Shown one piece after another: positions 1-64,000 of a stretch of 64,000 nucleotides of DNA; position 1 is the stretch's first letter, and each line of letters opens with the position of its first letter. This DNA comes from Bdellovibrionales bacterium (GTDB lineage: Bacteria; Bdellovibrionota; Bdellovibrionia; Bdellovibrionales; JAUICD01): contig CBDANC010000015.1 in the NCBI GenBank assembly GCA_965197425.1, forward strand, positions 384,001 through 448,000, given 5' to 3'. Below the pieces are notes generated by a model, which worked only from the letters and a program-made list of their open reading frames with translations, was not told the origin of the DNA and did no database searches. A program made the position numbers and the translations under genes.

Positions 1-37
1 AGAAAATGTCACATAGTAGTATAAGAAATCGTAGAAC

Positions 38-1285
38 ATGGCTTCAAAAAAAGAGTTTGAATTTTTAAATAGTGATCTATGGCTGAAATACACCCAGGAA
101 AGATATGTTCCTCTTGAAGACATAAGATATCGCTTAGAAAAACTTGGTATATCAGCAGGCGATTGGCCTAAAGTGAAAAAAAAAGTTCAAACATTCAGAA
201 AAATGGGTGCTATACCATTTTTTTTTAATTCACTAGATAAAAAGTTTTGGTATTTTCCATCAGATTCAATTAACAGAAAACTTCATAAAGTTGAAAGCGT
301 AGGCAATAGGCTTTATGATCTTATCGAAAATCACAATTCCTTTAAAAAAGAATTTTTTACCAATGCAACTATAGAAGAAGCAATTACATCTGCCATATAC
401 GAAGGTGCAAATACTACTCGAGCTAAAGCTAAAGCCTTAATAGCTTCCAACGAAAAACCTAAGAATAGAGATGAGTTCATGCTTATCAATAACTATGAGA
501 CTATGAAATGGATCAAAGAGAATACCAAGCATCCAATAACAAATGCATTAGTTTTAAAAATTCATGAAACAGTGTCTGCAAACACACTTGAAGGTGATGA
601 TGTAAGTTTTTGTGGAAAGTTCAGAAATGATAGTGTGTACATAGGGAATCATGAAGGTGTTTTACACACAAAAATAGAAGAATCTTTAAAAGAGGCGATT
701 AATCTAACTACAAATAATCCTCGTTTTTTGCATGCTTTAATAAAAGGAATCTTGCTTCACTATTTTATTGCTTATATTCATCCTTTCTTCGATGGAAATG
801 GACGTACGGCAAGAACATTTTTCTATGTCCAGGCAATAAAAAATAACCTTAAATTTGTTGAACTACTTTCTATCTCTGCAGATCTTAAAGAACACGGCAA
901 GAGATATGAAAAATCGTTTGATCTCGTGAAAGAACACGAACACGATATGACTTTTTTCATAGATTTCTGTCTTGACTCACTCATTACGGCAATAGCAAAA
1001 GTAGAAAGAAAAATCGATTATCTAAGATCTATAGCTGACTTCATCGAAACTGAGGGGCTCAACAAAAATCAAGTTTCACTGCTTCAACGAATGGCTATTA
1101 ATAAATTTAGCACCATTTCAATCGAAAAACATGCTGAGAACATCAGTAAGTCTAGAGAAATAGCTAGACAAGAATTAAAAGACTTAACAGAGAAAGGTTT
1201 TTTAAGAGAAATTAAACTGGGCAAGAAACATACTTACTACATTAAAAGTAAAAATATAAAGAAAAAGATTTTTTCCAACAGTTAA
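38..1285 (+). CDS. Fic-family protein with probable C-terminal wHTH
   Basis: Fic motif HPFFDGNGRTAR; inhibitory-helix-like SAIYEG lies N-terminal to it; HTH-like tail. Confidence 0.9.
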   Translation: MASKKEFEFLNSDLWLKYTQERYVPLEDIRYRLEKLGISAGDWPKVKKKVQTFRKMGAIPFFFNSLDKKFWYFPSDSINRKLHKVESVGNRLYDLIENHNSFKKEFFTNATIEEAITSAIYEGANTTRAKAKALIASNEKPKNRDEFMLINNYETMKWIKENTKHPITNALVLKIHETVSANTLEGDDVSFCGKFRNDSVYIGNHEGVLHTKIEESLKEAINLTTNNPRFLHALIKGILLHYFIAYIHPFFDGNGRTARTFFYVQAIKNNLKFVELLSISADLKEHGKRYEKSFDLVKEHEHDMTFFIDFCLDSLITAIAKVERKIDYLRSIADFIETEGLNKNQVSLLQRMAINKFSTISIEKHAENISKSREIARQELKDLTEKGFLREIKLGKKHTYYIKSKNIKKKIFSNS

Positions 1286-1397
1286 AATCTAGTTTTTGGT
1301 TTTTTCTAAAACTATCTTTTTTTGATATGCCTTTGTTGTTATAGCGTCCATTCTTTTTAAGATGACTATTTTTAAATGAAATGTTAAATAGTATAAG

Positions 1398-2471
1398 ATG
1401 AAAGTAAAATTTTCTCCGAAATTCAAAATCACCAGATCTATTCTCAATCACTTGATGGAGATTGAACAGGCCAGAGGTTTTTTGAAAGCGGCAAACTTAT
1501 CCAATCAATGGATAAAAAAAATTAGTCGCAATGCCTTCCTTTTAGAAACTCATCACACAACTCACATAGAAGGAACTCAACTCACACTTGAACAATCTAA
1601 ACAGATTTTGGCAGGGCGAAAAGTATCAGGTGCGAACAAAGAGGATATAAAAGAAGTAATAAACTATAGAGATGCTTTCAATTTGGTATCTGATCACTTA
1701 AAAAAGAAAAAGGGCATAACAGAAACTTTGATTAAAGATATCCATAGGGAATTGGTTAAAGATGTTCGTGGAGGAAGTGCTAAGCCTGGAAATTACCGGA
1801 AAATACAAAATTATATTGGAAATGTTGTCACGGGAGAAATTATCTATACTCCTCCCAAACCTAAAGAAGTTCCAGCTCTCATGAATGATTTTGTAAGTTG
1901 GATTAACCAAAAGTCAGATATCCATCCTGTTTTAAAAAGTGGTATTATTCAATTTCAGTTTGTTCATATCCACCCATTCGTCGATGGAAATGGAAGAACC
2001 TCTCGCCTACTTTGTACTGCTTATCTCTATGGAGAAGACTATGATTTCAAAAAACTTTTTTCTATTAGTCAATACTATGACAAAGACAGAAGAGGTTTTT
2101 ATGGTGCTATTCAGTCTGTGAGAAAGAATAATATGGATATGACAGGTTGGTTGGAATATTTTGTGAAAGGGTTTTTATTTCAGATGAATGAGATTATGGA
2201 CATTGGAAAAAAAGTTATGTTGAAGGACGCTTTAATACAAAATCATAATTTATCTAAAAGGCAAGAGGTGATCATTGAGCATATTTTGGAGAACGGAAAC
2301 CTTTTACCAAAAGATTTTGAAACACTTATCATTCAAATAGAAAAAATAGATAAAAGTAAAACCACAAGAAGAACATTACAAAGAGATTTAAAAGACATGA
2401 TAGATAAAAAAATTATTAAAACAAAAGGATCAACCCACCAAATATTTTATTGTCTGGCAATCAAAACATAA
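1398..2471 (+). CDS. Fic-family protein with probable C-terminal wHTH
   Basis: HPFVDGNGRTSR motif; TTHIEG inhibitory-like motif; C-terminal RRTLQRDLKDM HTH-like segment. Confidence 0.9.
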   Translation: MKVKFSPKFKITRSILNHLMEIEQARGFLKAANLSNQWIKKISRNAFLLETHHTTHIEGTQLTLEQSKQILAGRKVSGANKEDIKEVINYRDAFNLVSDHLKKKKGITETLIKDIHRELVKDVRGGSAKPGNYRKIQNYIGNVVTGEIIYTPPKPKEVPALMNDFVSWINQKSDIHPVLKSGIIQFQFVHIHPFVDGNGRTSRLLCTAYLYGEDYDFKKLFSISQYYDKDRRGFYGAIQSVRKNNMDMTGWLEYFVKGFLFQMNEIMDIGKKVMLKDALIQNHNLSKRQEVIIEHILENGNLLPKDFETLIIQIEKIDKSKTTRRTLQRDLKDMIDKKIIKTKGSTHQIFYCLAIKT

Positions 2472-2475
2472 GAAG

Positions 2476-2519
2476 TTTGCGACATGTTTACGACATATTT
2501 GCGACAAACTTGCGACATA
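2476..2519 (+). repeat. 4 x 11-bp direct repeat (TTTGCGACATA consensus)
   Basis: tttgcgacatg/tttacgacata/tttgcgacaaa/cttgcgacata, starting just after the second Fic stop. Confidence 0.85.
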
Positions 2520-2816
2520 GATAAGGGTAACTAATTAAAATTATAGGTTTTATTTCTTTGATATGTTTGAGTGGTCCCATATTCCTCCGCTTTATTAAGT
2601 CTGGTTTCAGGGCAAATTATTAACAAATAATGCCTATTTATCCTCCCAATAAAATCTTCTACTTTTGATTGGTATAATTTTTTGAAAAACCTACCCTATA
2701 TTATTAGAATAATAGAATTTTTTGTAGATTTATGGGGTAAAATTAAATCTTAAGGCCCTGTTCATACTCGACAAAGACAGGTTTTATAAAAAACAGATAA
2801 TAATACCTTGCAAATA

Positions 2817-2845
2817 TTGACAAACTAAACTAAATAGTGTAATTT
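2817..2845 (+). promoter_or_regulatory. Putative sigma70 promoter of the toxin-antitoxin operon
   Basis: TTGACA (2817-2822), 17-bp spacer, TAATTT (2840-2845). Confidence 0.45.
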
Positions 2846-2863
2846 GTGTTAAGATTTGCAGGG

Positions 2864-3183
2864 TTGTTAAAAAAACGGTCAAATATTTTGTTACAGAAAA
2901 AGAAACTTCTCCGTTCGAAGATTGGTTTGAAAACCTAGATAAATTTGCAAAAGCTATTGTTATTCGTGCTATCCAAAAGGTTGCTCAAGGTGGTGCCAAA
3001 AAATCTGTCAAGTCTTTAAAAGATGGTATTTTTGAAATCAGAATACCGCATGGCCCAGGTTATAGAGTGTATTTTGCTGAAGGCGGGAATCAAACCATAA
3101 CATTGTTAGTAGGCGGAACTAAGAGAACCCAAAACAGAGATATTGAAAAGGCAAAAAAAATTTGGAGGAATTATGGCAAATAG
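2864..3183 (+). CDS. RelE/HigB-like addiction-module toxin; start codon problematic; absent from ORF track
   Basis: Hand translation from 2881: KYFVTEKETSPFEDWFENLD...DGIFEIRIPHGPGYRVYF...LLVGGTKRTQNRDIEKAKKIWRNYGK*. No in-frame ATG/GTG/TTG precedes the domain; TTG at 2864 is one base out of frame across an A7 run. Confidence 0.8.
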
Positions 3184-3469
3184 ACATAAAGATTTTGACG
3201 AGCTAGTTGCTTCTCAATTCAGTGATATTGAGTTTGCACAGATTTATATTATGAACCTTATAAATGGTGAAGGCATGAGCCTAGAAGATGCTTTGAAAGA
3301 AACAATTATATCAATGGGGCTTCAAGCTTTTGCAAAAAAAGCTAATGTATCTGTTCAACATATATCTGACTTTATAAATGAACGTAAAAAACTCTCCACA
3401 GATTCAATAGAAAAATATCTGCAAAAAGTATTCGGACTTAAAGTAAGAATGCAAGTTGAAGTGGCGTAA
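3173..3469 (+). CDS. HigA-like HTH antitoxin
   Basis: GGAGG SD then ATG at 3173, overlapping the toxin end; XRE-like HTH (GLQAFAKKANVSVQHISDF); toxin-first gene order. Confidence 0.75.
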   Translation: MANRHKDFDELVASQFSDIEFAQIYIMNLINGEGMSLEDALKETIISMGLQAFAKKANVSVQHISDFINERKKLSTDSIEKYLQKVFGLKVRMQVEVA

Positions 3470-3481
3470 AAAACAAGTATA

Positions 3482-4381
3482 TTAGTTTTTAGTTTTTTCT
3501 AAAACTTCTTTAATTTTTTCTAAAAGTCTTTTTTCTATTTGTCTGGTTCTTTCTCTTGTGATGTTAAATTTATTTCCAATTTCTTGTAGAGTTTTAGGTG
3601 AGTCAGTTAGAAGTCTATTTTCTATAATATAAATTTCTTTTTCATTAAGCTTCTTTTTTAGCTTACCAATATTTTTTCTTACCATGGTTGTTTCTTCTTT
3701 AATGGCTATTTTTTCATCTAAGTTTTGATCTTCGCTGGTTTGTAGATCAACCAGTCGTGTAGAAGGGTCGTCATTTAAGGGCATATCTAGGCTTATATCT
3801 TTGTTTGTCAGTCTTTGTTTCATATCCGTTATTTCTTTTGGAGATGCTCCCAATTTTTGGCTCAATAGTTTTACATCCCCTTCCATTCCTTGGGATTCTA
3901 GTTTTTGTATTTCCGATTTTAACTTATAGAATAGTTTTCGTTGTGTAGTGGTAGTGCCTATTTTTATTTGGGAGTAATTTTTCATTAGATATTCTCTTAT
4001 ATATCCTCTGATCCACCAGACGGCGTATGTTATGAGCCTTGTCCCTTTGTGTGGGTCAAATGCTTTTACCGCATGCATTAAGCCTAAATTGCCTTCTTGA
4101 ATTAAGTCGATAATTCTGGCCTCGAACTTGGAGTATTCAAGGGCTATCTTGACCACAAATCTTAGGTTTGAGGTGACAAGTTTTTTTGCTGCATTTAGGT
4201 CATTTTTCTCAAGGTATCTTATAGATAGCTCTCTTTCTTCTTTTTTGGTTAAGAGTGTATATTGACTAATCTCGCTTAGATACAGAGCAAGGGCATCATC
4301 TGTTGGTCTAATTGTTATGTCAGAAGATTTTTGTGGAAGATTGGTTACTACTTCTGCTTTTAGTTTTTTCTTTTTGCTCAT
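3482..4381 (-). CDS. rpoH: RNA polymerase sigma factor, RpoH (sigma32) type
   Basis: DLIQEGNLGLM and YAVWWIRGYI; RpoH box KIGTTTTQRKLFYKL; region 4 TRERTRQIE. Confidence 0.88.
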   Translation of the reverse strand: MSKKKKLKAEVVTNLPQKSSDITIRPTDDALALYLSEISQYTLLTKKEERELSIRYLEKNDLNAAKKLVTSNLRFVVKIALEYSKFEARIIDLIQEGNLGLMHAVKAFDPHKGTRLITYAVWWIRGYIREYLMKNYSQIKIGTTTTQRKLFYKLKSEIQKLESQGMEGDVKLLSQKLGASPKEITDMKQRLTNKDISLDMPLNDDPSTRLVDLQTSEDQNLDEKIAIKEETTMVRKNIGKLKKKLNEKEIYIIENRLLTDSPKTLQEIGNKFNITRERTRQIEKRLLEKIKEVLEKTKN

Positions 4382-4511
4382 GTTTGTATGCTCTTTAAAA
4401 TTATATATGCTATCTATTTTGTCTAATAAAAGATTTATAAAATCTTTGTATATTAGATCTTTTGTTTATTATCTTTATTGGGATAGTATATATGTAACAT
4501 GAGAGGCTTTT

Positions 4512-5750
4512 GTGGGCAATAATTTCATAAAATCTGTAAAGGGCATGAGGGATATTTTGCCCTGTGACAGTAGCTTGTTTAGATACATTGAATCTGTTGC
4601 AAGGGATTTAAGTAAGTCTTGTGGTTATTCAGAGGTTAGAACCCCTGTGTTAGAGCAGGCGGAACTTTTTACCAAGGGTGTGGGTGCAGACACTGACATT
4701 GTTAATAAGGAAGCTTATACATTCGTGGATAAAGGGAAGCAGGAACTTACTCTTAGGCCGGAAGGAACGGCAGGTGTTGTAAGAGCCGTAATTCAGCATG
4801 GTCTAATAGAACAACAGAGTATTTTAAAATTATTTTATATAGGTTCTATGTACAGAAGAGAGCGTCCTCAAAAAGGGCGTTATAGAGAGTTTTATCAATA
4901 TGGTTTAGAGGTTTTTGGAATTAACAATCCTATGGCAGATGTTGAGGTTATATCGATGGGCTTTGATTTTTTAAAAGCTCTTGGTATTAGTGATGTGACA
5001 GTGAAGATATCTAGTTTAGGCAATTCAGCTTCCAGAAAACCTTACTTAGAAAAACTAAGTGGTATTTTGGAGCGCAACTTGGAGCTGATTCCAAAGGATT
5101 TTGTGCCTAGGATAAAAACGAATCCTCAGAGAATTTTTGATTATAAGGACGAAAAGCTTCAGGAATTTGTAAAAACCTTGCCTTGTTTGTTAGATAGTTT
5201 GGATAAGGACAGTCAGGATCACTTTGATAGGGTGAAGCAGGGCTTAACTGATGTGGGTACTCCATTTGTGGTTGATCCTTATATAGTGAGGGGTTTGGAT
5301 TATTATTGTCATACTGCATTTGAATATGTACCTGAAAATTTGGATTGGGGTCAAAGTTCTTTAGGCGGTGGTGGTAGGTATGATGGTTTGGTAGAGAATT
5401 TGGGTGGAAAGCCTACAAGTGGTGTTGGTTTGGCTATGGGTCTAGATAGAATAGCTCTTTTGATGAATAAAAAACCTGGAGATTTGCCACTTATTTATGT
5501 GGCTTTTGAGAGTGAATCTTATGCTAGTAAAGCTTTGTGTTTGGCAGGTAAGTTAAGAAAGCCTGGGTTTGTGGTGGAGTGTGAGCTTGAGGGTCGATCA
5601 CTAAAAGGTCAGATGAAAAGAGCAGGGAAGCTTAAGGCAAATTTTGTAATAATAGTTGGTGAAAAATATATTTTGAAGGATATGGATAAAGGTGTACAGA
5701 AGAGTGTGGATGAATCAGCTCTGCTAAAAAGTTCCACTTTTAAAAAATAA
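4512..5750 (+). CDS. hisS: Histidyl-tRNA synthetase
   Basis: LRPEGTA, RRERPQKGRYREFYQ, VRGLDYY and GGGRYDGL motifs. Confidence 0.97.
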   Translation: MGNNFIKSVKGMRDILPCDSSLFRYIESVARDLSKSCGYSEVRTPVLEQAELFTKGVGADTDIVNKEAYTFVDKGKQELTLRPEGTAGVVRAVIQHGLIEQQSILKLFYIGSMYRRERPQKGRYREFYQYGLEVFGINNPMADVEVISMGFDFLKALGISDVTVKISSLGNSASRKPYLEKLSGILERNLELIPKDFVPRIKTNPQRIFDYKDEKLQEFVKTLPCLLDSLDKDSQDHFDRVKQGLTDVGTPFVVDPYIVRGLDYYCHTAFEYVPENLDWGQSSLGGGGRYDGLVENLGGKPTSGVGLAMGLDRIALLMNKKPGDLPLIYVAFESESYASKALCLAGKLRKPGFVVECELEGRSLKGQMKRAGKLKANFVIIVGEKYILKDMDKGVQKSVDESALLKSSTFKK

Positions 5751-5762
5751 AGGGTTTAGTTG

Positions 5763-7523
5763 ATGAAAGAGTTTATAAAGGATCTTCGAAGAACACATAT
5801 GTGTGGCAAAGTTGATCTTACAAGTGTTTCCAAAGAGGTTGTATTGATGGGTTGGGTTGATACAGCTAGGGATCATGGTGGAAAGTTATTTGTTGATCTA
5901 AGAGATAGAACTGGGATTGTTCAAATTGTTATAGATGGTGATGTGGCTTGTGCTTCTGAAATAAGATCAGAATATGTGATAGCAGTATTAGGCAAAGTCT
6001 CGAAGAGGCCTTCTGGTATGAAAAATAGTGATTTAGATACAGGGGAAATTGAAGTTAAGGTTAGTAGGGTAGAGATTTTATCTAAATCAAAGGCTATGCC
6101 CATTCAGTTAAATGACAATAGGGTGGGGGAAGACATAAGGCTTAAGTATCGATACTTGGATTTAAGAAGCACAAAGATGCAGAAAAATTTATTAACGAGA
6201 CATAAGTTTTATCAGGTAGTAAGACATGCGTTGTGTGAAGAGAATTTTTTAGAAATTGAGACACCTATTTTATTCAAGAGTACTCCCGAAGGAGCTAGAG
6301 ACTTTTTGGTTCCATCCCATATTTCTAAACACAAATTTTATGCTCTACCCCAAAGCCCTCAGATGCTAAAGCAGCTTTTGATGATTTCTTCGTTTGATAG
6401 ATATTTTCAGATAGCTAAGTGTTTTAGGGATGAGGATTTAAGGTCTGACCGGCAGCCTGAATTTACCCAAATAGATTTGGAAATGAGTTTTGTGGATGTG
6501 GATCAAGTGCTGGAGTTAAGTGAAAAACTTTTGAGAGCTATTTGGGATTCTTTGTTGGGTGTCAAAATAGGGGAGATCGAGAGATTAACTTATGAAGATG
6601 CGATGAATAGATTCGGTACTGATAAACCGGATACTAGGTATGATCTTGAGCTTTTAGATTTATCTAAGGACTTCGAAAGTTGTGGCTTTGGTATTTTTGA
6701 AAATATTTTGTCTAAAGGTGGTGTAATTAAAGGATTGAAGATTTCATGTTCTGTTTCTAGATCAGGGCTGGATAAGTTGACAGAGCTTGTAAAGTCTCAT
6801 GGTGTTGGTGGGTTAATGTGGTGTAGAGATGTTGATGGAAAACATTCTGGTCCTCTTTGTAAGTTTATAAATGATAAGAAGTTAAATGGTGTATTAGACA
6901 AGGTTGGATTTGTGAAAGGTGATTTATTGTTGGTGGTTTCTTCTGACAATTGGCAAGTGGCTTGTAGTGCTATGGGAGCAGTTCGAAGTTTCTTTGCTTC
7001 ACAAAGTAAAGAGAACAAGCGTGAGGAATATAAGTTTGTATGGGTTACTGATTTTCCTCTGTTTGAGTGTGATGATGGAAAATGGAGTGCAAGTCATCAT
7101 CCATTTACAGCTCCAATTGATTCTGATTGGAAGTTGTTAGAAAAGGGTGATTTAGAAAGTTTGGGAAAGGTTAAGGCTAAGGCATATGATCTGGTTTGTA
7201 ATGGAAATGAAATTGCTGGTGGTAGCATAAGGATACACAAGTTTTCTGATATGGAATTAGTGTTTAAGACACTTTCTAAGTTTTCTGGTGTGGATACTTC
7301 GAAATTTTCTTTTTTTACAGATGCATTAAAGTATGGAACACCTCCTCATGGTGGTATCGCATGGGGTGTGGATAGAATAATCATGTTACTGTGTAATGTT
7401 GGTTCCATTAGAGATGTGATAGCTTTTCCAAAAACTACCAGTGGTACATGTTTAATGTCTGATGCCCCAAGTACAGTGGAAGATGATCAGCTACTAGACC
7501 TGGGATTAAAGGTGGTCAGGTAG
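5763..7523 (+). CDS. aspS: Aspartyl-tRNA synthetase (probably non-discriminating)
   Basis: RTHMCG, RDHGG (His typical of ND-AspRS), ALPQSPQ, RQPEFTQ and PPHGGIAWG. Confidence 0.97.
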   Translation: MKEFIKDLRRTHMCGKVDLTSVSKEVVLMGWVDTARDHGGKLFVDLRDRTGIVQIVIDGDVACASEIRSEYVIAVLGKVSKRPSGMKNSDLDTGEIEVKVSRVEILSKSKAMPIQLNDNRVGEDIRLKYRYLDLRSTKMQKNLLTRHKFYQVVRHALCEENFLEIETPILFKSTPEGARDFLVPSHISKHKFYALPQSPQMLKQLLMISSFDRYFQIAKCFRDEDLRSDRQPEFTQIDLEMSFVDVDQVLELSEKLLRAIWDSLLGVKIGEIERLTYEDAMNRFGTDKPDTRYDLELLDLSKDFESCGFGIFENILSKGGVIKGLKISCSVSRSGLDKLTELVKSHGVGGLMWCRDVDGKHSGPLCKFINDKKLNGVLDKVGFVKGDLLLVVSSDNWQVACSAMGAVRSFFASQSKENKREEYKFVWVTDFPLFECDDGKWSASHHPFTAPIDSDWKLLEKGDLESLGKVKAKAYDLVCNGNEIAGGSIRIHKFSDMELVFKTLSKFSGVDTSKFSFFTDALKYGTPPHGGIAWGVDRIIMLLCNVGSIRDVIAFPKTTSGTCLMSDAPSTVEDDQLLDLGLKVVR

Positions 7524-7778
7524 GCAGGCAATCGGGCAGTCAGGTAGGCAGGCAATCGGGCAGTCAGGTAGGCAGGCAATCGGGCAGTCAGGTAGGCAGG
7601 CAATCGGGCAGTCAGGTAGGCAGGCAATCGGGCAGTCAGGTAGGCAGGCAATCGGGCAATCGGGCAATCGGGCAATCGGGCAATCGGGCAATCGGGCAAT
7701 CGGGCAATCGGGCAATCGGGCAATCGGGCAATCGGGCAATCGGGCAGTCAGGCAGTCAGGCAGTCAGGCAGTCAGGCA
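7515..7778 (+). repeat. Compound 8-bp microsatellite upstream of four-helix cassette 1
   Basis: 6 x 24-bp GTCAGGTA-GGCAGGCA-ATCGGGCA, then 11 x ATCGGGCA, then 4 x GTCAGGCA. Confidence 0.95.
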
Positions 7779-7910
7779 ATTGCCTCCTTTTTTTAAAAAA
7801 TATTTCCTCCCAGCTAAAAACTATGGAGCAAAAAAATAATCCGGCAGTCAGGCAAACAGGCAAACAGGCACACCGGCAATCCGGGATCTGGTGATTGATT
7901 AAATTTTCTA

Positions 7911-7953
7911 AAAAAATTTCCTCCCATCAAAGATGGTAAGGAGGAAATTTTTT
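7911..7953 (+). promoter_or_regulatory. SD-sequestering hairpin in the cassette leader
   Basis: AAAAAATTTCCTCC (7911-7924) is the perfect reverse complement of GGAGGAAATTTTTT (7940-7953); ATG follows at 7954. Confidence 0.75.
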
Positions 7954-8247
7954 ATGAGAAAATTTAGAACTTATCAGTTAGCGGTTCAATTCTATAATAA
8001 TTCTAAGAATTTATATTTAAAAGAACCGCTAAAGAATCAATTTCAGAGAGCTACCTTAAGCATTGTGCTCAATTTAGCAGAAGGAAGTGCCAAACCTACA
8101 ACCAAAGACAGAAGAAAATTCTACAGAACCAGCCTAGGCTCACTTAGAGAAACACAAGCTATACTGGATCTCATAGATCATAAAAAGCTACTAAATGAAG
8201 CAAATAAACTAGGAGGATATCTTTACAAACTGTGTAAGAATACATAA
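7954..8247 (+). CDS. Four-helix-bundle protein (23S rRNA IVS-protein / Avd-like), copy 1
   Basis: 97 aa; family-typical LKNQFQRATLSIVLNLAEGS and SLGSLRET motifs. Confidence 0.88.
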   Translation: MRKFRTYQLAVQFYNNSKNLYLKEPLKNQFQRATLSIVLNLAEGSAKPTTKDRRKFYRTSLGSLRETQAILDLIDHKKLLNEANKLGGYLYKLCKNT

Positions 8248-8268
8248 ATCGGGCAGTCGGGCAATCAG

Positions 8269-8437
8269 GTTTCCCTGCGGGGCTTTTTTGAAGTTAGCAG
8301 CTTCACCGCTTTATAACGAAAATTTTAACATGCTCATGGCAATACCTTTAGCCTCGGAGACGCTTCGCTTGGACTCCTCATTAAAGATATTGCCACTTGC
8401 CTGTGTTTTTATGTTTATAGACGGTGTAATTGATGGG
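8269..8437 (-). repeat. ~170-bp hairpin element, copy 1 (candidate structured RNA)
   Basis: Near-identical to 42460-42629; 15-bp inner stem 8336-8350/8382-8396; strand is inferred. Confidence 0.8.
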
Positions 8438-8612
8438 AGAGGGTGGAGAAATTTTTTTGAAAAAATTAAATCAGTTGCCTGATTACCGATATCAGTTCCC
8501 AGATAACAGATACCAGATAACTGATATCAGATATCGGGTAGTATACTCTCCCTTGGTTTAGTTTATTTTATAAAAGTTATGGTCTTTGGGTGTTTGATTT
8601 ATAATTTTGAAG

Positions 8613-10982
8613 ATGCCAAGGTTCATCCTTTTATTAGTGTTATCTATCTCTTTTTCATATGTCAAAGTAGAGGCTTATCATCCAGGTGGTATATCCATGG
8701 GGAATATGGGTTGTCCCGTGTCCCAGAAAAAAAAGAGTAGGCTGGAGCATTTACAAGATGAGTTAGACGAGCTGGAAGAAGATTTAGATCATATGGAAGG
8801 CCGTTGTGAAGATCAAGAAGGTGACATAGAGGATTTATTAAGTCAGGTGATAGATGATATTAAGGAAGAAAATGATGATGCTAGCTCTAGTGATAAGATA
8901 GGCGACAATCAAATTAGACAAATAGAAAGACTGTTAGAAGACTATGTATTGAAAAATGGAGATGAAAATGTCAATGTTATAGGATGTGCTGACGGCACAG
9001 GAGGGGTGAGTTTTAGACCTCCTAGTGGTTACGATTTATTAGCAAAACAATTTTCTAGTAGCTATGTTTTAAGAATGTTGCAAGTAGCATTGGGCCCGCA
9101 GGCCTTTGCAATCGAATGTCCTGAAGGCAGAGATTGTTACGAACGAGAATGTTCAGGAGCTGTGTGCAATGAATTATATGCAAGAACTGGTAATTGTTGT
9201 GCCCATCAATCGTACGCAAATAGGTGCGCCAGCGTTTGTGGTGGTGGACCTACTCCTCCTCAACCCCCAGTTGTAACTGATCCAACCGCAGAGGACAGTT
9301 GTAGGCTTCTCATTGATTCGGGTGCTAACTGCGAAAGTTTAAAAGCAGGTGGTTGTTGTGGAACTACTGCTCTTGGAAGTCGTTGTTCGACTCAATGTTC
9401 AGGTTTGACGCCAGTAGGATCAGAATGTGATTTATTGTTTAGAGGATTTGTCTCACCTACTTGTCCACAAATTAAAGCAAAAAACTGTTGTAGTGACTCC
9501 AGGACCCCTAGCGAGTGTAAACAGCAGGGTCAACCCTGTGGTAATCCAGCACCTACACCTACACCAGTTGTACAACCCAGTCGATGTGAACAAGAACATG
9601 TGTGTGAGCAAATAGAGAATCAGGTGGAAAGCTTAGGCCGTGATCTTTTTGATGCTGATGATGACTGTGACGAATTAAGAGAAGAAGTACAAGAGTGTAG
9701 AAGTGATATGGAAAGATTAAGAGGAGAAATAAGAGAACTAAAAAGGTTAGTAAGGCGGGGAGAAAGAAGAGAGAGAAGATCTAGTAGAGACAGAGAAAAT
9801 AGCGGCAGGGATGGTGGAACCTGGTGTGTCGATTGCTCCACTGGTTTTAACAAAACCAGCTTTTTCACAAAACTTGGTGCGTCTATGATAATGGATGGCC
9901 TTGGTATGTACCTAACCAAAGAAGCTCACGATAATGCAGGAGAAGCAGCTGAAGCTATTGGTCATACATACAAACCTCCCCCTACACTTGGTTATGGTTT
10001 TGGAATGACAGCCGGAGCACTATACGGCGGTATGTGGGGCGGCCGCGGAAGAGGTGGCTGGGGCTGTGCAGGTGGAATGTACCCAGGTGGTCCGTTTGGA
10101 CGAATGGGTGGCGGACACGGTGGTATCTACGGACCTGCAGGTGGAATGTTCGGCTTTCCAGGAGGCGGTGGATATCCAACGGGCTTCCCTGGTGGAGGAG
10201 CCTTACTTCCAGGAGCATTTCTTCCTGGTATGGGCAGAGGAGGAATGGGAATAGGAATAGGTGGAATGGGTGGCCTCGGTATGGGCGGTCCATTTGGTGG
10301 AATGGGCGGTGGTCCATTCGGCGGAATGGGTTACCCTGGCTATATGACAGGTCCAGGATTTGGTATGGGCGGCAGGGGTAGTATAGGAATGGGTGCTGGT
10401 ATGGGCGGTCCATTTGGTGGAATGGGCGGTGGTCCATTCGGCGGAATGGGTGGAATCGGAATAGGTGCTGGCATGGGCGGTCCATTTGGTGGAATGGGCG
10501 GTGGTCCATTCGGCGGAATGGGCGGAATGGGCGGAATGGGTGGAATCGGAATAGGTGCTGGTATGGGTGGTCCATTTGGTGGAATGGGCGGAGTAGGAAT
10601 AGGCGGTGGTCCATTTGGTGGTGGTGCATTCGGTGGTATGGGTGGTCCATTTGGTGCTGGAGGAGCTGGTGGTGCGTATATAGCAGCTCAGCAAGCTCAA
10701 GCGCAGGCCAGACTTGAATATCAACAACGCATAATGCAAGCTTACCAACAACAGATGCAGGCGCAGGTCGCAAAGCAACGATCTGTGATGGCACTACAAC
10801 AAGAAATTGGTACTCTATATCAGCGTATGTACAACGTTCAGTATGGTGGTAATATGTACGGGGGAACTGGTTTTGTAGGAGCTGCTACTATAGGAGTAGG
10901 TGGTGTAGTTGGTGGTGGAGCGTCAGTAGGCAGAGGCCCAATACGAGGAAACAGAGGTACTCCTAGACCTAGCGGAAGATAA
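8613..10982 (+). CDS. Secreted protein with coiled coils, Cys-rich region and Gly/Met-rich GGPFGGMG repeats
   Basis: Signal peptide ending VEA; long ORF; low-complexity tail followed by a Gln-rich helix. Confidence 0.8.
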   Translation: MPRFILLLVLSISFSYVKVEAYHPGGISMGNMGCPVSQKKKSRLEHLQDELDELEEDLDHMEGRCEDQEGDIEDLLSQVIDDIKEENDDASSSDKIGDNQIRQIERLLEDYVLKNGDENVNVIGCADGTGGVSFRPPSGYDLLAKQFSSSYVLRMLQVALGPQAFAIECPEGRDCYERECSGAVCNELYARTGNCCAHQSYANRCASVCGGGPTPPQPPVVTDPTAEDSCRLLIDSGANCESLKAGGCCGTTALGSRCSTQCSGLTPVGSECDLLFRGFVSPTCPQIKAKNCCSDSRTPSECKQQGQPCGNPAPTPTPVVQPSRCEQEHVCEQIENQVESLGRDLFDADDDCDELREEVQECRSDMERLRGEIRELKRLVRRGERRERRSSRDRENSGRDGGTWCVDCSTGFNKTSFFTKLGASMIMDGLGMYLTKEAHDNAGEAAEAIGHTYKPPPTLGYGFGMTAGALYGGMWGGRGRGGWGCAGGMYPGGPFGRMGGGHGGIYGPAGGMFGFPGGGGYPTGFPGGGALLPGAFLPGMGRGGMGIGIGGMGGLGMGGPFGGMGGGPFGGMGYPGYMTGPGFGMGGRGSIGMGAGMGGPFGGMGGGPFGGMGGIGIGAGMGGPFGGMGGGPFGGMGGMGGMGGIGIGAGMGGPFGGMGGVGIGGGPFGGGAFGGMGGPFGAGGAGGAYIAAQQAQAQARLEYQQRIMQAYQQQMQAQVAKQRSVMALQQEIGTLYQRMYNVQYGGNMYGGTGFVGAATIGVGGVVGGGASVGRGPIRGNRGTPRPSGR

Positions 10983-11020
10983 CGGCAGAGTTTCAAATTA
11001 ATTGCCGATTGGTTTATAAA

Positions 11021-11323
11021 ATGTCTGATTCTAAAAATGGTGTGGAGCTTGAAGTTGTATTAGATGGTGAGTCCCACAAAATTACCTTAAATGAAGGTGA
11101 AACAGTTTTAGAAGCTTCACTCAGAGTTGGGCTTGATGCACCTTATTCTTGTATGTCTGGAGTTTGCACAACTTGTCAGGTAACCGTTCAGTCAGGTGAT
11201 CTGGAAATGGAAAATAACGATGCACTTTCTGATGAAGAAGTGGCTCAAGGTAACTACCTTGCCTGCCAAGCTACACATAAATCCAACAAACCCATCAAGG
11301 TGAAGTATATAAATGAGTGGTAG
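11021..11323 (+). CDS. 2Fe-2S ferredoxin
   Basis: YSCMSGVCTTC...LACQ plant-type cluster motif. Confidence 0.9.
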   Translation: MSDSKNGVELEVVLDGESHKITLNEGETVLEASLRVGLDAPYSCMSGVCTTCQVTVQSGDLEMENNDALSDEEVAQGNYLACQATHKSNKPIKVKYINEW

Positions 11324-11384
11324 TTGTTTTATTTTCTAAGGTTGGTTGGCTTCATACTTCTTTGACTAGTATAATATTATCAAT

Positions 11385-12143
11385 ATGCTCAGCAGATATT
11401 ACGAAATTATAGTGGTGCTTTTTTCAAAAGAGCTCAAGGTTAGCTACAAGCACAATATATTAGGATACCTTTGGTCTATTGCTAACCCTCTGGCCCATGC
11501 AATATTATTCTACTTTGTATTTGAGCTGGTTGCCAAAATACAAATGGAAAACTTTGCACTGTTTTTAGTAACAGGTCTATTCCCATGGCAGTCTATTAGT
11601 AATTCAATTGTCTCCGCACCTGGACTACTTGTTGGTAACAGAGAGTTAATAAAAAAAGTAGCCTTTCCAAGTGTTCTGATAAATATCTCATCAGTTCTTC
11701 AAATCATGTTTCACTATATCTTATCTCTGCCCATTATTTTTGTATTTGTTTTGTTGTTTAACCAACAACTGTCTTTCTGGTATATATTGGGGATACCTAT
11801 ACTGTGTGTTTTGCACTTTTTGTTGTGTTTATCTATCAATGTTATCTGTTCGTCCTTGAATGTATTTTTTAGAGATTTAGAAAGACTTGCGCAGGTAGCG
11901 GTGCTTTTTTTATTCTATTTCACTCCTGTTGTGTATAGCATGGATATGGTACCGGATAAATATGTGTATTTGATCAACCTAAACCCAATAAGCCCAATTA
12001 TAACTAGCTGGAGAAAACTTTTTTTAGAACACGATATAAACAATCAGTATCTATACTTTTCTATTTTTTGGGTTTTAATTTTGTGTTCTTTTGCATATTT
12101 CATCTATAAAAAACTATCATGGAGATTTGCGGAGTCACTATGA
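11385..12143 (+). CDS. wzm: ABC-2 polysaccharide export permease (Wzm/TagG-like)
   Basis: YKHNILGYLWSIANPL and LFYFTPVVYS; multiple TM segments. Confidence 0.88.
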   Translation: MLSRYYEIIVVLFSKELKVSYKHNILGYLWSIANPLAHAILFYFVFELVAKIQMENFALFLVTGLFPWQSISNSIVSAPGLLVGNRELIKKVAFPSVLINISSVLQIMFHYILSLPIIFVFVLLFNQQLSFWYILGIPILCVLHFLLCLSINVICSSLNVFFRDLERLAQVAVLFLFYFTPVVYSMDMVPDKYVYLINLNPISPIITSWRKLFLEHDINNQYLYFSIFWVLILCSFAYFIYKKLSWRFAESL

Positions 12144-12886
12144 AAGATGCTATCAGTTTTTCCAATGTGTATAAGTCTTATCCTCTATATGTCCATCTAA
12201 CTGGTGGTATTAAGAGTGTATTATTCAATTTTTATAGATCACTTAAAATGTTTAGAGGTACCTCCTATAAGGTTTTGAACGGAATATCTTTTAATATAAA
12301 AAAAGGTGAGTGTGTTGGAATTGTAGGTGGTAATGGTGTGGGAAAAAGTACAATGCTTGGGCTTATCGCTAGAGTGTTAAGGCAAGATTCTGGTGTAATA
12401 GAAATAGATGGCAGAGTGACTCCCTTGCTGGAGTTAGGATCTGGTTTTCACCCTGACCTCACTGGTATTGAAAATATAAAACTAAACGGAGTATTGATAG
12501 GACATAGTAGAAAAAAAATACAACAACATCTAGAACAAATCATAGAGTTTTCCGAAATAGGTGATTATATAGACCAGCCAGTAAGAATGTATTCCTCTGG
12601 TATGATTGCCAGACTTGGGTTTTCCATAGCATCTTTTCTTGATCCACAGATTTTACTCGTAGATGAGACCATGACAGTAGGTGATATTGGTTTTCAAAAA
12701 AAATGTTATGACAAACTAGAAGAATTTAAACAAAAAGGTGTTACCGTTGTGGTAGTTTCACACTTAATAGAGGACATCACAAAAGTATGCAATAGAGCTA
12801 TATGGCTAACAAATAAGGGCATAGCTATGGATGGTGAGGTTTCCCAAGTTATCTTGGAATATAAAAAACATTTTAAACATGAATAA
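12140..12886 (+). CDS. wzt: ABC polysaccharide export ATPase (Wzt/TagH-like)
   Basis: Walker A GGNGVGKS; YSSGMIARLGF signature; ATGA overlap with wzm. Confidence 0.9.
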   Translation: MKDAISFSNVYKSYPLYVHLTGGIKSVLFNFYRSLKMFRGTSYKVLNGISFNIKKGECVGIVGGNGVGKSTMLGLIARVLRQDSGVIEIDGRVTPLLELGSGFHPDLTGIENIKLNGVLIGHSRKKIQQHLEQIIEFSEIGDYIDQPVRMYSSGMIARLGFSIASFLDPQILLVDETMTVGDIGFQKKCYDKLEEFKQKGVTVVVVSHLIEDITKVCNRAIWLTNKGIAMDGEVSQVILEYKKHFKHE

Positions 12887-13799
12887 AATAGTTGTTAAAG
12901 ACTCAGATAAAGTTATAGAAATTCCTCAGCATGATATAAATCAAAAAGACATTGAACAAAAAACAGCCTTTTTTAGAGAACAAACTAAAACAAATAATAC
13001 CACAGAACTTATTCCATACATTGACCTAACCAACCTAAATGAAACTGATACAAAAGATGATATTAAAAAACTTGTAAATAAGGCTTTGTCTTTAAAACAT
13101 AAAAATTTACCATCTGTAGCAAGCATTTGTATCTATCCTTCCATGCTAAAGTTTGCAAAAGAAAGACTGGATGGAAACTCCACTTGTAGTGAAAACTCCG
13201 CTCGTAGTGGATACTCCACTGGTAGAAGTAGCAAAATCAATGTGGAAACTCCACTGGTAATTGCTACAGTTACGGGTGGTTTTCCCTCCGGAAAACTTAA
13301 CTTAGAATCAAAGTTGATAGAAACTAAAGAAGCAATCCAAATGGGGGCAGATGAAATTGACTTTACTATTTGTAGAGACTACTGTAAGCCTTCCGAAGCC
13401 CAAAAATTATTTGATGAAATTTACAATATAAAAAAACTAGTGGGAAGAAGACCTCTAAAGGTAATTTTGGAGACAGAAGAGCTACATAGCTATGACAAAA
13501 TAAAATTGGCATCCAACATAGCACTCTATGCAGGTGCTGACTTTATCAAAACCTCAACAGGAAAAATTAAAGGTCCACTTGATCACAAAATAGCCTCTTT
13601 TCTAGTTATTATGGATAGCATCCTAGATTTCTACAACCAAACAAAAAAGCAAGTTGGTATAAAGGTATCCGGAGGTATTAGTGGGGTGGATACAGCCATG
13701 CTCTTTTTTAATATGGTACAAACACAAATGGGGGAAAAATGGGTAAGCCCCAAATTTTTTAGAATAGGCTCAAGTAAACTTATGGATAATATTGTTTAG
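12879..13799 (+). CDS. deoC: Deoxyribose-phosphate aldolase with a repeat-derived loop insertion
   Basis: IDLTNL, GADEID, LKVILET, GADFIKTSTGK, GIKVSGGI and FRIGSS. Confidence 0.93.
   Translation: MNKIVVKDSDKVIEIPQHDINQKDIEQKTAFFREQTKTNNTTELIPYIDLTNLNETDTKDDIKKLVNKALSLKHKNLPSVASICIYPSMLKFAKERLDGNSTCSENSARSGYSTGRSSKINVETPLVIATVTGGFPSGKLNLESKLIETKEAIQMGADEIDFTICRDYCKPSEAQKLFDEIYNIKKLVGRRPLKVILETEELHSYDKIKLASNIALYAGADFIKTSTGKIKGPLDHKIASFLVIMDSILDFYNQTKKQVGIKVSGGISGVDTAMLFFNMVQTQMGEKWVSPKFFRIGSSKLMDNIV
13171..13259 (-). repeat. 4 copies of the 18-bp palindromic unit inside deoC
   Basis: atggaaactccacttgta / gtgaaaactccgctcgta / gtggatactccactggta / 17-bp gap / gtggaaactccactggta. Confidence 0.85.
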
Positions 13800-13919
13800 A
13801 TCGGGCAATCGGGCAATCGGGCAATCAGTCAATCAGGCAATCGGGCAATCGGGCAATCGGGCAATCAGTCAATCAGTCAATCAGGCAATCGGGCAATCGG
13901 GCAATCGGGCAATCAGGCA
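13800..13919 (+). repeat. 15 x 8-bp tandem repeat (ATCGGGCA/ATCAGGCA/ATCAGTCA)
   Basis: Starts at the base after the deoC stop; same unit as 7515-7778. Confidence 0.95.
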
Positions 13920-13930
13920 AACTGGCTATG

Positions 13931-14003
13931 GTCTCCTTTTTTTAAAAATATTTCCTCCCAGATAAAAACCATGGAGCAAATATTTTTTTCAAAAAAAGGA
14001 GAC
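13931..14003 (+). promoter_or_regulatory. SD-sequestering long hairpin (second leader type)
   Basis: GTCTCCTTTTTTT (13931-13943) pairs with AAAAAAAGGAGAC (13991-14003); inner AAAAATATTT/AAATATTTTT. Confidence 0.75.
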
Positions 14004-14013
14004 TATATACATT

Positions 14014-14307
14014 ATGAAAAATTTTAAAACATATCAATTAGCTGTTCAGTTCTACAATAATTCTAAAGGGATATACCTAAAAGAACCACTCAAAAATCAA
14101 TTCCAAAGAGCTATATTAAGCATAGTATTAAATTTGGTTGAAGGTAGTGCAAAGTTCAGTAACAAAGAAAGACGAAAATACTACAGAACCAGTTTAGGCT
14201 CACTTAGAGAAACACAAGCTATACTAGATCTCATAGATCATAAAAAGCTAACAGAAGAAGCAAGTAGGTTAGGAGGGTATCTTTACAAACTTTGCAAGAA
14301 TACATAA
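14014..14307 (+). CDS. Four-helix-bundle protein, copy 2
   Basis: 97-aa paralogue of copy 1. Confidence 0.88.
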   Translation: MKNFKTYQLAVQFYNNSKGIYLKEPLKNQFQRAILSIVLNLVEGSAKFSNKERRKYYRTSLGSLRETQAILDLIDHKKLTEEASRLGGYLYKLCKNT

Positions 14308-14368
14308 TCGAGGAACCAGGCAACGGATCACAGATTCCAGATAACGGATCCCCGATCTAGTCGGGCAA

Positions 14369-14833
14369 TTATGAGCGTCCAGATCGGATCTTAGATTGCA
14401 TTCGAGCCATGAGACTTACAGCCATTCTTTCATGAGCCTCACACATTCTAAGCTCATCTTTTCTATAACTTTTTTGACTTGGTGTTAGAGCACCCATTTC
14501 TATTTCCATTTCATAATCCAGCTTGTTGGACCTGATGCTTTCCAACTCCTTTGATTGCTGCTTAAACAACTTCACAAGACCACTATTAGGAGCAATCTCA
14601 AGCCACTCCTGCTTGCTCTTATACCAGCTAACCATTCTTAGAAATCTTGCCTTGTTCTTGGCCAGAGTAAATTTAGGATAATCAGACTCATCTAGATGTA
14701 GTATGTTATCCTGTCTCCACCTCTCCTTGTTCTTATCATCACTCCAAGGATTCTGTTTGTCCCAAGGCTTTACCTTCTTTGACAGAGAATCCGTTACAGA
14801 AGGATCCCCTCTATCCGTTTCGATATTATCCAC
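14369..14833 (-). CDS. Hypothetical protein
   Basis: 154-aa ORF with GTG start preceded by purine-rich AGGGAGAGAG; no recognisable motif. Confidence 0.6.
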   Translation of the reverse strand: MDNIETDRGDPSVTDSLSKKVKPWDKQNPWSDDKNKERWRQDNILHLDESDYPKFTLAKNKARFLRMVSWYKSKQEWLEIAPNSGLVKLFKQQSKELESIRSNKLDYEMEIEMGALTPSQKSYRKDELRMCEAHERMAVSLMARMQSKIRSGRS

Positions 14834-15047
14834 GCTCTCTCTCCCTTTTAAACACTACGGCTAACCTAAAACAAGGCCTGCCAAAGGGCCATAAAACATT
14901 ATTCTCCTACCAAAAAGCAAGGTAACACTACCATAATGCCATTAACATATCAATCAACTGACAGTGAATAATTTACATTTGTTGGTCATTTATTAGGTAT
15001 ATAAAAATTACTATATATTTATTCTTTGCATTTTGTTACGAAGCACC

Positions 15048-16688
15048 ATGGTTTTGAAATTATCTGGTGTTTTGGTTTTTATTTTTGTTGGTGTGGCCAG
15101 TTATATTTATGGCCAGAGTGGTTCTGATGTAGTGGGTAATTGGTATAGTGTGTTGCCCCCTGTATTTGCGGTTACTGTAGCTCTTATTACCAACAATGTT
15201 TTTATAAGTTTAATTGGTGCGGTTCTTCTTGGTGCTTTTTTAATCAAGATGCCTTCTGGTGAATTTCTTACGGGTGTACTTGATTCACTCTACAAGTTTT
15301 TTAGTATTCCTATTCTGGAGTTAACAGATACTTTTAATCTTCAGGTCATTGGTTTTGTTGTATGTGTTTTGGCTTTGATCTCTGTTGTTATAGTTTCTGG
15401 TGGTTTAAAGGCTGTGATTCGGTACATATCGGTTTATGCGAATGGCAGAAAGTCTACTAATTTTGTAACCTTTGTTTTGGGAATTTTGATGTTCATAGAT
15501 GATTATGCCAATACTATGTTGGTTGGCTCTTCTATGAGAGGAGTCTATGATGCAAATAAAATTTCGAGGGAAAAGCTGGCATTCATAGTTGATTCAACAG
15601 CAGCTCCCATTGCTGGGCTTGTTTTTATAAGTACTTGGGTTGGGTATGAAGTTGGTCTTTTGGGTCAGGTAGCGGGTGATTTAACCCTAGGGGTAGGGGG
15701 TTTTTCTATGTTTTTTGATGCAGTAATTTTTAGATTTTACTGCATATTTACATTGGTGTTTGTGTTGGTGAACATATTTTTGGATAAAGATTTTGGACCA
15801 ATGGCCTCTGCTGAGGCCAGTACCACACAGGTTCCTGTTAGTAAAGAAATTCAATCAGACAAAAATGCTGTGCCTAGTGTTATGGTTGCGCTAGTGCCAA
15901 TGGTGTTTTTGGTTTTGTATGTATTTATGGGTCTGTGGATAGATGGTGGAGGAGGTAAGGTTATAAGTGAAAAGTCCGTTTTATCTCTTCTTAGTTTTTC
16001 TGATTGGAAAGATGTAGTATCCGCTTCAGAAAATAATATATTGATACTTTTTCATGCCTCTCTATACGGGCTTATTTTGGCTATGATTTTGGGAATATCT
16101 ATCTCAAAGGTTCATGTAAGAAATATCTTTAAGGGCGCACTACGTGGTGTTAAAAAGAGTATGCTTCCTATTTCTATCCTAGTGCTGGCATGGTCTATTA
16201 AAACAGTTTGTAAAGAACTTGAGACAGGACCGTTTTTGGTATCAATCTTGGCAGACTCTATATCTCCAGTTTGGTTTCCTATAATACTTTTTGTTATCGC
16301 CGGATTAACAGCATTTACTACCGGTACTTCTTGGGGAACCATGGCTATTCTCATTCCATTTGCAATTCCATTGGCAAGTGCATTGGACGGAGGAGCTTAC
16401 GGGCTGGTTACCATACTTTCCGTGGCTACTATTTTAGACGGTGCAATTTTTGGGGATCACTGCTCTCCGATTTCAGACACAACAATTATGAGTTCGATAT
16501 CAAGTGGATGTGATCATATGTCACATGTAAAAACCCAAGCACCTTACTCAGTGGTTATAGCATCTGTAGCTTTGATTGGTTATTACTTATCTAGTATGGT
16601 CCATTTTGTAATAACATTTGCTTTAGGCATTGCTTTAATATTTCTGTTACATAAATATCTATGTAAGCTCTGGAACAAAAATAGTTGA
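15048..16688 (+). CDS. NhaC-family Na+/H+ antiporter-like transporter
   Basis: FIDDYAN, DSTAAP, TGTSWGTM and GDHCSPISDTT motifs; many TM helices. Confidence 0.9.
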   Translation: MVLKLSGVLVFIFVGVASYIYGQSGSDVVGNWYSVLPPVFAVTVALITNNVFISLIGAVLLGAFLIKMPSGEFLTGVLDSLYKFFSIPILELTDTFNLQVIGFVVCVLALISVVIVSGGLKAVIRYISVYANGRKSTNFVTFVLGILMFIDDYANTMLVGSSMRGVYDANKISREKLAFIVDSTAAPIAGLVFISTWVGYEVGLLGQVAGDLTLGVGGFSMFFDAVIFRFYCIFTLVFVLVNIFLDKDFGPMASAEASTTQVPVSKEIQSDKNAVPSVMVALVPMVFLVLYVFMGLWIDGGGGKVISEKSVLSLLSFSDWKDVVSASENNILILFHASLYGLILAMILGISISKVHVRNIFKGALRGVKKSMLPISILVLAWSIKTVCKELETGPFLVSILADSISPVWFPIILFVIAGLTAFTTGTSWGTMAILIPFAIPLASALDGGAYGLVTILSVATILDGAIFGDHCSPISDTTIMSSISSGCDHMSHVKTQAPYSVVIASVALIGYYLSSMVHFVITFALGIALIFLLHKYLCKLWNKNS

Positions 16689-16719
16689 TCGGACAACCAA
16701 GTAGCAGTCAATCGGGTGT

Positions 16720-16852
16720 CTGATTAGATCTGTGATCTGGCACTCAGGGATCTGATATCTGCATCCGGGATCTGGCATCAAGCATCCGTAATATTCTTAA
16801 TTTTTCCAAAAAAATTTCCTCCCATCAAATGATGGTAAGGAGGAAATTTTCT
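16720..16852 (+). repeat. Cassette 3 leader: degenerate GATCTGGCA repeats plus SD hairpin
   Basis: GGGATCTGGCATC (16767-16779) has its exact inverse at 17153-17165; same TTTCCTCCCATC...GGAGGAAA hairpin as copy 1. Confidence 0.8.
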
Positions 16853-17146
16853 ATGAAAAAATTAAAAACATACCAACTAGCTAAAAAGTTTTATCAAAAC
16901 TCAAAAAAACTCTGCTTAAAAGAACCACTAAAAAATCAGTTCCAAAGAGCTACCTTAAGCATTGTACTAAATATCGCAGAGGGGAGTGCCAAACCAACAA
17001 TAAAAGAAAGAAAAAGATTCTATGTAATAAGCCTAGGATCGCTTAGAGAAGTACAAGCCATACTAGATCTGATAGAACACAAAAACCTAATGGAAGAAGC
17101 AAATATACTCGGAGGATTTTTATACCAATTATGGAAAAATACATGA
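16853..17146 (+). CDS. Four-helix-bundle protein, copy 3
   Basis: 97-aa paralogue (MKKLKTYQLA...LYQLWKNT). Confidence 0.88.
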   Translation: MKKLKTYQLAKKFYQNSKKLCLKEPLKNQFQRATLSIVLNIAEGSAKPTIKERKRFYVISLGSLREVQAILDLIEHKNLMEEANILGGFLYQLWKNT

Positions 17147-17177
17147 TCCCAGGATGCCAGATCCCAGATCTGGTATT

Positions 17178-18167
17178 CTAGATAGCTTTTTTTAGTTTTT
17201 CTACTATGGTGTTTTTTAGTTTGTGGAAATCATCTTTCACCACCGCACCCGAAGAGTTAAAATGACCCCCTCCTCCAAGCTCTCTTGCAATGTTGAAGAC
17301 ATCAACATTACCCCTACTTCTTAGAGATACTTTATATTGGCTTGGAGCATCTTCTCTGAATAGAACAACGGCTTTCAAAACATCAACTTTCATAATGGAA
17401 TCTATAATATCACCAGTATCATCAATGCTGATATTATGCTCCAGCATAGACTTGCTGCTTATATGTATAATACCAATTTTGTTGTCATGTAGGTATTCTA
17501 AGTTACTAATCGTCTTAGCTAAGAAATGCATTTTGCTAATACTGTAGTTGCCAAATATTTCTCTATGTACTTGCTCAGGATTTTTTTCATATTCTAAAAT
17601 TTCAACTGCAATTTTGTGTGATTGAGAAGAGCCTCTTATATATTTAAACACCTGAGTGTCGAAGCAAACCGCAGTATAAACTGCTCTAGCTATGTCTTTA
17701 TTCATTGGTATGCCCATTTTTTTTATTAAGTGATAAACTACCTCACCAGATGAAGCTGCATCTTTGTTTATTAAAAAGGACACGTTTTCGTAATGTTTGT
17801 CTTTTGAAATATGATGATCAACAAATATTATATGTTTACATTTTTCTTCAAATTCAGAAAATAAATCTCCAACATGGTCTGGATCGTTGGTATCAAATAT
17901 TAAAGCCAAGTCTGTAGGCTCTAAGTTTTTGTGTTTTTGCTTTTTGTTTTCAATTTTATCTGAATGTTTTAAAAAACCATATCTAGGAGGAGTTGGATCC
18001 AGATTCAATATCCTTACCTTTTTCCCCAGGTGTTTAAGTGCATAGTACATGGCCATTTCTGATCCCAGACCATCCCCATCAGGTTCTCTATGCGTACTCA
18101 AAACAACACTATTTGCCTTAGTTATAATGTCAGAAACTGAGTCAAGTTCTAGCTTTAAACTACCCAT
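17178..18167 (-). CDS. nrnA: DHH/DHHA1 phosphoesterase (NrnA-like)
   Basis: HREPDGDGLGS, DHH, SLRSR and GGGGHFNSSG. Confidence 0.9.
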   Translation of the reverse strand: MGSLKLELDSVSDIITKANSVVLSTHREPDGDGLGSEMAMYYALKHLGKKVRILNLDPTPPRYGFLKHSDKIENKKQKHKNLEPTDLALIFDTNDPDHVGDLFSEFEEKCKHIIFVDHHISKDKHYENVSFLINKDAASSGEVVYHLIKKMGIPMNKDIARAVYTAVCFDTQVFKYIRGSSQSHKIAVEILEYEKNPEQVHREIFGNYSISKMHFLAKTISNLEYLHDNKIGIIHISSKSMLEHNISIDDTGDIIDSIMKVDVLKAVVLFREDAPSQYKVSLRSRGNVDVFNIARELGGGGHFNSSGAVVKDDFHKLKNTIVEKLKKAI

Positions 18168-18224
18168 TACCGTACAACTCCTATAAGCTTCTCCCGTCCT
18201 TATCGGATAAAATTCTAAAAAACA

Positions 18225-19577
18225 CTAATATATATTAAAGTATTTCATTGCTATGGTGGCTATACCAAGGAATGATAGAAATCCAAAACAATCGGTTATT
18301 GTAGTCACTAAAACACCACTTCCTGAAGCTGGATCCCATTTTTGTTTTTTTAAAAACAAAGGGATAATAGCACCCATTACAGATGCTACAAATGAGTTTA
18401 AAATCATCGATATGCAGATAATTACACTTACTAACAAATGGCTTTTCCACAAATAGACAATCACTCCGGCACAAATACCGGTTATCAGTCCTAATGAAAT
18501 GCCAACTTTTATTTCTTTTAAGATGGCTTTTGTATGGCTTATAAAATCAAAGTCACCTGTTGCCAGACCTCTGGTTACCACAGTAAGTGTTTGAATGCCC
18601 ATGTTTCCACCTGTGCCAGAGACTATGTTGTTAAGTGTGGCTAGTATGATTAGTTTGCTCATGGTTTCTTCAAAAAAAGAAATCACCAGGCTGATTAGCC
18701 CAGCGAAGATCAGGTTGAGCATCATCCATGGTAATCTATTTTTTATACTCTCTATTGGTCTGGTATATACCTTATCATCTTCTTGAAGCCCTGCTTGTTT
18801 ATATATATTTTTTGTAGCTCTATCTTCAATAATATCTATTATGTCATCTACAGCAATAACGCCCTTCAGTTGTCCCTCATTGTTTAAGACAGGTATGGCT
18901 AACAGATCACTTGTACCTACTAGCTCTGCAACCTCCAAAGTTTTGGTATCGGTAGATGCACTTATCACATCTGTTTTCATAATGTGTTTTATTAAAGTAT
19001 CTTCACTAGCTGTTACCAGGTTTCTTAAAGAAATAACTCCTTTAAATTTATTGTCATTTGAAACACAGAATACATAGTATATAGGTTTTTCTTTTACATA
19101 GCTTCTGACCTGAGAAATAGTTTCTTTTACCGTTATGTCTTCGTTAACTGAGAAAGCATTAAGCTGCATGTCTCTTCCTGCTGTTTTTTCTTCGTAGCTA
19201 AGTATTTGCCTGAGCCTGGTTCTTGTTGCTATTGGAAGTTCATTTAAAATTTTGTTCTGATCATCCTTGTTAAGTGAGCTTATAAAATGTGATGCATGTT
19301 CCTCTGAACTGACACTACAGATTTTTACAAATGTGTGTAAATCTTTGCTAAAAAAATCTCTTATAGTAGGTTCTGGTAATTCCCAAAAAACCTTACCCAC
19401 CTTACCTATTGAGATTAAACCTCTGGTCAGTGTGTCTATTTCTGATTTATTCAGAGCAAAATATAACTTACTAAGCTCCCTAGGCTCGGTTTTAGATAAT
19501 ATTCTCCTCAAAGGTTTCTGACCTTTGGAGTTTAAGAGCCTTTTAATAATAGACATATTGGTATTACTGTTATACAT
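18225..19577 (-). CDS. mgtE: Magnesium transporter MgtE
   Basis: CBS pair; RLPWM, GGNMGIQT and DPASGSGVLVTTITD. Confidence 0.93.
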   Translation of the reverse strand: MYNSNTNMSIIKRLLNSKGQKPLRRILSKTEPRELSKLYFALNKSEIDTLTRGLISIGKVGKVFWELPEPTIRDFFSKDLHTFVKICSVSSEEHASHFISSLNKDDQNKILNELPIATRTRLRQILSYEEKTAGRDMQLNAFSVNEDITVKETISQVRSYVKEKPIYYVFCVSNDNKFKGVISLRNLVTASEDTLIKHIMKTDVISASTDTKTLEVAELVGTSDLLAIPVLNNEGQLKGVIAVDDIIDIIEDRATKNIYKQAGLQEDDKVYTRPIESIKNRLPWMMLNLIFAGLISLVISFFEETMSKLIILATLNNIVSGTGGNMGIQTLTVVTRGLATGDFDFISHTKAILKEIKVGISLGLITGICAGVIVYLWKSHLLVSVIICISMILNSFVASVMGAIIPLFLKKQKWDPASGSGVLVTTITDCFGFLSFLGIATIAMKYFNIY

Positions 19578-19685
19578 AGCCCCTTTACTAGCATGCCAGA
19601 TTGTGTTTTACAAACTGAGGCAATTCGAGGGATAGGTAATTCTTCACTAATCTAAAATCTGGCCTATCAAATTTAAGAGGGTTTT

Positions 19686-20165
19686 ATGGCAAATGATCAA
19701 CTTCCTATAACAGAACGTGGTAAAAGGAAGCTAGAAGCCGAGCTGAAAACGTTGATACAAGTTGAAAGATCTAAGGTTGTCAAAGCAATTGAAGAGGCAA
19801 GAGAGCAAGGTGATCTAAGTGAAAATGTAGACTACGATGCTGCAAAAGAAAGACAGGGGTGGATAGAGGCTAGAATTTCAGAAATACAGGGCAGACTAGC
19901 AGGGGCAGAAGTTATAGATCCATCAAAACTTAAATCAGATAAAATTATATTTGGTGCCAAAGTAACCCTGTTAGACTGCGAAGAAGACAAAAAAGTCGTG
20001 TACCAAATCACAGGACCAGAAGAATCTGATGTAAAAGAGGGCAGGATTTCGATACTATCCCCACTGGCTAGGGTACTAATAGGAAAAAAAATTTCAGCTG
20101 TCGTGGAACTATCTACCGCCAATTTTACCAAAGAATATGAAGTATTAGACATAAAATTTGAGTAA
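19686..20165 (+). CDS. greA: Transcription elongation factor GreA
   Basis: AREQGDLSEN and ISILSPLARVLIGK. Confidence 0.95.
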   Translation: MANDQLPITERGKRKLEAELKTLIQVERSKVVKAIEEAREQGDLSENVDYDAAKERQGWIEARISEIQGRLAGAEVIDPSKLKSDKIIFGAKVTLLDCEEDKKVVYQITGPEESDVKEGRISILSPLARVLIGKKISAVVELSTANFTKEYEVLDIKFE

Positions 20166-20404
20166 AAACTACCAAATTTATAGTGTAAAAAATTCAATTT
20201 TTATAGCTATTTACTTAGGTTTTGGTATCTGTCGTCCTTAGTTGGTGCCATTTCTATGGCGGTTAGTGTAGTGTCTTTATCAGGTAAGATATGTTATTAT
20301 GGTCTTTCCAGATATAGAGCTGTACAGAGTTTAGGCCAGGTAGCCAACATAGGTGGCTGGTGTGTGTAACCAGACTTCATAGCCTGCTATCTTGGGAGGT
20401 GAGT

Positions 20405-20749
20405 GTGAGGAAGGCAATTAAGTTCATTGGTTTTGAACCGGATAGTGAGCTTGCGGATTACGCTCTTTGTGTTGTAAAGGACTTGAAGATGATGTCTCCT
20501 TCTAGGTCTTTTGTGATGCTCAATTTGAGAATGGTGTCTTGTGGTACCTATGAAGGTTCTGTTGATATAAAATCATTCCAGAAGCATTTTTTTGGTAGTC
20601 TTTCTGCCGGAAGTCCCAATGAGGTCTTGGAGTTGCTTTTCAACAAGTTGAAAAAGCAGATAGATGAATGGAAGGAGATTAGGTTCGATTCTGAGGAACC
20701 TCCCAGCGTAAAAGAACTAGACAGCAGTTTGTACGGCAGTAACTTCTAG
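20405..20749 (+). CDS. Hypothetical protein, possibly HPF/RaiA-like fold
   Basis: GGGAGG SD then GTG; pattern loosely resembles S30AE (IKFIGFEPD...KLKKQIDEWK). Confidence 0.45.
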   Translation: MRKAIKFIGFEPDSELADYALCVVKDLKMMSPSRSFVMLNLRMVSCGTYEGSVDIKSFQKHFFGSLSAGSPNEVLELLFNKLKKQIDEWKEIRFDSEEPPSVKELDSSLYGSNF

Positions 20750-20798
20750 TTTAGTTACATCTTCTATTTCATATCATAGTTTTAAGAAAGTATTGTAC

Positions 20799-22436
20799 TC
20801 ATGTGTCTGTGTAGCCAGGGCCGCCACCTCCCTCAGGCGGGACCCAAGAAATATTATTGTGCGGGCATTTTATATCACATGCTTTGCAGTGAATACAGTT
20901 AGTATAATTCACCTGAAGGTTATGCTTGCCTGATTCTTCTACCATCTCATATACATTGGCTGGGCAAAAGAAATGGCAGGGTGAATTAAATGTTTCATAA
21001 CAGCTATCACTACATATCTTAGTATTGTGTACCTTCAAGTGATTTGGTGAATTTTCATCGTGTTTTGTTTTGGTTAAATAGACACTTGAAAGTTTATCTA
21101 AAAATAACTTGCCATCAGGTTTAGGAAGAGAGTTTATTTCTTTTTCTTTTTTGTTACCCCAAACATCTAGAACAGGCAATGTGGTTTTGTAGTCTTTTTT
21201 GACATTTTTTCCACTTTTTAGTTTTTGAAAAAGTAATGATGGTATAGATGAAATAATATTGGGGGTTAGTGAGTGGTGAAAATTTCTAACTTCAAATAGT
21301 TCATCTCTTATGTAGCTGTTATTTACTTTATCTTGGTATTTTTCAAGTTGTTTAGAAAAGTCATTTTTTTTAAGACATTCTACTATTGTTTCAGAGGCTA
21401 GTATTCCTGCTTTCATACCCAGGTGAATTCCTTTTAGTTTCTTGTCATCCACCATTCCTGCAGAATCACCTATAACCAGCATGCCATCTGCAAAAAGCCT
21501 TGGCATGGAGTTATATCCTCCAGAGGGTATGCACCTTGCTGCATACGATACTACCTCTCCACCTTTGATCATCTTGTATATGAAAGGATGAGCCTTTAAT
21601 TGTTGAAGATATCTGTGTGGATCAAATAAAGGGTCTGTTGTGTTTAAGTACCCAACCAAGCCTACTACTAAATCCTGTTTGGATATTGCGTATAGAAAAG
21701 TTCCTCCCACGGATTTTTTTAGTGGATAGCCTAGAGTATGGATTATGGTTCCTGGAATAAATCGGTCTTCGTTTACATGGATGATTTCTTTAACTCCTTC
21801 GGAGTAGGTATCAGGAGATTTTCCTTTTCTTAAATCAAGTTTTTGGCAAACTTCTTGAAAAAGCGAACCTCTAGGTCCTTCTGCAAAAACTGTAACTTTT
21901 GCTTTAAGTTCAATCCCAGGTTCAAAGTTAGATTTTGGTTTGGAGTGTTTATCTAAACCCATGTCACAGGTTTTCACACCCACAACTTTGTCACCATCAT
22001 AGAGAGTTTCTATTGCTGAAAAACCAGTAAAAATATCCACACCTTTTTGAATGGCAATTTCAGAAAGCCACTTGTTAAACTTGGAAACTGATATTACATA
22101 GTTACCTTTATTTTTTAACGATGGTGGAACTGGTATTCTCAGGCTTTTGGACTCAGATAAAAAATAGAATCTTTCTTTTGATACGCCTATGTCCAATGGT
22201 GAGTTTAGATCTTTATGATTTGGAATTAATTCATTCAGAGCAATTGGATTTAACACAGCTCCGGATACGCTGTGTCCTCCAATAGCTTCTGCCTTTTCTA
22301 AAATAGCGACAGTTGGGTTTAAATTTTCCTTGGAAGCCACATTTTTTAAATGAATTGCCAAAGACAGTGCTGCTGAACCACCACCTACTATAAGTACATC
22401 AACACTGATAGGTTCTTGCTTTGTCACAATATTCAC
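20799..22436 (-). CDS. Electron-transfer flavoprotein:quinone oxidoreductase (FixC/FixX-like)
   Basis: DVLIVGGG FAD motif, SGAV, KGIH, and C-terminal 4Fe-4S CPANVY...NCIHCKACDIKCP. Confidence 0.93.
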   Translation of the reverse strand: MNIVTKQEPISVDVLIVGGGSAALSLAIHLKNVASKENLNPTVAILEKAEAIGGHSVSGAVLNPIALNELIPNHKDLNSPLDIGVSKERFYFLSESKSLRIPVPPSLKNKGNYVISVSKFNKWLSEIAIQKGVDIFTGFSAIETLYDGDKVVGVKTCDMGLDKHSKPKSNFEPGIELKAKVTVFAEGPRGSLFQEVCQKLDLRKGKSPDTYSEGVKEIIHVNEDRFIPGTIIHTLGYPLKKSVGGTFLYAISKQDLVVGLVGYLNTTDPLFDPHRYLQQLKAHPFIYKMIKGGEVVSYAARCIPSGGYNSMPRLFADGMLVIGDSAGMVDDKKLKGIHLGMKAGILASETIVECLKKNDFSKQLEKYQDKVNNSYIRDELFEVRNFHHSLTPNIISSIPSLLFQKLKSGKNVKKDYKTTLPVLDVWGNKKEKEINSLPKPDGKLFLDKLSSVYLTKTKHDENSPNHLKVHNTKICSDSCYETFNSPCHFFCPANVYEMVEESGKHNLQVNYTNCIHCKACDIKCPHNNISWVPPEGGGGPGYTDT

Positions 22437-22448
22437 CTTTAGTTACTT

Positions 22449-22639
22449 GATTGGCATCAGTGTACAGAGCTGGGCAACCACGAGTCAAAAAAAAGTAAGC
22501 ATAGCTTCCTTATTTTTTATCTCGTTCGGAAGACCTTTAGTGGAAACAGGCACTCGTCCAAAAAATGTTCTGTCTTCACTTGTACTTCGTATGCTCGTTA
22601 CGCCAGTCCATTTATTTGGCCTCACGAGGCTCACCTTTA
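22449..22639 (+). repeat. Family-B dispersed repeat (2 units)
   Basis: GGCATCAGTGTACAGAGCTGGGCAACCAC...GGAAGACCTTTA, then a second unit ending CACCTTTA on the rpsR stop. Confidence 0.85.
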
Positions 22640-22906
22640 TATTTCAAATGGTTTCGGGGAGATTAGTTTGGGTTTATTGAACTTAGAATAAGCAGCTATT
22701 CCTGACGGTAGAAGACCTAAATTCCTTGCTCTTTTAACTTCTAAAGACAACTTTTTTTGTTGCCTATAGCTAAGCTTACTTAACCTTGAGGGAATTATCT
22801 TAGCCCCTTCTGCTACAAACCTACGGAGGTCTATTGGATTTTTGTAGTCAAATACAAACCCTATAGGGTAATCCGATCTAAACTGTGTTTTGTTTTCATG
22901 CTTCAC
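22637..22906 (-). CDS. rpsR: 30S ribosomal protein S18
   Basis: DYKN, KIIPSR and VKRARNLGLLP. Confidence 0.93.
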   Translation of the reverse strand: MKHENKTQFRSDYPIGFVFDYKNPIDLRRFVAEGAKIIPSRLSKLSYRQQKKLSLEVKRARNLGLLPSGIAAYSKFNKPKLISPKPFEI

Positions 22907-23014
22907 AAAAACCTCTCAAAGGGTCTATAGCACATGTGTAAGGTGCAGGTCAAATGTATTGACTTATATTGTGTTCCTTGGTAGCTTCCCCGCTTGTTCC
23001 TTTGGAGATTTAAT

Positions 23015-23302
23015 ATGCCGGTATGCGAGCTTAGTAAAAAAAAGCCTGTGGTTTGTAATTTGGTAAGTCATTCTAATATTAAGACCAAATCTAGAAGCAA
23101 ACCTAATATTCAAAGAAAGAAGCTGTACAGTCAGGCTTTGGGGAGCTTTTATACACTCAATATAGCGACCAGTACCCTAAGGGATGTGGAGCATAAAGGT
23201 GGTTTGGATTCTTATATCTTAAAAAAACCAACCTCCTTTTTATCGAAAAGAGCACTTTTGATACAGAAGCGTATTAAAAAGAAATTAAACCACAAAGCGT
23301 AA
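23015..23302 (+). CDS. rpmB: 50S ribosomal protein L28
   Basis: NLVSHSNIKTK..KPNIQ and GGLDSYIL. Confidence 0.93.
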   Translation: MPVCELSKKKPVVCNLVSHSNIKTKSRSKPNIQRKKLYSQALGSFYTLNIATSTLRDVEHKGGLDSYILKKPTSFLSKRALLIQKRIKKKLNHKA

Positions 23303-23330
23303 CACAAGCATTAAACAGGACATAAATTTG

Positions 23331-23597
23331 ATGGCAGGAAAGTTTAAAATTACAAAAGGCGACGAGGTTAAGGTTATTTCTGGATCAGAAAAAGGGAAGA
23401 GAGGCACCGTTTTAGAAATAAATCAGATCCTCATGAGAGTGAAGGTACAAGGCGTAAAACTAGTAAAAAAACATGACAAAAAAGACGGAATACAAACCAA
23501 AGAAGCTTTTATAGATTACTCTAATGTAAAAAAAATATCCGATAAAAAACCAGTCAAAAAAACAGATAAGCAACCAGCTAAAAAAGCAAAAAAATAA
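23331..23597 (+). CDS. rplX: 50S ribosomal protein L24
   Basis: KOW motif IxKGDEVKVISGSEKGKRG; GIQTKEAFIDYSNV. Confidence 0.88.
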   Translation: MAGKFKITKGDEVKVISGSEKGKRGTVLEINQILMRVKVQGVKLVKKHDKKDGIQTKEAFIDYSNVKKISDKKPVKKTDKQPAKKAKK

Positions 23598-23652
23598 AAA
23601 GCATTTTAAATGAGGTAACTAAGATCAATGTTTGGTTTTAAGTTACCGTGTC

Positions 23653-23717
23653 AAACCGACCGTAAGGGAGGTTCTTTCAATTGGAAAACATAAAGGTTTA
23701 TCCCGTAAGCCAATTGG
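23653..23717 (+). repeat. Family-C ~65-bp structured repeat, copy 1
   Basis: Matches the reverse complement of 63313-63375; CAATTGG...CCAATTG stem. Confidence 0.8.
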
Positions 23718-23746
23718 ATAAAACGTAACTAATCAGTCAATTAATG

Positions 23747-25573
23747 TTAGGATTTTATGATAGCTAAAAAAGCTTGTTGGGGAACTTCGACATTACCTAT
23801 GTTTTTCATTCGCTTCTTGCCCTTTTTCTGCTTTTCTAAAAGCTTTCTCTTTCTGGTAATGTCTCCACCATAGCATTTTGCAGTAACATCTTTTCTTAAT
23901 GCGCTTATTGTTTCTCTAGCTATAATCTTGGATCCAATGGCTGCTTGAATAGCTATTTGAAATTGTTGTTTGGGTAGTAGTTCCTTTATTTTTTTAGTAA
24001 GTGCTCTTCCTCTGTAATATGCGTTGTCTTTGTGAATTATAACAGACAGTGCATCCACTTTTTCACCAGCAAGTAAAATATCAACCCTAACCAACTTTGC
24101 TTCTTCAAAACCCATAATTTCATAGTCCATTGAAGCATAACCTTTAGAAATAGATTTAATTTTGTCATAAAAATCTAAAACCATCTCACTCATGGGCAAC
24201 TTGTACTCCAACATTGCTTTAGAATCACTTATGAACTCTAGCTTTTGTTGAGTCCCTCTTCTGTCTTGACAGAGGGCAAGTATTCCTCCTAAGTAATCAG
24301 ATGGTGTGTGTATAGTTATTCTCAAAATAGGTTCTTCAATTTTAGCAATAGTACTAGTATCAGGAAGTTCAGATGGATTGTCCAAGACTACCAATTCACC
24401 ACTTGTTTTGTGAACATGGTATACAACGCTTGGGGCTGTTGTTATAAGATCTAGATTAAATTCTCGCTCAAGCCTTTCTTGTACAATATCCATGTGTAGT
24501 AAACCTAAAAACCCACACCTAAAACCAAGCCCCAAGGCCCCAGAATTTTCCGGTTCAAAACTTAAACTAGAATCATTTAAACAAAGCTTACTTAGACTAT
24601 CTTTTAATTTGGCGTAATCATTTGGATCAATAGGAAAAATTCCAGAGAAAACCAACGGTTTTACTACTTTAAAACCAGATAATGGTGTTGTACATGGTTG
24701 TTTAGCTAAGGTGATAGTTTCACCAACTTTTACATCTCTAATATTTTTTATTCCACAGATCACAAATCCAACCTCTCCAGCATTTAGAGTTTTTTGCTCT
24801 AATGGAAAAGGTGCATTTATACCCAACTTTAATACTTCATAGTCCACGCCAGACGCAGTAAACCTGACCTTATCTCCTACAGAAATCGAACCATCAAAAA
24901 TACGGCACAACACAACTACACCCTGATAGGAATCAAACCAGGAATCAAACACTAAAGCTCTTAAGGATTGTGTGGAATCCTCCTTTGGAGGAGGAATATC
25001 ATTGATTATTGACTCTAGTACGTCATCAATCCCTATATTATCTTTTGCACTAGTGTAGATAGCTTTTGTTGTGTCAATTCCAAGTGTATTCTGAATTTGT
25101 TCCGCTACAGCTTTTGGATTAGCAGAAGGTAGATCTATTTTGTTGATGATAGGAATCAAGTCTAAATTATTTTCGATTGCCAAGTACACATTAGCTAGTG
25201 TTTGAGCTTCTATTCCCTGCGCAGCATCTACTATAAGTAATGCTCCTTCACATGCTGCTAGTGATCGGGATACTTCATAAGAGAAGTCGACATGACCTGG
25301 TGTATCTATTAAATTTAGTTGATAAATTTTTTTGTTTTTGGCCTCATATTGTAATCTTACACTCTGGGCTTTTATGGTTATTCCCCGCTCCCTTTCCAAG
25401 TCCATGTTATCTAAAAACTGGTGCTTCTTTTCTCTATCAGACAGCGAACCTGTTTTTGACAAAAGAGAGTCTGCCAATGTGGATTTGCCATGATCTATGT
25501 GTGCTATTATGGAAAAATTGCGTATATAATCTATAGGTTTTTTAGCTCGTTTACCTTGTTCAATTTTTCCCAT
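23747..25573 (-). CDS. lepA: Elongation factor 4
   Basis: [19 protein letters not shown] and [18 protein letters not shown]. Confidence 0.97.
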
Positions 25574-26676
25574 GTAAACTCTTCCTCATTTCTGCCAAAA
25601 TGCCCATAAGACGCAGTTTTTAGATATATTGGCTTTAACAGTTCAAAGTCATTTATAATTGATTTCGGACTGAAGTTCCAAATTTCTCTAACAGCCTTTT
25701 CAATTTTTGAGACTTCCACTTTTGCAGTGTTATAGTCATTTATCATCAAACTTACTGGGTTTGATTTTCCTATGACATAGGATAACTGTACTAGGCACTT
25801 ATCAGCAAGCTTAGCCCCAACAATATTTTTTGCTATATGACGAGCGAGGTAGGCAGCTGACCTATCAACCTTAGATGGATCTTTGCCACTAAATGCTCCA
25901 CCGCCATGTGCTCCATGACCACCATATGTATCTACCACTATTTTTCTTCCAGTTAAACCGCAGTCTGCCTGAGGGCCTCCTATGGTAAACTTCCCTGTAG
26001 GATTAAATAAAAAATTAACATTACTATCGATCAAGTGTTCTGGTATAACCTGAAGCACAACCTCATTGTAAACCTCTTCTTTTAGTTTTTTAATCGACAC
26101 ACCTTCTTCATGATGCGCACTGATCACTATTGTATCAATTCTCCTAGGCTGGCCATCAATATAGTCAACAGTGACTTGCCCTTTACTGTCCGGAAACAGG
26201 CCTTTTATAATTCCCTTTTTTCTTACCTCAGAAATTCGTTTCATTAACATGTTTGAGTAGTAGATTGAAATGGGCATTAGGTTTGGTGTTTCGTTTACCG
26301 CGTATCCAAACATGATACCTTGATCCCCAGCTCCTTGTTCTTTTTTATCTGATGAATCAACACCCATCGCAATGTCTGCACTTTGTTTTTCGAAGGACAA
26401 AATTATAGGTGCTCTGTTAGAGTCAAAACCAGCAAGTTCATTGTCATAACCAATATCCTTTATTACTTTTCTTACAATGTTAGGATAGTTAATGTCTGCT
26501 GTTGTGGAAATTTCTCCTGCTAAAACTACTAGCTTGGAAGAGATAAGTGTTTCACACGCAACTCTACTGTTTGGATCTTTTTCTAACAAAGCATCCAGTA
26601 TGGCATCACTTATTTGATCTGCTACTTTATCAGGGTGACCCCCAGATACCGATTCACTAGTAAACTTATAGTTCAT
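25531..26676 (-). CDS. metK: S-adenosylmethionine synthetase
   Basis: [19 protein letters not shown] and [16 protein letters not shown]. Confidence 0.97.
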
Positions 26677-26709
26677 GGGTACAGAGGCTTATCACATATG
26701 ATGTGATAA

Positions 26710-27054
26710 TCAAGATGCTTTTTTTGTTCTGTATCTAGAAACTTTCTTGCTCTTTATCTTAGAAAGTTGCCCCAGAGCTTTTTCAATAGCACCATCTACT
26801 GTTTTGTATAGGTTAGAGTTTTGGTTTCTAGAAGCCAGATTTATACCAGGACCTCTTACCACAACCGTAGCTTTATACTGGTGACGCTGTACGCCTAAAG
26901 ATAACAATGCACGCACACGAAGGCTTTGCATCTTATTAATTCTATCAAGCTGACCCAAGATATAACTCTCAATGTTTGATCTATTTAAAACTATGCTTGG
27001 TTGGATATTAATATCACTCACATTATCCACAAGATTGGAAGTTTGATAACTCAT
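26710..27054 (-). CDS. HPF/RaiA-like ribosome hibernation factor
   Basis: NLYKTVDGAIEKALGQLSKIKSK resembles the HPF C-terminal helix. Confidence 0.6.
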   Translation of the reverse strand: MSYQTSNLVDNVSDINIQPSIVLNRSNIESYILGQLDRINKMQSLRVRALLSLGVQRHQYKATVVVRGPGINLASRNQNSNLYKTVDGAIEKALGQLSKIKSKKVSRYRTKKAS

Positions 27055-27146
27055 AGAACCCCCTTTTTTGCCCGTTTGGCAGGCAAGACACAGCTCCCAT
27101 TCTAACTCAAAAAAATATAATTTACATGATGAATATGATGATAATT

Positions 27147-28940
27147 TTAAGCTAGGAGGTTATATGTGATTAACATGAGGACATAAGCTAGTACCGTGTA
27201 TGCTATAAACAATAGTATTGGTATTTTGTAGCTTCCTAACTCTTTTCTAATTATGGCCAGGGTTGATACACATTGCAGAGCTATGGCATAGAACACTAAT
27301 AGGCTTAGTCCAGATGCCAGGCTTAAATCTGCTAGATGCTCCGATAGCCCTACCAAGTTATTGTTTATATTTTCTAGGCCGTAGAGTGTTGCCAGTGTTC
27401 CTACAAACACTTCTCTTGCCAAAAAAGATGATATTATTGCTACTCCAAATTTCCAGTCTAAACCTACTGGTGCAAATATTGGGCTAATTAGATGACTAAT
27501 TTTTGCAAGCCACGATGAAGATAAGCTTCCAGCTCCGTTTGGAAAATATCCTAGTAACCACACCACAACAGTAACTGAAAATATTATAAATCCAGCTTTG
27601 AGCACAAATAGCCAAGATTGTTGTAGGCCGGTTAATGTTATTGATTTTAGGTTTGGCATTCTGTAGGGAGGAAGCTCAATAATAAATGGCATATCTGAGT
27701 ATTTTTTTGCAAATGTGTTAGCTAAAAAATACGATATTAACAACGCTGCCACAATTCCTAGAGAATATAACCCGGTAAAGAAGGTACCCTGAAGCCCCAC
27801 AACTCCAAAGAAACTTATATTTGGTATTAACACTGAAATTAGCAGTGCATATACTGGCAGCCTTGCAGAACATGCCATTAACGGAATCGTAAGCATCGTA
27901 AGCAACCTTCTTCTTGGAGAAGCTATTGTTCTAGCTGCAAAGATTGCAGGTATAGCACATGCATGTGCCGATAGAAATGGTATAAAACTTCTGCCAGATA
28001 ACCCAAAAAAACTAAACACTCTATGGCAGAATATACTAGCACGAGCTAAGTACCCCGAATCTTCTAAAAATGATATTATAAAAGTTAGTATAAATATTTG
28101 CGGCACAAATACCAAAAATGATCCACAACCACCAAACAATGCATCTTTAACAAAGTCTTTTAATATTTGGTTTGAAATAAGGTTGGCCGTAGCTGTTCCA
28201 GTTTGTGAAATTAGGGTTTCAATTGCATTCATCAGAGGTGCTGACCAAGTAAAGATAGCTTGAAACAAAATTAACATTGAAGATACAAAGATTACTGTAC
28301 CCCAAAGTCCCGATAGAAAAATTTTATCTAGCTTATTACCTCTTTTTATTAGAAGTCCTGGATTAGACAAAAATGTTCTAGCTACTTTTCTGCTTAAGTT
28401 ATAAATATCATCTTTTGATTCTGGTACTTGTTCTTGTAGTATACCTACGGACTCATCTTTTATTGCTTGTTTTAATTTGTCTAAATTTTCTCCGGTCTTT
28501 GCAGAAATGGGTACTGTATGTGTTTTTAGATCCTTTTCTAATTCTTCAATGGTAATTTTGACATCATTTTTTTTGATTTCATCTATCATGTTAAGGGCAA
28601 AAATAAATCTTTTATTATGTTTTCTGGCTATCTCTTTTGCCTGTAACCCCACCACTAAACTTCTCTCCAACCTGGTGGCATCTAGTACACACACCACAAC
28701 AGACTTTTGGGTTTTTACTCCGTCTATAAATTTGTTTATGGCTACTTCTTCATCACTAGTTATAGGGTCTAAGGAATAGACACCTGGGTAATCTATATAC
28801 GTAATGTTGTTCGAACATCCTGATTTTACTTCTACCGTAACCCCTGGAAAGTTGGATACTTTTTGATTTGCCCCAGCTAGTTTATTAAAAAGAAGGCTTT
28901 TTCCCGTATTAGGTTTTCCAATAAAAAGAGCAGTTGTCAC
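27147..28940 (-). CDS. feoB: Ferrous iron transporter FeoB
   Basis: GKPNTGKS, NFPGVTVE, DYPGVYSL, LEDSGYLAR and CSARLPVY. Confidence 0.95.
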   Translation of the reverse strand: MTTALFIGKPNTGKSLLFNKLAGANQKVSNFPGVTVEVKSGCSNNITYIDYPGVYSLDPITSDEEVAINKFIDGVKTQKSVVVCVLDATRLERSLVVGLQAKEIARKHNKRFIFALNMIDEIKKNDVKITIEELEKDLKTHTVPISAKTGENLDKLKQAIKDESVGILQEQVPESKDDIYNLSRKVARTFLSNPGLLIKRGNKLDKIFLSGLWGTVIFVSSMLILFQAIFTWSAPLMNAIETLISQTGTATANLISNQILKDFVKDALFGGCGSFLVFVPQIFILTFIISFLEDSGYLARASIFCHRVFSFFGLSGRSFIPFLSAHACAIPAIFAARTIASPRRRLLTMLTIPLMACSARLPVYALLISVLIPNISFFGVVGLQGTFFTGLYSLGIVAALLISYFLANTFAKKYSDMPFIIELPPYRMPNLKSITLTGLQQSWLFVLKAGFIIFSVTVVVWLLGYFPNGAGSLSSSWLAKISHLISPIFAPVGLDWKFGVAIISSFLAREVFVGTLATLYGLENINNNLVGLSEHLADLSLASGLSLLVFYAIALQCVSTLAIIRKELGSYKIPILLFIAYTVLAYVLMLITYNLLA

Positions 28941-29013
28941 AGCTTATCCAAAAATATTTTTGTTGTAATAGAAAACTTAGATGCTTAACAGTGGATATAG
29001 TCGTTTTTGTTTA

Positions 29014-29268
29014 TTACCTCTGAATAAGTACTTTTTGAGCAAGGTCTTTTGGTAGAGAAATTTGAAAACCTCCAACATTAAACACTTTAGACTTCCCAAA
29101 AGGTATAGTATGTTCACAAATTATCTCTGATTGTAAATCAAGGCCCATGCCCCTAAGCCTATCAACATGGCCATCTGCAAGACCAGAAAAACCATCAACA
29201 TATCCAGTTTCTTTTTTCTTTAAATCCCAAAGGGATGTTTTTTTATCAACTGAAACTTCCGACATCAT
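29014..29268 (-). CDS. feoA: FeoA-family protein
   Basis: RLRGMGL motif, size, and position upstream of feoB. Confidence 0.8.
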   Translation of the reverse strand: MMSEVSVDKKTSLWDLKKKETGYVDGFSGLADGHVDRLRGMGLDLQSEIICEHTIPFGKSKVFNVGGFQISLPKDLAQKVLIQR

Positions 29269-29451
29269 CGTACCTTAAACATCATCACATCTCATCATTA
29301 CACTTCCAAACAGTATCGTTGTTAAGCCAGTATCGTATCTAACATCAGCTATATGATCATCAAATATTCGATAATTACTACCAGCAAAACCAGAAGAGAC
29401 TAGAGTAAAATTACTTGAAATACAATTTTATTCTGGCTAAAACTTTATGCT

Positions 29452-29721
29452 ATGAAGCGCAAAGGTAGTATAAAGGCCAGGTGCAGTGTTCCATTGCTAG
29501 ATCTTCACGGAGTAACTTCGGATGAGGTTTTTGGTTTATTGGATAAATTTTTGTTAGATGCTATGGATGAAGTTGTGGTAAAGGTGATGCCTGGAAAGGG
29601 TACCGGTGTTGTAAAAAATAAAGTGGTGGAATACTTGGAAGGTGCTGGTTACAAATGGAGCTATGAGCTTAAAGGGGATGGCAACTATAACACTGGCGTT
29701 TTATTGGTTAGAATGGCATAG
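29452..29721 (+). CDS. Smr-domain protein
   Basis: LDLHG, GKGTG and NTGVLLV. Confidence 0.85.
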   Translation: MKRKGSIKARCSVPLLDLHGVTSDEVFGLLDKFLLDAMDEVVVKVMPGKGTGVVKNKVVEYLEGAGYKWSYELKGDGNYNTGVLLVRMA

Positions 29722-29729
29722 GATCTTTT

Positions 29730-30443
29730 ATGGCAAAGAAATTAACTAAGGAAGATTTAAGCACCAAGGGAATATTGCACAATATTGCTCTAGGGTCTTT
29801 GGCATTTTATCAAAATCACAAAAAACTGGTTATATTTTTGCTAGGATTTTTGGTTCTTGGTGGCATTTTTTTTAAGGTAATGTATGACAAAAAAAAGGGG
29901 GCCCTTCTGGAAGGTTTTAAAGCCCTATATGTACCAATGAGTGAACAAGAAAAAATAACTAAGTTAGAACTTGAAAAGGTAGAAGTAAATAGCCAAGAGA
30001 TTAATATAGAAGAAATAAAGTCTCAGGTGAAACTTGATTATGATAAGCTTCTTAGAGAGGAGCATCCAGATCAGGTTATGATTTTTGCTGCCTTGAATTT
30101 GGCAGATATTCACAGGAAAAATGGTGATATAGATGCCGCCATTTCTGCATTTTCAAATGTAAATTTAGATGGTAAATATTTTTTAAGTGGTCTAGGGGCT
30201 ATGATGTTGGCATCCTTGTATGAAGAGTCTGCTAATTGTGATAGAGCTTTGGAGTTATGGGATGAAGTTATAAAAAAGTTTTCTTTTTTTAGAACTGAAG
30301 CTCTGTTGAAAAAAGCTCTTTGTTTAGAAGATAGTGATATGGAGCAAGCTTTGGATATCTACACTAGGTTGTCGGTCGATTCGCCAGATACTTCTGAAGG
30401 TGTTTTAGCAAAAAAGCTACTTATGATTAAGCGTGGGAAGTAA
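29730..30443 (+). CDS. Membrane-anchored TPR protein (YfgM-like)
   Basis: N-terminal TM helix plus TPR-like helices; directly upstream of the bamB-like gene. Confidence 0.65.
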   Translation: MAKKLTKEDLSTKGILHNIALGSLAFYQNHKKLVIFLLGFLVLGGIFFKVMYDKKKGALLEGFKALYVPMSEQEKITKLELEKVEVNSQEINIEEIKSQVKLDYDKLLREEHPDQVMIFAALNLADIHRKNGDIDAAISAFSNVNLDGKYFLSGLGAMMLASLYEESANCDRALELWDEVIKKFSFFRTEALLKKALCLEDSDMEQALDIYTRLSVDSPDTSEGVLAKKLLMIKRGK

Positions 30444-31528
30444 TGAATATATTAAAAATTTTGTTATTAGGCTTACTTTTCGTCTCCTGTATTTCTGCTG
30501 GTGAAAAACCTATGGATGGTATGACAAGAAAGTGGATTAGAAGTACTATAAAACCCCCTTACTTAGGCCCCAAGTTATCTCATTTGATGAGTCCTGTTTT
30601 TTTGAATGAACTTGTAATTCAAGGTAATGGTCACGGCTCTTTGGTAGCTATAGACGCTGATAGTGGTAGGATTTCTTGGAAATTTAATGCTAAGCATGGG
30701 GTACATGGTGCCACTGTCTTGGGGGATAAGTTATTTTTTGGTACAGAAGCAGGTTGGGTTGTTTGCTTGGATAATAAGGGCAACCAACTTTGGGATTTAA
30801 AATTAGAAGCTGGTGTCTATTCAAAGCCTACAATACATGAAAACTTCCTTTATTTATTAACCGGCGATAATGCTGTCTATTCAATAAATCTAGATACTAA
30901 AAACATAACTTGGACTTACAGCCGAAACAGCAATGTTTCTATGAGTGTGTTAGGAAGTAGTTCCCCTATACCCTACAAAGATATTCTGTTGGTAGGCCTT
31001 AGTGATGGGTATCTGGTGACATTAAATCAAAAATCCGGTTTGTTAGTCTGGGAAAAAAAACTTAACACTTCAGATAAGTTTAAAGATATAGATGGGATGG
31101 CTTTGGACGGCGATATGTTGTATGTATCAAATTTTGATGCAGATTTACTTGGTCTTAATGCTAAAGATGGCAGCTTGGTATGGAAGAGCGAGAATTCGGG
31201 AGGAGGTAGTGATCCTACAGTAGCGGAAGATATTGTATTGATCTCATCATCTAACGGCGGCGTAGAGGCACTTAAAAAGGCTACGGGCGAAAAGCTCTGG
31301 ACATTTAAACTAAAATCAGGATTTGCAACAAAACCCCTGGTATCAAGTAACACTGTATATTTTGGCCAGAACAATGGTCCTGTTGTTGGTTTAGATATTA
31401 GAGACGGCAAACAACTGTTTTCTTATGCTGTTTCAGGGACATTGGCAACACCTAGTATATCCGGCAATACTCTTTACCTTATCTCTAATGCAGGTAATTT
31501 GAACGCCATAAACACCAACACTGATTGA
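30443..31528 (+). CDS. PQQ-like beta-propeller lipoprotein (BamB-like)
   Basis: Lipobox FVSC; repeated A-x-D-x-x-x-G-x-x-x-W motifs. Confidence 0.8.
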   Translation: MNILKILLLGLLFVSCISAGEKPMDGMTRKWIRSTIKPPYLGPKLSHLMSPVFLNELVIQGNGHGSLVAIDADSGRISWKFNAKHGVHGATVLGDKLFFGTEAGWVVCLDNKGNQLWDLKLEAGVYSKPTIHENFLYLLTGDNAVYSINLDTKNITWTYSRNSNVSMSVLGSSSPIPYKDILLVGLSDGYLVTLNQKSGLLVWEKKLNTSDKFKDIDGMALDGDMLYVSNFDADLLGLNAKDGSLVWKSENSGGGSDPTVAEDIVLISSSNGGVEALKKATGEKLWTFKLKSGFATKPLVSSNTVYFGQNNGPVVGLDIRDGKQLFSYAVSGTLATPSISGNTLYLISNAGNLNAINTNTD

Positions 31529-31597
31529 TCCTGGTCCAACTAAAGCTAGGGAATTTTCATACTCCGCCAATTCACCTTGTTTCTAGCCTCATTAACC

Positions 31598-31695
31598 TCA
31601 CCTTATCTGGTATATTTTTAATTTTTTCATAAGATATGTTGTCTCTCTTTTTTTAAAAAAAGGAGACAATTGCCAGATCCCGGACTGCCCGATCT
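31598..31695 (-). pseudogene. Truncated four-helix cassette (leader plus first codons)
   Basis: Minus strand reads GATCGGGCAGTCCGGGATCTGGCAATTGTCTCCTTTTTTT...ATG (31630) MKKLKIYQIR*, compared with copy 3 MKKLKTYQLA. Confidence 0.75.
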
Positions 31696-31890
31696 CTATG
31701 TAGTAGGTACTTCTCCTTACGATAATGGATTGGCTGTGAGGGAGACGCAAAAACATGATATTATTTCTACCTCTGATTTGTCGAAAAAACGGAGGGTTTA
31801 CGGGGGACCTTCCGTAACGTAATTCGTCCAGCAAAAATGGAATAAGTCCCATTGTTTGCTGAACGGGAATCAGTGTTGAGCTTTTATGAC

Positions 31891-32011
31891 CGGGATTGGC
31901 ATCTTGTTCCAGAGCTGGGCATCCACTCGGCTAAAAAATGACTTGGCTACACTTGGACTTCGTCTTGTTCGTTCCGCCAATCCATTTTATTAACCTCATT
32001 GGAAGACCTTT
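31891..32011 (+). repeat. Family-B dispersed repeat
   Basis: GGGATTGGCATCTTGTTCCAGAGCTGGGCATCCACTCGGC...CCTCATTGGAAGACCTTT. Confidence 0.85.
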
Positions 32012-32163
32012 GTGTATCATTGTCGTACAAGGTGACTCTTTAGAATTTGCTTGAAGATGTTACCTGTTTTTTCCGAAAAGTCATAGTCAGGCTTTTATTT
32101 ATGTTGGTTAGGTACAAACTGTATAGCCATAGTTTGTAGTTTTGTAGGTATACAAATAGGTTT

Positions 32164-34119
32164 ATGGGATCAAGTGGAATAAATATAGTGGTGGTAGATC
32201 ATCAAACTTTTGGTGAAACACTAGTAAAACATCTAAAGGAGGCAGGGTTTAATGCTGTTTTAACCCGTAAACCTAGTGATGCAATAAGAGAATTTGGTGT
32301 TAGATCAGTCCATGCATTTATAATTGAGTGTGTGTTACCTGGCTATTCTGGTATAGACCTTGCCAAGAGCCTAAAAGAAACTGGTGCTTCTTCCATACCA
32401 TTCTACTTCATGTCTGGATTATTCAAAAGTCAGACCTTCATAAAGAAAACCCTTTCAGATACTGGAGGAGAGGGCTTTTTTGAAAAACCACTAAACTACG
32501 AACATATTATTACAACTTTAAAAGATAGGTTTAAAATACAACCTGAAGCCAAAGAAAATAATTCAATGGTTAGTTTAATGATGGATGACAATCTAACTGA
32601 TAGATCTTGTCTTGAGGTATTGCAAAATACAGATAAAGTTTACGGTTATGATATACCTGCATTGATATCTATTATCTCTCGTACAAATATTATGGGAGTG
32701 GCCAGATTTAGTTCAAAAAGTGATATGGCTAAGGTATATATATCAAAAGGCAATGTTATATCTGTATTGTCAAACGATACAAACTCATACTGGGGTTCTT
32801 TGTTACTTGAAAAAAACCTGATTAACCCAGAAGACCTTCAATTTCACTTATCTAAAAATGATAAAGGTAAAATAGGTACAAGACTTATTGAAGCTAATTT
32901 AATTAGCCCACACACGGTAGATTTTATTTGTCTTGAACAGGCTCGTATTAGAATTGGTAGAATGATAAAAGATGTTCGTTATTCATTTAACTTTACAAAT
33001 TTTAACTTATCTCAAACAGATAGCATGCAACGATGCAATTCTTCTTATATGTCAAATAGATTTATATCTGAATGGGTATACATAAAGACCCCTGTTGAGT
33101 TTTTGAGGCAGGTTTACATTCCGTTTTTGGAATACAAAGTTACAAAATCTTCTAATTATAAAAATAGAAACAACATTTTATCCGTACCATATGTCAGTCA
33201 CGATACAGAACTTTTAGATTCTTTATCTGAAAAAGAATATTCTCTTTCAGAATTATTATCTTTCAAAAAGAATCAAGAAATCTACAGACTAGTGCACTTC
33301 TTGATTTTAACTGATGTGATTACTTTTAAACGAAATAACAACCATGAAAATTATCAATCTAGAATTGAAGTTTTAAATAAATTTAAGAAGGATATTGAGA
33401 AACAAAACTACTTTCAAATATTAGGTGTTAATGAGGGTAAAGAATTTGATGAATACTCTCTGAAAAGCTCTTATATTAGTCTTACTAAATCATTTCACCC
33501 TGACAAATTAATAGACGCTCCTTCAGATTTGAGGGCCATTTCTAATGAAATATTTAACATTATTTCGGAGGCATATAACACATTACTTGATCCTGATAAA
33601 AGAGCAAAATATGAGTCGGGTATAGAAAGTATTAAAGCTGATATAAAGCTAAGTTTAGATAATTTATTATCAGATGCAAAAGCTCATTTGAAAAACTATC
33701 AGGAAACTAAGGCCTATGACTTATTACAAAAAGCTGTGAAATTACAAAAGCCATCTAGTGAGCTTAGCCTTTATTTATTATGGGCAAGGATAACTAAAAA
33801 TAAAGATGAGGAAATTGCACAAAATGATTTAATGGATATTTGGGATACACTAAACCATATTCCTGTGGAAGATAGAAACACCGCTTTGTATTATTTTGTT
33901 AAGGGGTTATTACAGAAAAAAATTGGAGACTACGATCTATCTGAGCTTAATTTTAAAAAGTCAATTTTATTTGACGGCAAATTTATTATTGCAAGAAGTG
34001 AGTTGAAAAAGACAGAGAAACTGAAAAAGTCTAAATCAATCTCTATGAGACTGGGTAGTGCAAAAAAGCAACTCAAAGATATGTTTTTCAACAAAGATAA
34101 ACAAAAGAAAGCCAGTTAG
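32164..34119 (+). CDS. Receiver-like domain + central domain + DnaJ (HPD) + TPR protein
   Basis: N-terminal REC-like (VVVDH...FFEKP); NYFQILGV...FHPDK J-domain; TPR-like tail. Confidence 0.8.
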   Translation: MGSSGINIVVVDHQTFGETLVKHLKEAGFNAVLTRKPSDAIREFGVRSVHAFIIECVLPGYSGIDLAKSLKETGASSIPFYFMSGLFKSQTFIKKTLSDTGGEGFFEKPLNYEHIITTLKDRFKIQPEAKENNSMVSLMMDDNLTDRSCLEVLQNTDKVYGYDIPALISIISRTNIMGVARFSSKSDMAKVYISKGNVISVLSNDTNSYWGSLLLEKNLINPEDLQFHLSKNDKGKIGTRLIEANLISPHTVDFICLEQARIRIGRMIKDVRYSFNFTNFNLSQTDSMQRCNSSYMSNRFISEWVYIKTPVEFLRQVYIPFLEYKVTKSSNYKNRNNILSVPYVSHDTELLDSLSEKEYSLSELLSFKKNQEIYRLVHFLILTDVITFKRNNNHENYQSRIEVLNKFKKDIEKQNYFQILGVNEGKEFDEYSLKSSYISLTKSFHPDKLIDAPSDLRAISNEIFNIISEAYNTLLDPDKRAKYESGIESIKADIKLSLDNLLSDAKAHLKNYQETKAYDLLQKAVKLQKPSSELSLYLLWARITKNKDEEIAQNDLMDIWDTLNHIPVEDRNTALYYFVKGLLQKKIGDYDLSELNFKKSILFDGKFIIARSELKKTEKLKKSKSISMRLGSAKKQLKDMFFNKDKQKKAS

Positions 34120-34130
34120 TTGATCAATTA

Positions 34131-34194
34131 GTCGGGCAATCAGGCAGTCGGGCAATCAGGCAAACAGGCACACCGGCACACCGGCAATCCGGGA
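34131..34194 (+). repeat. 8 x 8-bp degenerate tandem repeat upstream of cassette 4
   Basis: GTCGGGCA/ATCAGGCA/AACAGGCA/CACCGGCA units. Confidence 0.9.
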
Positions 34195-34262
34195 TCTGGT
34201 GAATTGATTAAATTTTCTAAAAAAATTTCCTCCCATCAAAGATGGTAAGGAGGAAATTTTTT

Positions 34263-34556
34263 ATGAGAAAATTTAGAACTTATCAGTTAGCGGTTCAATT
34301 CTATAATAATTCTAAGAATTTATACTTAAAAGAACCACTAAAGAATCAATTTCAAAGAGCTACCCTAAGCATTGTACTCAATTTAGCAGAGGGAAGTGCC
34401 AAACCTACAACAAAAGATAGAAGAAAGTTCTACAGAACCAGTTTGGGCTCGCTTAGAGAAACACAAGCTATACTGGATCTCATAGATCATAAAAAGCTAA
34501 TAAATGAAGCCAATATACTAGGAGGATATCTTTACAAACTGTGTAAGAATACATAA
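34263..34556 (+). CDS. Four-helix-bundle protein, copy 4
   Basis: Differs from copy 1 at 2 of 97 residues; same leader hairpin. Confidence 0.88.
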   Translation: MRKFRTYQLAVQFYNNSKNLYLKEPLKNQFQRATLSIVLNLAEGSAKPTTKDRRKFYRTSLGSLRETQAILDLIDHKKLINEANILGGYLYKLCKNT

Positions 34557-34573
34557 ATCGGGCAGTCGGGCAA

Positions 34574-34615
34574 AAGTTAGGAGCATACCTTTACAAACTA
34601 TATAGGAATACCTGA
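34574..34615 (+). pseudogene. Extra 3' fragment of a four-helix gene
   Basis: Translates KLGAYLYKLYRNT*, compared with KLGGYLYKLCKNT* in copy 1. Confidence 0.75.
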
Positions 34616-34661
34616 ATCTGGTGGCTGATGCAGATCCCAGAGTGCCGGATTGCCTGATAAA

Positions 34662-35267
34662 CTAATCACATATTTGGAATGCTAATCTTGAGACCTGTGT
34701 TAACATTTCGTTTTCTAAATCAGGTGCAGCGGCATACACATATAACTCATGTACACCATCACTTAGGTCATTATATCTGTATTTTACGTAGTCGTAATAC
34801 CCACTTTCTATCTGTTCCCTATAATCAGTTACTGTGGAGTGCTGCTCTAGTTTAAACAAATCACAGTCTTCATAAGGACCACTTATTGCAGCACTACAGT
34901 ATAGAGCAACCTCTGAAATATCATATCCACTTAGGATCTGTGGCAAATAATCTATGTATATTCTGTCGCTTCTTATCCCTAGCTTAACATCAAGATTATC
35001 TCTGCATGGGTTGCTTACAATTTCTAAACCGTTATCGTCGCTTAAGGCCAGGTCTAAAACAGGGAGAGTTTCATATGATTGTGAGGATAAAAAACCAGCT
35101 CCTACTAAATCTTTGGTTTTAAATCCAGCACAGTTCTGGTACCCAACAACCAAAGTAAGGCATAAAGCTACAACCGTAGCGGCACCAACTTTTCTAGCAC
35201 CACCAGAGCTAGAACCTTCATCTTCCTTCTCAGCTTCCAAGATTATAGTTTTTTCTTGATCGTACAT
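34662..35267 (-). CDS. YQNC-type lipoprotein with Ig-like C-terminal domain
   Basis: LVVGYQNC signal; tandem paralogue of 35276-35869. Confidence 0.75.
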   Translation of the reverse strand: MYDQEKTIILEAEKEDEGSSSGGARKVGAATVVALCLTLVVGYQNCAGFKTKDLVGAGFLSSQSYETLPVLDLALSDDNGLEIVSNPCRDNLDVKLGIRSDRIYIDYLPQILSGYDISEVALYCSAAISGPYEDCDLFKLEQHSTVTDYREQIESGYYDYVKYRYNDLSDGVHELYVYAAAPDLENEMLTQVSRLAFQICD

Positions 35268-35275
35268 AGCACCCC

Positions 35276-35869
35276 CTAGTCACATATCTGAAATTGGACT
35301 TTGGTAACTTCTGTGAGCATCGTATCGTCCATACCTGCAAAAACATCGAACTCATATACTGCGTTTTCTAGATTTGTGTACTTATACCTGATAAAGTTTG
35401 AGTCTTCTGACTCATCCCTCCCATACTGAATATAATTACTTACACTTGCTTGGTTTTGCAAATAAAAATCCTCACATCTTGCATATTCATCCATACTTTT
35501 GGCCAGCTTACAATAAAGCTCCACATCATTTAAGTTATCAACTTCTAAGTTATCAATGATATAATCAACATAGATTTCATCAGATTGAATACCTGGTACA
35601 CTGTGACCGCTACTACAGTAATTTTTTTTGATTCTATTCATATCTCGATCGTCATCAAAGTATACTGTGGTAATTGCATAGTCTAGACTTGGCAGAGAAG
35701 ATTTAGATGAAAAAGCCAGCTCACCCGTATCTTGTACTTTCATAGAAGCACAGTTTTGATAACTCATAACAACGGCTAGTCCCAAAGCACAAAAGATAAT
35801 GATAGACTTTCGTTTTCTGGTATTCGTTGGTCTATACAGGGAATCAAGGTCTTGGTCTGATTGATTCAT
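35276..35869 (-). CDS. YQNC-type lipoprotein with Ig-like C-terminal domain
   Basis: VMSYQNC signal; shares IxSDxIYxDY, LYC...C and FQICD* with its neighbour. Confidence 0.75.
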   Translation of the reverse strand: MNQSDQDLDSLYRPTNTRKRKSIIIFCALGLAVVMSYQNCASMKVQDTGELAFSSKSSLPSLDYAITTVYFDDDRDMNRIKKNYCSSGHSVPGIQSDEIYVDYIIDNLEVDNLNDVELYCKLAKSMDEYARCEDFYLQNQASVSNYIQYGRDESEDSNFIRYKYTNLENAVYEFDVFAGMDDTMLTEVTKVQFQICD

Positions 35870-36038
35870 AATCCTCCCTTACTACAGAGAACTATTCGGT
35901 TGTATCATATACCAACTTTAGTTTACCAACTTTGGTAATACTTCCGATAGCTACCAGTCTTATTCTAAACTTAAGCCCTTATTAAGTACTATCATGTTTT
36001 GTCCGACTTGTCTTTATAGATGACACATGGGGGTTTAA

Positions 36039-36647
36039 ATGAAGCTACCAAAAAATAGATTATTTAACCTTAAAAAGGCCAATTTGCTATGTTTAAGCTT
36101 AGCCGTTTCATTGTTAACTCTTGGGTGTTCTTCACCTAAAACGCCAGATAGAACTAGTACTGGTATGCCTGGGTTTCCAAATGCCGACTCTAATTTTAAT
36201 GATTTAATACCTCCTATGTTTGATGATCCAACGGGTGATTTGGGCAATTATGAGGGGAGCGCATTGAATGTTGTTGTGTTGTATGCTGTAGAATCAAGGG
36301 ACAGATATTATAGCCAAAGTAGCTCAGATTGTTTTAAAAGTGGTGATGTTGCTATCCGATTTCCCGAACAAACTATCGGAGGTCAAAAGGTAATCGATTG
36401 GGATTTAACCTGTAGCTCTGATGTGAATCCTTCTGAGGATTCCTTTGTTGACTGTTCTGAACTGGTTTTAGGTGGAAAAAGGCCTTCTGAAATTGGAATA
36501 GATAAAGCAAACGGTACTGTAACCTACATATACAAAAACCTGCCAGATGAAGTATATGGTTTTACTTCTCGTACCCGGGACCCTTTAGGTAGGATAACAT
36601 CTGTTGAAGCACCTAAGACATTCGTAGTCTGTGCAGAGTCAACCTAG
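36039..36647 (+). CDS. Lipoprotein, distant relative of the two divergent paralogues
   Basis: Lipobox LTLGC; LTC...FVDC...YIYKNLP pattern. Confidence 0.7.
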   Translation: MKLPKNRLFNLKKANLLCLSLAVSLLTLGCSSPKTPDRTSTGMPGFPNADSNFNDLIPPMFDDPTGDLGNYEGSALNVVVLYAVESRDRYYSQSSSDCFKSGDVAIRFPEQTIGGQKVIDWDLTCSSDVNPSEDSFVDCSELVLGGKRPSEIGIDKANGTVTYIYKNLPDEVYGFTSRTRDPLGRITSVEAPKTFVVCAEST

Positions 36648-36679
36648 TTATCCTTTAAAACCTTAGAACTTAGTGTGGA

Positions 36680-36772
36680 GGGATCAGCATCGTGTCCAGA
36701 GCTGGGGGCAACCACTCGGCAAAAAAAAGTAGGCATAACCTCCTTATTTTTTGCCTAGCTTAGAAGACCTTT
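36680..36772 (+). repeat. Family-B dispersed repeat
   Basis: GGGATCAGCATCGTGTCCAGAGCTG...GGCAAAA-hairpin-TTTTGCC...GAAGACCTTT. Confidence 0.88.
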
Positions 36773-36775
36773 GAA

Positions 36776-37858
36776 CTAGTTGTTTAATTCTTCAATTAAA
36801 TTGCTAACAACTCTTGCTGTTCGTCTTCCTATTATTCTCTTTTTAGATTGTTCAAGAGCAAATGCTCGCATATCCTCTACACTGTCAAACTCATCTACAA
36901 TTTCTACTCCAAGTAAAGTCTCGATGGCATCTTCCAAAGTAACCAAGCCTGTAGTTTGCCCTAATTTGTTTCTTGCAATAAAAATGTGTGATTGCTTTTT
37001 GATAAAAAGACTCATAATCGACCCAACAGACTGTTCATCAGGAACATAGTCAATTTTATTCGAAATATCTCTTAAATACTTTTTGTTTCCCTCGTCTTTT
37101 CCATAAATATCTAAAACTTCATATCTTAAAACCATGCCTGTAATGTTATTAAGATCTTTTTCATAAATCGGTATTCTAGAAAAAGGAATCTGTCCATATT
37201 TTTCAACCGTAGTGTCAATTGACAAATTTTGAGACAGAGCAATTATAACAGATCTAGGTGTCATTATGTCTTTTACATATATACGATTTAGCTTTAGTAG
37301 ATTTTTTATAATATTTCTCTCTTCGTCCTTAATTGTACCCTCTTCCTGACTAATTTCAGCAGAGGCAATAAGCTCGTCTCTTGTAAATATAGGAGTATTC
37401 TTCTTACCAAGAGCTACCATATCAGAGAGACGTTCTAGTAACCATACCAATGGATACAATAATAAAATCAAGTATTTGATAATAAATGAGGCTGGTGTTG
37501 CTATCGTTTTCCAAAACATAGCACCTATTGTTTTAGGTATTATTTCAGCAAAAACTAAAATAAACATGGTTAACACACCAGATACAACCGCCACCATTTC
37601 ACTACCATAGATATTAAGAACATGAGCACCTATTATCGATGCACCCAGTGTATTTGCAACTGTGTTTAAAGTAAGTATGGCAGCTAAAGGTTTATCTATT
37701 TCACTTTTCAGGTCGTAAAGTACCTTACCAGATCGCGCATTTCTACTCTGAAGATCTCTTATAAATGAGTCCTGCACAGAGAGCATGGTTGACTCCAAAA
37801 GCGAACATACAAATGAAATAGCAATTACCAGGAAAAAATATAAGATTAATAAGCTCAA
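36776..37858 (-). CDS. CNNM/DUF21 + CBS membrane protein (CorB/TlyC-like)
   Basis: SFVCSLLES, EIIPKT, IMTPR, FSRIP and TLEDAIETLLGVEIVDE. Confidence 0.9.
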   Translation of the reverse strand: MSLLILYFFLVIAISFVCSLLESTMLSVQDSFIRDLQSRNARSGKVLYDLKSEIDKPLAAILTLNTVANTLGASIIGAHVLNIYGSEMVAVVSGVLTMFILVFAEIIPKTIGAMFWKTIATPASFIIKYLILLLYPLVWLLERLSDMVALGKKNTPIFTRDELIASAEISQEEGTIKDEERNIIKNLLKLNRIYVKDIMTPRSVIIALSQNLSIDTTVEKYGQIPFSRIPIYEKDLNNITGMVLRYEVLDIYGKDEGNKKYLRDISNKIDYVPDEQSVGSIMSLFIKKQSHIFIARNKLGQTTGLVTLEDAIETLLGVEIVDEFDSVEDMRAFALEQSKKRIIGRRTARVVSNLIEELNN

Positions 37859-37861
37859 AAG

Positions 37862-39964
37862 CTACTTGCTCTCCTTAAGTTTTTTTTCATACTCAGTTAT
37901 CATGGTCTCCTGCATATTTTTTGGTACGGCTTCATACTCGGCAAACTCCATACTAAACTCTCCCTTACCCTGCGTAAGTGATCTTAAATCTGTCGCGTAA
38001 CCAAACATCTCTGTCAAAGGTACTTTCGCCTCAATTGTTATGTAACCATCTACAGTATTTGTACCTGTTATCTTACCACGTCTTTGATTCAGACCACCAA
38101 TAACTGGTCCTTGAAACTCCTCTAATGTGGATACCTCTACTTTCATTATAGGCTCTAGTATAGCAGGTTTTGCCTTTTTTATATTCTCTCTTATTGCAGC
38201 CATAGCACATATCTTAAATGCCATCTCGCTGGAGTCCACGGGGTGAAAACCACCATCATTAATCTCCACTCTAACCCTGATCAGTGGAAATCCTGTCAGA
38301 ACACCTTTTTCTAACTGTGCGCTAAATCCTTTGTCACAGGCAGGTATAAACTCTTTTGGTATTACACCGCTTACAATTTTGTTTACAAATTCATAGTTTT
38401 GATACTCGCCACTTTCTGGATCAACCGAAATAGGTTCCATGTATCCACCAATTTTTGCAAACTGCCCAGCACCACCTGTCTGTTTTTTGTGAATCTGCGT
38501 AAAATCTACTTTTTGTCTTATGGTCTCTCTAAATGCCACCTGAGGCTTACCGGTTATACACTCAACTTTAAATTCTCTTTTCATACGCTCAACATAGACC
38601 TCTAAATGTAGCTCCCCCATACCTGATATGATAGTTTCTCCTGACTCCTCATCTCTATGAACTCTGAACGTTGGGTCTTCCTTCGTAAACTTATTTAGTG
38701 CCTTAGAAAAATTTGACGAAGCAGATTTATCTTTGGGAGCAAGAGCCAACGAAATAACGGGGTCAGCTACATGCATAGAGGTCATTGCAGCGTTGATTTT
38801 ACCGTCAGTGAATGTATCGCCCGATGCACAGTCAATACCAAACATTGCAATGATATCCCCAGCTTTGGCCTCTGTCACATCCTCCATCTCATCTGAATGC
38901 ATTCGCACAAGTCTTGGAACCTTTAATTTTTTTCTATTAGAGGTGTTTACTATGGTGTCACCTTTTTTTACCGTACCTTGATATAATCGCATATAGGTAA
39001 GTTGACCATAGCGGCCATCTTCTAGCTTGAAAGCCAACATAATAAGAGGCTTTTCGTGATCCACCTCAGTGCTAAACTTCTTTTCATTGTCGTCTAAATC
39101 TAGTGCTTCGTTTTTTATATCGTAGGGACTTGGCAAGTAATAGTTTACAGCATCTAAGAGAGCTTGAACTCCTTTGTTTTTAAATGCAGAACCCATAAAT
39201 ACAGGTACAAACTTAAGACCTATGACACCACTTCTGATTGCTTTTTTTAACTCATCTGCACTTACCTCTTCTTCCATCAAGTATTTTTCTTCTACCTGAG
39301 GGTCAAAGTCAGCAACTGCTGCCACCAAATCTGCTCTGTACCGTTTTGCCTCCTCTAACATCTCCTGTGGTACATCTGAAACTTCTATTTTTTCTCCATT
39401 ATCACCAGAAAAAATGAGCTGTTTCATTTCTACTAAATCAATAACACCTTTATGAGCATCCTCTAAACCAACAGGCAGTTGAGTAAAATATGCATTCAAT
39501 TTAAGCTTTTCTCTTAACTGATCCAAAACTCTCTTATGATTAGCCCCAGACCTATCCAACTTGTTTATGAAGGCCAGCCTAGGGACATTATACCGTCTCA
39601 TCTGCCTGTCCACAGTAATGGACTGAGATTGTACACCCTCAACACCAGATAAAACCAATATAGCGCCGTCTAGTACCCTTAGGGCACGTTCCACCTCAAC
39701 CGTGAAGTCTACATGTCCTGGAGTGTCAATTATGTTTATTGAAGTGTCCTTCCATTTACAAAAAGTTGCAGCAGATTGAATGGTGATTCCTTTTTCTCTT
39801 TCAAGTTCCATGGAATCCATCTTAGCCCCCACACCATCTTTACCCCTAACCTCGTGAATTGCGTGAATTCTACCTGTGTAGAATAAAATTCTCTCAGTCA
39901 AAGTGGTTTTACCTGAGTCTATGTGGGCAGATATGCCTATATTTCTTAAATTCTTTAAATCCAT
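37862..39964 (-). CDS. fusA: Elongation factor G (stand-alone, spdEFG1/mtEFG1-like)
   Basis: [36 protein letters not shown] and DTPGHVDF. Confidence 0.95.
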
Positions 39965-40129
39965 AAAGCCTTTGTGAGCTACAAAGTAGTTGTTTTTATA
40001 CCATCTATTTTTTTAAACACCAAACATAAACAAAACGGTAGGCTATCGTCTAGTATTTTTTCTCTTTAAACACTTCATAAGACCACTATGGTTGAACAAA
40101 AAATCTATGATGGCTTAAAATGGTGTATC

Positions 40130-41884
40130 ATGAGACTTTTTTTAGGACTTTTCTTAATTGCGGGTGGGATCTCTTATGCACAAGATCCAAATGATATGTC
40201 TGGTAATAGGCAAACGGAGGCTGGAAATCCAGCCGTAGAATGTACCAACTGCCCTCCCGGTGAAACAAGTCAATTGGCTCGGGATACACTTAGAATTTTA
40301 GATGAAGATCGCACTTGTCCGGAAAGTGTAAAACAAATCAGATTACTTATGGCCTCTACCTATGGCTCTTGTGATGCTATGAATGTTCGACTTACAGAAG
40401 ATAAGATGCTTGAACGAGTAAGGGCAATACAGAATGGACAAGGAAATAGAATTGAAAATATAGAAAATAGGGCTTGTAAATACGGTGATGGTGACAACTG
40501 TACTGACATATCAAGTGAAGCAAGATACCAGAATGCAATTAGAAACCATCCTTACAACAGCATTGTTCCTAAATGTGAGCCTCAACCAAAATGTAACATA
40601 GCTGGAGAAGAAAGGCCTTGTCCTGGATTTTTTTTCCTGGGTAATGGTTACCCTGATCGAGGGCCCTATAGTGGAGGAAGAACTATAGATCCAGCAAGTA
40701 ACAGTTTTTTAAATAGAGACATACAAGGAAATGAATTTATAGGTTGGAATTGTTCCGAGTATGTTGCTACAGCAATGAGATTTGCTGGGCTTAACATGAA
40801 AAGTTGTGGCGAGGACAAATGGAGTTGGTGGAATGTACAAAGAATGTCAGCTGTAGCTGACAAGGAGGAAAATTGTTCCTGTATGGATGTGGTAGATCTG
40901 TCAGATCCGGACGAACAAATTAAACCGGGAGATATATTACTCTATGGTGGACATGCTATGATGATAGAGGCAAGTGATCCTGAATTTATGGGTAAGCTTA
41001 CTAACCCTACACTACAAACCACAGAATGTAGTAGAAACAAGGAGGCCTGTGAGAGAGAAATAAAAACTAAATGTTCTGAAGATAATATCAGACCCAACGA
41101 TCTAAAATTTAGTATAAATCATGCATCTGATAGTTTTGGAGGAATTGGTCCATCTAGCATGAGTTATGGAGACTATGAAGGAGTTAGAGGGTACAGCGCG
41201 GGGAACTGGCGTGCAATGGAAACCTTTCAAGTGGTTAAAGGTAGAGTGAGAGACTTGTTTGACCAAACTGGTGAGTTTCAAGATATTTCATCAGATCAAA
41301 GAGCTGTGAGCCGTGTTAGATCTGCCTATTCAATGTGGCTAGAAGGCAAAATGGAAACCTCAGTATTTTTTGAACATTTCTTACAGCAACACACTCAAAG
41401 ACTCGGGCTGTCTTACACAGACAGAGAAGCACTTGAAAATATAGATCATACAATAAGAGCTATGGCCATTGTTAGAAAACACAGCCCTTCTAGTGATGCA
41501 GAAAAGCAGAGTCAACAAAGAAAGCTTATTGCCTATTCAATGTGGTTGAGAGGTACAATGGAAGGTGATGTATTTAAATCAGCTTTTCTAGGTGAACAAT
41601 ATAGTAGAGTAGGAGCAACATGGGGTGGTGTGCGTAAACATCTAAGTTATTTGTGTAAATCCAGATTATGTAGAGAACACAATGTGAATACCAGGGATTG
41701 TGCAGAGGCAACTGATCTTGCAAATGTAGAACAGTCTGATGAGAATAATAGATTTTTTAAAGTAATAAGACATAACAGTGAAAAAGATGGTTGTGTAGAC
41801 CCCAATCCACCTAAACTAAAAAATCCTTGTGGTGATACATGTAACGAAGATGCTACTAAGGGTTGCTTGTTTTCTAGTAGTTAA
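40130..41884 (+). CDS. Secreted Cys-rich protein with NlpC/P60-like Cys-His motifs
   Basis: Signal peptide; GWNCSEYV...IKPGDILLYGGHAMM. Confidence 0.6.
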   Translation: MRLFLGLFLIAGGISYAQDPNDMSGNRQTEAGNPAVECTNCPPGETSQLARDTLRILDEDRTCPESVKQIRLLMASTYGSCDAMNVRLTEDKMLERVRAIQNGQGNRIENIENRACKYGDGDNCTDISSEARYQNAIRNHPYNSIVPKCEPQPKCNIAGEERPCPGFFFLGNGYPDRGPYSGGRTIDPASNSFLNRDIQGNEFIGWNCSEYVATAMRFAGLNMKSCGEDKWSWWNVQRMSAVADKEENCSCMDVVDLSDPDEQIKPGDILLYGGHAMMIEASDPEFMGKLTNPTLQTTECSRNKEACEREIKTKCSEDNIRPNDLKFSINHASDSFGGIGPSSMSYGDYEGVRGYSAGNWRAMETFQVVKGRVRDLFDQTGEFQDISSDQRAVSRVRSAYSMWLEGKMETSVFFEHFLQQHTQRLGLSYTDREALENIDHTIRAMAIVRKHSPSSDAEKQSQQRKLIAYSMWLRGTMEGDVFKSAFLGEQYSRVGATWGGVRKHLSYLCKSRLCREHNVNTRDCAEATDLANVEQSDENNRFFKVIRHNSEKDGCVDPNPPKLKNPCGDTCNEDATKGCLFSSS

Positions 41885-41902
41885 TATATTAGGATTAATA
41901 CA

Positions 41903-42430
41903 ATGAAATTATTTTTATCAACATTAGCACTAATAGCAACAGGCGGGGTATCATATGCCCAGGAAAAGATAACTAGTGTGCCTGACCCAGAAAAACATTT
42001 AGTCGGGCCCAGTTGTCCAATAAACCCTAGTACAGAACTTGTAAAAGACCTAATAGAGAGCTTCATAGAGGCACAAAAATTAGGCCATACAATGCCGGAA
42101 GTAGCAAAGCAAAGTTGCTTAGATACAAAAACTCCATACAGAGTTTTTATCCCCGAAATAGAACATCACGACAACTCTCCTGATGAAGAGCCATTTTTTC
42201 TCAGAAAATACAAAATTAAATCTTTTAGAAAATTTGATAGCTCAAGTTTCTCCGATGATTACCTAACTGAAGTAGAACTAAAAGGGAGGGATCAAAGAGG
42301 AAGACGAGTATCAATTAAACAAACAGTATTATTTGTAATAAAAAAAGGAGTAGAGGCAGAGTTGCAAGGATGTGTTGGGCTTCATGGTGGATGGGAAAAA
42401 CCTTTTATAGAAAGAAGATGTTATAAGTAG
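41903..42430 (+). CDS. Secreted hypothetical protein (candidate partner/immunity)
   Basis: Signal peptide GGVSYAQE resembles the upstream gene's GGISYAQD; 18-bp gap. Confidence 0.65.
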   Translation: MKLFLSTLALIATGGVSYAQEKITSVPDPEKHLVGPSCPINPSTELVKDLIESFIEAQKLGHTMPEVAKQSCLDTKTPYRVFIPEIEHHDNSPDEEPFFLRKYKIKSFRKFDSSSFSDDYLTEVELKGRDQRGRRVSIKQTVLFVIKKGVEAELQGCVGLHGGWEKPFIERRCYK

Positions 42431-42459
42431 AATCCTAACCGGATCCTGACAGACAGGCA

Positions 42460-42629
42460 GTTTCCCTGCGGGGCTTTTTTGAAGCTTGGCAGCTTCACCG
42501 CTTTATAACGAAAACTTTAACATGCTCGTGGCAACACCTTTAGCCTCGGAGACGCTTCGCTTGGACTCCTCATTAAAGGTATTGCCACTTGCCTGCGTCT
42601 TTACGTTTATAGATGGTGTAATTGATGGG
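42460..42629 (-). repeat. ~170-bp hairpin element, copy 2
   Basis: Near-identical to 8269-8437. Confidence 0.8.
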
Positions 42630-42781
42630 GTTTAGTAGGACAGTTAATTTTTTTGGAAAAGTTAAAGATATTATAGATGCCAGATCCCAGAGTGCCAGAT
42701 CTCGGAGCTAATCGGGCAGTTGGGGATCAGGCAAACGGTTATCCGACAATTGATTTTTTAAAAAAGGAGACAATTACCAGA
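42630..42781 (-). repeat. Four-helix cassette leader without the ORF
   Basis: Minus strand GATTAG..GAGATCTGGCACTCTGGGATCTGGCATC..TTTTCCAAAAAAATT matches the cassette-3 leader; also contains AATTGTCTCCTTTTTTAAAAAA. Confidence 0.75.
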
Positions 42782-43618
42782 TCACTTGGAGAAGACCTTT
42801 CTATAATGCTTCCATAGATAAATTGCAGCATAAGATCTAAAAGGACTTACATCATCTATATTTTTTAAACTCTTAAAAGTTTTGATCATCCTAGCTATAG
42901 CTAAGTCACTTGCAGGAAATGCATCCCTATCACCAACTCTAAGGCTTGCATAGTTAACAGTCCAAGGACCCACACCGGGGGCCAAAGCAAACCAAGAAGA
43001 TAACTCTCTCACACCACCACCATTTTTTAAACCCTTTGCAACAGCTCTTATTGTCCGTTTTCTTTTCTCAGTGGTTCTGACCTTAGAAAGTGTAGATCTG
43101 GATAATACTTCAACTTTGGGAAATAATTTAATTTTCTTTCCACTAACAGGATGAATACCAGTTTCACCATAATTGTTTATAAGTTCACATATCAAAGACC
43201 TGGCCTGCTTGGCAGATACAAGCTGAGATAAAATGGTGCATATTAAAGCCTCTACCATATCCCAGCTTCTAGAAAGTCTTAAACCTGGATACCTATCTAA
43301 TAAACCATATAAAAACTTGTTTTTCTTAAAAACCTTAGAAAGCTTGACAGGATCCATCTCTAAATCAAACATCCATCTAAGTCTTTTTCTAATAAAATCC
43401 AAATCTAAAATATCCCCAGTAAGCTTAACTCTAAGCCTCAAACTATTGGGGCAATCAGAAATACACATGTGAGCCAAGCTATCTTCGATGACAAACACTC
43501 TTTCAAAATAATTATCAATAACTACCTCCAAGCCAGGAGTGCTAAACACTTTATAAAAATCCAAATGCCCCCTCCAACTAAAAGGTTTTTTATAGGGTAA
43601 ATATAATGTCTTCTCCAT
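42782..43618 (-). CDS. alkA: AlkA-family DNA-3-methyladenine glycosylase
   Basis: ILSQLVS, HhH motif PGVGPWTVNY, DAFPASDL and PFRSYAAIYLW. Confidence 0.88.
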   Translation of the reverse strand: MEKTLYLPYKKPFSWRGHLDFYKVFSTPGLEVVIDNYFERVFVIEDSLAHMCISDCPNSLRLRVKLTGDILDLDFIRKRLRWMFDLEMDPVKLSKVFKKNKFLYGLLDRYPGLRLSRSWDMVEALICTILSQLVSAKQARSLICELINNYGETGIHPVSGKKIKLFPKVEVLSRSTLSKVRTTEKRKRTIRAVAKGLKNGGGVRELSSWFALAPGVGPWTVNYASLRVGDRDAFPASDLAIARMIKTFKSLKNIDDVSPFRSYAAIYLWKHYRKVFSK

Positions 43619-43751
43619 GACCTTTTCCCATGTGTTATTCAACAAGTCTTTTGTTTATAAAGTTTTAATCTGATACTACCAAGGTATAAACAATAATCCT
43701 TAAGTAACAATAATATATTTTGATGGAAAATTTTATGATACAAATCTATTA

Positions 43752-44420
43752 ATGTATCTATCAAAATTTATTTTCTTGGTTGGGTTTTTTATGAGTCCTG
43801 TGGCTTTCTCCTACGATATGCTAATAATTGGAGCTTCTGTATCAAATAACTTTGCTGCCCCATCACCAGGTGACATGATTGCCAAGGCCAATGATATAAC
43901 AGAAGACAAGATTTTAAAGATGGCAAGAAATGGTGCGGAATCTAGAACACACGATGATTATATCAGAAATAGACTACAGTCCTTTGATTACATAGTTGCA
44001 TTAGATTTGTTTTACCATGACTTTAAAAGAGCTTTTGTTTTACAAGATAGAGAGTTTAAACATGTAGGTGAGTATATAGAAAAACTTGCGCAGCACGGAA
44101 AGATTGTGTTGCTAGGAACTACCCTAAATATTGCTGGGTTGCGTGGCACTGAAATAGCAAGAAGGCGAATTATAAAACTGGCTAAAAAATACGGCAATGT
44201 ACATGTATTGGATGTAGATAGTTTGTACAAGGAATTAGAAAAGGGATTAAAATACGATGTAAATGGTGTAAAGAAAACATTTACTAAGAGCGAATTAATG
44301 GCAGATGAGATACACCCCAATGAAAAGGGCAATACAGTGTTGGCAAATCTGTTTATTGACCTACTTAAAGATGAAAAAGTTAAAGAGGCAGAAAGCCTGC
44401 CTTACATTCCACTACCATAA
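43752..44420 (+). CDS. Secreted SGNH/GDSL hydrolase
   Basis: Block I IGASVS, block V DEIHPN, and a signal peptide. Confidence 0.75.
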   Translation: MYLSKFIFLVGFFMSPVAFSYDMLIIGASVSNNFAAPSPGDMIAKANDITEDKILKMARNGAESRTHDDYIRNRLQSFDYIVALDLFYHDFKRAFVLQDREFKHVGEYIEKLAQHGKIVLLGTTLNIAGLRGTEIARRRIIKLAKKYGNVHVLDVDSLYKELEKGLKYDVNGVKKTFTKSELMADEIHPNEKGNTVLANLFIDLLKDEKVKEAESLPYIPLP

Positions 44421-44551
44421 TTAATTTCGGGTATTCTTATAACTATTTAGTATGCATAGGGAAATGATGTTTTATAAAATAAATGCTTGGCTATTGACAC
44501 TTGATAGTAGAGTTAATATTTTAACACCTGGTACTTGGAGGGATTAAGCCT

Positions 44552-45460
44552 ATGGCAATTGCTAGAAGATTTTTCTTATATTTTGTAGTCAACTTTATGG
44601 TTGTGACATCCCTGATACTACTTTATTTTGTGGTATCAGCTTTTTTACCACCTGAATACAAGGACAGCTTTTTAGAACCTATAATTTTATTTTCAGTGGT
44701 ATTTGGTTTTGGTGGAGCCATAATATCTCTTCTTATATCGAAATTTGTGGCCAAGAAATTTATGGGTGTGAAGGTGATCCCGCCAAACACTACTGACCCT
44801 AGATTCAGGTGGGTGTTGGAGACCACTCATAGATGTGCCAAACGAGCGGGGCTTTTACAAATGCCAGAGGTTGGTTATTATCAAAGTAATGAGATCAACG
44901 CTTTTGCAACAGGCCCTAGTAAAAGTAATTCTCTAGTTGCGGTATCTACAGGCCTTATAGATAACATGAATAAAGATGGAGTAGAAGGGGTCATAGGGCA
45001 TGAGGTTGCTCATATAGCCAATGGAGATATGGTAACCATGACTCTGGTTCAGGGTGTTGTGAATGCTGTGGTAATTTGCCTTTCTCAAATAATAGTACAG
45101 TTAATTGCTAGTGCCCTTAGAGGTAATAGAGGAAGAGGTGGTCTTGGATTTTTTGGAACTTTTTTTATATACCAATTAGTCTATAGCTTGTTAGCGTTTG
45201 CGGCCATGCCAATTGTGGCATTTGTATCTCGTATTAGAGAGTATAGGGCTGATGCCGGCGGTGCCAAGCTTGCAGGTAGAGACAAGATGATAGAAGGATT
45301 AAAGGAGCTTAAGCGATTTTATAATCATATAGATACCTCTCATAAATCATTAGCCACTTTAAAAATTGCAGGTAAGAGTAGTTTTCTTAGATTTTGGAGT
45401 ACTCACCCTCCTTTAGATGACCGAATAAAGCGGCTTCAAACTGGTTTTTATTCTAGATAA
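44552..45460 (+). CDS. htpX: Zinc metalloprotease HtpX
   Basis: NAFATG, HEVAHIANGDM, REYRADAG and STHPPL. Confidence 0.95.
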   Translation: MAIARRFFLYFVVNFMVVTSLILLYFVVSAFLPPEYKDSFLEPIILFSVVFGFGGAIISLLISKFVAKKFMGVKVIPPNTTDPRFRWVLETTHRCAKRAGLLQMPEVGYYQSNEINAFATGPSKSNSLVAVSTGLIDNMNKDGVEGVIGHEVAHIANGDMVTMTLVQGVVNAVVICLSQIIVQLIASALRGNRGRGGLGFFGTFFIYQLVYSLLAFAAMPIVAFVSRIREYRADAGGAKLAGRDKMIEGLKELKRFYNHIDTSHKSLATLKIAGKSSFLRFWSTHPPLDDRIKRLQTGFYSR

Positions 45461-45465
45461 TATAA

Positions 45466-46782
45466 GTGTTTGATTTATTGCTCAAAGGTGCCGGGGTTTA
45501 TTTCAATGATAAACTTCAAGATGTAAGCATTGGTATATTGCAAGATAAAATTGCCAAAATTAATCCTACCAATGCTAAAGCAAAAAAAACGTTAAATCTT
45601 AATGGCCTTGTGATATTGCCAGGGATTCTAGATACACAAGTACATTTTAGAGATCCTGGTATGGTTCATAAAGAAGATTTTTGTACTGGAACAAAATCTG
45701 CTTTAAAAGGTGGTATTACTGGGATATTTGATATGCCCAATACACTACCTGCAACAGCAAATGAAAAAGAGTACCTATCGAAACTAGAGAGAGCAAATAG
45801 CAACTCATTTGTAAATTTTGCTCTCTATATAGGAGCATTAAAAGATAATCTTGATAAGCTTAAAAATTTGGAAAACTCAAAGGCTTGTGTTGGGATTAAA
45901 ATTTTTATGGGGAAGTCCACAGGTGGATTGGTTTTAAATGATCCTGACGACTTAAAATATGTTTTAGAAAATACTAAGAACAATATTTCACTTCACTGCG
46001 AGGATGAGGATTTGTTAAATGAAAGGTTTAAACAAATTCCAAGCAATGCCACAAGCCATCACCATCCAGTATGGAGAAATGAACAAGTGGCTTTGAATGC
46101 CACTCAGAGAGTTGTGAATTTAGCAAAAAAGGTGGGTAGAAAGGTACACATTCTACATGTTACAACAAAAGATGAGCTAGAGTTTTTAAAAAACAATAAA
46201 AACACAGCCACGGTTGAAATTTTACCTCAACACCTGTTGTTCTCTCATCCTGAGGATTACGATAGGTTAGGAAGTCTTGTACAAATGAATCCGCCTATTA
46301 GATCAAAGACACATAGGGAAGCTTTGTGGAAAGCCATAAATGATGGAACAGTTGATGTAGTAGCATCTGATCATGCTCCTCACACTTTGGAAGAAAAAAA
46401 TAAACCCTATCCGGAGTGTCCATCAGGGCTTCCCGGAGTACAAACCATATTACCTTTAATGCTTAACTGGCATAGTCAAAAAAAGCTAACTCTTAAAAAA
46501 ATAGTTGATCTGTTGTTCTATAACCCTGTTAGAATTTTTGGTTTAAAAGGACTTGGGATGAGTGAAGGATGTCAGGCTAATTTTACAATAGTTGATCTAG
46601 AAAAGGAGTTTGAAATTACAAATAAATGGATCGAAAGTAAGTGCGGTTACACTCCATATGATGGTATGAAGGTGCGTGGGTTTCCAGTCACAACCATATT
46701 AAACGGAGAAGTTGCTATGTTGGATGGAGAGATATTAGGTGAACATAAAGGCAAAGGACTAGAGTTTTTGGCATTATGTTAG
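45466..46782 (+). CDS. pyrC: Dihydroorotase (type I-like cyclic amidohydrolase)
   Basis: DTQVHFRDPG, DMPNT, QMNPPIR and ASDHAPH. Confidence 0.88.
   Translation: MFDLLLKGAGVYFNDKLQDVSIGILQDKIAKINPTNAKAKKTLNLNGLVILPGILDTQVHFRDPGMVHKEDFCTGTKSALKGGITGIFDMPNTLPATANEKEYLSKLERANSNSFVNFALYIGALKDNLDKLKNLENSKACVGIKIFMGKSTGGLVLNDPDDLKYVLENTKNNISLHCEDEDLLNERFKQIPSNATSHHHPVWRNEQVALNATQRVVNLAKKVGRKVHILHVTTKDELEFLKNNKNTATVEILPQHLLFSHPEDYDRLGSLVQMNPPIRSKTHREALWKAINDGTVDVVASDHAPHTLEEKNKPYPECPSGLPGVQTILPLMLNWHSQKKLTLKKIVDLLFYNPVRIFGLKGLGMSEGCQANFTIVDLEKEFEITNKWIESKCGYTPYDGMKVRGFPVTTILNGEVAMLDGEILGEHKGKGLEFLALC
46696..46734 (+). repeat. 39-bp direct repeat, left copy (inside the pyrC 3' end)
   Basis: ATATTAAACGGAGAAGTTGCTATGTTGGATGGAGAGATA is identical to 48186-48224. 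Confidence 0.95.
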
Positions 46783-46907
46783 TATTGATCATGGTCGTAA
46801 CATCATACCAATAATCTATATTAAATTTAGGCTCGTGATTGCATTAAAAAACTACTAAAGAAATTTAGTAGGTATTAACATAGTTAAAAATCAAGAGTGG
46901 GACTATA

Positions 46908-47642
46908 ATGTCTAATTCAGTTTCATATTATACATTTTTTATTATTTTTGTTTGTTTTTTTCAAGCTACTAATGCTATTGGTGATACTTGTTCTGAAGGA
47001 CAATATCTTGTCAGAACGCATTACAGGTCAGGATATTTCAGATCTAATGGCACCTATGTTTCTCCAACTACTGTTAAGGCACATTGCAGGGATTATAGGA
47101 AGTTTGAACCCGCCACTGTACATTTTCCAGAAAAAAAAGCTGGTTTTGGAACAAAGGAAGGGTATAAAAAATTTTCTGATAGTGAAAAAGAAAAAATTAG
47201 AGAAATTTTTAAGTCATTGCCCAAAGTACTAACGGCCTTTGGTGATATAACGCTATATAGGAAAAAAGGAGGTAGAGTTAAAGATAACCCTGCATCAGTT
47301 TATCCTAAAAAGAAAGAAATAGTTTTGTATGATAATATCTCTAAGTATAATATGAAAAGAGTTATTGCCCATGAGCTAGCTCATATGCTGTATGTTAATT
47401 TATCGGATAAAGAAAAAGGTTCATATCATGAAATAGCACAATGGAAGCTTGATGAAGAAAAAGGAAAAGTTGTAATAGATAACAAACGCAAAGTTTTTAC
47501 GGAGGCGGATGGTATCACTTCTCCTACGGAAGATTTCGCCAATAATATTGAGTATTATCTTTTTGACGAAAAGACTTTGCAGAAAAAGAATAAAAGAATA
47601 CACGGTTGGATTAAGAAGTTCATGGAGAAAAAACAAAAATGA
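46908..47642 (+). CDS. Secreted zincin-like metallopeptidase
   Basis: Signal peptide; HELAH followed by EDFAN; N-terminal GYFRSNGTYV motif. Confidence 0.7.
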   Translation: MSNSVSYYTFFIIFVCFFQATNAIGDTCSEGQYLVRTHYRSGYFRSNGTYVSPTTVKAHCRDYRKFEPATVHFPEKKAGFGTKEGYKKFSDSEKEKIREIFKSLPKVLTAFGDITLYRKKGGRVKDNPASVYPKKKEIVLYDNISKYNMKRVIAHELAHMLYVNLSDKEKGSYHEIAQWKLDEEKGKVVIDNKRKVFTEADGITSPTEDFANNIEYYLFDEKTLQKKNKRIHGWIKKFMEKKQK

Positions 47643-48121
47643 GAATTCTGGTTTTATTGTTAATTTTTATAGTGTCTTGCACCCATACCGAAAGAAGATC
47701 TGAAAAAGATCACGCTATCTACTTTATCGATACCTTTCTCAATAGGGGGATTTCATTTGAAGAGATTAAAAGTGTGCTTAAAGAGCCAGATGAAATAGAA
47801 GTATCCAAAGTTTCTGAAAAAATATATAGATACGAAGGAAAGAGTACTAAACTTTTAAAGTGGAATTTTGGTGTTAATGATGAGGGAATGGTAGAGTGGA
47901 TTGGCTATCATCCTCGTTCTAACTCACTCTTAGATAGAGTTGAAATTTTACCTTTTACCTTAAAAAGGTATAACTGCAAAAAAAAGACTGAGCCAGATGA
48001 AAGAGTTCCTCATGTTATCGATGATTTTACTTTTTTTGAGTGTGCAGAAGGTAGGATAAGGGCCTATTACAACATACACGGAGAAGTTGAGGATATAGTA
48101 ATAAGCAGACACATCAAATAA
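47639..48121 (+). CDS. Lipoprotein (candidate immunity protein)
   Basis: Lipobox IVSC; ATGA overlap with the peptidase gene. Confidence 0.7.
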   Translation: MRILVLLLIFIVSCTHTERRSEKDHAIYFIDTFLNRGISFEEIKSVLKEPDEIEVSKVSEKIYRYEGKSTKLLKWNFGVNDEGMVEWIGYHPRSNSLLDRVEILPFTLKRYNCKKKTEPDERVPHVIDDFTFFECAEGRIRAYYNIHGEVEDIVISRHIK

Positions 48122-48185
48122 GGTTTACGATACTTCAATCTAATTTTGATATGAGTTAGTTTTTTGCTATTATTAGAAAAAATAG

Positions 48186-48260
48186 ATATTAAACGGAGAA
48201 GTTGCTATGTTGGATGGAGAGATAATAACCAGGGCTGGCAGAGAGTTTAGCTTTCATTAA
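48186..48260 (+). pseudogene. Displaced pyrC 3' end (right direct repeat plus alternative tail)
   Basis: ILNGEVAMLDGEIITRAGREFSFH* ends 11 bp before the M3 peptidase ATG. Confidence 0.8.
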
Positions 48261-48271
48261 AAGACAAATAT

Positions 48272-50284
48272 ATGAACCCTTTATTGGAAAAATCTAAAAA
48301 CTTTGATGGTGCACTTGATTTTGATAAAATCAAAAACTCCCACTTTATTCCAGCATTAAAGCAAGAAATTTTAGAATCAAAAAAGAATATTGATAAAATT
48401 ATTGATAATGCTCCTAGCTTTAAAAACACTATTGAGGCGTTGGAATGTGCATGTTCTAAAGCCTCTAACATTGTAAGTACATTTTTTAATCTTCTAAGTG
48501 CTAATACAAATGATGAGCTGATTAAGATAACAGAAGAGTTTTCTAAAATACATACTGAGTTTATAAGTGGTATTTTTTTAGACGAAAAATTGTTTGAAAA
48601 AGTAGATCATGTTTTTAAAAACAAAGAAAACTTGAGGGGAGAAGAACTAAAACTACTACAAAAAACTCATAAATCTTTTGTTAGAAATGGTGCAAACCTT
48701 TCTTTTGAAAAAAAAGAAGAGTTAAGAAAGATAGATATAAAACTGGCATCTTTGAGTCCTAAGTTTTCTGACAATGTATTAAAGGCTATGAGTGAGTTTA
48801 AGCTCCATGTAACAAACCCCAAGAACGTGGAGGGAATACCAGAGTCCACATTGGCTCATGCACAAAAGCAGGCTTCAGGATTAGATAAAAAGGGATGGCT
48901 TTTTGGATTGGATATGCCAACCTATACCTCTTTTATGAAATATTGTAGCAGTAGAGATTTAAGGTTTAAGATGTACAGGGCGTTTGCTTCTTTGTGTGTG
49001 GATGGTAAATACAGTACTACTGAGATAATCAAAAAAACTATTTCTTTGAGACATAAAAGGACTAAGCTTTTGGGTTTTAATAGTCATGCAGAGTATGTCT
49101 TAGAGGATAGAATGGCCAAAACACCTGGAAGAGTAAACAAGTTTTTAGAAAACTTGTTATCGCACAGCAAAAAACCAGCAGAAGATGATCTACAAAAACT
49201 TCAAAAATTGTTTTCTAAAGATTGTCCGGGTGAAAATATAAAGCTATGGGATATTAGCTTTTACCAGGAAAAATTAAAACTAATAGAGTTTGATTTTAGT
49301 GATGAAGAGACTCGCAATTATTTTAAACTCGAAAGTATTATTGATGGAATGTTCGGGCTTACCAAGAAATTATATAACTTAGATTTTAGAAAAGTAATTG
49401 TACCTAAGTATCATGAAGAAGTTTTGACTTACGAGGTTTTTTTAGATGGGGAATATATGGCTTTGCTCTATTTAGATCTATTCCCGAGATCTAACAAAAA
49501 GACTGGTGCTTGGATGACTACCTATAGGGAACAGGGATTAGAAGAAGGTGAGGTAAAAAGGCCTCATGTGTCGATAGTATGTAATTTTACTAGGCCAACA
49601 GACACAAAACCATCACTGATTACTTTTAGGGAGTGTGAAATAATATTTCATGAGTTTGGTCATACACTTCACGCCATATTGTCTGAGTGTAAGTATAAAA
49701 GTTTATCTGGAGCAAATGTACATTGGGATTTTGTAGAGTTACCTAGTCAATTTATGGAAAACTGGCTTATGGAAAAACCAGTTTTGGATGAATTTGCAGT
49801 ACACTACGAAAATGGTGAGAAACTTCCAACATCTCTTTTTGATAAAATGAAAAGAGCCAAAACATTTATGGCTGGGTTAAATAGTGTAAGGCAGATAAAT
49901 TTTTCTATTCTAGATATGGCTTGGCATTCTGGTTATATTGATGAAAAAAAGTTAGATATAGAAAGTTTTGAGAAAAAGCATTCTGTATCGCTGCTTCCTC
50001 ATGAAAAGGGAACTACTAGATCAAATTCTTTTGCACACATATTTGCAGGTGGATATTCTGCAGGATATTATTCTTATAAGTGGGCTGAGGTTTTGGATGC
50101 TGACGCTTTTGAGTATTTTAAGGAAAATGGACTTTTTGATCCCGAAGTTGCAGAGAGCTTTAAAAATAACATTCTCTCAAAAGGGGCTACAGATGAGCCA
50201 GAGGTACTTTACAGAAAATTTAGAGGTAGGGACGCCGATATAAAAGCTTTACTTAGAAGGGAAGGCATTGACAAAAACCACTAA
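48272..50284 (+). CDS. M3-family oligopeptidase (Dcp/PrlC-like)
   Basis: FHEFGH, WDFVELPSQ and GYSAGYYSYKWAEVLDAD. Confidence 0.93.
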   Translation: MNPLLEKSKNFDGALDFDKIKNSHFIPALKQEILESKKNIDKIIDNAPSFKNTIEALECACSKASNIVSTFFNLLSANTNDELIKITEEFSKIHTEFISGIFLDEKLFEKVDHVFKNKENLRGEELKLLQKTHKSFVRNGANLSFEKKEELRKIDIKLASLSPKFSDNVLKAMSEFKLHVTNPKNVEGIPESTLAHAQKQASGLDKKGWLFGLDMPTYTSFMKYCSSRDLRFKMYRAFASLCVDGKYSTTEIIKKTISLRHKRTKLLGFNSHAEYVLEDRMAKTPGRVNKFLENLLSHSKKPAEDDLQKLQKLFSKDCPGENIKLWDISFYQEKLKLIEFDFSDEETRNYFKLESIIDGMFGLTKKLYNLDFRKVIVPKYHEEVLTYEVFLDGEYMALLYLDLFPRSNKKTGAWMTTYREQGLEEGEVKRPHVSIVCNFTRPTDTKPSLITFRECEIIFHEFGHTLHAILSECKYKSLSGANVHWDFVELPSQFMENWLMEKPVLDEFAVHYENGEKLPTSLFDKMKRAKTFMAGLNSVRQINFSILDMAWHSGYIDEKKLDIESFEKKHSVSLLPHEKGTTRSNSFAHIFAGGYSAGYYSYKWAEVLDADAFEYFKENGLFDPEVAESFKNNILSKGATDEPEVLYRKFRGRDADIKALLRREGIDKNH

Positions 50285-50297
50285 ATGGTCTTAGAAT
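50268..50297 (+). promoter_or_regulatory. Putative sigma70 promoter for nusB
   Basis: TTGACA (50268-50273), 18-bp spacer, TAGAAT (50292-50297). Confidence 0.45.
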
Positions 50298-50383
50298 CTT
50301 GCACCAACACTGACCCCGCCTAGCAACAAACTGACTTTGTCAGTGTTTGATAGGCGAATTACGTTGGGCTTTAAGGTTTTTAC

Positions 50384-50899
50384 ATGCAACACTTAGTACA
50401 TCAAAATAAGAAAAGAACAAATCAGAGGAAGTCTAGAGAGCTTGCCCTCCAAATGCTATTTAAGTTGGATTGTCTTGGTAGTAAAAAAGCACTGAAGGAA
50501 GTATCAAATAAAGAGATATCACACGATGATGAAAATACCAGTGGAGTTTCCACTAAAAAAGATGATTTAAACTTCTTAGTTTATAAAAATTTGTTAAGAG
50601 AGCTTATACAAGTTGATGGATCTTGTTGGGAGGAAGCAGATCATCTGGTAAAAGGTGTGTTGGGTAAAAAGGATTTGCTAGATCAAATGGTAGACCAAAA
50701 CATGAATGATGCTGTTAGGCTTTCTTACGTGGATCGGAATATTTTAAGAATTGGTTTGTATGAAATGTCTATTGGTAAGAAGCCTAACATAGTAATAAAT
50801 GAGGCCATAGAGGTAGCCAAGACCTACTCAACTACGGAATCTAGTAAGTTGGTAAACAGGGTGTTGGATCAAGCCAAAACTTTTGCAGGGGATAAATGA
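50384..50899 (+). CDS. nusB: Transcription antitermination factor NusB
   Basis: RKSRELALQMLF, DRNILRIG, VINEAIEVAK and VNRVLD; contains one 18-bp palindromic unit at 50537-50554. Confidence 0.9.
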   Translation: MQHLVHQNKKRTNQRKSRELALQMLFKLDCLGSKKALKEVSNKEISHDDENTSGVSTKKDDLNFLVYKNLLRELIQVDGSCWEEADHLVKGVLGKKDLLDQMVDQNMNDAVRLSYVDRNILRIGLYEMSIGKKPNIVINEAIEVAKTYSTTESSKLVNRVLDQAKTFAGDK

Positions 50900-51405
50900 C
50901 CATCGCCAGTAGAGTCTCCACTTCCATGAATGAAGGGTGTATTTTAAATCGTAGAAATGCATTGAGGGCTGGAGCACACCTTTGGGTTATCTCTGATTTA
51001 AAAACTTCTGGCTGGGCTAGGAAGATCAACTGGTATCTTAATTTTCAAATTTATAAATTTGAAAAAGTAAAAGAGTTAAGTAAAGATCAAATAGCTTCTT
51101 TAAAGGATGCAGGGTTTGAATTTACAAATATTAGAAGTAAAAGTAGTAGTCTTTTAATATCTTCTGAGAAACTTTTAACTAATAAAAAAACCTTGATGGT
51201 AGAGTTTAGTGATATAAATTCTTGGGTTGAATTGGCAAAAAAATACTGGGAAGGTTTAAACAAACCAACTTTGAGATTTTTTACTCCAGATGCGGTAAAT
51301 GTGGATGAGTTACAGTCACACCTAAGTGATTTTAACAATCACGGGCAGAGTCTCTGCCACGGGCGGAGTCTCCGCGTTTCTGTGGTTGAGCCTTATAGAG
51401 TGTAG
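50896..51405 (+). CDS. Hypothetical protein
   Basis: Overlaps the nusB stop; 18-bp palindromic units at 50905-50922 and 51341-51376. Confidence 0.7.
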   Translation: MTIASRVSTSMNEGCILNRRNALRAGAHLWVISDLKTSGWARKINWYLNFQIYKFEKVKELSKDQIASLKDAGFEFTNIRSKSSSLLISSEKLLTNKKTLMVEFSDINSWVELAKKYWEGLNKPTLRFFTPDAVNVDELQSHLSDFNNHGQSLCHGRSLRVSVVEPYRV

Positions 51406-51411
51406 GTTTTT

Positions 51412-51822
51412 ATGCAATTAGAGAGTTTAAACTATCTAAAAGAAGTTTTGGGGGTTAAGCATATTCCAAAACCAAAATCTGTAGCGAGCGTTAGAATTAC
51501 TTTGTTAGCTTATTTTGATTGTGAAGATGTGGTGCAGGTTAGATATTTTGAAAAGTTGAAAAATCTTCTTGAGGAGTATGGTGTTTTGGGTTCTGTGTTT
51601 GTAAATAAAGATGATGTTAAAAAGAGTGGTTTGATTTTGTCTTTAGGAAGGCCAGCATCAAACGAAGTAAAGTTTGATGGATTACATGGTATATGGAAAA
51701 AGGTAGGAAATCAGATGATTATGTGGACACATCCGGTAAGTGAATTTGGGGATAAGAAGATAAAGTCTGTTGTGTGGAGGGATGTTAAGCGTGCTATTAG
51801 AATGTGTGGTGTTAGTGTTTAG
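51412..51822 (+). CDS. Hypothetical protein resembling the C-terminal part of uracil-DNA glycosylase family 4
   Basis: ILSLGRPA...WTHP...K..VWRDV. Confidence 0.5.
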   Translation: MQLESLNYLKEVLGVKHIPKPKSVASVRITLLAYFDCEDVVQVRYFEKLKNLLEEYGVLGSVFVNKDDVKKSGLILSLGRPASNEVKFDGLHGIWKKVGNQMIMWTHPVSEFGDKKIKSVVWRDVKRAIRMCGVSV

Positions 51823-51936
51823 CCTCATTAGGAAGACCTTGTGTAACGGGATCGGCATCGTGTCCAGAGCTGGGCAACCACTCGGCAAAATAAGTAGGCA
51901 TAGCCTACTTATTTTTGCCTCATTGGAAGACCTTTA
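51822..51936 (+). repeat. Family-B dispersed repeat (tail of one unit plus a full unit)
   Basis: GCCTCATTAGGAAGACCTT, then a full unit ending GGAAGACCTTTA. Confidence 0.88.
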
Positions 51937-51938
51937 GT

Positions 51939-53222
51939 ATGAAATTTTTCTTTTTAAGTTTGGTTGTGTGTTTTGGCTTGAGCAAGAATGCTTTTGCCAA
52001 AGACTGTACACTGCAGATGACTATAGGTGGTGATAGTATAGGTGTGGCCACTCTTGATTATTTGGAGCGCGGTCATAAAAGTGCTACACGAAAGTGTTCT
52101 TCAATTCTTTTACTGTTGAACACTCCAGGGGGAGATTTACATACTACTAGGTTAATTGTAGAAAAAATTTTAAACTCTAGAATTCCTTATCTTTGTTTAA
52201 TCTATCCATCGGGAGGTCATGCTGGTAGCGCTGGAGCTATTATAATGCAGGCATGTCATGTTGCTGGTGGGATGGAGTCTACCAATATAGGTGCTGCTAC
52301 TCCTATTTCAGGTGGCGGTGCAGATTTAAATGAAGATTTAAGAAAAAAAATAATAAATGACACTGTCAGTTGGGTTGAGAGCCTTGCAGAAAAAAGAAAG
52401 CGGAGTAAAAAATTTGGAAAAGAAATCATTACTGAGGCCAAGTCGGTAAGTAGTAAGGAAGCTGTAAGATTGGGTGGTATTGATTTTGAGGCAAAGTCAA
52501 AAGAGGATTTCTTAAAGTTTGCTGAAAAAAGACAAGTAGATCTTTTAAACAAAGAAGGTGTGGTGGAGGTTGGAAAGCTTAAGGAGTTTGAACCTGATTT
52601 TAGGTATAAAGTTTTGGATCTTTTTATGGATCCTCAGTTTGCCTATTTGATTTTCATGGGAAGTATTGGTCTTTTGTGGTTTGAGTTTACCCATCCTGGA
52701 ACGATGATACCTGGGATTGTAGGTGCAATAGGTCTTTTGATTTCTCTGGTAAGCTTCCATAAACTTGCGGTTTCTTGGGCTGGTTTAGTTTTGATGGTTT
52801 TAGGGCTTGGGTTTATGATTGCTGAGACTTTTGTGGCAAGCTTTGGGACCTTGGCTATTGGTGGAATAATTTCTTTTGTTTTGGGAGGGATATTCTTATT
52901 TGAAAACAATGTGTTTGGATATGAACTACCCTTCTATAGTACAATACTTCCTGTTGCTGTCACTGTTGGTTTGTTCATGTTGATTCTGGCGGTAGTGCTT
53001 GCTAGATCGAGAAAAGTCAAAAAATCATATGGAGAAGATCAGCTTGTTGGTAAGACCGCTACTGTGATGAAGGTTTATAATAAAGGTAAGTATAGGGTTT
53101 CTTGTGAGGGGGCAATATGGAGTGCTACTTGTGATGACAAAATTTTTCCAGGTGATGAAGTTAAGGTTGTTGGTGTAGATGGACTGCTGTTAAAGGTGGC
53201 TTATAACAAAGAAGATGATTAG
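51939..53222 (+). CDS. nfeD: NfeD-family membrane serine protease (long form)
   Basis: LNTPGG, AGSAG, IGAATPI, TM block, and OB-fold tail GAIWSA. Confidence 0.9.
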   Translation: MKFFFLSLVVCFGLSKNAFAKDCTLQMTIGGDSIGVATLDYLERGHKSATRKCSSILLLLNTPGGDLHTTRLIVEKILNSRIPYLCLIYPSGGHAGSAGAIIMQACHVAGGMESTNIGAATPISGGGADLNEDLRKKIINDTVSWVESLAEKRKRSKKFGKEIITEAKSVSSKEAVRLGGIDFEAKSKEDFLKFAEKRQVDLLNKEGVVEVGKLKEFEPDFRYKVLDLFMDPQFAYLIFMGSIGLLWFEFTHPGTMIPGIVGAIGLLISLVSFHKLAVSWAGLVLMVLGLGFMIAETFVASFGTLAIGGIISFVLGGIFLFENNVFGYELPFYSTILPVAVTVGLFMLILAVVLARSRKVKKSYGEDQLVGKTATVMKVYNKGKYRVSCEGAIWSATCDDKIFPGDEVKVVGVDGLLLKVAYNKEDD

Positions 53223-53244
53223 GAAAAAATATAAACATTGCATC

Positions 53245-53310
53245 AAGGTCTTCCGAACGAGGCAAAAATAAGGAGGCTATGCCTACTTATTTTGCCGAGT
53301 GGTTGCCCAG
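53245..53310 (-). repeat. Family-B dispersed repeat (partial, inverted)
   Basis: AAGGTCTTCCGAACGAGGCAAAAATAAGGAGGCTATGCCTACTTATTTTGCCGAGTGGTTGCCCAG. Confidence 0.88.
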
Positions 53311-53486
53311 TTTTCTGTGTAATTTATTGATATATTGTAAGATTAGACTGTAACAACATACATTACATTTTGTACTCCACCAATTAAATACCCGTGCCGT
53401 AGGTAACTAACCCATGGCCTTGCTTGTCTGTAACAGTCAGGGGAAATAGTAAGGGTATAAAGCTTAGGGACTTAGGTACTGGTGAA

Positions 53487-53513
53487 TAAAAAATAAACTG
53501 AAACTTCCGATAC
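53487..53513 (+). promoter_or_regulatory. Sigma28 (FliA)-like promoter
   Basis: TAAA-N15-TCCGATAC versus consensus TAAA-N15-GCCGATAA. Confidence 0.45.
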
Positions 53514-53546
53514 GGGAATATAATCTGAAAAACGGGATAGCTTTAT

Positions 53547-56500
53547 ATGAAACCTGGTGTATCGTTAGCAGTTTATTGTGTGGCTTTGGCTTTGAGTCTT
53601 GTTGCATATCAAAATTGTGCAGATGTGACTTTCAGTTCACTGCAGTTATCTTCGAAATCAGGCCTTGGGCTGGATATGAATCCTCGTTGTATCGGTGATG
53701 ATAGCAGTGTTTCATTTACTGTTGATGCAGATAATGATTATGTATTTAGGTGTAAGCAAGCTACTGATATCTATTTTACAGATTGCAGCAACTATATTTT
53801 GGATAATGGTATTGCCACCATTGAAACTCATGGTAACACAGTTACCTTTAGTGAGTTACAGAACGATTCTTACGCTCTAATCATACAAGTCGAAGATCAG
53901 GAAGGCCAAATAGATACCTTCAGTGCAAGTATATCAAGGTGTCCTCCTGCTCCTGTGTGTTCTGCACCTCAAATTGAGTGTAATGGAAATTGTATAAATC
54001 CAGCTTGTACAACTGGTTCGTGTGGTACAGGTAAGACTTGTCAAAATCCAGGATCTTGTAATGCTAAGTGCGTAACCAAGACATGTCCTCAGGGTCAGAC
54101 TTTGTGTAATGATGGAAGTTGTAAGACTCCAGCTTGTACAACTAGTTCTTGTGGTACAGGTAAGACTTGTCAGAACGCTGGTACCTGTTCTGCTAGATGT
54201 ATAACTAAGACATGTTCAAGTGGCCAAGTTCTGTGTAACGGTGTTTGCAAGGCTCCAACTTGTGCAGAAAACAGTGCTACTTGTACGACATGTCCTGATG
54301 GTCAGTGTGGTCAACCAAGCACAGGTCAGACTTGCGGTGACAGGAAGAATTCTTGTCAAACTTGTACTAATGATAATAGCTGCAGTGAGAGGCCGAGGTC
54401 TAAAACTATTACCTGTGGTAGTGGAAGTATGTCTTCGTATCCTTACACAACCAGACAAAACCCTGACGGGGGAAGCAAAACGGAATGTGGGACCACATGC
54501 TACAGTAAAGGTGCTTGTGCGAACTCATGTTCTAGCAACGGTGATTGTGGGTGTGGTGGAACATGTAATAGTGGATGTTGTTCCAGCACAGGGCCTAGTT
54601 GTTCTGGAAATACTCCACACTGTTCAAATGGCACATGTGTAGAGTGTACAAGTTCTAATCAATGTTCTGGAACTTGTAGTAGTTGTATAAATGGAAGTTG
54701 TTCTAGTGGTCAAACTTGTGGTGAGAGGAAGAACTCTTGTCAAGTTTGTACTAATAATAATAGCTGTAGTGAAAGGCCAAGAACTAAGAATATTACCTGT
54801 GGTAGTGGAGGTATGTCTTCATATTCTTACACAAGTGTACAAACTCCCGATGGAGGAAGTAAGACGGAGTGTGGAGCCACATGTTATAAAAGGGGAGCTT
54901 GTGCAAATCAGTGTACAAGCGATACAAGTTGTGGATTTAGCAACACTGCTGCTTGTGGTGCTAGATGTACCACTGGTAGCAATGGCTGCAGAAGTTGTAC
55001 TTCTGGTACTAGGTGTGATTCAACTTGCCAGAGTTGTAGTGGTGGAAGTTGTGTAACAGATAGTTGTGGTTCAGGCTATTTTGCTCTCTATCCCGATAGA
55101 AACGCTAGTTCTGGAAGTACCAGCAGAAGTTGTCGTGGTAGGACTTGTCATAAACCTCAGGCTTGTACAGATGAATGTTCAAGTAGTAGTAGCTGTACCA
55201 AGTGTGGGGCCTCATGTACCACCGGTTCTGATGGTTGTAAGGATTGTACTGGAGGTACTACATGTAATTCGACTTGCCAGAGTTGTAGTGGTGGAAGTTG
55301 TGTAACAGATAGTTGTGGTTCAGGCTATTTTGCTCTCTACCCTGATACGAATGCCAGTTCTGGAAGTACCAGCAAAAGTTGTGGTGGTAGGACTTGTCAT
55401 AAACCTCCAACTTGTACAAATCAGTGTACAAACGATGCAAATTGTGGGTTTAACAACACCGCTACTTGTGGTGCTAGATGTACCACTGGTAGCAATGGCT
55501 GCAGAAGTTGTACTTCTGGTACTAGATGTAATTCGACTTGCCAGAGTTGTAGTAATGGAAGTTGTGTAACAGATAGCTGTGGTTCAGGCTATTTTGCTCT
55601 CTATCCTGATAGAAACGCTAGTTCTGGAAGTACCAGCAGAAGTTGTCGTGGTAGGACTTGTCATAAACCTCAGGCTTGTACAGATGAATGTTCAAGTAGT
55701 AGTAGCTGTACCAAGTGTGGGGCCTCATGTACCACCGGTTCTGATGGTTGTAAGGATTGTACTGGAGGTACTACATGTAATTCGACTTGCCAGAGTTGTA
55801 GCGGCACGAGTTGTGTAACGGATAGCTGTGGTTCAGGCTACTTCAGTGGTTATTCTCATAATAGTAGTCAGGGCGTTGGTTCTACCTCAAGAAGATGTTC
55901 TGGTAAAACTTGTTGGTCTGATAAAACATGTGAAAACACTTGTACAAGTCCTTCTCAATGTCCAAAATGTGGAGCGAGTTGCACAACTGGAAGTAATGGA
56001 TGTAAATCTTGCACTGGTGGAACCACATGTTCAGGTTCTACACCATACTGTAGTGGTGGAAATTGTGTAGAGTGTACATCTTCTGGTCAATGTCCTGGGA
56101 CATGTAACACTTGCAGTAGTGGTACTTGTAGTGGTGGCACGACTTGTAGTGCTAACTCTTGTCAGGTGTGTAGTAGTACTTGTGGTTCTCCGAGGTCTAA
56201 GACTTGTAGTGACTTTGGACATCAATCCTCTAGCAACGGTTTATCATGTCCTGAGACTGTGAGACCTGGTTGCAATTTGACATGTTATAGAGAGGGTACA
56301 ACTTGTAGTGCTAATTCTTGTCAGGTGTGTAGTAGTACCTGTGGTTCTCCGAGGTCTAAGACTTGTAGTGACTTTGGACATCAATCCTCTAGCAACGGTT
56401 TATCATGTCCTGAGACTGTGAGACCTGGTTGTAATTTGACATGTTATAGAGAGGGTACAACTTGTAGTGCTAATTCTTGTCAGGTGTGTAGTAGTACTTG

Positions 56501-57149
56501 TGGTTCTCCGAGGTCTAAGACTTGTAGTGACTTTGGATATCAATCTTCTGGCAGTGGTTTATCATGTCCTGAGACAGTAAGGCCTGGTTGTAACTTGACA
56601 TGTTATAGAGCAGGAGCAGGTCAGACTTGCGGTAATCGAATTAGTAGCAGCAGATGCGAATCATGCACCAACCCTAGTAGCTGCACTGAAACTCCAAAGA
56701 GTCGCTGTAATGCATTTGACGGCGAGTTATGCTGCAATGGAACATGCAAAACGCCTCTTTGCCAGGATGATGACGAGTGTTCTCCTGGATATAACTGTAT
56801 AAATGATGGAATGTGTAACGCCTTTTGTGAAGCAAGTGGCTGTCCTCCGTACAGTGAGTGTACACAAAGGTCAGATTGCCTTAATAATAATAATCACTGT
56901 GGAGGTAATTGTTCGGGTTGTGCATGCACTGGCGGTCAACAATGTTCAGGTGGCCAACGATGTGTAAACGGAAGGTGTCAAACTATCACTCAAACTACCA
57001 CGACCACTATCACAACAACTACAAGCGGGAGCGGTAGTCCTTGTACTAATCCTTGTAATTGGGATAGAGATTGTACTGGTGCCGGAGAACCAAAATGTCG
57101 TAACGGTTGTTGTGGGGCGGCTGATGATGGGCCAGGGACTCAATTTTAA
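53547..57149 (+). CDS. Giant Cys/Ser/Gly/Thr-rich repeat lipoprotein (YQNC signal)
   Basis: LVAYQNC; Ig-like N-domain; four classes of internal repeats. Confidence 0.88.
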   Translation: MKPGVSLAVYCVALALSLVAYQNCADVTFSSLQLSSKSGLGLDMNPRCIGDDSSVSFTVDADNDYVFRCKQATDIYFTDCSNYILDNGIATIETHGNTVTFSELQNDSYALIIQVEDQEGQIDTFSASISRCPPAPVCSAPQIECNGNCINPACTTGSCGTGKTCQNPGSCNAKCVTKTCPQGQTLCNDGSCKTPACTTSSCGTGKTCQNAGTCSARCITKTCSSGQVLCNGVCKAPTCAENSATCTTCPDGQCGQPSTGQTCGDRKNSCQTCTNDNSCSERPRSKTITCGSGSMSSYPYTTRQNPDGGSKTECGTTCYSKGACANSCSSNGDCGCGGTCNSGCCSSTGPSCSGNTPHCSNGTCVECTSSNQCSGTCSSCINGSCSSGQTCGERKNSCQVCTNNNSCSERPRTKNITCGSGGMSSYSYTSVQTPDGGSKTECGATCYKRGACANQCTSDTSCGFSNTAACGARCTTGSNGCRSCTSGTRCDSTCQSCSGGSCVTDSCGSGYFALYPDRNASSGSTSRSCRGRTCHKPQACTDECSSSSSCTKCGASCTTGSDGCKDCTGGTTCNSTCQSCSGGSCVTDSCGSGYFALYPDTNASSGSTSKSCGGRTCHKPPTCTNQCTNDANCGFNNTATCGARCTTGSNGCRSCTSGTRCNSTCQSCSNGSCVTDSCGSGYFALYPDRNASSGSTSRSCRGRTCHKPQACTDECSSSSSCTKCGASCTTGSDGCKDCTGGTTCNSTCQSCSGTSCVTDSCGSGYFSGYSHNSSQGVGSTSRRCSGKTCWSDKTCENTCTSPSQCPKCGASCTTGSNGCKSCTGGTTCSGSTPYCSGGNCVECTSSGQCPGTCNTCSSGTCSGGTTCSANSCQVCSSTCGSPRSKTCSDFGHQSSSNGLSCPETVRPGCNLTCYREGTTCSANSCQVCSSTCGSPRSKTCSDFGHQSSSNGLSCPETVRPGCNLTCYREGTTCSANSCQVCSSTCGSPRSKTCSDFGYQSSGSGLSCPETVRPGCNLTCYRAGAGQTCGNRISSSRCESCTNPSSCTETPKSRCNAFDGELCCNGTCKTPLCQDDDECSPGYNCINDGMCNAFCEASGCPPYSECTQRSDCLNNNNHCGGNCSGCACTGGQQCSGGQRCVNGRCQTITQTTTTTITTTTSGSGSPCTNPCNWDRDCTGAGEPKCRNGCCGAADDGPGTQF

Positions 57150-57255
57150 TAATTAAATACCCAGTTTGCTATGATTTAAGTTTGTTCGGTAAACCCTTCT
57201 CTTCATGGAAAGTGAGGTGGTCAAGCTAAGTAAAGAAATTAGCAGAGCATCAATA

Positions 57256-57456
57256 GTTTGATTAAAAGTTACTTTTTTACAGTACGGCCCCTCTGGTTGC
57301 CACTGTATATTGGCTTATTTATATTGATTCTTGTTGTAGTGTTTGCTAGATCGGAGAGAGCGAAAAGGCTCATGTGTAAAAGACCGACCTGTTGACAGGG
57401 CAGCCAATACGGTGGGATTGTGGCTGAGGACAGCTTATAATAAGAAAGACAACTAG
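57256..57456 (+). pseudogene. Degenerate duplicate of the nfeD 3' end
   Basis: 57324-57353 matches nfeD 52980-53009 at 26/30; ends GCTTATAATAAGAAAGACAACTAG versus GCTTATAACAAAGAAGATGATTAG. Confidence 0.7.
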
Positions 57457-57471
57457 AGAGGGATAGAGAAA

Positions 57472-58245
57472 ATGACAACTTACATAATTATAGCAGTTTT
57501 TGTTTTATATTTAATAGCTTCTGGTATCCGTATTTTGGCTGAGTATGAAAGGGGTGTGGTTCTTAGGCTTGGTAGGATATTGGGGGTAAAAGAGCCCGGT
57601 GTTCGCTTTTTGATTCCCTTTGGTGTGGATCGTATGATTAAAGTTGGGATGAGGACCATAACCATGGATATTCCTACCCAAGATGTTATTACTAGCGATA
57701 ACGTGTCAATGAAGGTTAATGCGGTTGTGTATTTTAAGGTTATGAACGCACAAAAAGCTATATTGGCTATAGAAGATTATCTTTTTGCCACAAGTCAGCT
57801 AAGTCAAACTACACTGCGGTCAGTAGTCGGTCAATTTCCTTTAGATGAGCTTTTGACCAAGAGGGATAGCATCAACATCAAGCTTCAGGAAATACTAGAT
57901 AGCCAGACAAATCCTTGGGGTATCAAAGTTGAGATGGTTGAAGTAAAGCACATAGATTTACCTAAGGAAATGCAAAGAGCAATGGCTAAAGAAGCTGAGT
58001 CTGAAAGAGAAAGAAGAGCTAAGGTTATTAGTGCTGAGGGTGAGTTTCAAAGATCTGAAAAATTGGCTTTGGCCTCTAACAAGCTAGCCGAATCTCCTTC
58101 TGCCTTGCAACTTGCCTATCTTCAGACTTTAAACGAAATAGCTGGTGATAGAAGTAACACAATTGTCTTTCCACTGCCTTTAGACATGATAGATAAATTT
58201 ATGGAATCCAAAGGGCCTCAGACTGGTAAGAGCGGTAGTGCCTAG
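57472..58245 (+). CDS. SPFH/stomatin (slipin) family protein
   Basis: EYERGVVLRLG, QTTLRSVVG, WGIKVEMVE and AESERERRAK. Confidence 0.93.
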   Translation: MTTYIIIAVFVLYLIASGIRILAEYERGVVLRLGRILGVKEPGVRFLIPFGVDRMIKVGMRTITMDIPTQDVITSDNVSMKVNAVVYFKVMNAQKAILAIEDYLFATSQLSQTTLRSVVGQFPLDELLTKRDSINIKLQEILDSQTNPWGIKVEMVEVKHIDLPKEMQRAMAKEAESERERRAKVISAEGEFQRSEKLALASNKLAESPSALQLAYLQTLNEIAGDRSNTIVFPLPLDMIDKFMESKGPQTGKSGSA

Positions 58246-58282
58246 CCAATTGCAAGCTCCTCCCCTTATTATTTGTTCAACT

Positions 58283-58485
58283 CACCTTTAGTAGCAGGAT
58301 CAGCTGTGAAGTCCACCAGGAAGAAAGAGCCACTTGGCAAAAAAAAGTAGGCATAGCCTCCTTATTTTTTGCCTCGTTCGGAAGACCTCTGTGGGAATGG
58401 ATCAACATCGTGTCCAGAGCTGGGCAACTCACTCAGCCAAAAAGCAAACAAGTTCGCTTTATTGGCCTCGTTAAGAAGACCTTTA
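58283..58485 (+). repeat. Family-B dispersed repeat (2 units)
   Basis: Two head-to-tail units, each ending GAAGACCT. Confidence 0.88.
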
Positions 58486-58550
58486 GGGTTATTTCTTGCT
58501 AAACAATTAATTGTGTTCTATTTTCGTATTCTTTTGGGAGGTGGGTTGTG

Positions 58551-58859
58551 ATGTCACTTGCCTATGCACAGAGCGGTCAAGCTTCAGGTCCTAGTGCCTT
58601 GGAGGCAATGGTTCCTTTTATTTTAATATTTGCAGTATTTTATTTTTTGATGATAAGGCCTCAATCGAAGCAAAGAAAACTTCACAATAAATTTTTATCA
58701 GAGCTAAAGCGTGGTGATGAGGTTGTAACTGTAAGTGGTGTACTCGGTAGAGTTGAAGGTATTACAGACAAAATTGTTGTATTAGAGGTATCTGATGATA
58801 CCAAAATTAAGGTACTGAAATACAAAATAGCTGGGCCATTTAAAAAGGAGAGTACATAA
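58551..58859 (+). CDS. yajC: Preprotein translocase subunit YajC
   Basis: FYFLMIRPQ and LKRGDEVVTVSG. Confidence 0.93.
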   Translation: MSLAYAQSGQASGPSALEAMVPFILIFAVFYFLMIRPQSKQRKLHNKFLSELKRGDEVVTVSGVLGRVEGITDKIVVLEVSDDTKIKVLKYKIAGPFKKEST

Positions 58860-58860
58860 A

Positions 58861-60543
58861 TTGCCAGGTTCTTCATTTCGTTTTCGCTTTATCATAATTT
58901 TCCTTGTGGTTGGGTTTTGTATACACTCCCTGTTACCTAATTTTATTGAGGCTGAAAGCCCTCTTTTACCTAAAAAAAAGATAGTGTTAGGTTTGGATAT
59001 TCAAGGTGGTTTACACCTGGTTATGGAAGCCAGGATTGAGGATGTTCTAAAAGAACAAAACACAAGAGATGCACTGAGTATGGGCGATTACTTTAAAAGA
59101 CAAGGTATAGATGATGCCCTGGCTAGTCCAATAGAAGAAAATAACTCCTATGCAATAGAGATAACTAGCTTAGATACTACTAGAATTGGTGAGCTGCTCA
59201 ATGAGGACTGGCCTTCTTATTTGATTGTAGAAAGTAGTTTGAATCGTCTGGTTATAAAGCAGAGCGAAGTTTCTATCAGGGATTTTAGAGATCGCATAGT
59301 AGGACAATCTATTGAAACTTTAAGAAATCGTATTGATGCATTTGGTGTGACAGAACCTAGTATAACCTCACAGGGACAGAATAGAATCTTGATCCAAATC
59401 CCCGGTTTGGAAGAGTCTGACTATAACAGGGCAAAGGATCTTATAAGTAAAACTGCCAGGCTGGACTTCATGTTGGTATCCGATGAAACTCAAGATCTAT
59501 CCAGGTGGATTGAAGATGCCGAGACTGCTGGTGGGTATGACATTAATTCTATAGGGGGTTATACCAAATACATCGATAGGTTAAATGAGGATATTAGAGA
59601 TAAGCTGACTCAAAATCAGGTTTTATTATTTCAAAAACCCGAAAATGTTACAGACATTGAAGTTGGTAGAATTCCCTACCTGTTAGAGCGAACAGATGTA
59701 GGTGGTGATGACTTAAGGGATGCATTTGTCTCAATAGGTGAAATGAATCAACCAGAAGTTAGCATTAACTTTAATCCTGATGGTGCCAGACAATTTGCTA
59801 AGTTAACAGGTGATAACATAAACAGGCAACTCGCTATAGTGCTGGATAACACTGTCTACTCCGCCCCTAATATTCAGTCTAGAATACCTAATGGCAGGGG
59901 TAGGATAACATTAGGAGGTGGTGGAACCTATGAGTCTATCATGTCTGAAGCTAGAACAATATCAATGGCTCTTAGGGCTGGAGCCTTACCAGCTAGACTC
60001 GAACAGCTGGAGGAGCGAACAGTAGGACCTACTTTGGGAAGAGATTCTATAGAAAAAAGTAAGAAAGCCATTTTAGTTGGTGGGTTGTTGGTGTTGCTAT
60101 TTATGTTGTTTTACTACAAGGGATTTGGGTTCGTGTCCAATATTACACTAGGATTAAACATGGTTTTGATAATGGGAGTGTTGACTTCTTTGGAAGCTAC
60201 TTTGACACTACCCGGAGTAGCTGGAATTGCATTAACAATTGGTATGGCGGTTGATGCAAATGTCATTATCTTTGAGAGAATTAAAGAAGAGTTGGCTAAG
60301 AAAGTTGGATTTGCTGCAAGTGTAGAGACAGGTTTTAGAAAAGGTCTATCTGCAATTTTTGACTCCAACATAACAACCGCTGCAACATCTGTTATACTAA
60401 TGTACTTTGGTACCGGGCCTGTTAGAGGATTTGCGGTAACTTTGCTTATTGGAATTGCTACCAGCTTATTTACTGCAGTATTTGTAACAAAAGTAATTTT
60501 AGACTATCAAATTCACAAACGAGGAAAAACTATTCCTATTTGA
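58861..60543 (+). CDS. secD: Protein translocase subunit SecD
   Basis: LGLDIQGG, RIDAFGVTEP and GMAVDANVIIFERIKEE. Confidence 0.96.
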   Translation: MPGSSFRFRFIIIFLVVGFCIHSLLPNFIEAESPLLPKKKIVLGLDIQGGLHLVMEARIEDVLKEQNTRDALSMGDYFKRQGIDDALASPIEENNSYAIEITSLDTTRIGELLNEDWPSYLIVESSLNRLVIKQSEVSIRDFRDRIVGQSIETLRNRIDAFGVTEPSITSQGQNRILIQIPGLEESDYNRAKDLISKTARLDFMLVSDETQDLSRWIEDAETAGGYDINSIGGYTKYIDRLNEDIRDKLTQNQVLLFQKPENVTDIEVGRIPYLLERTDVGGDDLRDAFVSIGEMNQPEVSINFNPDGARQFAKLTGDNINRQLAIVLDNTVYSAPNIQSRIPNGRGRITLGGGGTYESIMSEARTISMALRAGALPARLEQLEERTVGPTLGRDSIEKSKKAILVGGLLVLLFMLFYYKGFGFVSNITLGLNMVLIMGVLTSLEATLTLPGVAGIALTIGMAVDANVIIFERIKEELAKKVGFAASVETGFRKGLSAIFDSNITTAATSVILMYFGTGPVRGFAVTLLIGIATSLFTAVFVTKVILDYQIHKRGKTIPI

Positions 60544-60570
60544 AGGTAGATTTTTAAAAAGGACAATATC

Positions 60571-61614
60571 TTGAGAAACACACGGGTGGAGTATCCACTT
60601 GATTTTGTAGGAAAAAATACTCTGTTTGGGGTCATCTCCACGGTGCTGGTTTTACTTTCAGGGTTTTCTATATTTTACAATGGATTAAACTACGGGATTG
60701 ACTTTGCAGGTGGAGTGGAAATGCAGGTTCGCTTTAACGAAGAAGTTCAACCTCAAGATATTAGAAACTTGCTCTCCAAACTAGAGATAGAGTCAAGTCA
60801 AGTGCAACAATTAGGATCAGGCACTGAGTATTTGATTAGATTTGAAGATCGTCAAACAGACGGAGCAAATTTGGCAGAAGAAACAAAAACTGAAGTTACT
60901 ACCACCAGTGGAGTTTCCACTACGAGTGGAGTTTCCACTGACAAACTAACGGGTGAGGAAGCCATCAGTGGTGAAGTTACAGGTGATGAAGAAGAAGGTG
61001 TAGAAGTAAGTGGAACTGTAGCAGAGCTTAGAGCTGCTATTTTGAGTGAATTTTCAGGTCCGCCAGAGATACTTAGGGTTGATCAGGTAGGTCCTAGAAT
61101 TGGTTCTCAATTAAAGAGAAATGGTATGCTTGCTATATTTTATAGTTTAATTTTGATTTTGATTTATGTTGGTCTGAGGTTTGATTACAACTTTGCACCA
61201 GGAGCTGCTATTTGCTTATTTCATGATTCTATTATCACTCTGGGTGTCTTTTCTTTTTTAGGTAAAGAGATCAATGTTCAAATTCTAGCTGCAGTCCTTA
61301 CTATTATTGGTTATTCCTTAAACGACACAATAGTTATATTTGATAGAATCCGTGAAAACATCTCTTTGTATAAAAATAATAAACTGCCTTGGATAATCAA
61401 CAGATCTATTAATGATGTAATCTCCAGAACCTTACTAACTTCTATTACCACCCTAGTGGCTGTGGTTTCTCTATATGTATTGGCTGGAGGTGTTATATCT
61501 GACTTTGCATTTGCTCTAGGTATTGGAGTTATTATTGGAACATACTCATCCATATACATTGCATCACCTCTTGTTATTCAATTTGAAAAGTTGAAATCTA
61601 AAAAAAGAGTCTGA
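60571..61614 (+). CDS. secF: Protein translocase subunit SecF with a periplasmic insertion
   Basis: GIDFAGG and GYSLNDTIVIFDRIREN; 18-bp palindromic units at 60582-60599 and 60904-60939. Confidence 0.95.
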   Translation: MRNTRVEYPLDFVGKNTLFGVISTVLVLLSGFSIFYNGLNYGIDFAGGVEMQVRFNEEVQPQDIRNLLSKLEIESSQVQQLGSGTEYLIRFEDRQTDGANLAEETKTEVTTTSGVSTTSGVSTDKLTGEEAISGEVTGDEEEGVEVSGTVAELRAAILSEFSGPPEILRVDQVGPRIGSQLKRNGMLAIFYSLILILIYVGLRFDYNFAPGAAICLFHDSIITLGVFSFLGKEINVQILAAVLTIIGYSLNDTIVIFDRIRENISLYKNNKLPWIINRSINDVISRTLLTSITTLVAVVSLYVLAGGVISDFAFALGIGVIIGTYSSIYIASPLVIQFEKLKSKKRV

Positions 61615-61821
61615 TAAATCACATAACCCACCAATACTATGGTCGTATCAAGTGGTTATTACAGAAAAGCTACCTGGTTTATTCTGATAACTGAAATTTT
61701 CATCTGGACAAAAGTTATAAATAAGTATTTTTAGTTTTTGTATTTAATATTTTCACAAAAATGCCCGATTGTAAGCCTGAGACTTTCATGTCTTTGGTTT
61801 AAACATTTGAGGGGTGTAATT

Positions 61822-62697
61822 ATGAAAAGCATTAATATTTTAGTTTTTCTATTTGCAAGTTTTGTTTTGGGGGCTACGGAGGCAAACGTAGATTTGCCAG
61901 AGGCAAGTGCAAATGCTAACGTTGCGTTGCTGGAAGCTTCCGCTAGTGGTGATTCATCAGAAGTAGGTAGGCTTATTAGATCAGGTGCGGATGTTAATGC
62001 AAGAAATAACAAAGGTAGTACTCCTTTGCACTTAGCTGTAAGTAGAGGACACCTTGATGTAGTTAGGACTCTTATTCAATCTGGTGCTCACATAAATGCT
62101 ACAAGTCACGGGGAGAATGGTTTTGCTCCTATACACTTTGCTACTTATTGGGATCAGTTCGGTATGCTTACTTTATTGGTAAGAGCAGGTGCTAGAGTTG
62201 ATGTTATTACTCACAGAGGTAACACCGCTGTTCACTTAGCTGCTGGAAAAGGTAACAGAAAATTTATAGATTTCTTGGCAAATCATAAATCAAGTGTAGA
62301 TGGTCAAAATAAATTTGGTAATACTCCTTTACACTTTGCTGCTGCATTTTCAGATGACAAAGATTTAGCTAGTCTATTGGTCAGAAAACATAGCGCTTAT
62401 ATTCATGCAAACAACAAATATGATCAAATGGCACTACACTTCGCCGCTCAAATGGGCAATGTATCTGTTTTAAGGGAGCTACTTGGATATGGTAGTTATG
62501 TTGATCCAAAAGATGTAAACGGAAGAACTCCACTTCACTATGCTGCTGAAAAAGGTAATGCTGAGGCTACTGCACTGTTGCTGTCATACAGAGCTAACCC
62601 TAATACAAGAGATCACGGTGGTTACATGCCATCTGACTTGGCTAGACAAGCTGGGTTTTCTAACGTAGTAAATGTATTAGCTGACACAGGGTTATAA
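61822..62697 (+). CDS. Exported ankyrin-repeat protein
   Basis: Signal peptide; repeated G-x-TPLH-x-A motifs. Confidence 0.92.
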   Translation: MKSINILVFLFASFVLGATEANVDLPEASANANVALLEASASGDSSEVGRLIRSGADVNARNNKGSTPLHLAVSRGHLDVVRTLIQSGAHINATSHGENGFAPIHFATYWDQFGMLTLLVRAGARVDVITHRGNTAVHLAAGKGNRKFIDFLANHKSSVDGQNKFGNTPLHFAAAFSDDKDLASLLVRKHSAYIHANNKYDQMALHFAAQMGNVSVLRELLGYGSYVDPKDVNGRTPLHYAAEKGNAEATALLLSYRANPNTRDHGGYMPSDLARQAGFSNVVNVLADTGL

Positions 62698-62710
62698 GCA
62701 AAGTTTGCGA

Positions 62711-62845
62711 AGGAAGACCTTAGTAACTGGAGTTGTATTACACGCTACAAAGCTGGGCAGCTCTGATACTGAAAGTACCTTGGCTACACTTGTGCTTCGC
62801 ACAGCATTTCACCTAGGCAACTTTCAGTTCTTGCTGGGACCTTTA
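62711..62845 (+). repeat. Family-B dispersed repeat (divergent unit)
   Basis: GGAAGACCTT...AGCTGGGCA...TTGGCTACACTTG..CTTCG...GGACCTTTA, overlapping the downstream stop. Confidence 0.7.
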
Positions 62846-63127
62846 GTCAGAGAATACAATCAACAGGTCATTGGGCTTTAGTAAACTTAGTCTATCAATG
62901 GCCTGATTCTCTATGTAATCTGGATCGTGTGCGGTCTTTATCTTTTCTGATAACAAAACATAATCTTTTTGTAGTTTATCTATATTTTGAACCAACTCTT
63001 TCTTTTTGTTAGATAGTTTTATCAGTGCTATCACTGTTGAGTCATACGCAATGTTTACCAAGACAAACCCAGTACACAACAAAAAAATATAGAACGGTCG
63101 ATATACTATCCTCTTCACAAACTTCAT
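62843..63127 (-). CDS. Septum formation initiator (FtsB/DivIC-like)
   Basis: TM helix, coiled coil, and DPDYIENQAIDRLSLLKPND. Confidence 0.75.
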   Translation of the reverse strand: MKFVKRIVYRPFYIFLLCTGFVLVNIAYDSTVIALIKLSNKKKELVQNIDKLQKDYVLLSEKIKTAHDPDYIENQAIDRLSLLKPNDLLIVFSD

Positions 63128-63167
63128 CCCTTAATTCTAGCATATCAAAATAAAAAATCCTAGCTTC

Positions 63168-63306
63168 AAGGTCTTCCGAATGAGGCAAAAAATAAGGAGC
63201 CTTCGCCTATTTTTTTTTGCCGAGTGGTTGCCCAGTGCTGGAACAAGATTCTGATCCCGTTTCTTAAGGTCTTCTAAGCTAGGCCAATAAGGTGAACTTG
63301 TTTACC
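63168..63306 (-). repeat. Family-B dispersed repeat (full unit plus partial unit, inverted)
   Basis: AAGGTCTTC...GGCAAAA..TTTTGCCGAGTGGTTGCCCAG...GATCCC, then a second AAGGTCTTC. Confidence 0.88.
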
Positions 63307-63312
63307 TTTTTT

Positions 63313-63375
63313 CAATTGGCTCACGGGATAAATCTTTATATTATCCAATTGAAATAACCTCCCTGCGGTCGGTTT
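63313..63375 (-). repeat. Family-C repeat, copy 2
   Basis: Reverse complement matches 23653-23717. Confidence 0.8.
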
Positions 63376-63430
63376 TGGACTAGCGAGTTGTCCAGCTATT
63401 TGTGTGGTAAGTATCTTGCTCTATGTTAAG

Positions 63431-63516
63431 AGATTGGCTGTGAGGTCCACCAGGAAGGAGCCACTTGGCAAAAAGGAAAGCGAAGCTTCCCTTATTTGCC
63501 TCACTAATGGACCTTT
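63431..63516 (+). repeat. Family-B dispersed repeat (GCTGTGA head type)
   Basis: GATTGGCTGTGAGGTCCACCAGGAAG...GGCAAA..GCGAAGC..TTTGCCTC...GACCTTT, similar to 58297-58389. Confidence 0.8.
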
Positions 63517-63520
63517 GGCT

Positions 63521-64000
63521 TTACATCATGCCGCCCATGCCGCCCATGCCACCCATAGGAGGTGCACCAGATCCACTACCCCCATCTTTTTTAGGTGCAT
63601 CTGCTATCATAGTTTCTGTTGTAAGCATCAATGAAGCTACACTAGCTGCATTTTGCAGAGCAGATCTTACAACTTTAACAGGGTCTATAACACCAGCTTT
63701 GATTAAATCTTCGTAGTTTTCTGTTAGAGCATTGAACCCATGACTGAAGTTATCATTTGAAATTACTCTGTCTAGTACAATAGCTCCATCTAGCCCTGCA
63801 TTAGCAGCTATTTGTCTTAAAGGCTCTTCGCATGATCTAATTATGATGTTTGCCCCAACTTTGTCACTAGTATCAAGCTTTGCAGTGTTCAAGGCTTGAG
63901 ACGCTCTTATCAGTGCAGAACCACCACCTGTTACAATTCCCTCTTCAACCGCAGCTCTAGTTGCATTTAATGCATCTTCAACACGAGCCTTTTTCTCTTT
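63521..64000 (-). CDS. groEL: Chaperonin GroEL, 3' part (runs off the window)
   Basis: [28 protein letters not shown] and [10 protein letters not shown] tail. Confidence 0.97.

Follow-up and report, generated by a model that had tools for sequence, protein, structure and literature searches.

Results

A repeated cassette at the locus

The window, a 64,000-nucleotide stretch of a 1.6-Mb Bdellovibrionales genome that is 99.4% complete (G000), holds four intact 97-aa open reading frames starting at 7954, 14014, 16853, and 34263 (copies 1 to 4), and two fragments, one comprising the first 10 codons (31598-31630, minus strand) and the other the last 13 (34574-34615), in agreement with the initial annotation. 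The upstream co-directional hosts named there, aspS, deoC, and the genes for an NhaC-family transporter and a REC-DnaJ protein, were likewise recovered, as were the placement of three of the four copies in gaps between convergent genes and the arrays of 8-bp units at 7527-7780, 13800-13920, and 34135-34170. The features of the cassettes and their remnants, with the evidence for each in brackets, are:

7515..7780, plus strand: left arm array of copy 1, 24-bp then 8-bp units (sequence)
7781..7838, plus strand: truncated type-B hairpin, the leader of an older cassette, in which copy 1 is nested (comparison with type-B leaders)
7839..7899, plus strand: inner arm of copy 1, almost the same as the copy 4 arm (sequence)
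7900..7966, plus strand: type-A leader hairpin of copy 1 over the SD and first codons (z -5.1)
7954..8247, plus strand: copy 1, 97-aa four-helix-bundle ORF (HMM, structure model)
8248..8268, plus strand: direct-orientation arm units past the copy 1 stop (sequence)
8269..8437, no strand assigned: 170-bp repeated passenger segment (repeat search)
8438..8540, minus strand: opposite-strand cassette remnant, arm and leader start (sequence)
13797..13926, plus strand: left arm array of copy 2, beginning within the deoC stop codon (sequence)
13927..14007, plus strand: type-B leader hairpin of copy 2, burying the SD (z -6.9)
14014..14307, plus strand: copy 2 ORF (HMM)
14308..14368, plus strand: downstream arm units of copy 2, direct and inverted mixed, reaching the convergent gene (sequence)
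16687..17172, plus strand: entire copy 3 cassette, missing in close strains (strain comparison, folding)
16797..16865, plus strand: type-A leader hairpin of copy 3 (z -4.8)
16853..17146, plus strand: copy 3 ORF (HMM)
31598..31693, minus strand: remnant with arm, collapsed type-B leader, and first 10 codons (sequence)
31737..32014, no strand assigned: modules of a second, separate hairpin-repeat family (repeat and strain comparison)
34121..34208, plus strand: left arm of copy 4, beginning just past the REC-DnaJ stop (sequence)
34209..34275, plus strand: type-A leader hairpin of copy 4 (z -5.4)
34263..34556, plus strand: copy 4 ORF (HMM, strain comparison)
34574..34615, plus strand: orphaned 3' end of an older resident gene (strain comparison)
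34616..34661, minus strand: inverted arm, ending at the stop of the convergent gene (sequence)
42460..42790, no strand assigned: ORF-less remnant with the 170-bp passenger, an opposite-strand arm and leader start, and a direct arm with a collapsed type-B leader

The last of these lies outside the range covered initially. aspS takes its final codons and its stop from the first unit of the copy 1 array, and its end is different in the sister species (G001). The passenger at 8269..8437 is 94% identical to 42460-42629, occurs at five loci in G000 and none in G001, and has no significant structure (z -1.25). Copy 3 carries GATC-containing units at either end and an outer stem between its left arm and its downstream inverted arm; in place of 31694-32012 of G000, 29 arm letters stand in a related strain.

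All four proteins score above the cut-offs of TIGR02436 (51.9-61.3 bits, cut-off 24) and PF05635 (50.2-61.9 bits, cut-off 33.8), bearing out their assignment to the family that includes proteins of 23S rRNA intervening sequences (IVS). The structure model has four helices (pLDDT 97.8); in Foldseek it matches 2GSC and 2RLD best (TM up to 0.88), the fold being that of Xcc0516 and BT_0352, and Avd is absent among the matches listed. Structures of PF05635/TIGR02436 proteins have been solved since 2006, and we know of no function for them. The family is described as homologous to Avd (PMC10053308), and Avd as a pentameric RNA-binding barrel that binds DGR RNA with its RT (10.1101/2023.10.23.563531). 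The prediction for the 97-aa protein is a ring like that of Avd, able to bind nucleic acid.

Copy number, spread, and placement

Genome-wide, G000 contains 19 near-full cassette copies and 14 remnants; G001 contains no copy, with a single weak 31-bp match. Copies per genome range from 0 to 19 among the 41 genomes compared, 21 of which have none, and are numerous in G000 (19), G021 (18), and G002 (14). Arm clusters of at least three units number 22 in G000 versus 0 in G001, above chance, and the arrays that lie away from full cassettes in G000 are mostly cassette remnants, so that the 8-bp repeats do not form a genome-wide family independent of the ORF. At most one of 36 sites in two same-family genomes has a neighbor in common with any G000 site. 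The G000 copies fall on one side of a branch (SH-aLRT 92) in a quick tree of 97 columns, from which fragments shorter than 75-80 residues, frames with stops, and insertions in the G000 copies were removed. There was no Rfam match within the window, and a literature search, mostly of open-access main texts, returned no account of this cassette.

The position behind a co-directional gene, seen for all four copies in the window, extends to only 15 of the 19 genome-wide; of the four exceptions, two are antisense within operons and two occupy divergent gaps. Convergent gaps hold 10/19 copies, versus 184/1227 of all gaps (p 1e-4), and the initially proposed spread into 3' UTRs is better read as this enrichment, a pattern that selection alone would give. 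The neighbors of every near-full copy are protein or tRNA genes (rRNA neighbors 0/19), arms frequently begin within a host stop codon, and the genes hosting cassettes have no function in common.

Leader hairpins and arms

The annotated SD-hiding hairpin withstood folding against 200 shuffles for each leader (z -4.8 to -6.9), and the SD-burying structure is conserved across the subfamily. Read in reverse, the 5' side of the copy 1 type-A hairpin gives the SD and opening codons of a back-to-back partner gene that has been lost, and in other Bdellovibrionota the palindrome joins back-to-back gene pairs at 29 of 36 loci. The SD-hiding hairpin is half of this back-to-back pair palindrome, from which it descends. 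The quick tree showed no old A and B partner clades across all gene pairs; close elements keep their partners together, and pairs seemingly formed more than once.

The inverted repeat remnants annotated downstream of the ORFs exceed the random 99th percentile in only three of the 19 copies, all of them in the window. Downstream inverted pieces match their own left arm no better than the arms of other copies, and direct-orientation downstream arms score in 7/19 copies. Most of the inverted pieces belong, as arms, to other cassette remnants on the opposite strand. A long arm-to-arm RNA stem was rejected as a general rule, with mean energies of -65.8 kcal/mol for own pairs versus -68.4 kcal/mol for cross pairs; copy 3, the cleanest cassette, does fold with its outer stem (z -4.3). 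Promoter scanning of copy 3 found no promoter-like site on the sense strand and one on the minus strand, below the shuffle mean. Arms differ in length and sequence between copies; GATC stands at the outer left end of 16/24 arms, a descriptive count only, as the search pattern itself contained GATC.

Selection and exchange between copies

Copies 1 and 4 differ at exactly the 13 synonymous and 2 non-synonymous codons counted by hand initially (dN/dS 0.033), and their 90-nt leaders, also reported as nearly identical, are one substitution and one gap apart. All 171 copy pairs have pN/pS ≤0.35. Private changes in the 12 intact copies are 22 synonymous and 30 non-synonymous (p 4e-4 versus neutral), and those in the seven broken copies are neutral-like (8 and 24), with no significant difference between the two classes (p 0.16); shared states are 107 synonymous to 80 non-synonymous. 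Intact copies are under purifying selection and broken copies drift. The protein is 67-77% identical to neighboring-genus copies; among 91 flanking orthologues the median is 46%. Constraint on protein and leader is supported, with the qualification that copies 1 and 4 are so alike partly through recent overwriting. The nearest neighbor of a copy can change along the ORF (C14:346420 and C15:352894 are 98% identical in the last third versus 83% overall), copy 1 is nested within an older type-B leader, and the PHI recombination test is weak (p 0.019 at 30 nt, 0.23 at 60 nt, and 0.66 at 100 nt).

Empty and overwritten alleles

Cassettes occupy sites that are empty in the sister species and in close strains. 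In G001, 19 of 22 testable junctions are syntenic and empty, with a gap of ≤216 bp at 15 of the 19; these sequences are too diverged for target duplications to be read. Strain reads, from close strains ~95% identical to G000, were compared across 15600-35400, a span that includes copies 3 and 4 and not copies 1 and 2. In X3 and X4 (two samples, one study) the 16853 site is empty, with 494 bp replaced by 22 bp and flanks that are 93.8% and 96.1% identical in X3. At this sole site with a close empty allele there is no target duplication, and no homology anchor for entry is visible. Parsimony with G001 suggests a gain in G000 rather than a clean loss in X3 and X4. The donor of copy 3 is not in this assembly, as its nearest paralogue in G000 is only 85% identical.

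At copy 4, X3 and X5 (two studies) join 34484 to 34574, and in X5 30 different letters at the joint keep the resident gene in frame, with the 34574 fragment as part of the gene. G000 instead has a copy-1-like patch of 89 letters, comprising the 3' part of the ORF and 17 nt of arm, to 34573; its left joint is homologous, and its right joint is non-homologous and follows two arm units. Because the strains hold the older gene, the 3' end of which survives as the 34574 fragment, we conclude that copy 4 was overwritten by copy-1-like sequence.

Search for mobilizing enzymes

We searched ten families: RT, Y1, GIY-YIG, tyrosine recombinase, IS110, rve, DDE_Tnp_1, resolvase, Rpn, and HNH. G000, G002, and G021 have no RT (PF00078) and no Y1/RAYT (PF01797), and G004 has three and one, respectively; IS110, rve transposase, and tyrosine recombinase are absent from G000. 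The candidates that did appear in G000 were rejected: DDE_Tnp_1 and Rpn give one match each, on foreign-looking contigs; resolvase and HNH are single orthologues common to G001 and without arms; and other matches are UvrC-sized. Among the ten families, G000 has no mobilizing enzyme with matching flanks, in keeping with the absence noted for the window. DprA, ComEC, and RNase III genes are present in G000; because cassette-free G001 has them too, they allow a route without pointing to one.

Discussion

We suggest that the cassette, which combines arms of 7-8-bp repeats, a palindromic leader, and the 97-aa gene, is a multi-copy selfish element with no enzyme of its own, kin to the ORF-bearing 23S rRNA IVS, likely spread by repeat-anchored host recombination and likely aided by its protein, a reading to which we give a probability of about one half. 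The initial proposal of a dispersed element that is non-autonomous, and of constraint on its protein and leader, is supported. That the cassette, which is present or absent at single sites among close strains, is such an element is very probable. Spread by a host recombination route we slightly favor; that the protein acts in cis on its own cassette is plausible and somewhat less secure. Illegitimate integration anchored by RecA has been documented for transformable bacteria (PMC6382021). A single-stranded DNA piece running arm-leader-ORF-arm, from a neighboring cell or another site, would pair at one end with an arm or ORF already in place, and microhomology of a few bases would serve to join its other end. 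Initial entry into a virgin site would be rarer and imprecise, without target duplication, and insertions would survive chiefly at gene ends and in convergent gaps. The hairpin would keep translation down until cleavage or unfolding of the transcript. The protein would act on the cassette that encodes it, and selection on each lineage that spreads would be explained in this way.

Movement through RNA, as suggested initially, would have the cassette transcript excised by RNase III, as happens with 23S IVS, bound by an Avd-like ring, and copied by a borrowed RT or a host polymerase. The homology of the family to Avd, which binds DGR RNA with its RT according to the literature cited above, the 15 copies behind a co-directional gene, the outer stem of the cleanest cassette, and the RNase III gene all suit such a route, and cis preference would explain selection on intact copies. 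We nevertheless find no specific pointer to it and consider it unlikely: RT is missing from three of the four high-copy genomes (19, 14, and 18 copies) and present only in G004, matched outer stems occur in only 3/19 copies, no co-directional gene precedes four of the copies, copy 3 showed no promoter-like site in sense orientation, and target duplication is absent. An addiction module, with a toxic protein checked by its cis hairpin, akin to a type I toxin locus, would account for the conserved SD-burying leader and the multi-copy dispersal; this is highly improbable, given that no antitoxin is visible, that E. coli expressing the Coxiella homologue grew no more slowly (PMC4990558), and that many copies decay freely, even though those without the hairpin have mostly lost the SD or start too.

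The cassette might instead be passive cargo of whatever machinery spreads a far larger family of hairpin-module repeats in these genomes. About 154 repeat regions in G000 carry markers of that family, modules adjoin cassettes and sit inside 5/19 ORFs, and in G002 and G004 cassettes are broken up by modules of another family. Yet G001 has a related module family and no cassette, modules substitute for arm sequence rather than bracketing the cassette, the clean polymorphic 16853 cassette has no module, and mere cargo does not need a conserved protein; we regard this reading as rather improbable. Nor do we give much credence to a host-beneficial regulator, kept because its protein binds arms at mRNA 3' ends and tunes stability or read-through. 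Strong purifying selection, arms that often start in a host stop codon, the convergent-gap enrichment, and the high identity to neighboring-genus copies would fit, but the cassette is missing from the sister species and 21/41 genomes, its sites are unconserved between genomes or strains, seven of 19 copies are broken with 14 more remnants, and its host genes share no function.

Among known systems, the 23S rRNA IVS of Leptospira and Coxiella burnetii (S23p) have the same protein family and fold and are similar in size (about 430-490 nt), patchy distribution, and lack of a mobility enzyme, and copy 3 is likewise closed by an outer stem. Tandem heptamers upstream of the Coxiella IVS ORF and poor translation from its native leader are reported (PMC4990558). 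In contrast to IVS, no cassette lies in an rRNA gene, the leader palindrome buries SD and start, many copies occupy lineage-specific sites, matched terminal stems are exceptional, and the ORFs are under purifying selection whereas the Coxiella IVS ORF is reported as decaying. Avd of DGRs is also a small basic four-helix protein of homologous fold (PMC10053308); unlike a DGR, G000 has no RT, template, or variable repeat, and the best structural matches are not Avd.

REP/REPIN/BIME elements with RAYT, and MITEs, are small, dispersed, intergenic, enriched between convergent genes, mosaic, and spread in trans. The cassette shares all of these traits; unlike them, it carries a conserved non-catalytic gene and its G000, G002, and G021 hosts lack Y1/RAYT, and unlike insertion sequences and MITEs it has no fixed ends, no target duplication, and no cognate transposase among the ten families. 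The TAACTGA heptamers of Beggiatoaceae, Cyanobacteria, and Bacteroidetes are also short intergenic tandem units of patchy distribution, with a different unit sequence (PMC4679880); the main text of that paper does not mention helix bundle, intervening, IVS, 23S, or S23, and so ties no repeats to this gene.

G000 offers a case in which there is no candidate transposase, close strains provide both a full and an empty allele with defined ends, and one overwriting event has been caught, so that binding of the protein to its own repeats or hairpin, and movement by DNA recombination or RNA, are directly testable. More doubtfully, it may exemplify a class of selfish cassettes without an enzyme, whose Avd-like, non-catalytic ring would bind the 7-8-nt repeats of its own cassette and steer that cassette into host recombination; the ancestor would be a two-fold symmetric gene pair around a palindrome, readable either way, and ORF-bearing 23S IVS would be copies that landed in rRNA. 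If true, the enzyme-free reading would give a large unexplained family a function and explain how IVS spread.

Results

The cassette, made of 7-8-bp repeat arms, a palindromic hairpin leader (type A or B) and a 97-aa ORF, is real: the window sequence carries all four ORFs and both fragments, along with the arrays and hairpins, where the initial annotation placed them.

Cassette ORFs and fragments in the window
7954, copy 1
14014, copy 2
16853, copy 3
34263, copy 4
31598, fragment
34574, fragment

The protein belongs to the TIGR02436/PF05635 family; all four window proteins pass both profiles, its structure model is a confident four-helix bundle with Xcc0516 (2GSC) and BT_0352 (2RLD) as top structural matches, and the closest titled relatives are Bdellovibrionales. 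The earlier hand count of 13 synonymous and 2 non-synonymous codon differences between copies 1 and 4 is exact (dN/dS 0.033).

The 1.60-Mb assembly of the source genome (G000) holds 19 near-full copies and 14 remnants (ORF-less or internally deleted), all confined to its five main contigs. The copies are 64-95% identical in DNA. In a quick tree that was not starred they group on one side of a branch, opposite 69 other rows (SH-aLRT 92). Seven of the 19 are broken, through loss of SD or start or through insertion. C12:103711, C12:118767, C13:85015 and C15:99947 show the same deletion of SD and start, lying between a pair of short A-rich direct repeats in the leader and ORF start. Convergent gaps hold 10/19 copies, compared with 184/1227 gaps overall (p 1e-4). 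Placement after a co-directional gene, described for every intact window copy, extends to 15 copies genome-wide and fails for the other four; a tRNA CCA end directly precedes two cassettes (C13 near 28050, C14 near 311130).

The initial annotation took the cassette for a spreading element, and most of the sites compared are empty in the sister species. This species, G001 (a member of the same genus on one contig, with a median amino-acid identity of 69% across 1056 reciprocal hits), gave no PF05635 match in a profile search of its 93% complete genome, no arm clusters of three units (22 in G000) and a single weak 31-bp match to the cassette. Of 23 G000 sites, 19 are syntenic and empty there, three are rearranged and one lacks a downstream orthologue; the gap is 7 bp in G001 versus 489 in G000 at the NhaC-family site, and 32 versus 542 at the REC-DnaJ site. 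Related copies whose arms and leader are similar number 14 and 19 in two genomes of a neighbouring genus, and at most one of their 36 loci, several of which have no nearby orthologue to compare, has a neighbour in common with a G000 site. A family match is absent from 21 of 41 genomes.

We compared strain contigs from four sequencing runs over 15600-35400. X1, which probably represents the source sample, was not counted as independent support; X3 and X4 are two samples from one study, and X3 and X5 come from two studies. At the copy-3 site, empty in X3 and X4, these runs join 16678 to 17173, 22 letters standing for 494, and the flanks of X3 are 93.8% and 96.1% identical to G000. Because about 8 of the 22 letters correspond to the host gene's end, which has diverged, the cassette extends from about 16687 to 17172. 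Comparison of G000 with this empty allele revealed no target duplication, the absence from G000 of about 14 letters found in that allele, and a host stop changed from TAG to TGA. At the copy-4 site X3 and X5 join 34484 to 34574; the intervening 30 letters, listed for X5 only, maintain the gene's reading frame through to the end of the stretch that in G000 forms the 34574 fragment, and copy 4 in G000 therefore bears an 89-letter patch. This patch consists of a copy-1-like 3' end and 17 letters of arm as after copy 1; its left joint is homologous and its right joint lacks homology. Copy 1 is nested inside an older type-B leader.

The inverted-repeat remnants proposed downstream of each ORF do not hold as general ends, exceeding the random 99th percentile in only 3/19 copies; downstream direct arm matches exceed it in seven. 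Pairing of a copy's own left and right arms was rejected as a rule, own pairs being no better than cross pairs, and copy 3 closes an outer stem (z -4.3 for a fold that takes in the leader). Several inverted pieces are left arms of opposite-strand remnants, because they run on into the leader start. A 170-bp segment between arms (8269-8437 and 42460-42629, 94% identical) has three more distant copies in G000, none in G001, and no significant fold.

Among 36 GTDB loci outside this taxonomic family with 350 bp of room (16 lacked it), 29 have a back-to-back second family gene and 30 a perfect inverted repeat of at least 10 and up to 38 bp (control 17/395); none of 28 loci of the same taxonomic family is so paired. 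Room was present at 59/80 metagenome loci, 28 of them paired and 40 with leader z below -3. In G000 the 5' side of type-A leaders, when reversed, reads like the SD and first codons, matching the ORF start at 10-12 of 14 letters and tracking its MKKL and MRKF variants. The most fitting reading of the leader is therefore the palindrome at the centre of a gene pair with one gene lost, still pairing over the SD and start.

A second repeat family, of non-coding hairpin modules of ~60-70 nt, forms mosaics at ~154 places in G000. One 66-nt module occupies the same ORF site in 5/19 copies, in frame in four and adding 22 residues, and C13:85015 bears a second, different module: modules invade cassettes. 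The two families are separate, because G001 has a related module family and no cassettes. No cognate transposase was found for the modules. One close strain has ~125 extra letters at 22433.

Hairpin modules and other features
ORFs with the 66-nt module: C6:2725, C12:103711, C13:85015, C13:209069, C15:352894
Window modules: 22433-22639, 23653-23723, 31737-32014, 51815-51952, 53238-53316, 58298-58486, 63154-63397
38-1285 and 1398-2471, two Fic-domain genes in tandem
3143-3469, weakly HigA-like 108-aa ORF following them
8607-10982, 791-aa protein that looks secreted, its middle rich in cysteine and its tail a long run of Gly/Met/Pro repeats; it has no match in Pfam, and G001 has an orthologue
53983-56610, long-period tandem repeats (129, 159, 249-264 bp) encoding cysteine-rich units
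C15:241255-246286 and C15:344777-347488, paralogous proteins with a signal peptide and repeated units that resemble a helix-turn-helix (labelled from reading the sequence), not in G001

Discussion

The cassette is dispersed and polymorphic, overwrites, nests and decays, and is constrained, with a locked leader. No mobilising enzyme had been visible in the window, and none of ten enzyme families searched for across G000 yields a fitting candidate. RT, Y1, IS110, rve and tyrosine recombinase had no match in G000, and an RNA route of spread is unlikely. The one GIY-YIG match is a UvrC-sized protein (the label inferred from size); the resolvase and HNH matches are single orthologues common to G001 without surrounding arms; DDE_Tnp_1 and Rpn matches sit on C11 and C4, foreign-looking contigs whose median identity to G001 is 43-48%, versus 63-69% for main contigs. 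These two contigs carry second copies of ribosomal genes, some of their proteins reach 89-92% identity with the neighbouring genus, and findings on them should be treated with care. Rpn/Transposase_31 genes number 16-19 in each of G001, G002 and G004, with none on G000 main contigs, and no XerC/D was found in G000 or G001, which lack any tyrosine recombinase match.

pN/pS is at most 0.35 in all 171 copy pairs (the corrected ratio has a median of 0.13 among the 134 pairs free of saturation), and it is improbable that the cassette is passive cargo. Among private changes, the ratio of synonymous to non-synonymous looks neutral for broken copies (8 to 24) and shows constraint for intact copies (22 to 30), a group difference that is not significant (p 0.16). 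Retention for host benefit is a shade less credible still, and an addiction module very improbable.

We found no earlier description of this cassette in the literature searched. It resembles a selfish insert of the rRNA intervening-sequence type in how it works but differs in location, and so falls outside that class. Nor is it a DGR, its genome having no RT; a REP-RAYT system, G000 having no RAYT; or an IS/MITE, as it has neither fixed ends nor target duplication.

One-sided homologous pairing with an illegitimate second joint is described for transformable bacteria in PMC6382021; DprA, ComEC and RNase III occur in all five genomes examined, cassette-free G001 among them. Such a mechanism is weakest at virgin-site entry, in the weak PHI signal and in the protein's predicted role. 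We give a probability of about 0.5 to spread of this kind, in which the cassette would pair by homology on one side, through arms or ORF, its second joint would be illegitimate, and the protein would putatively act on its own cassette.
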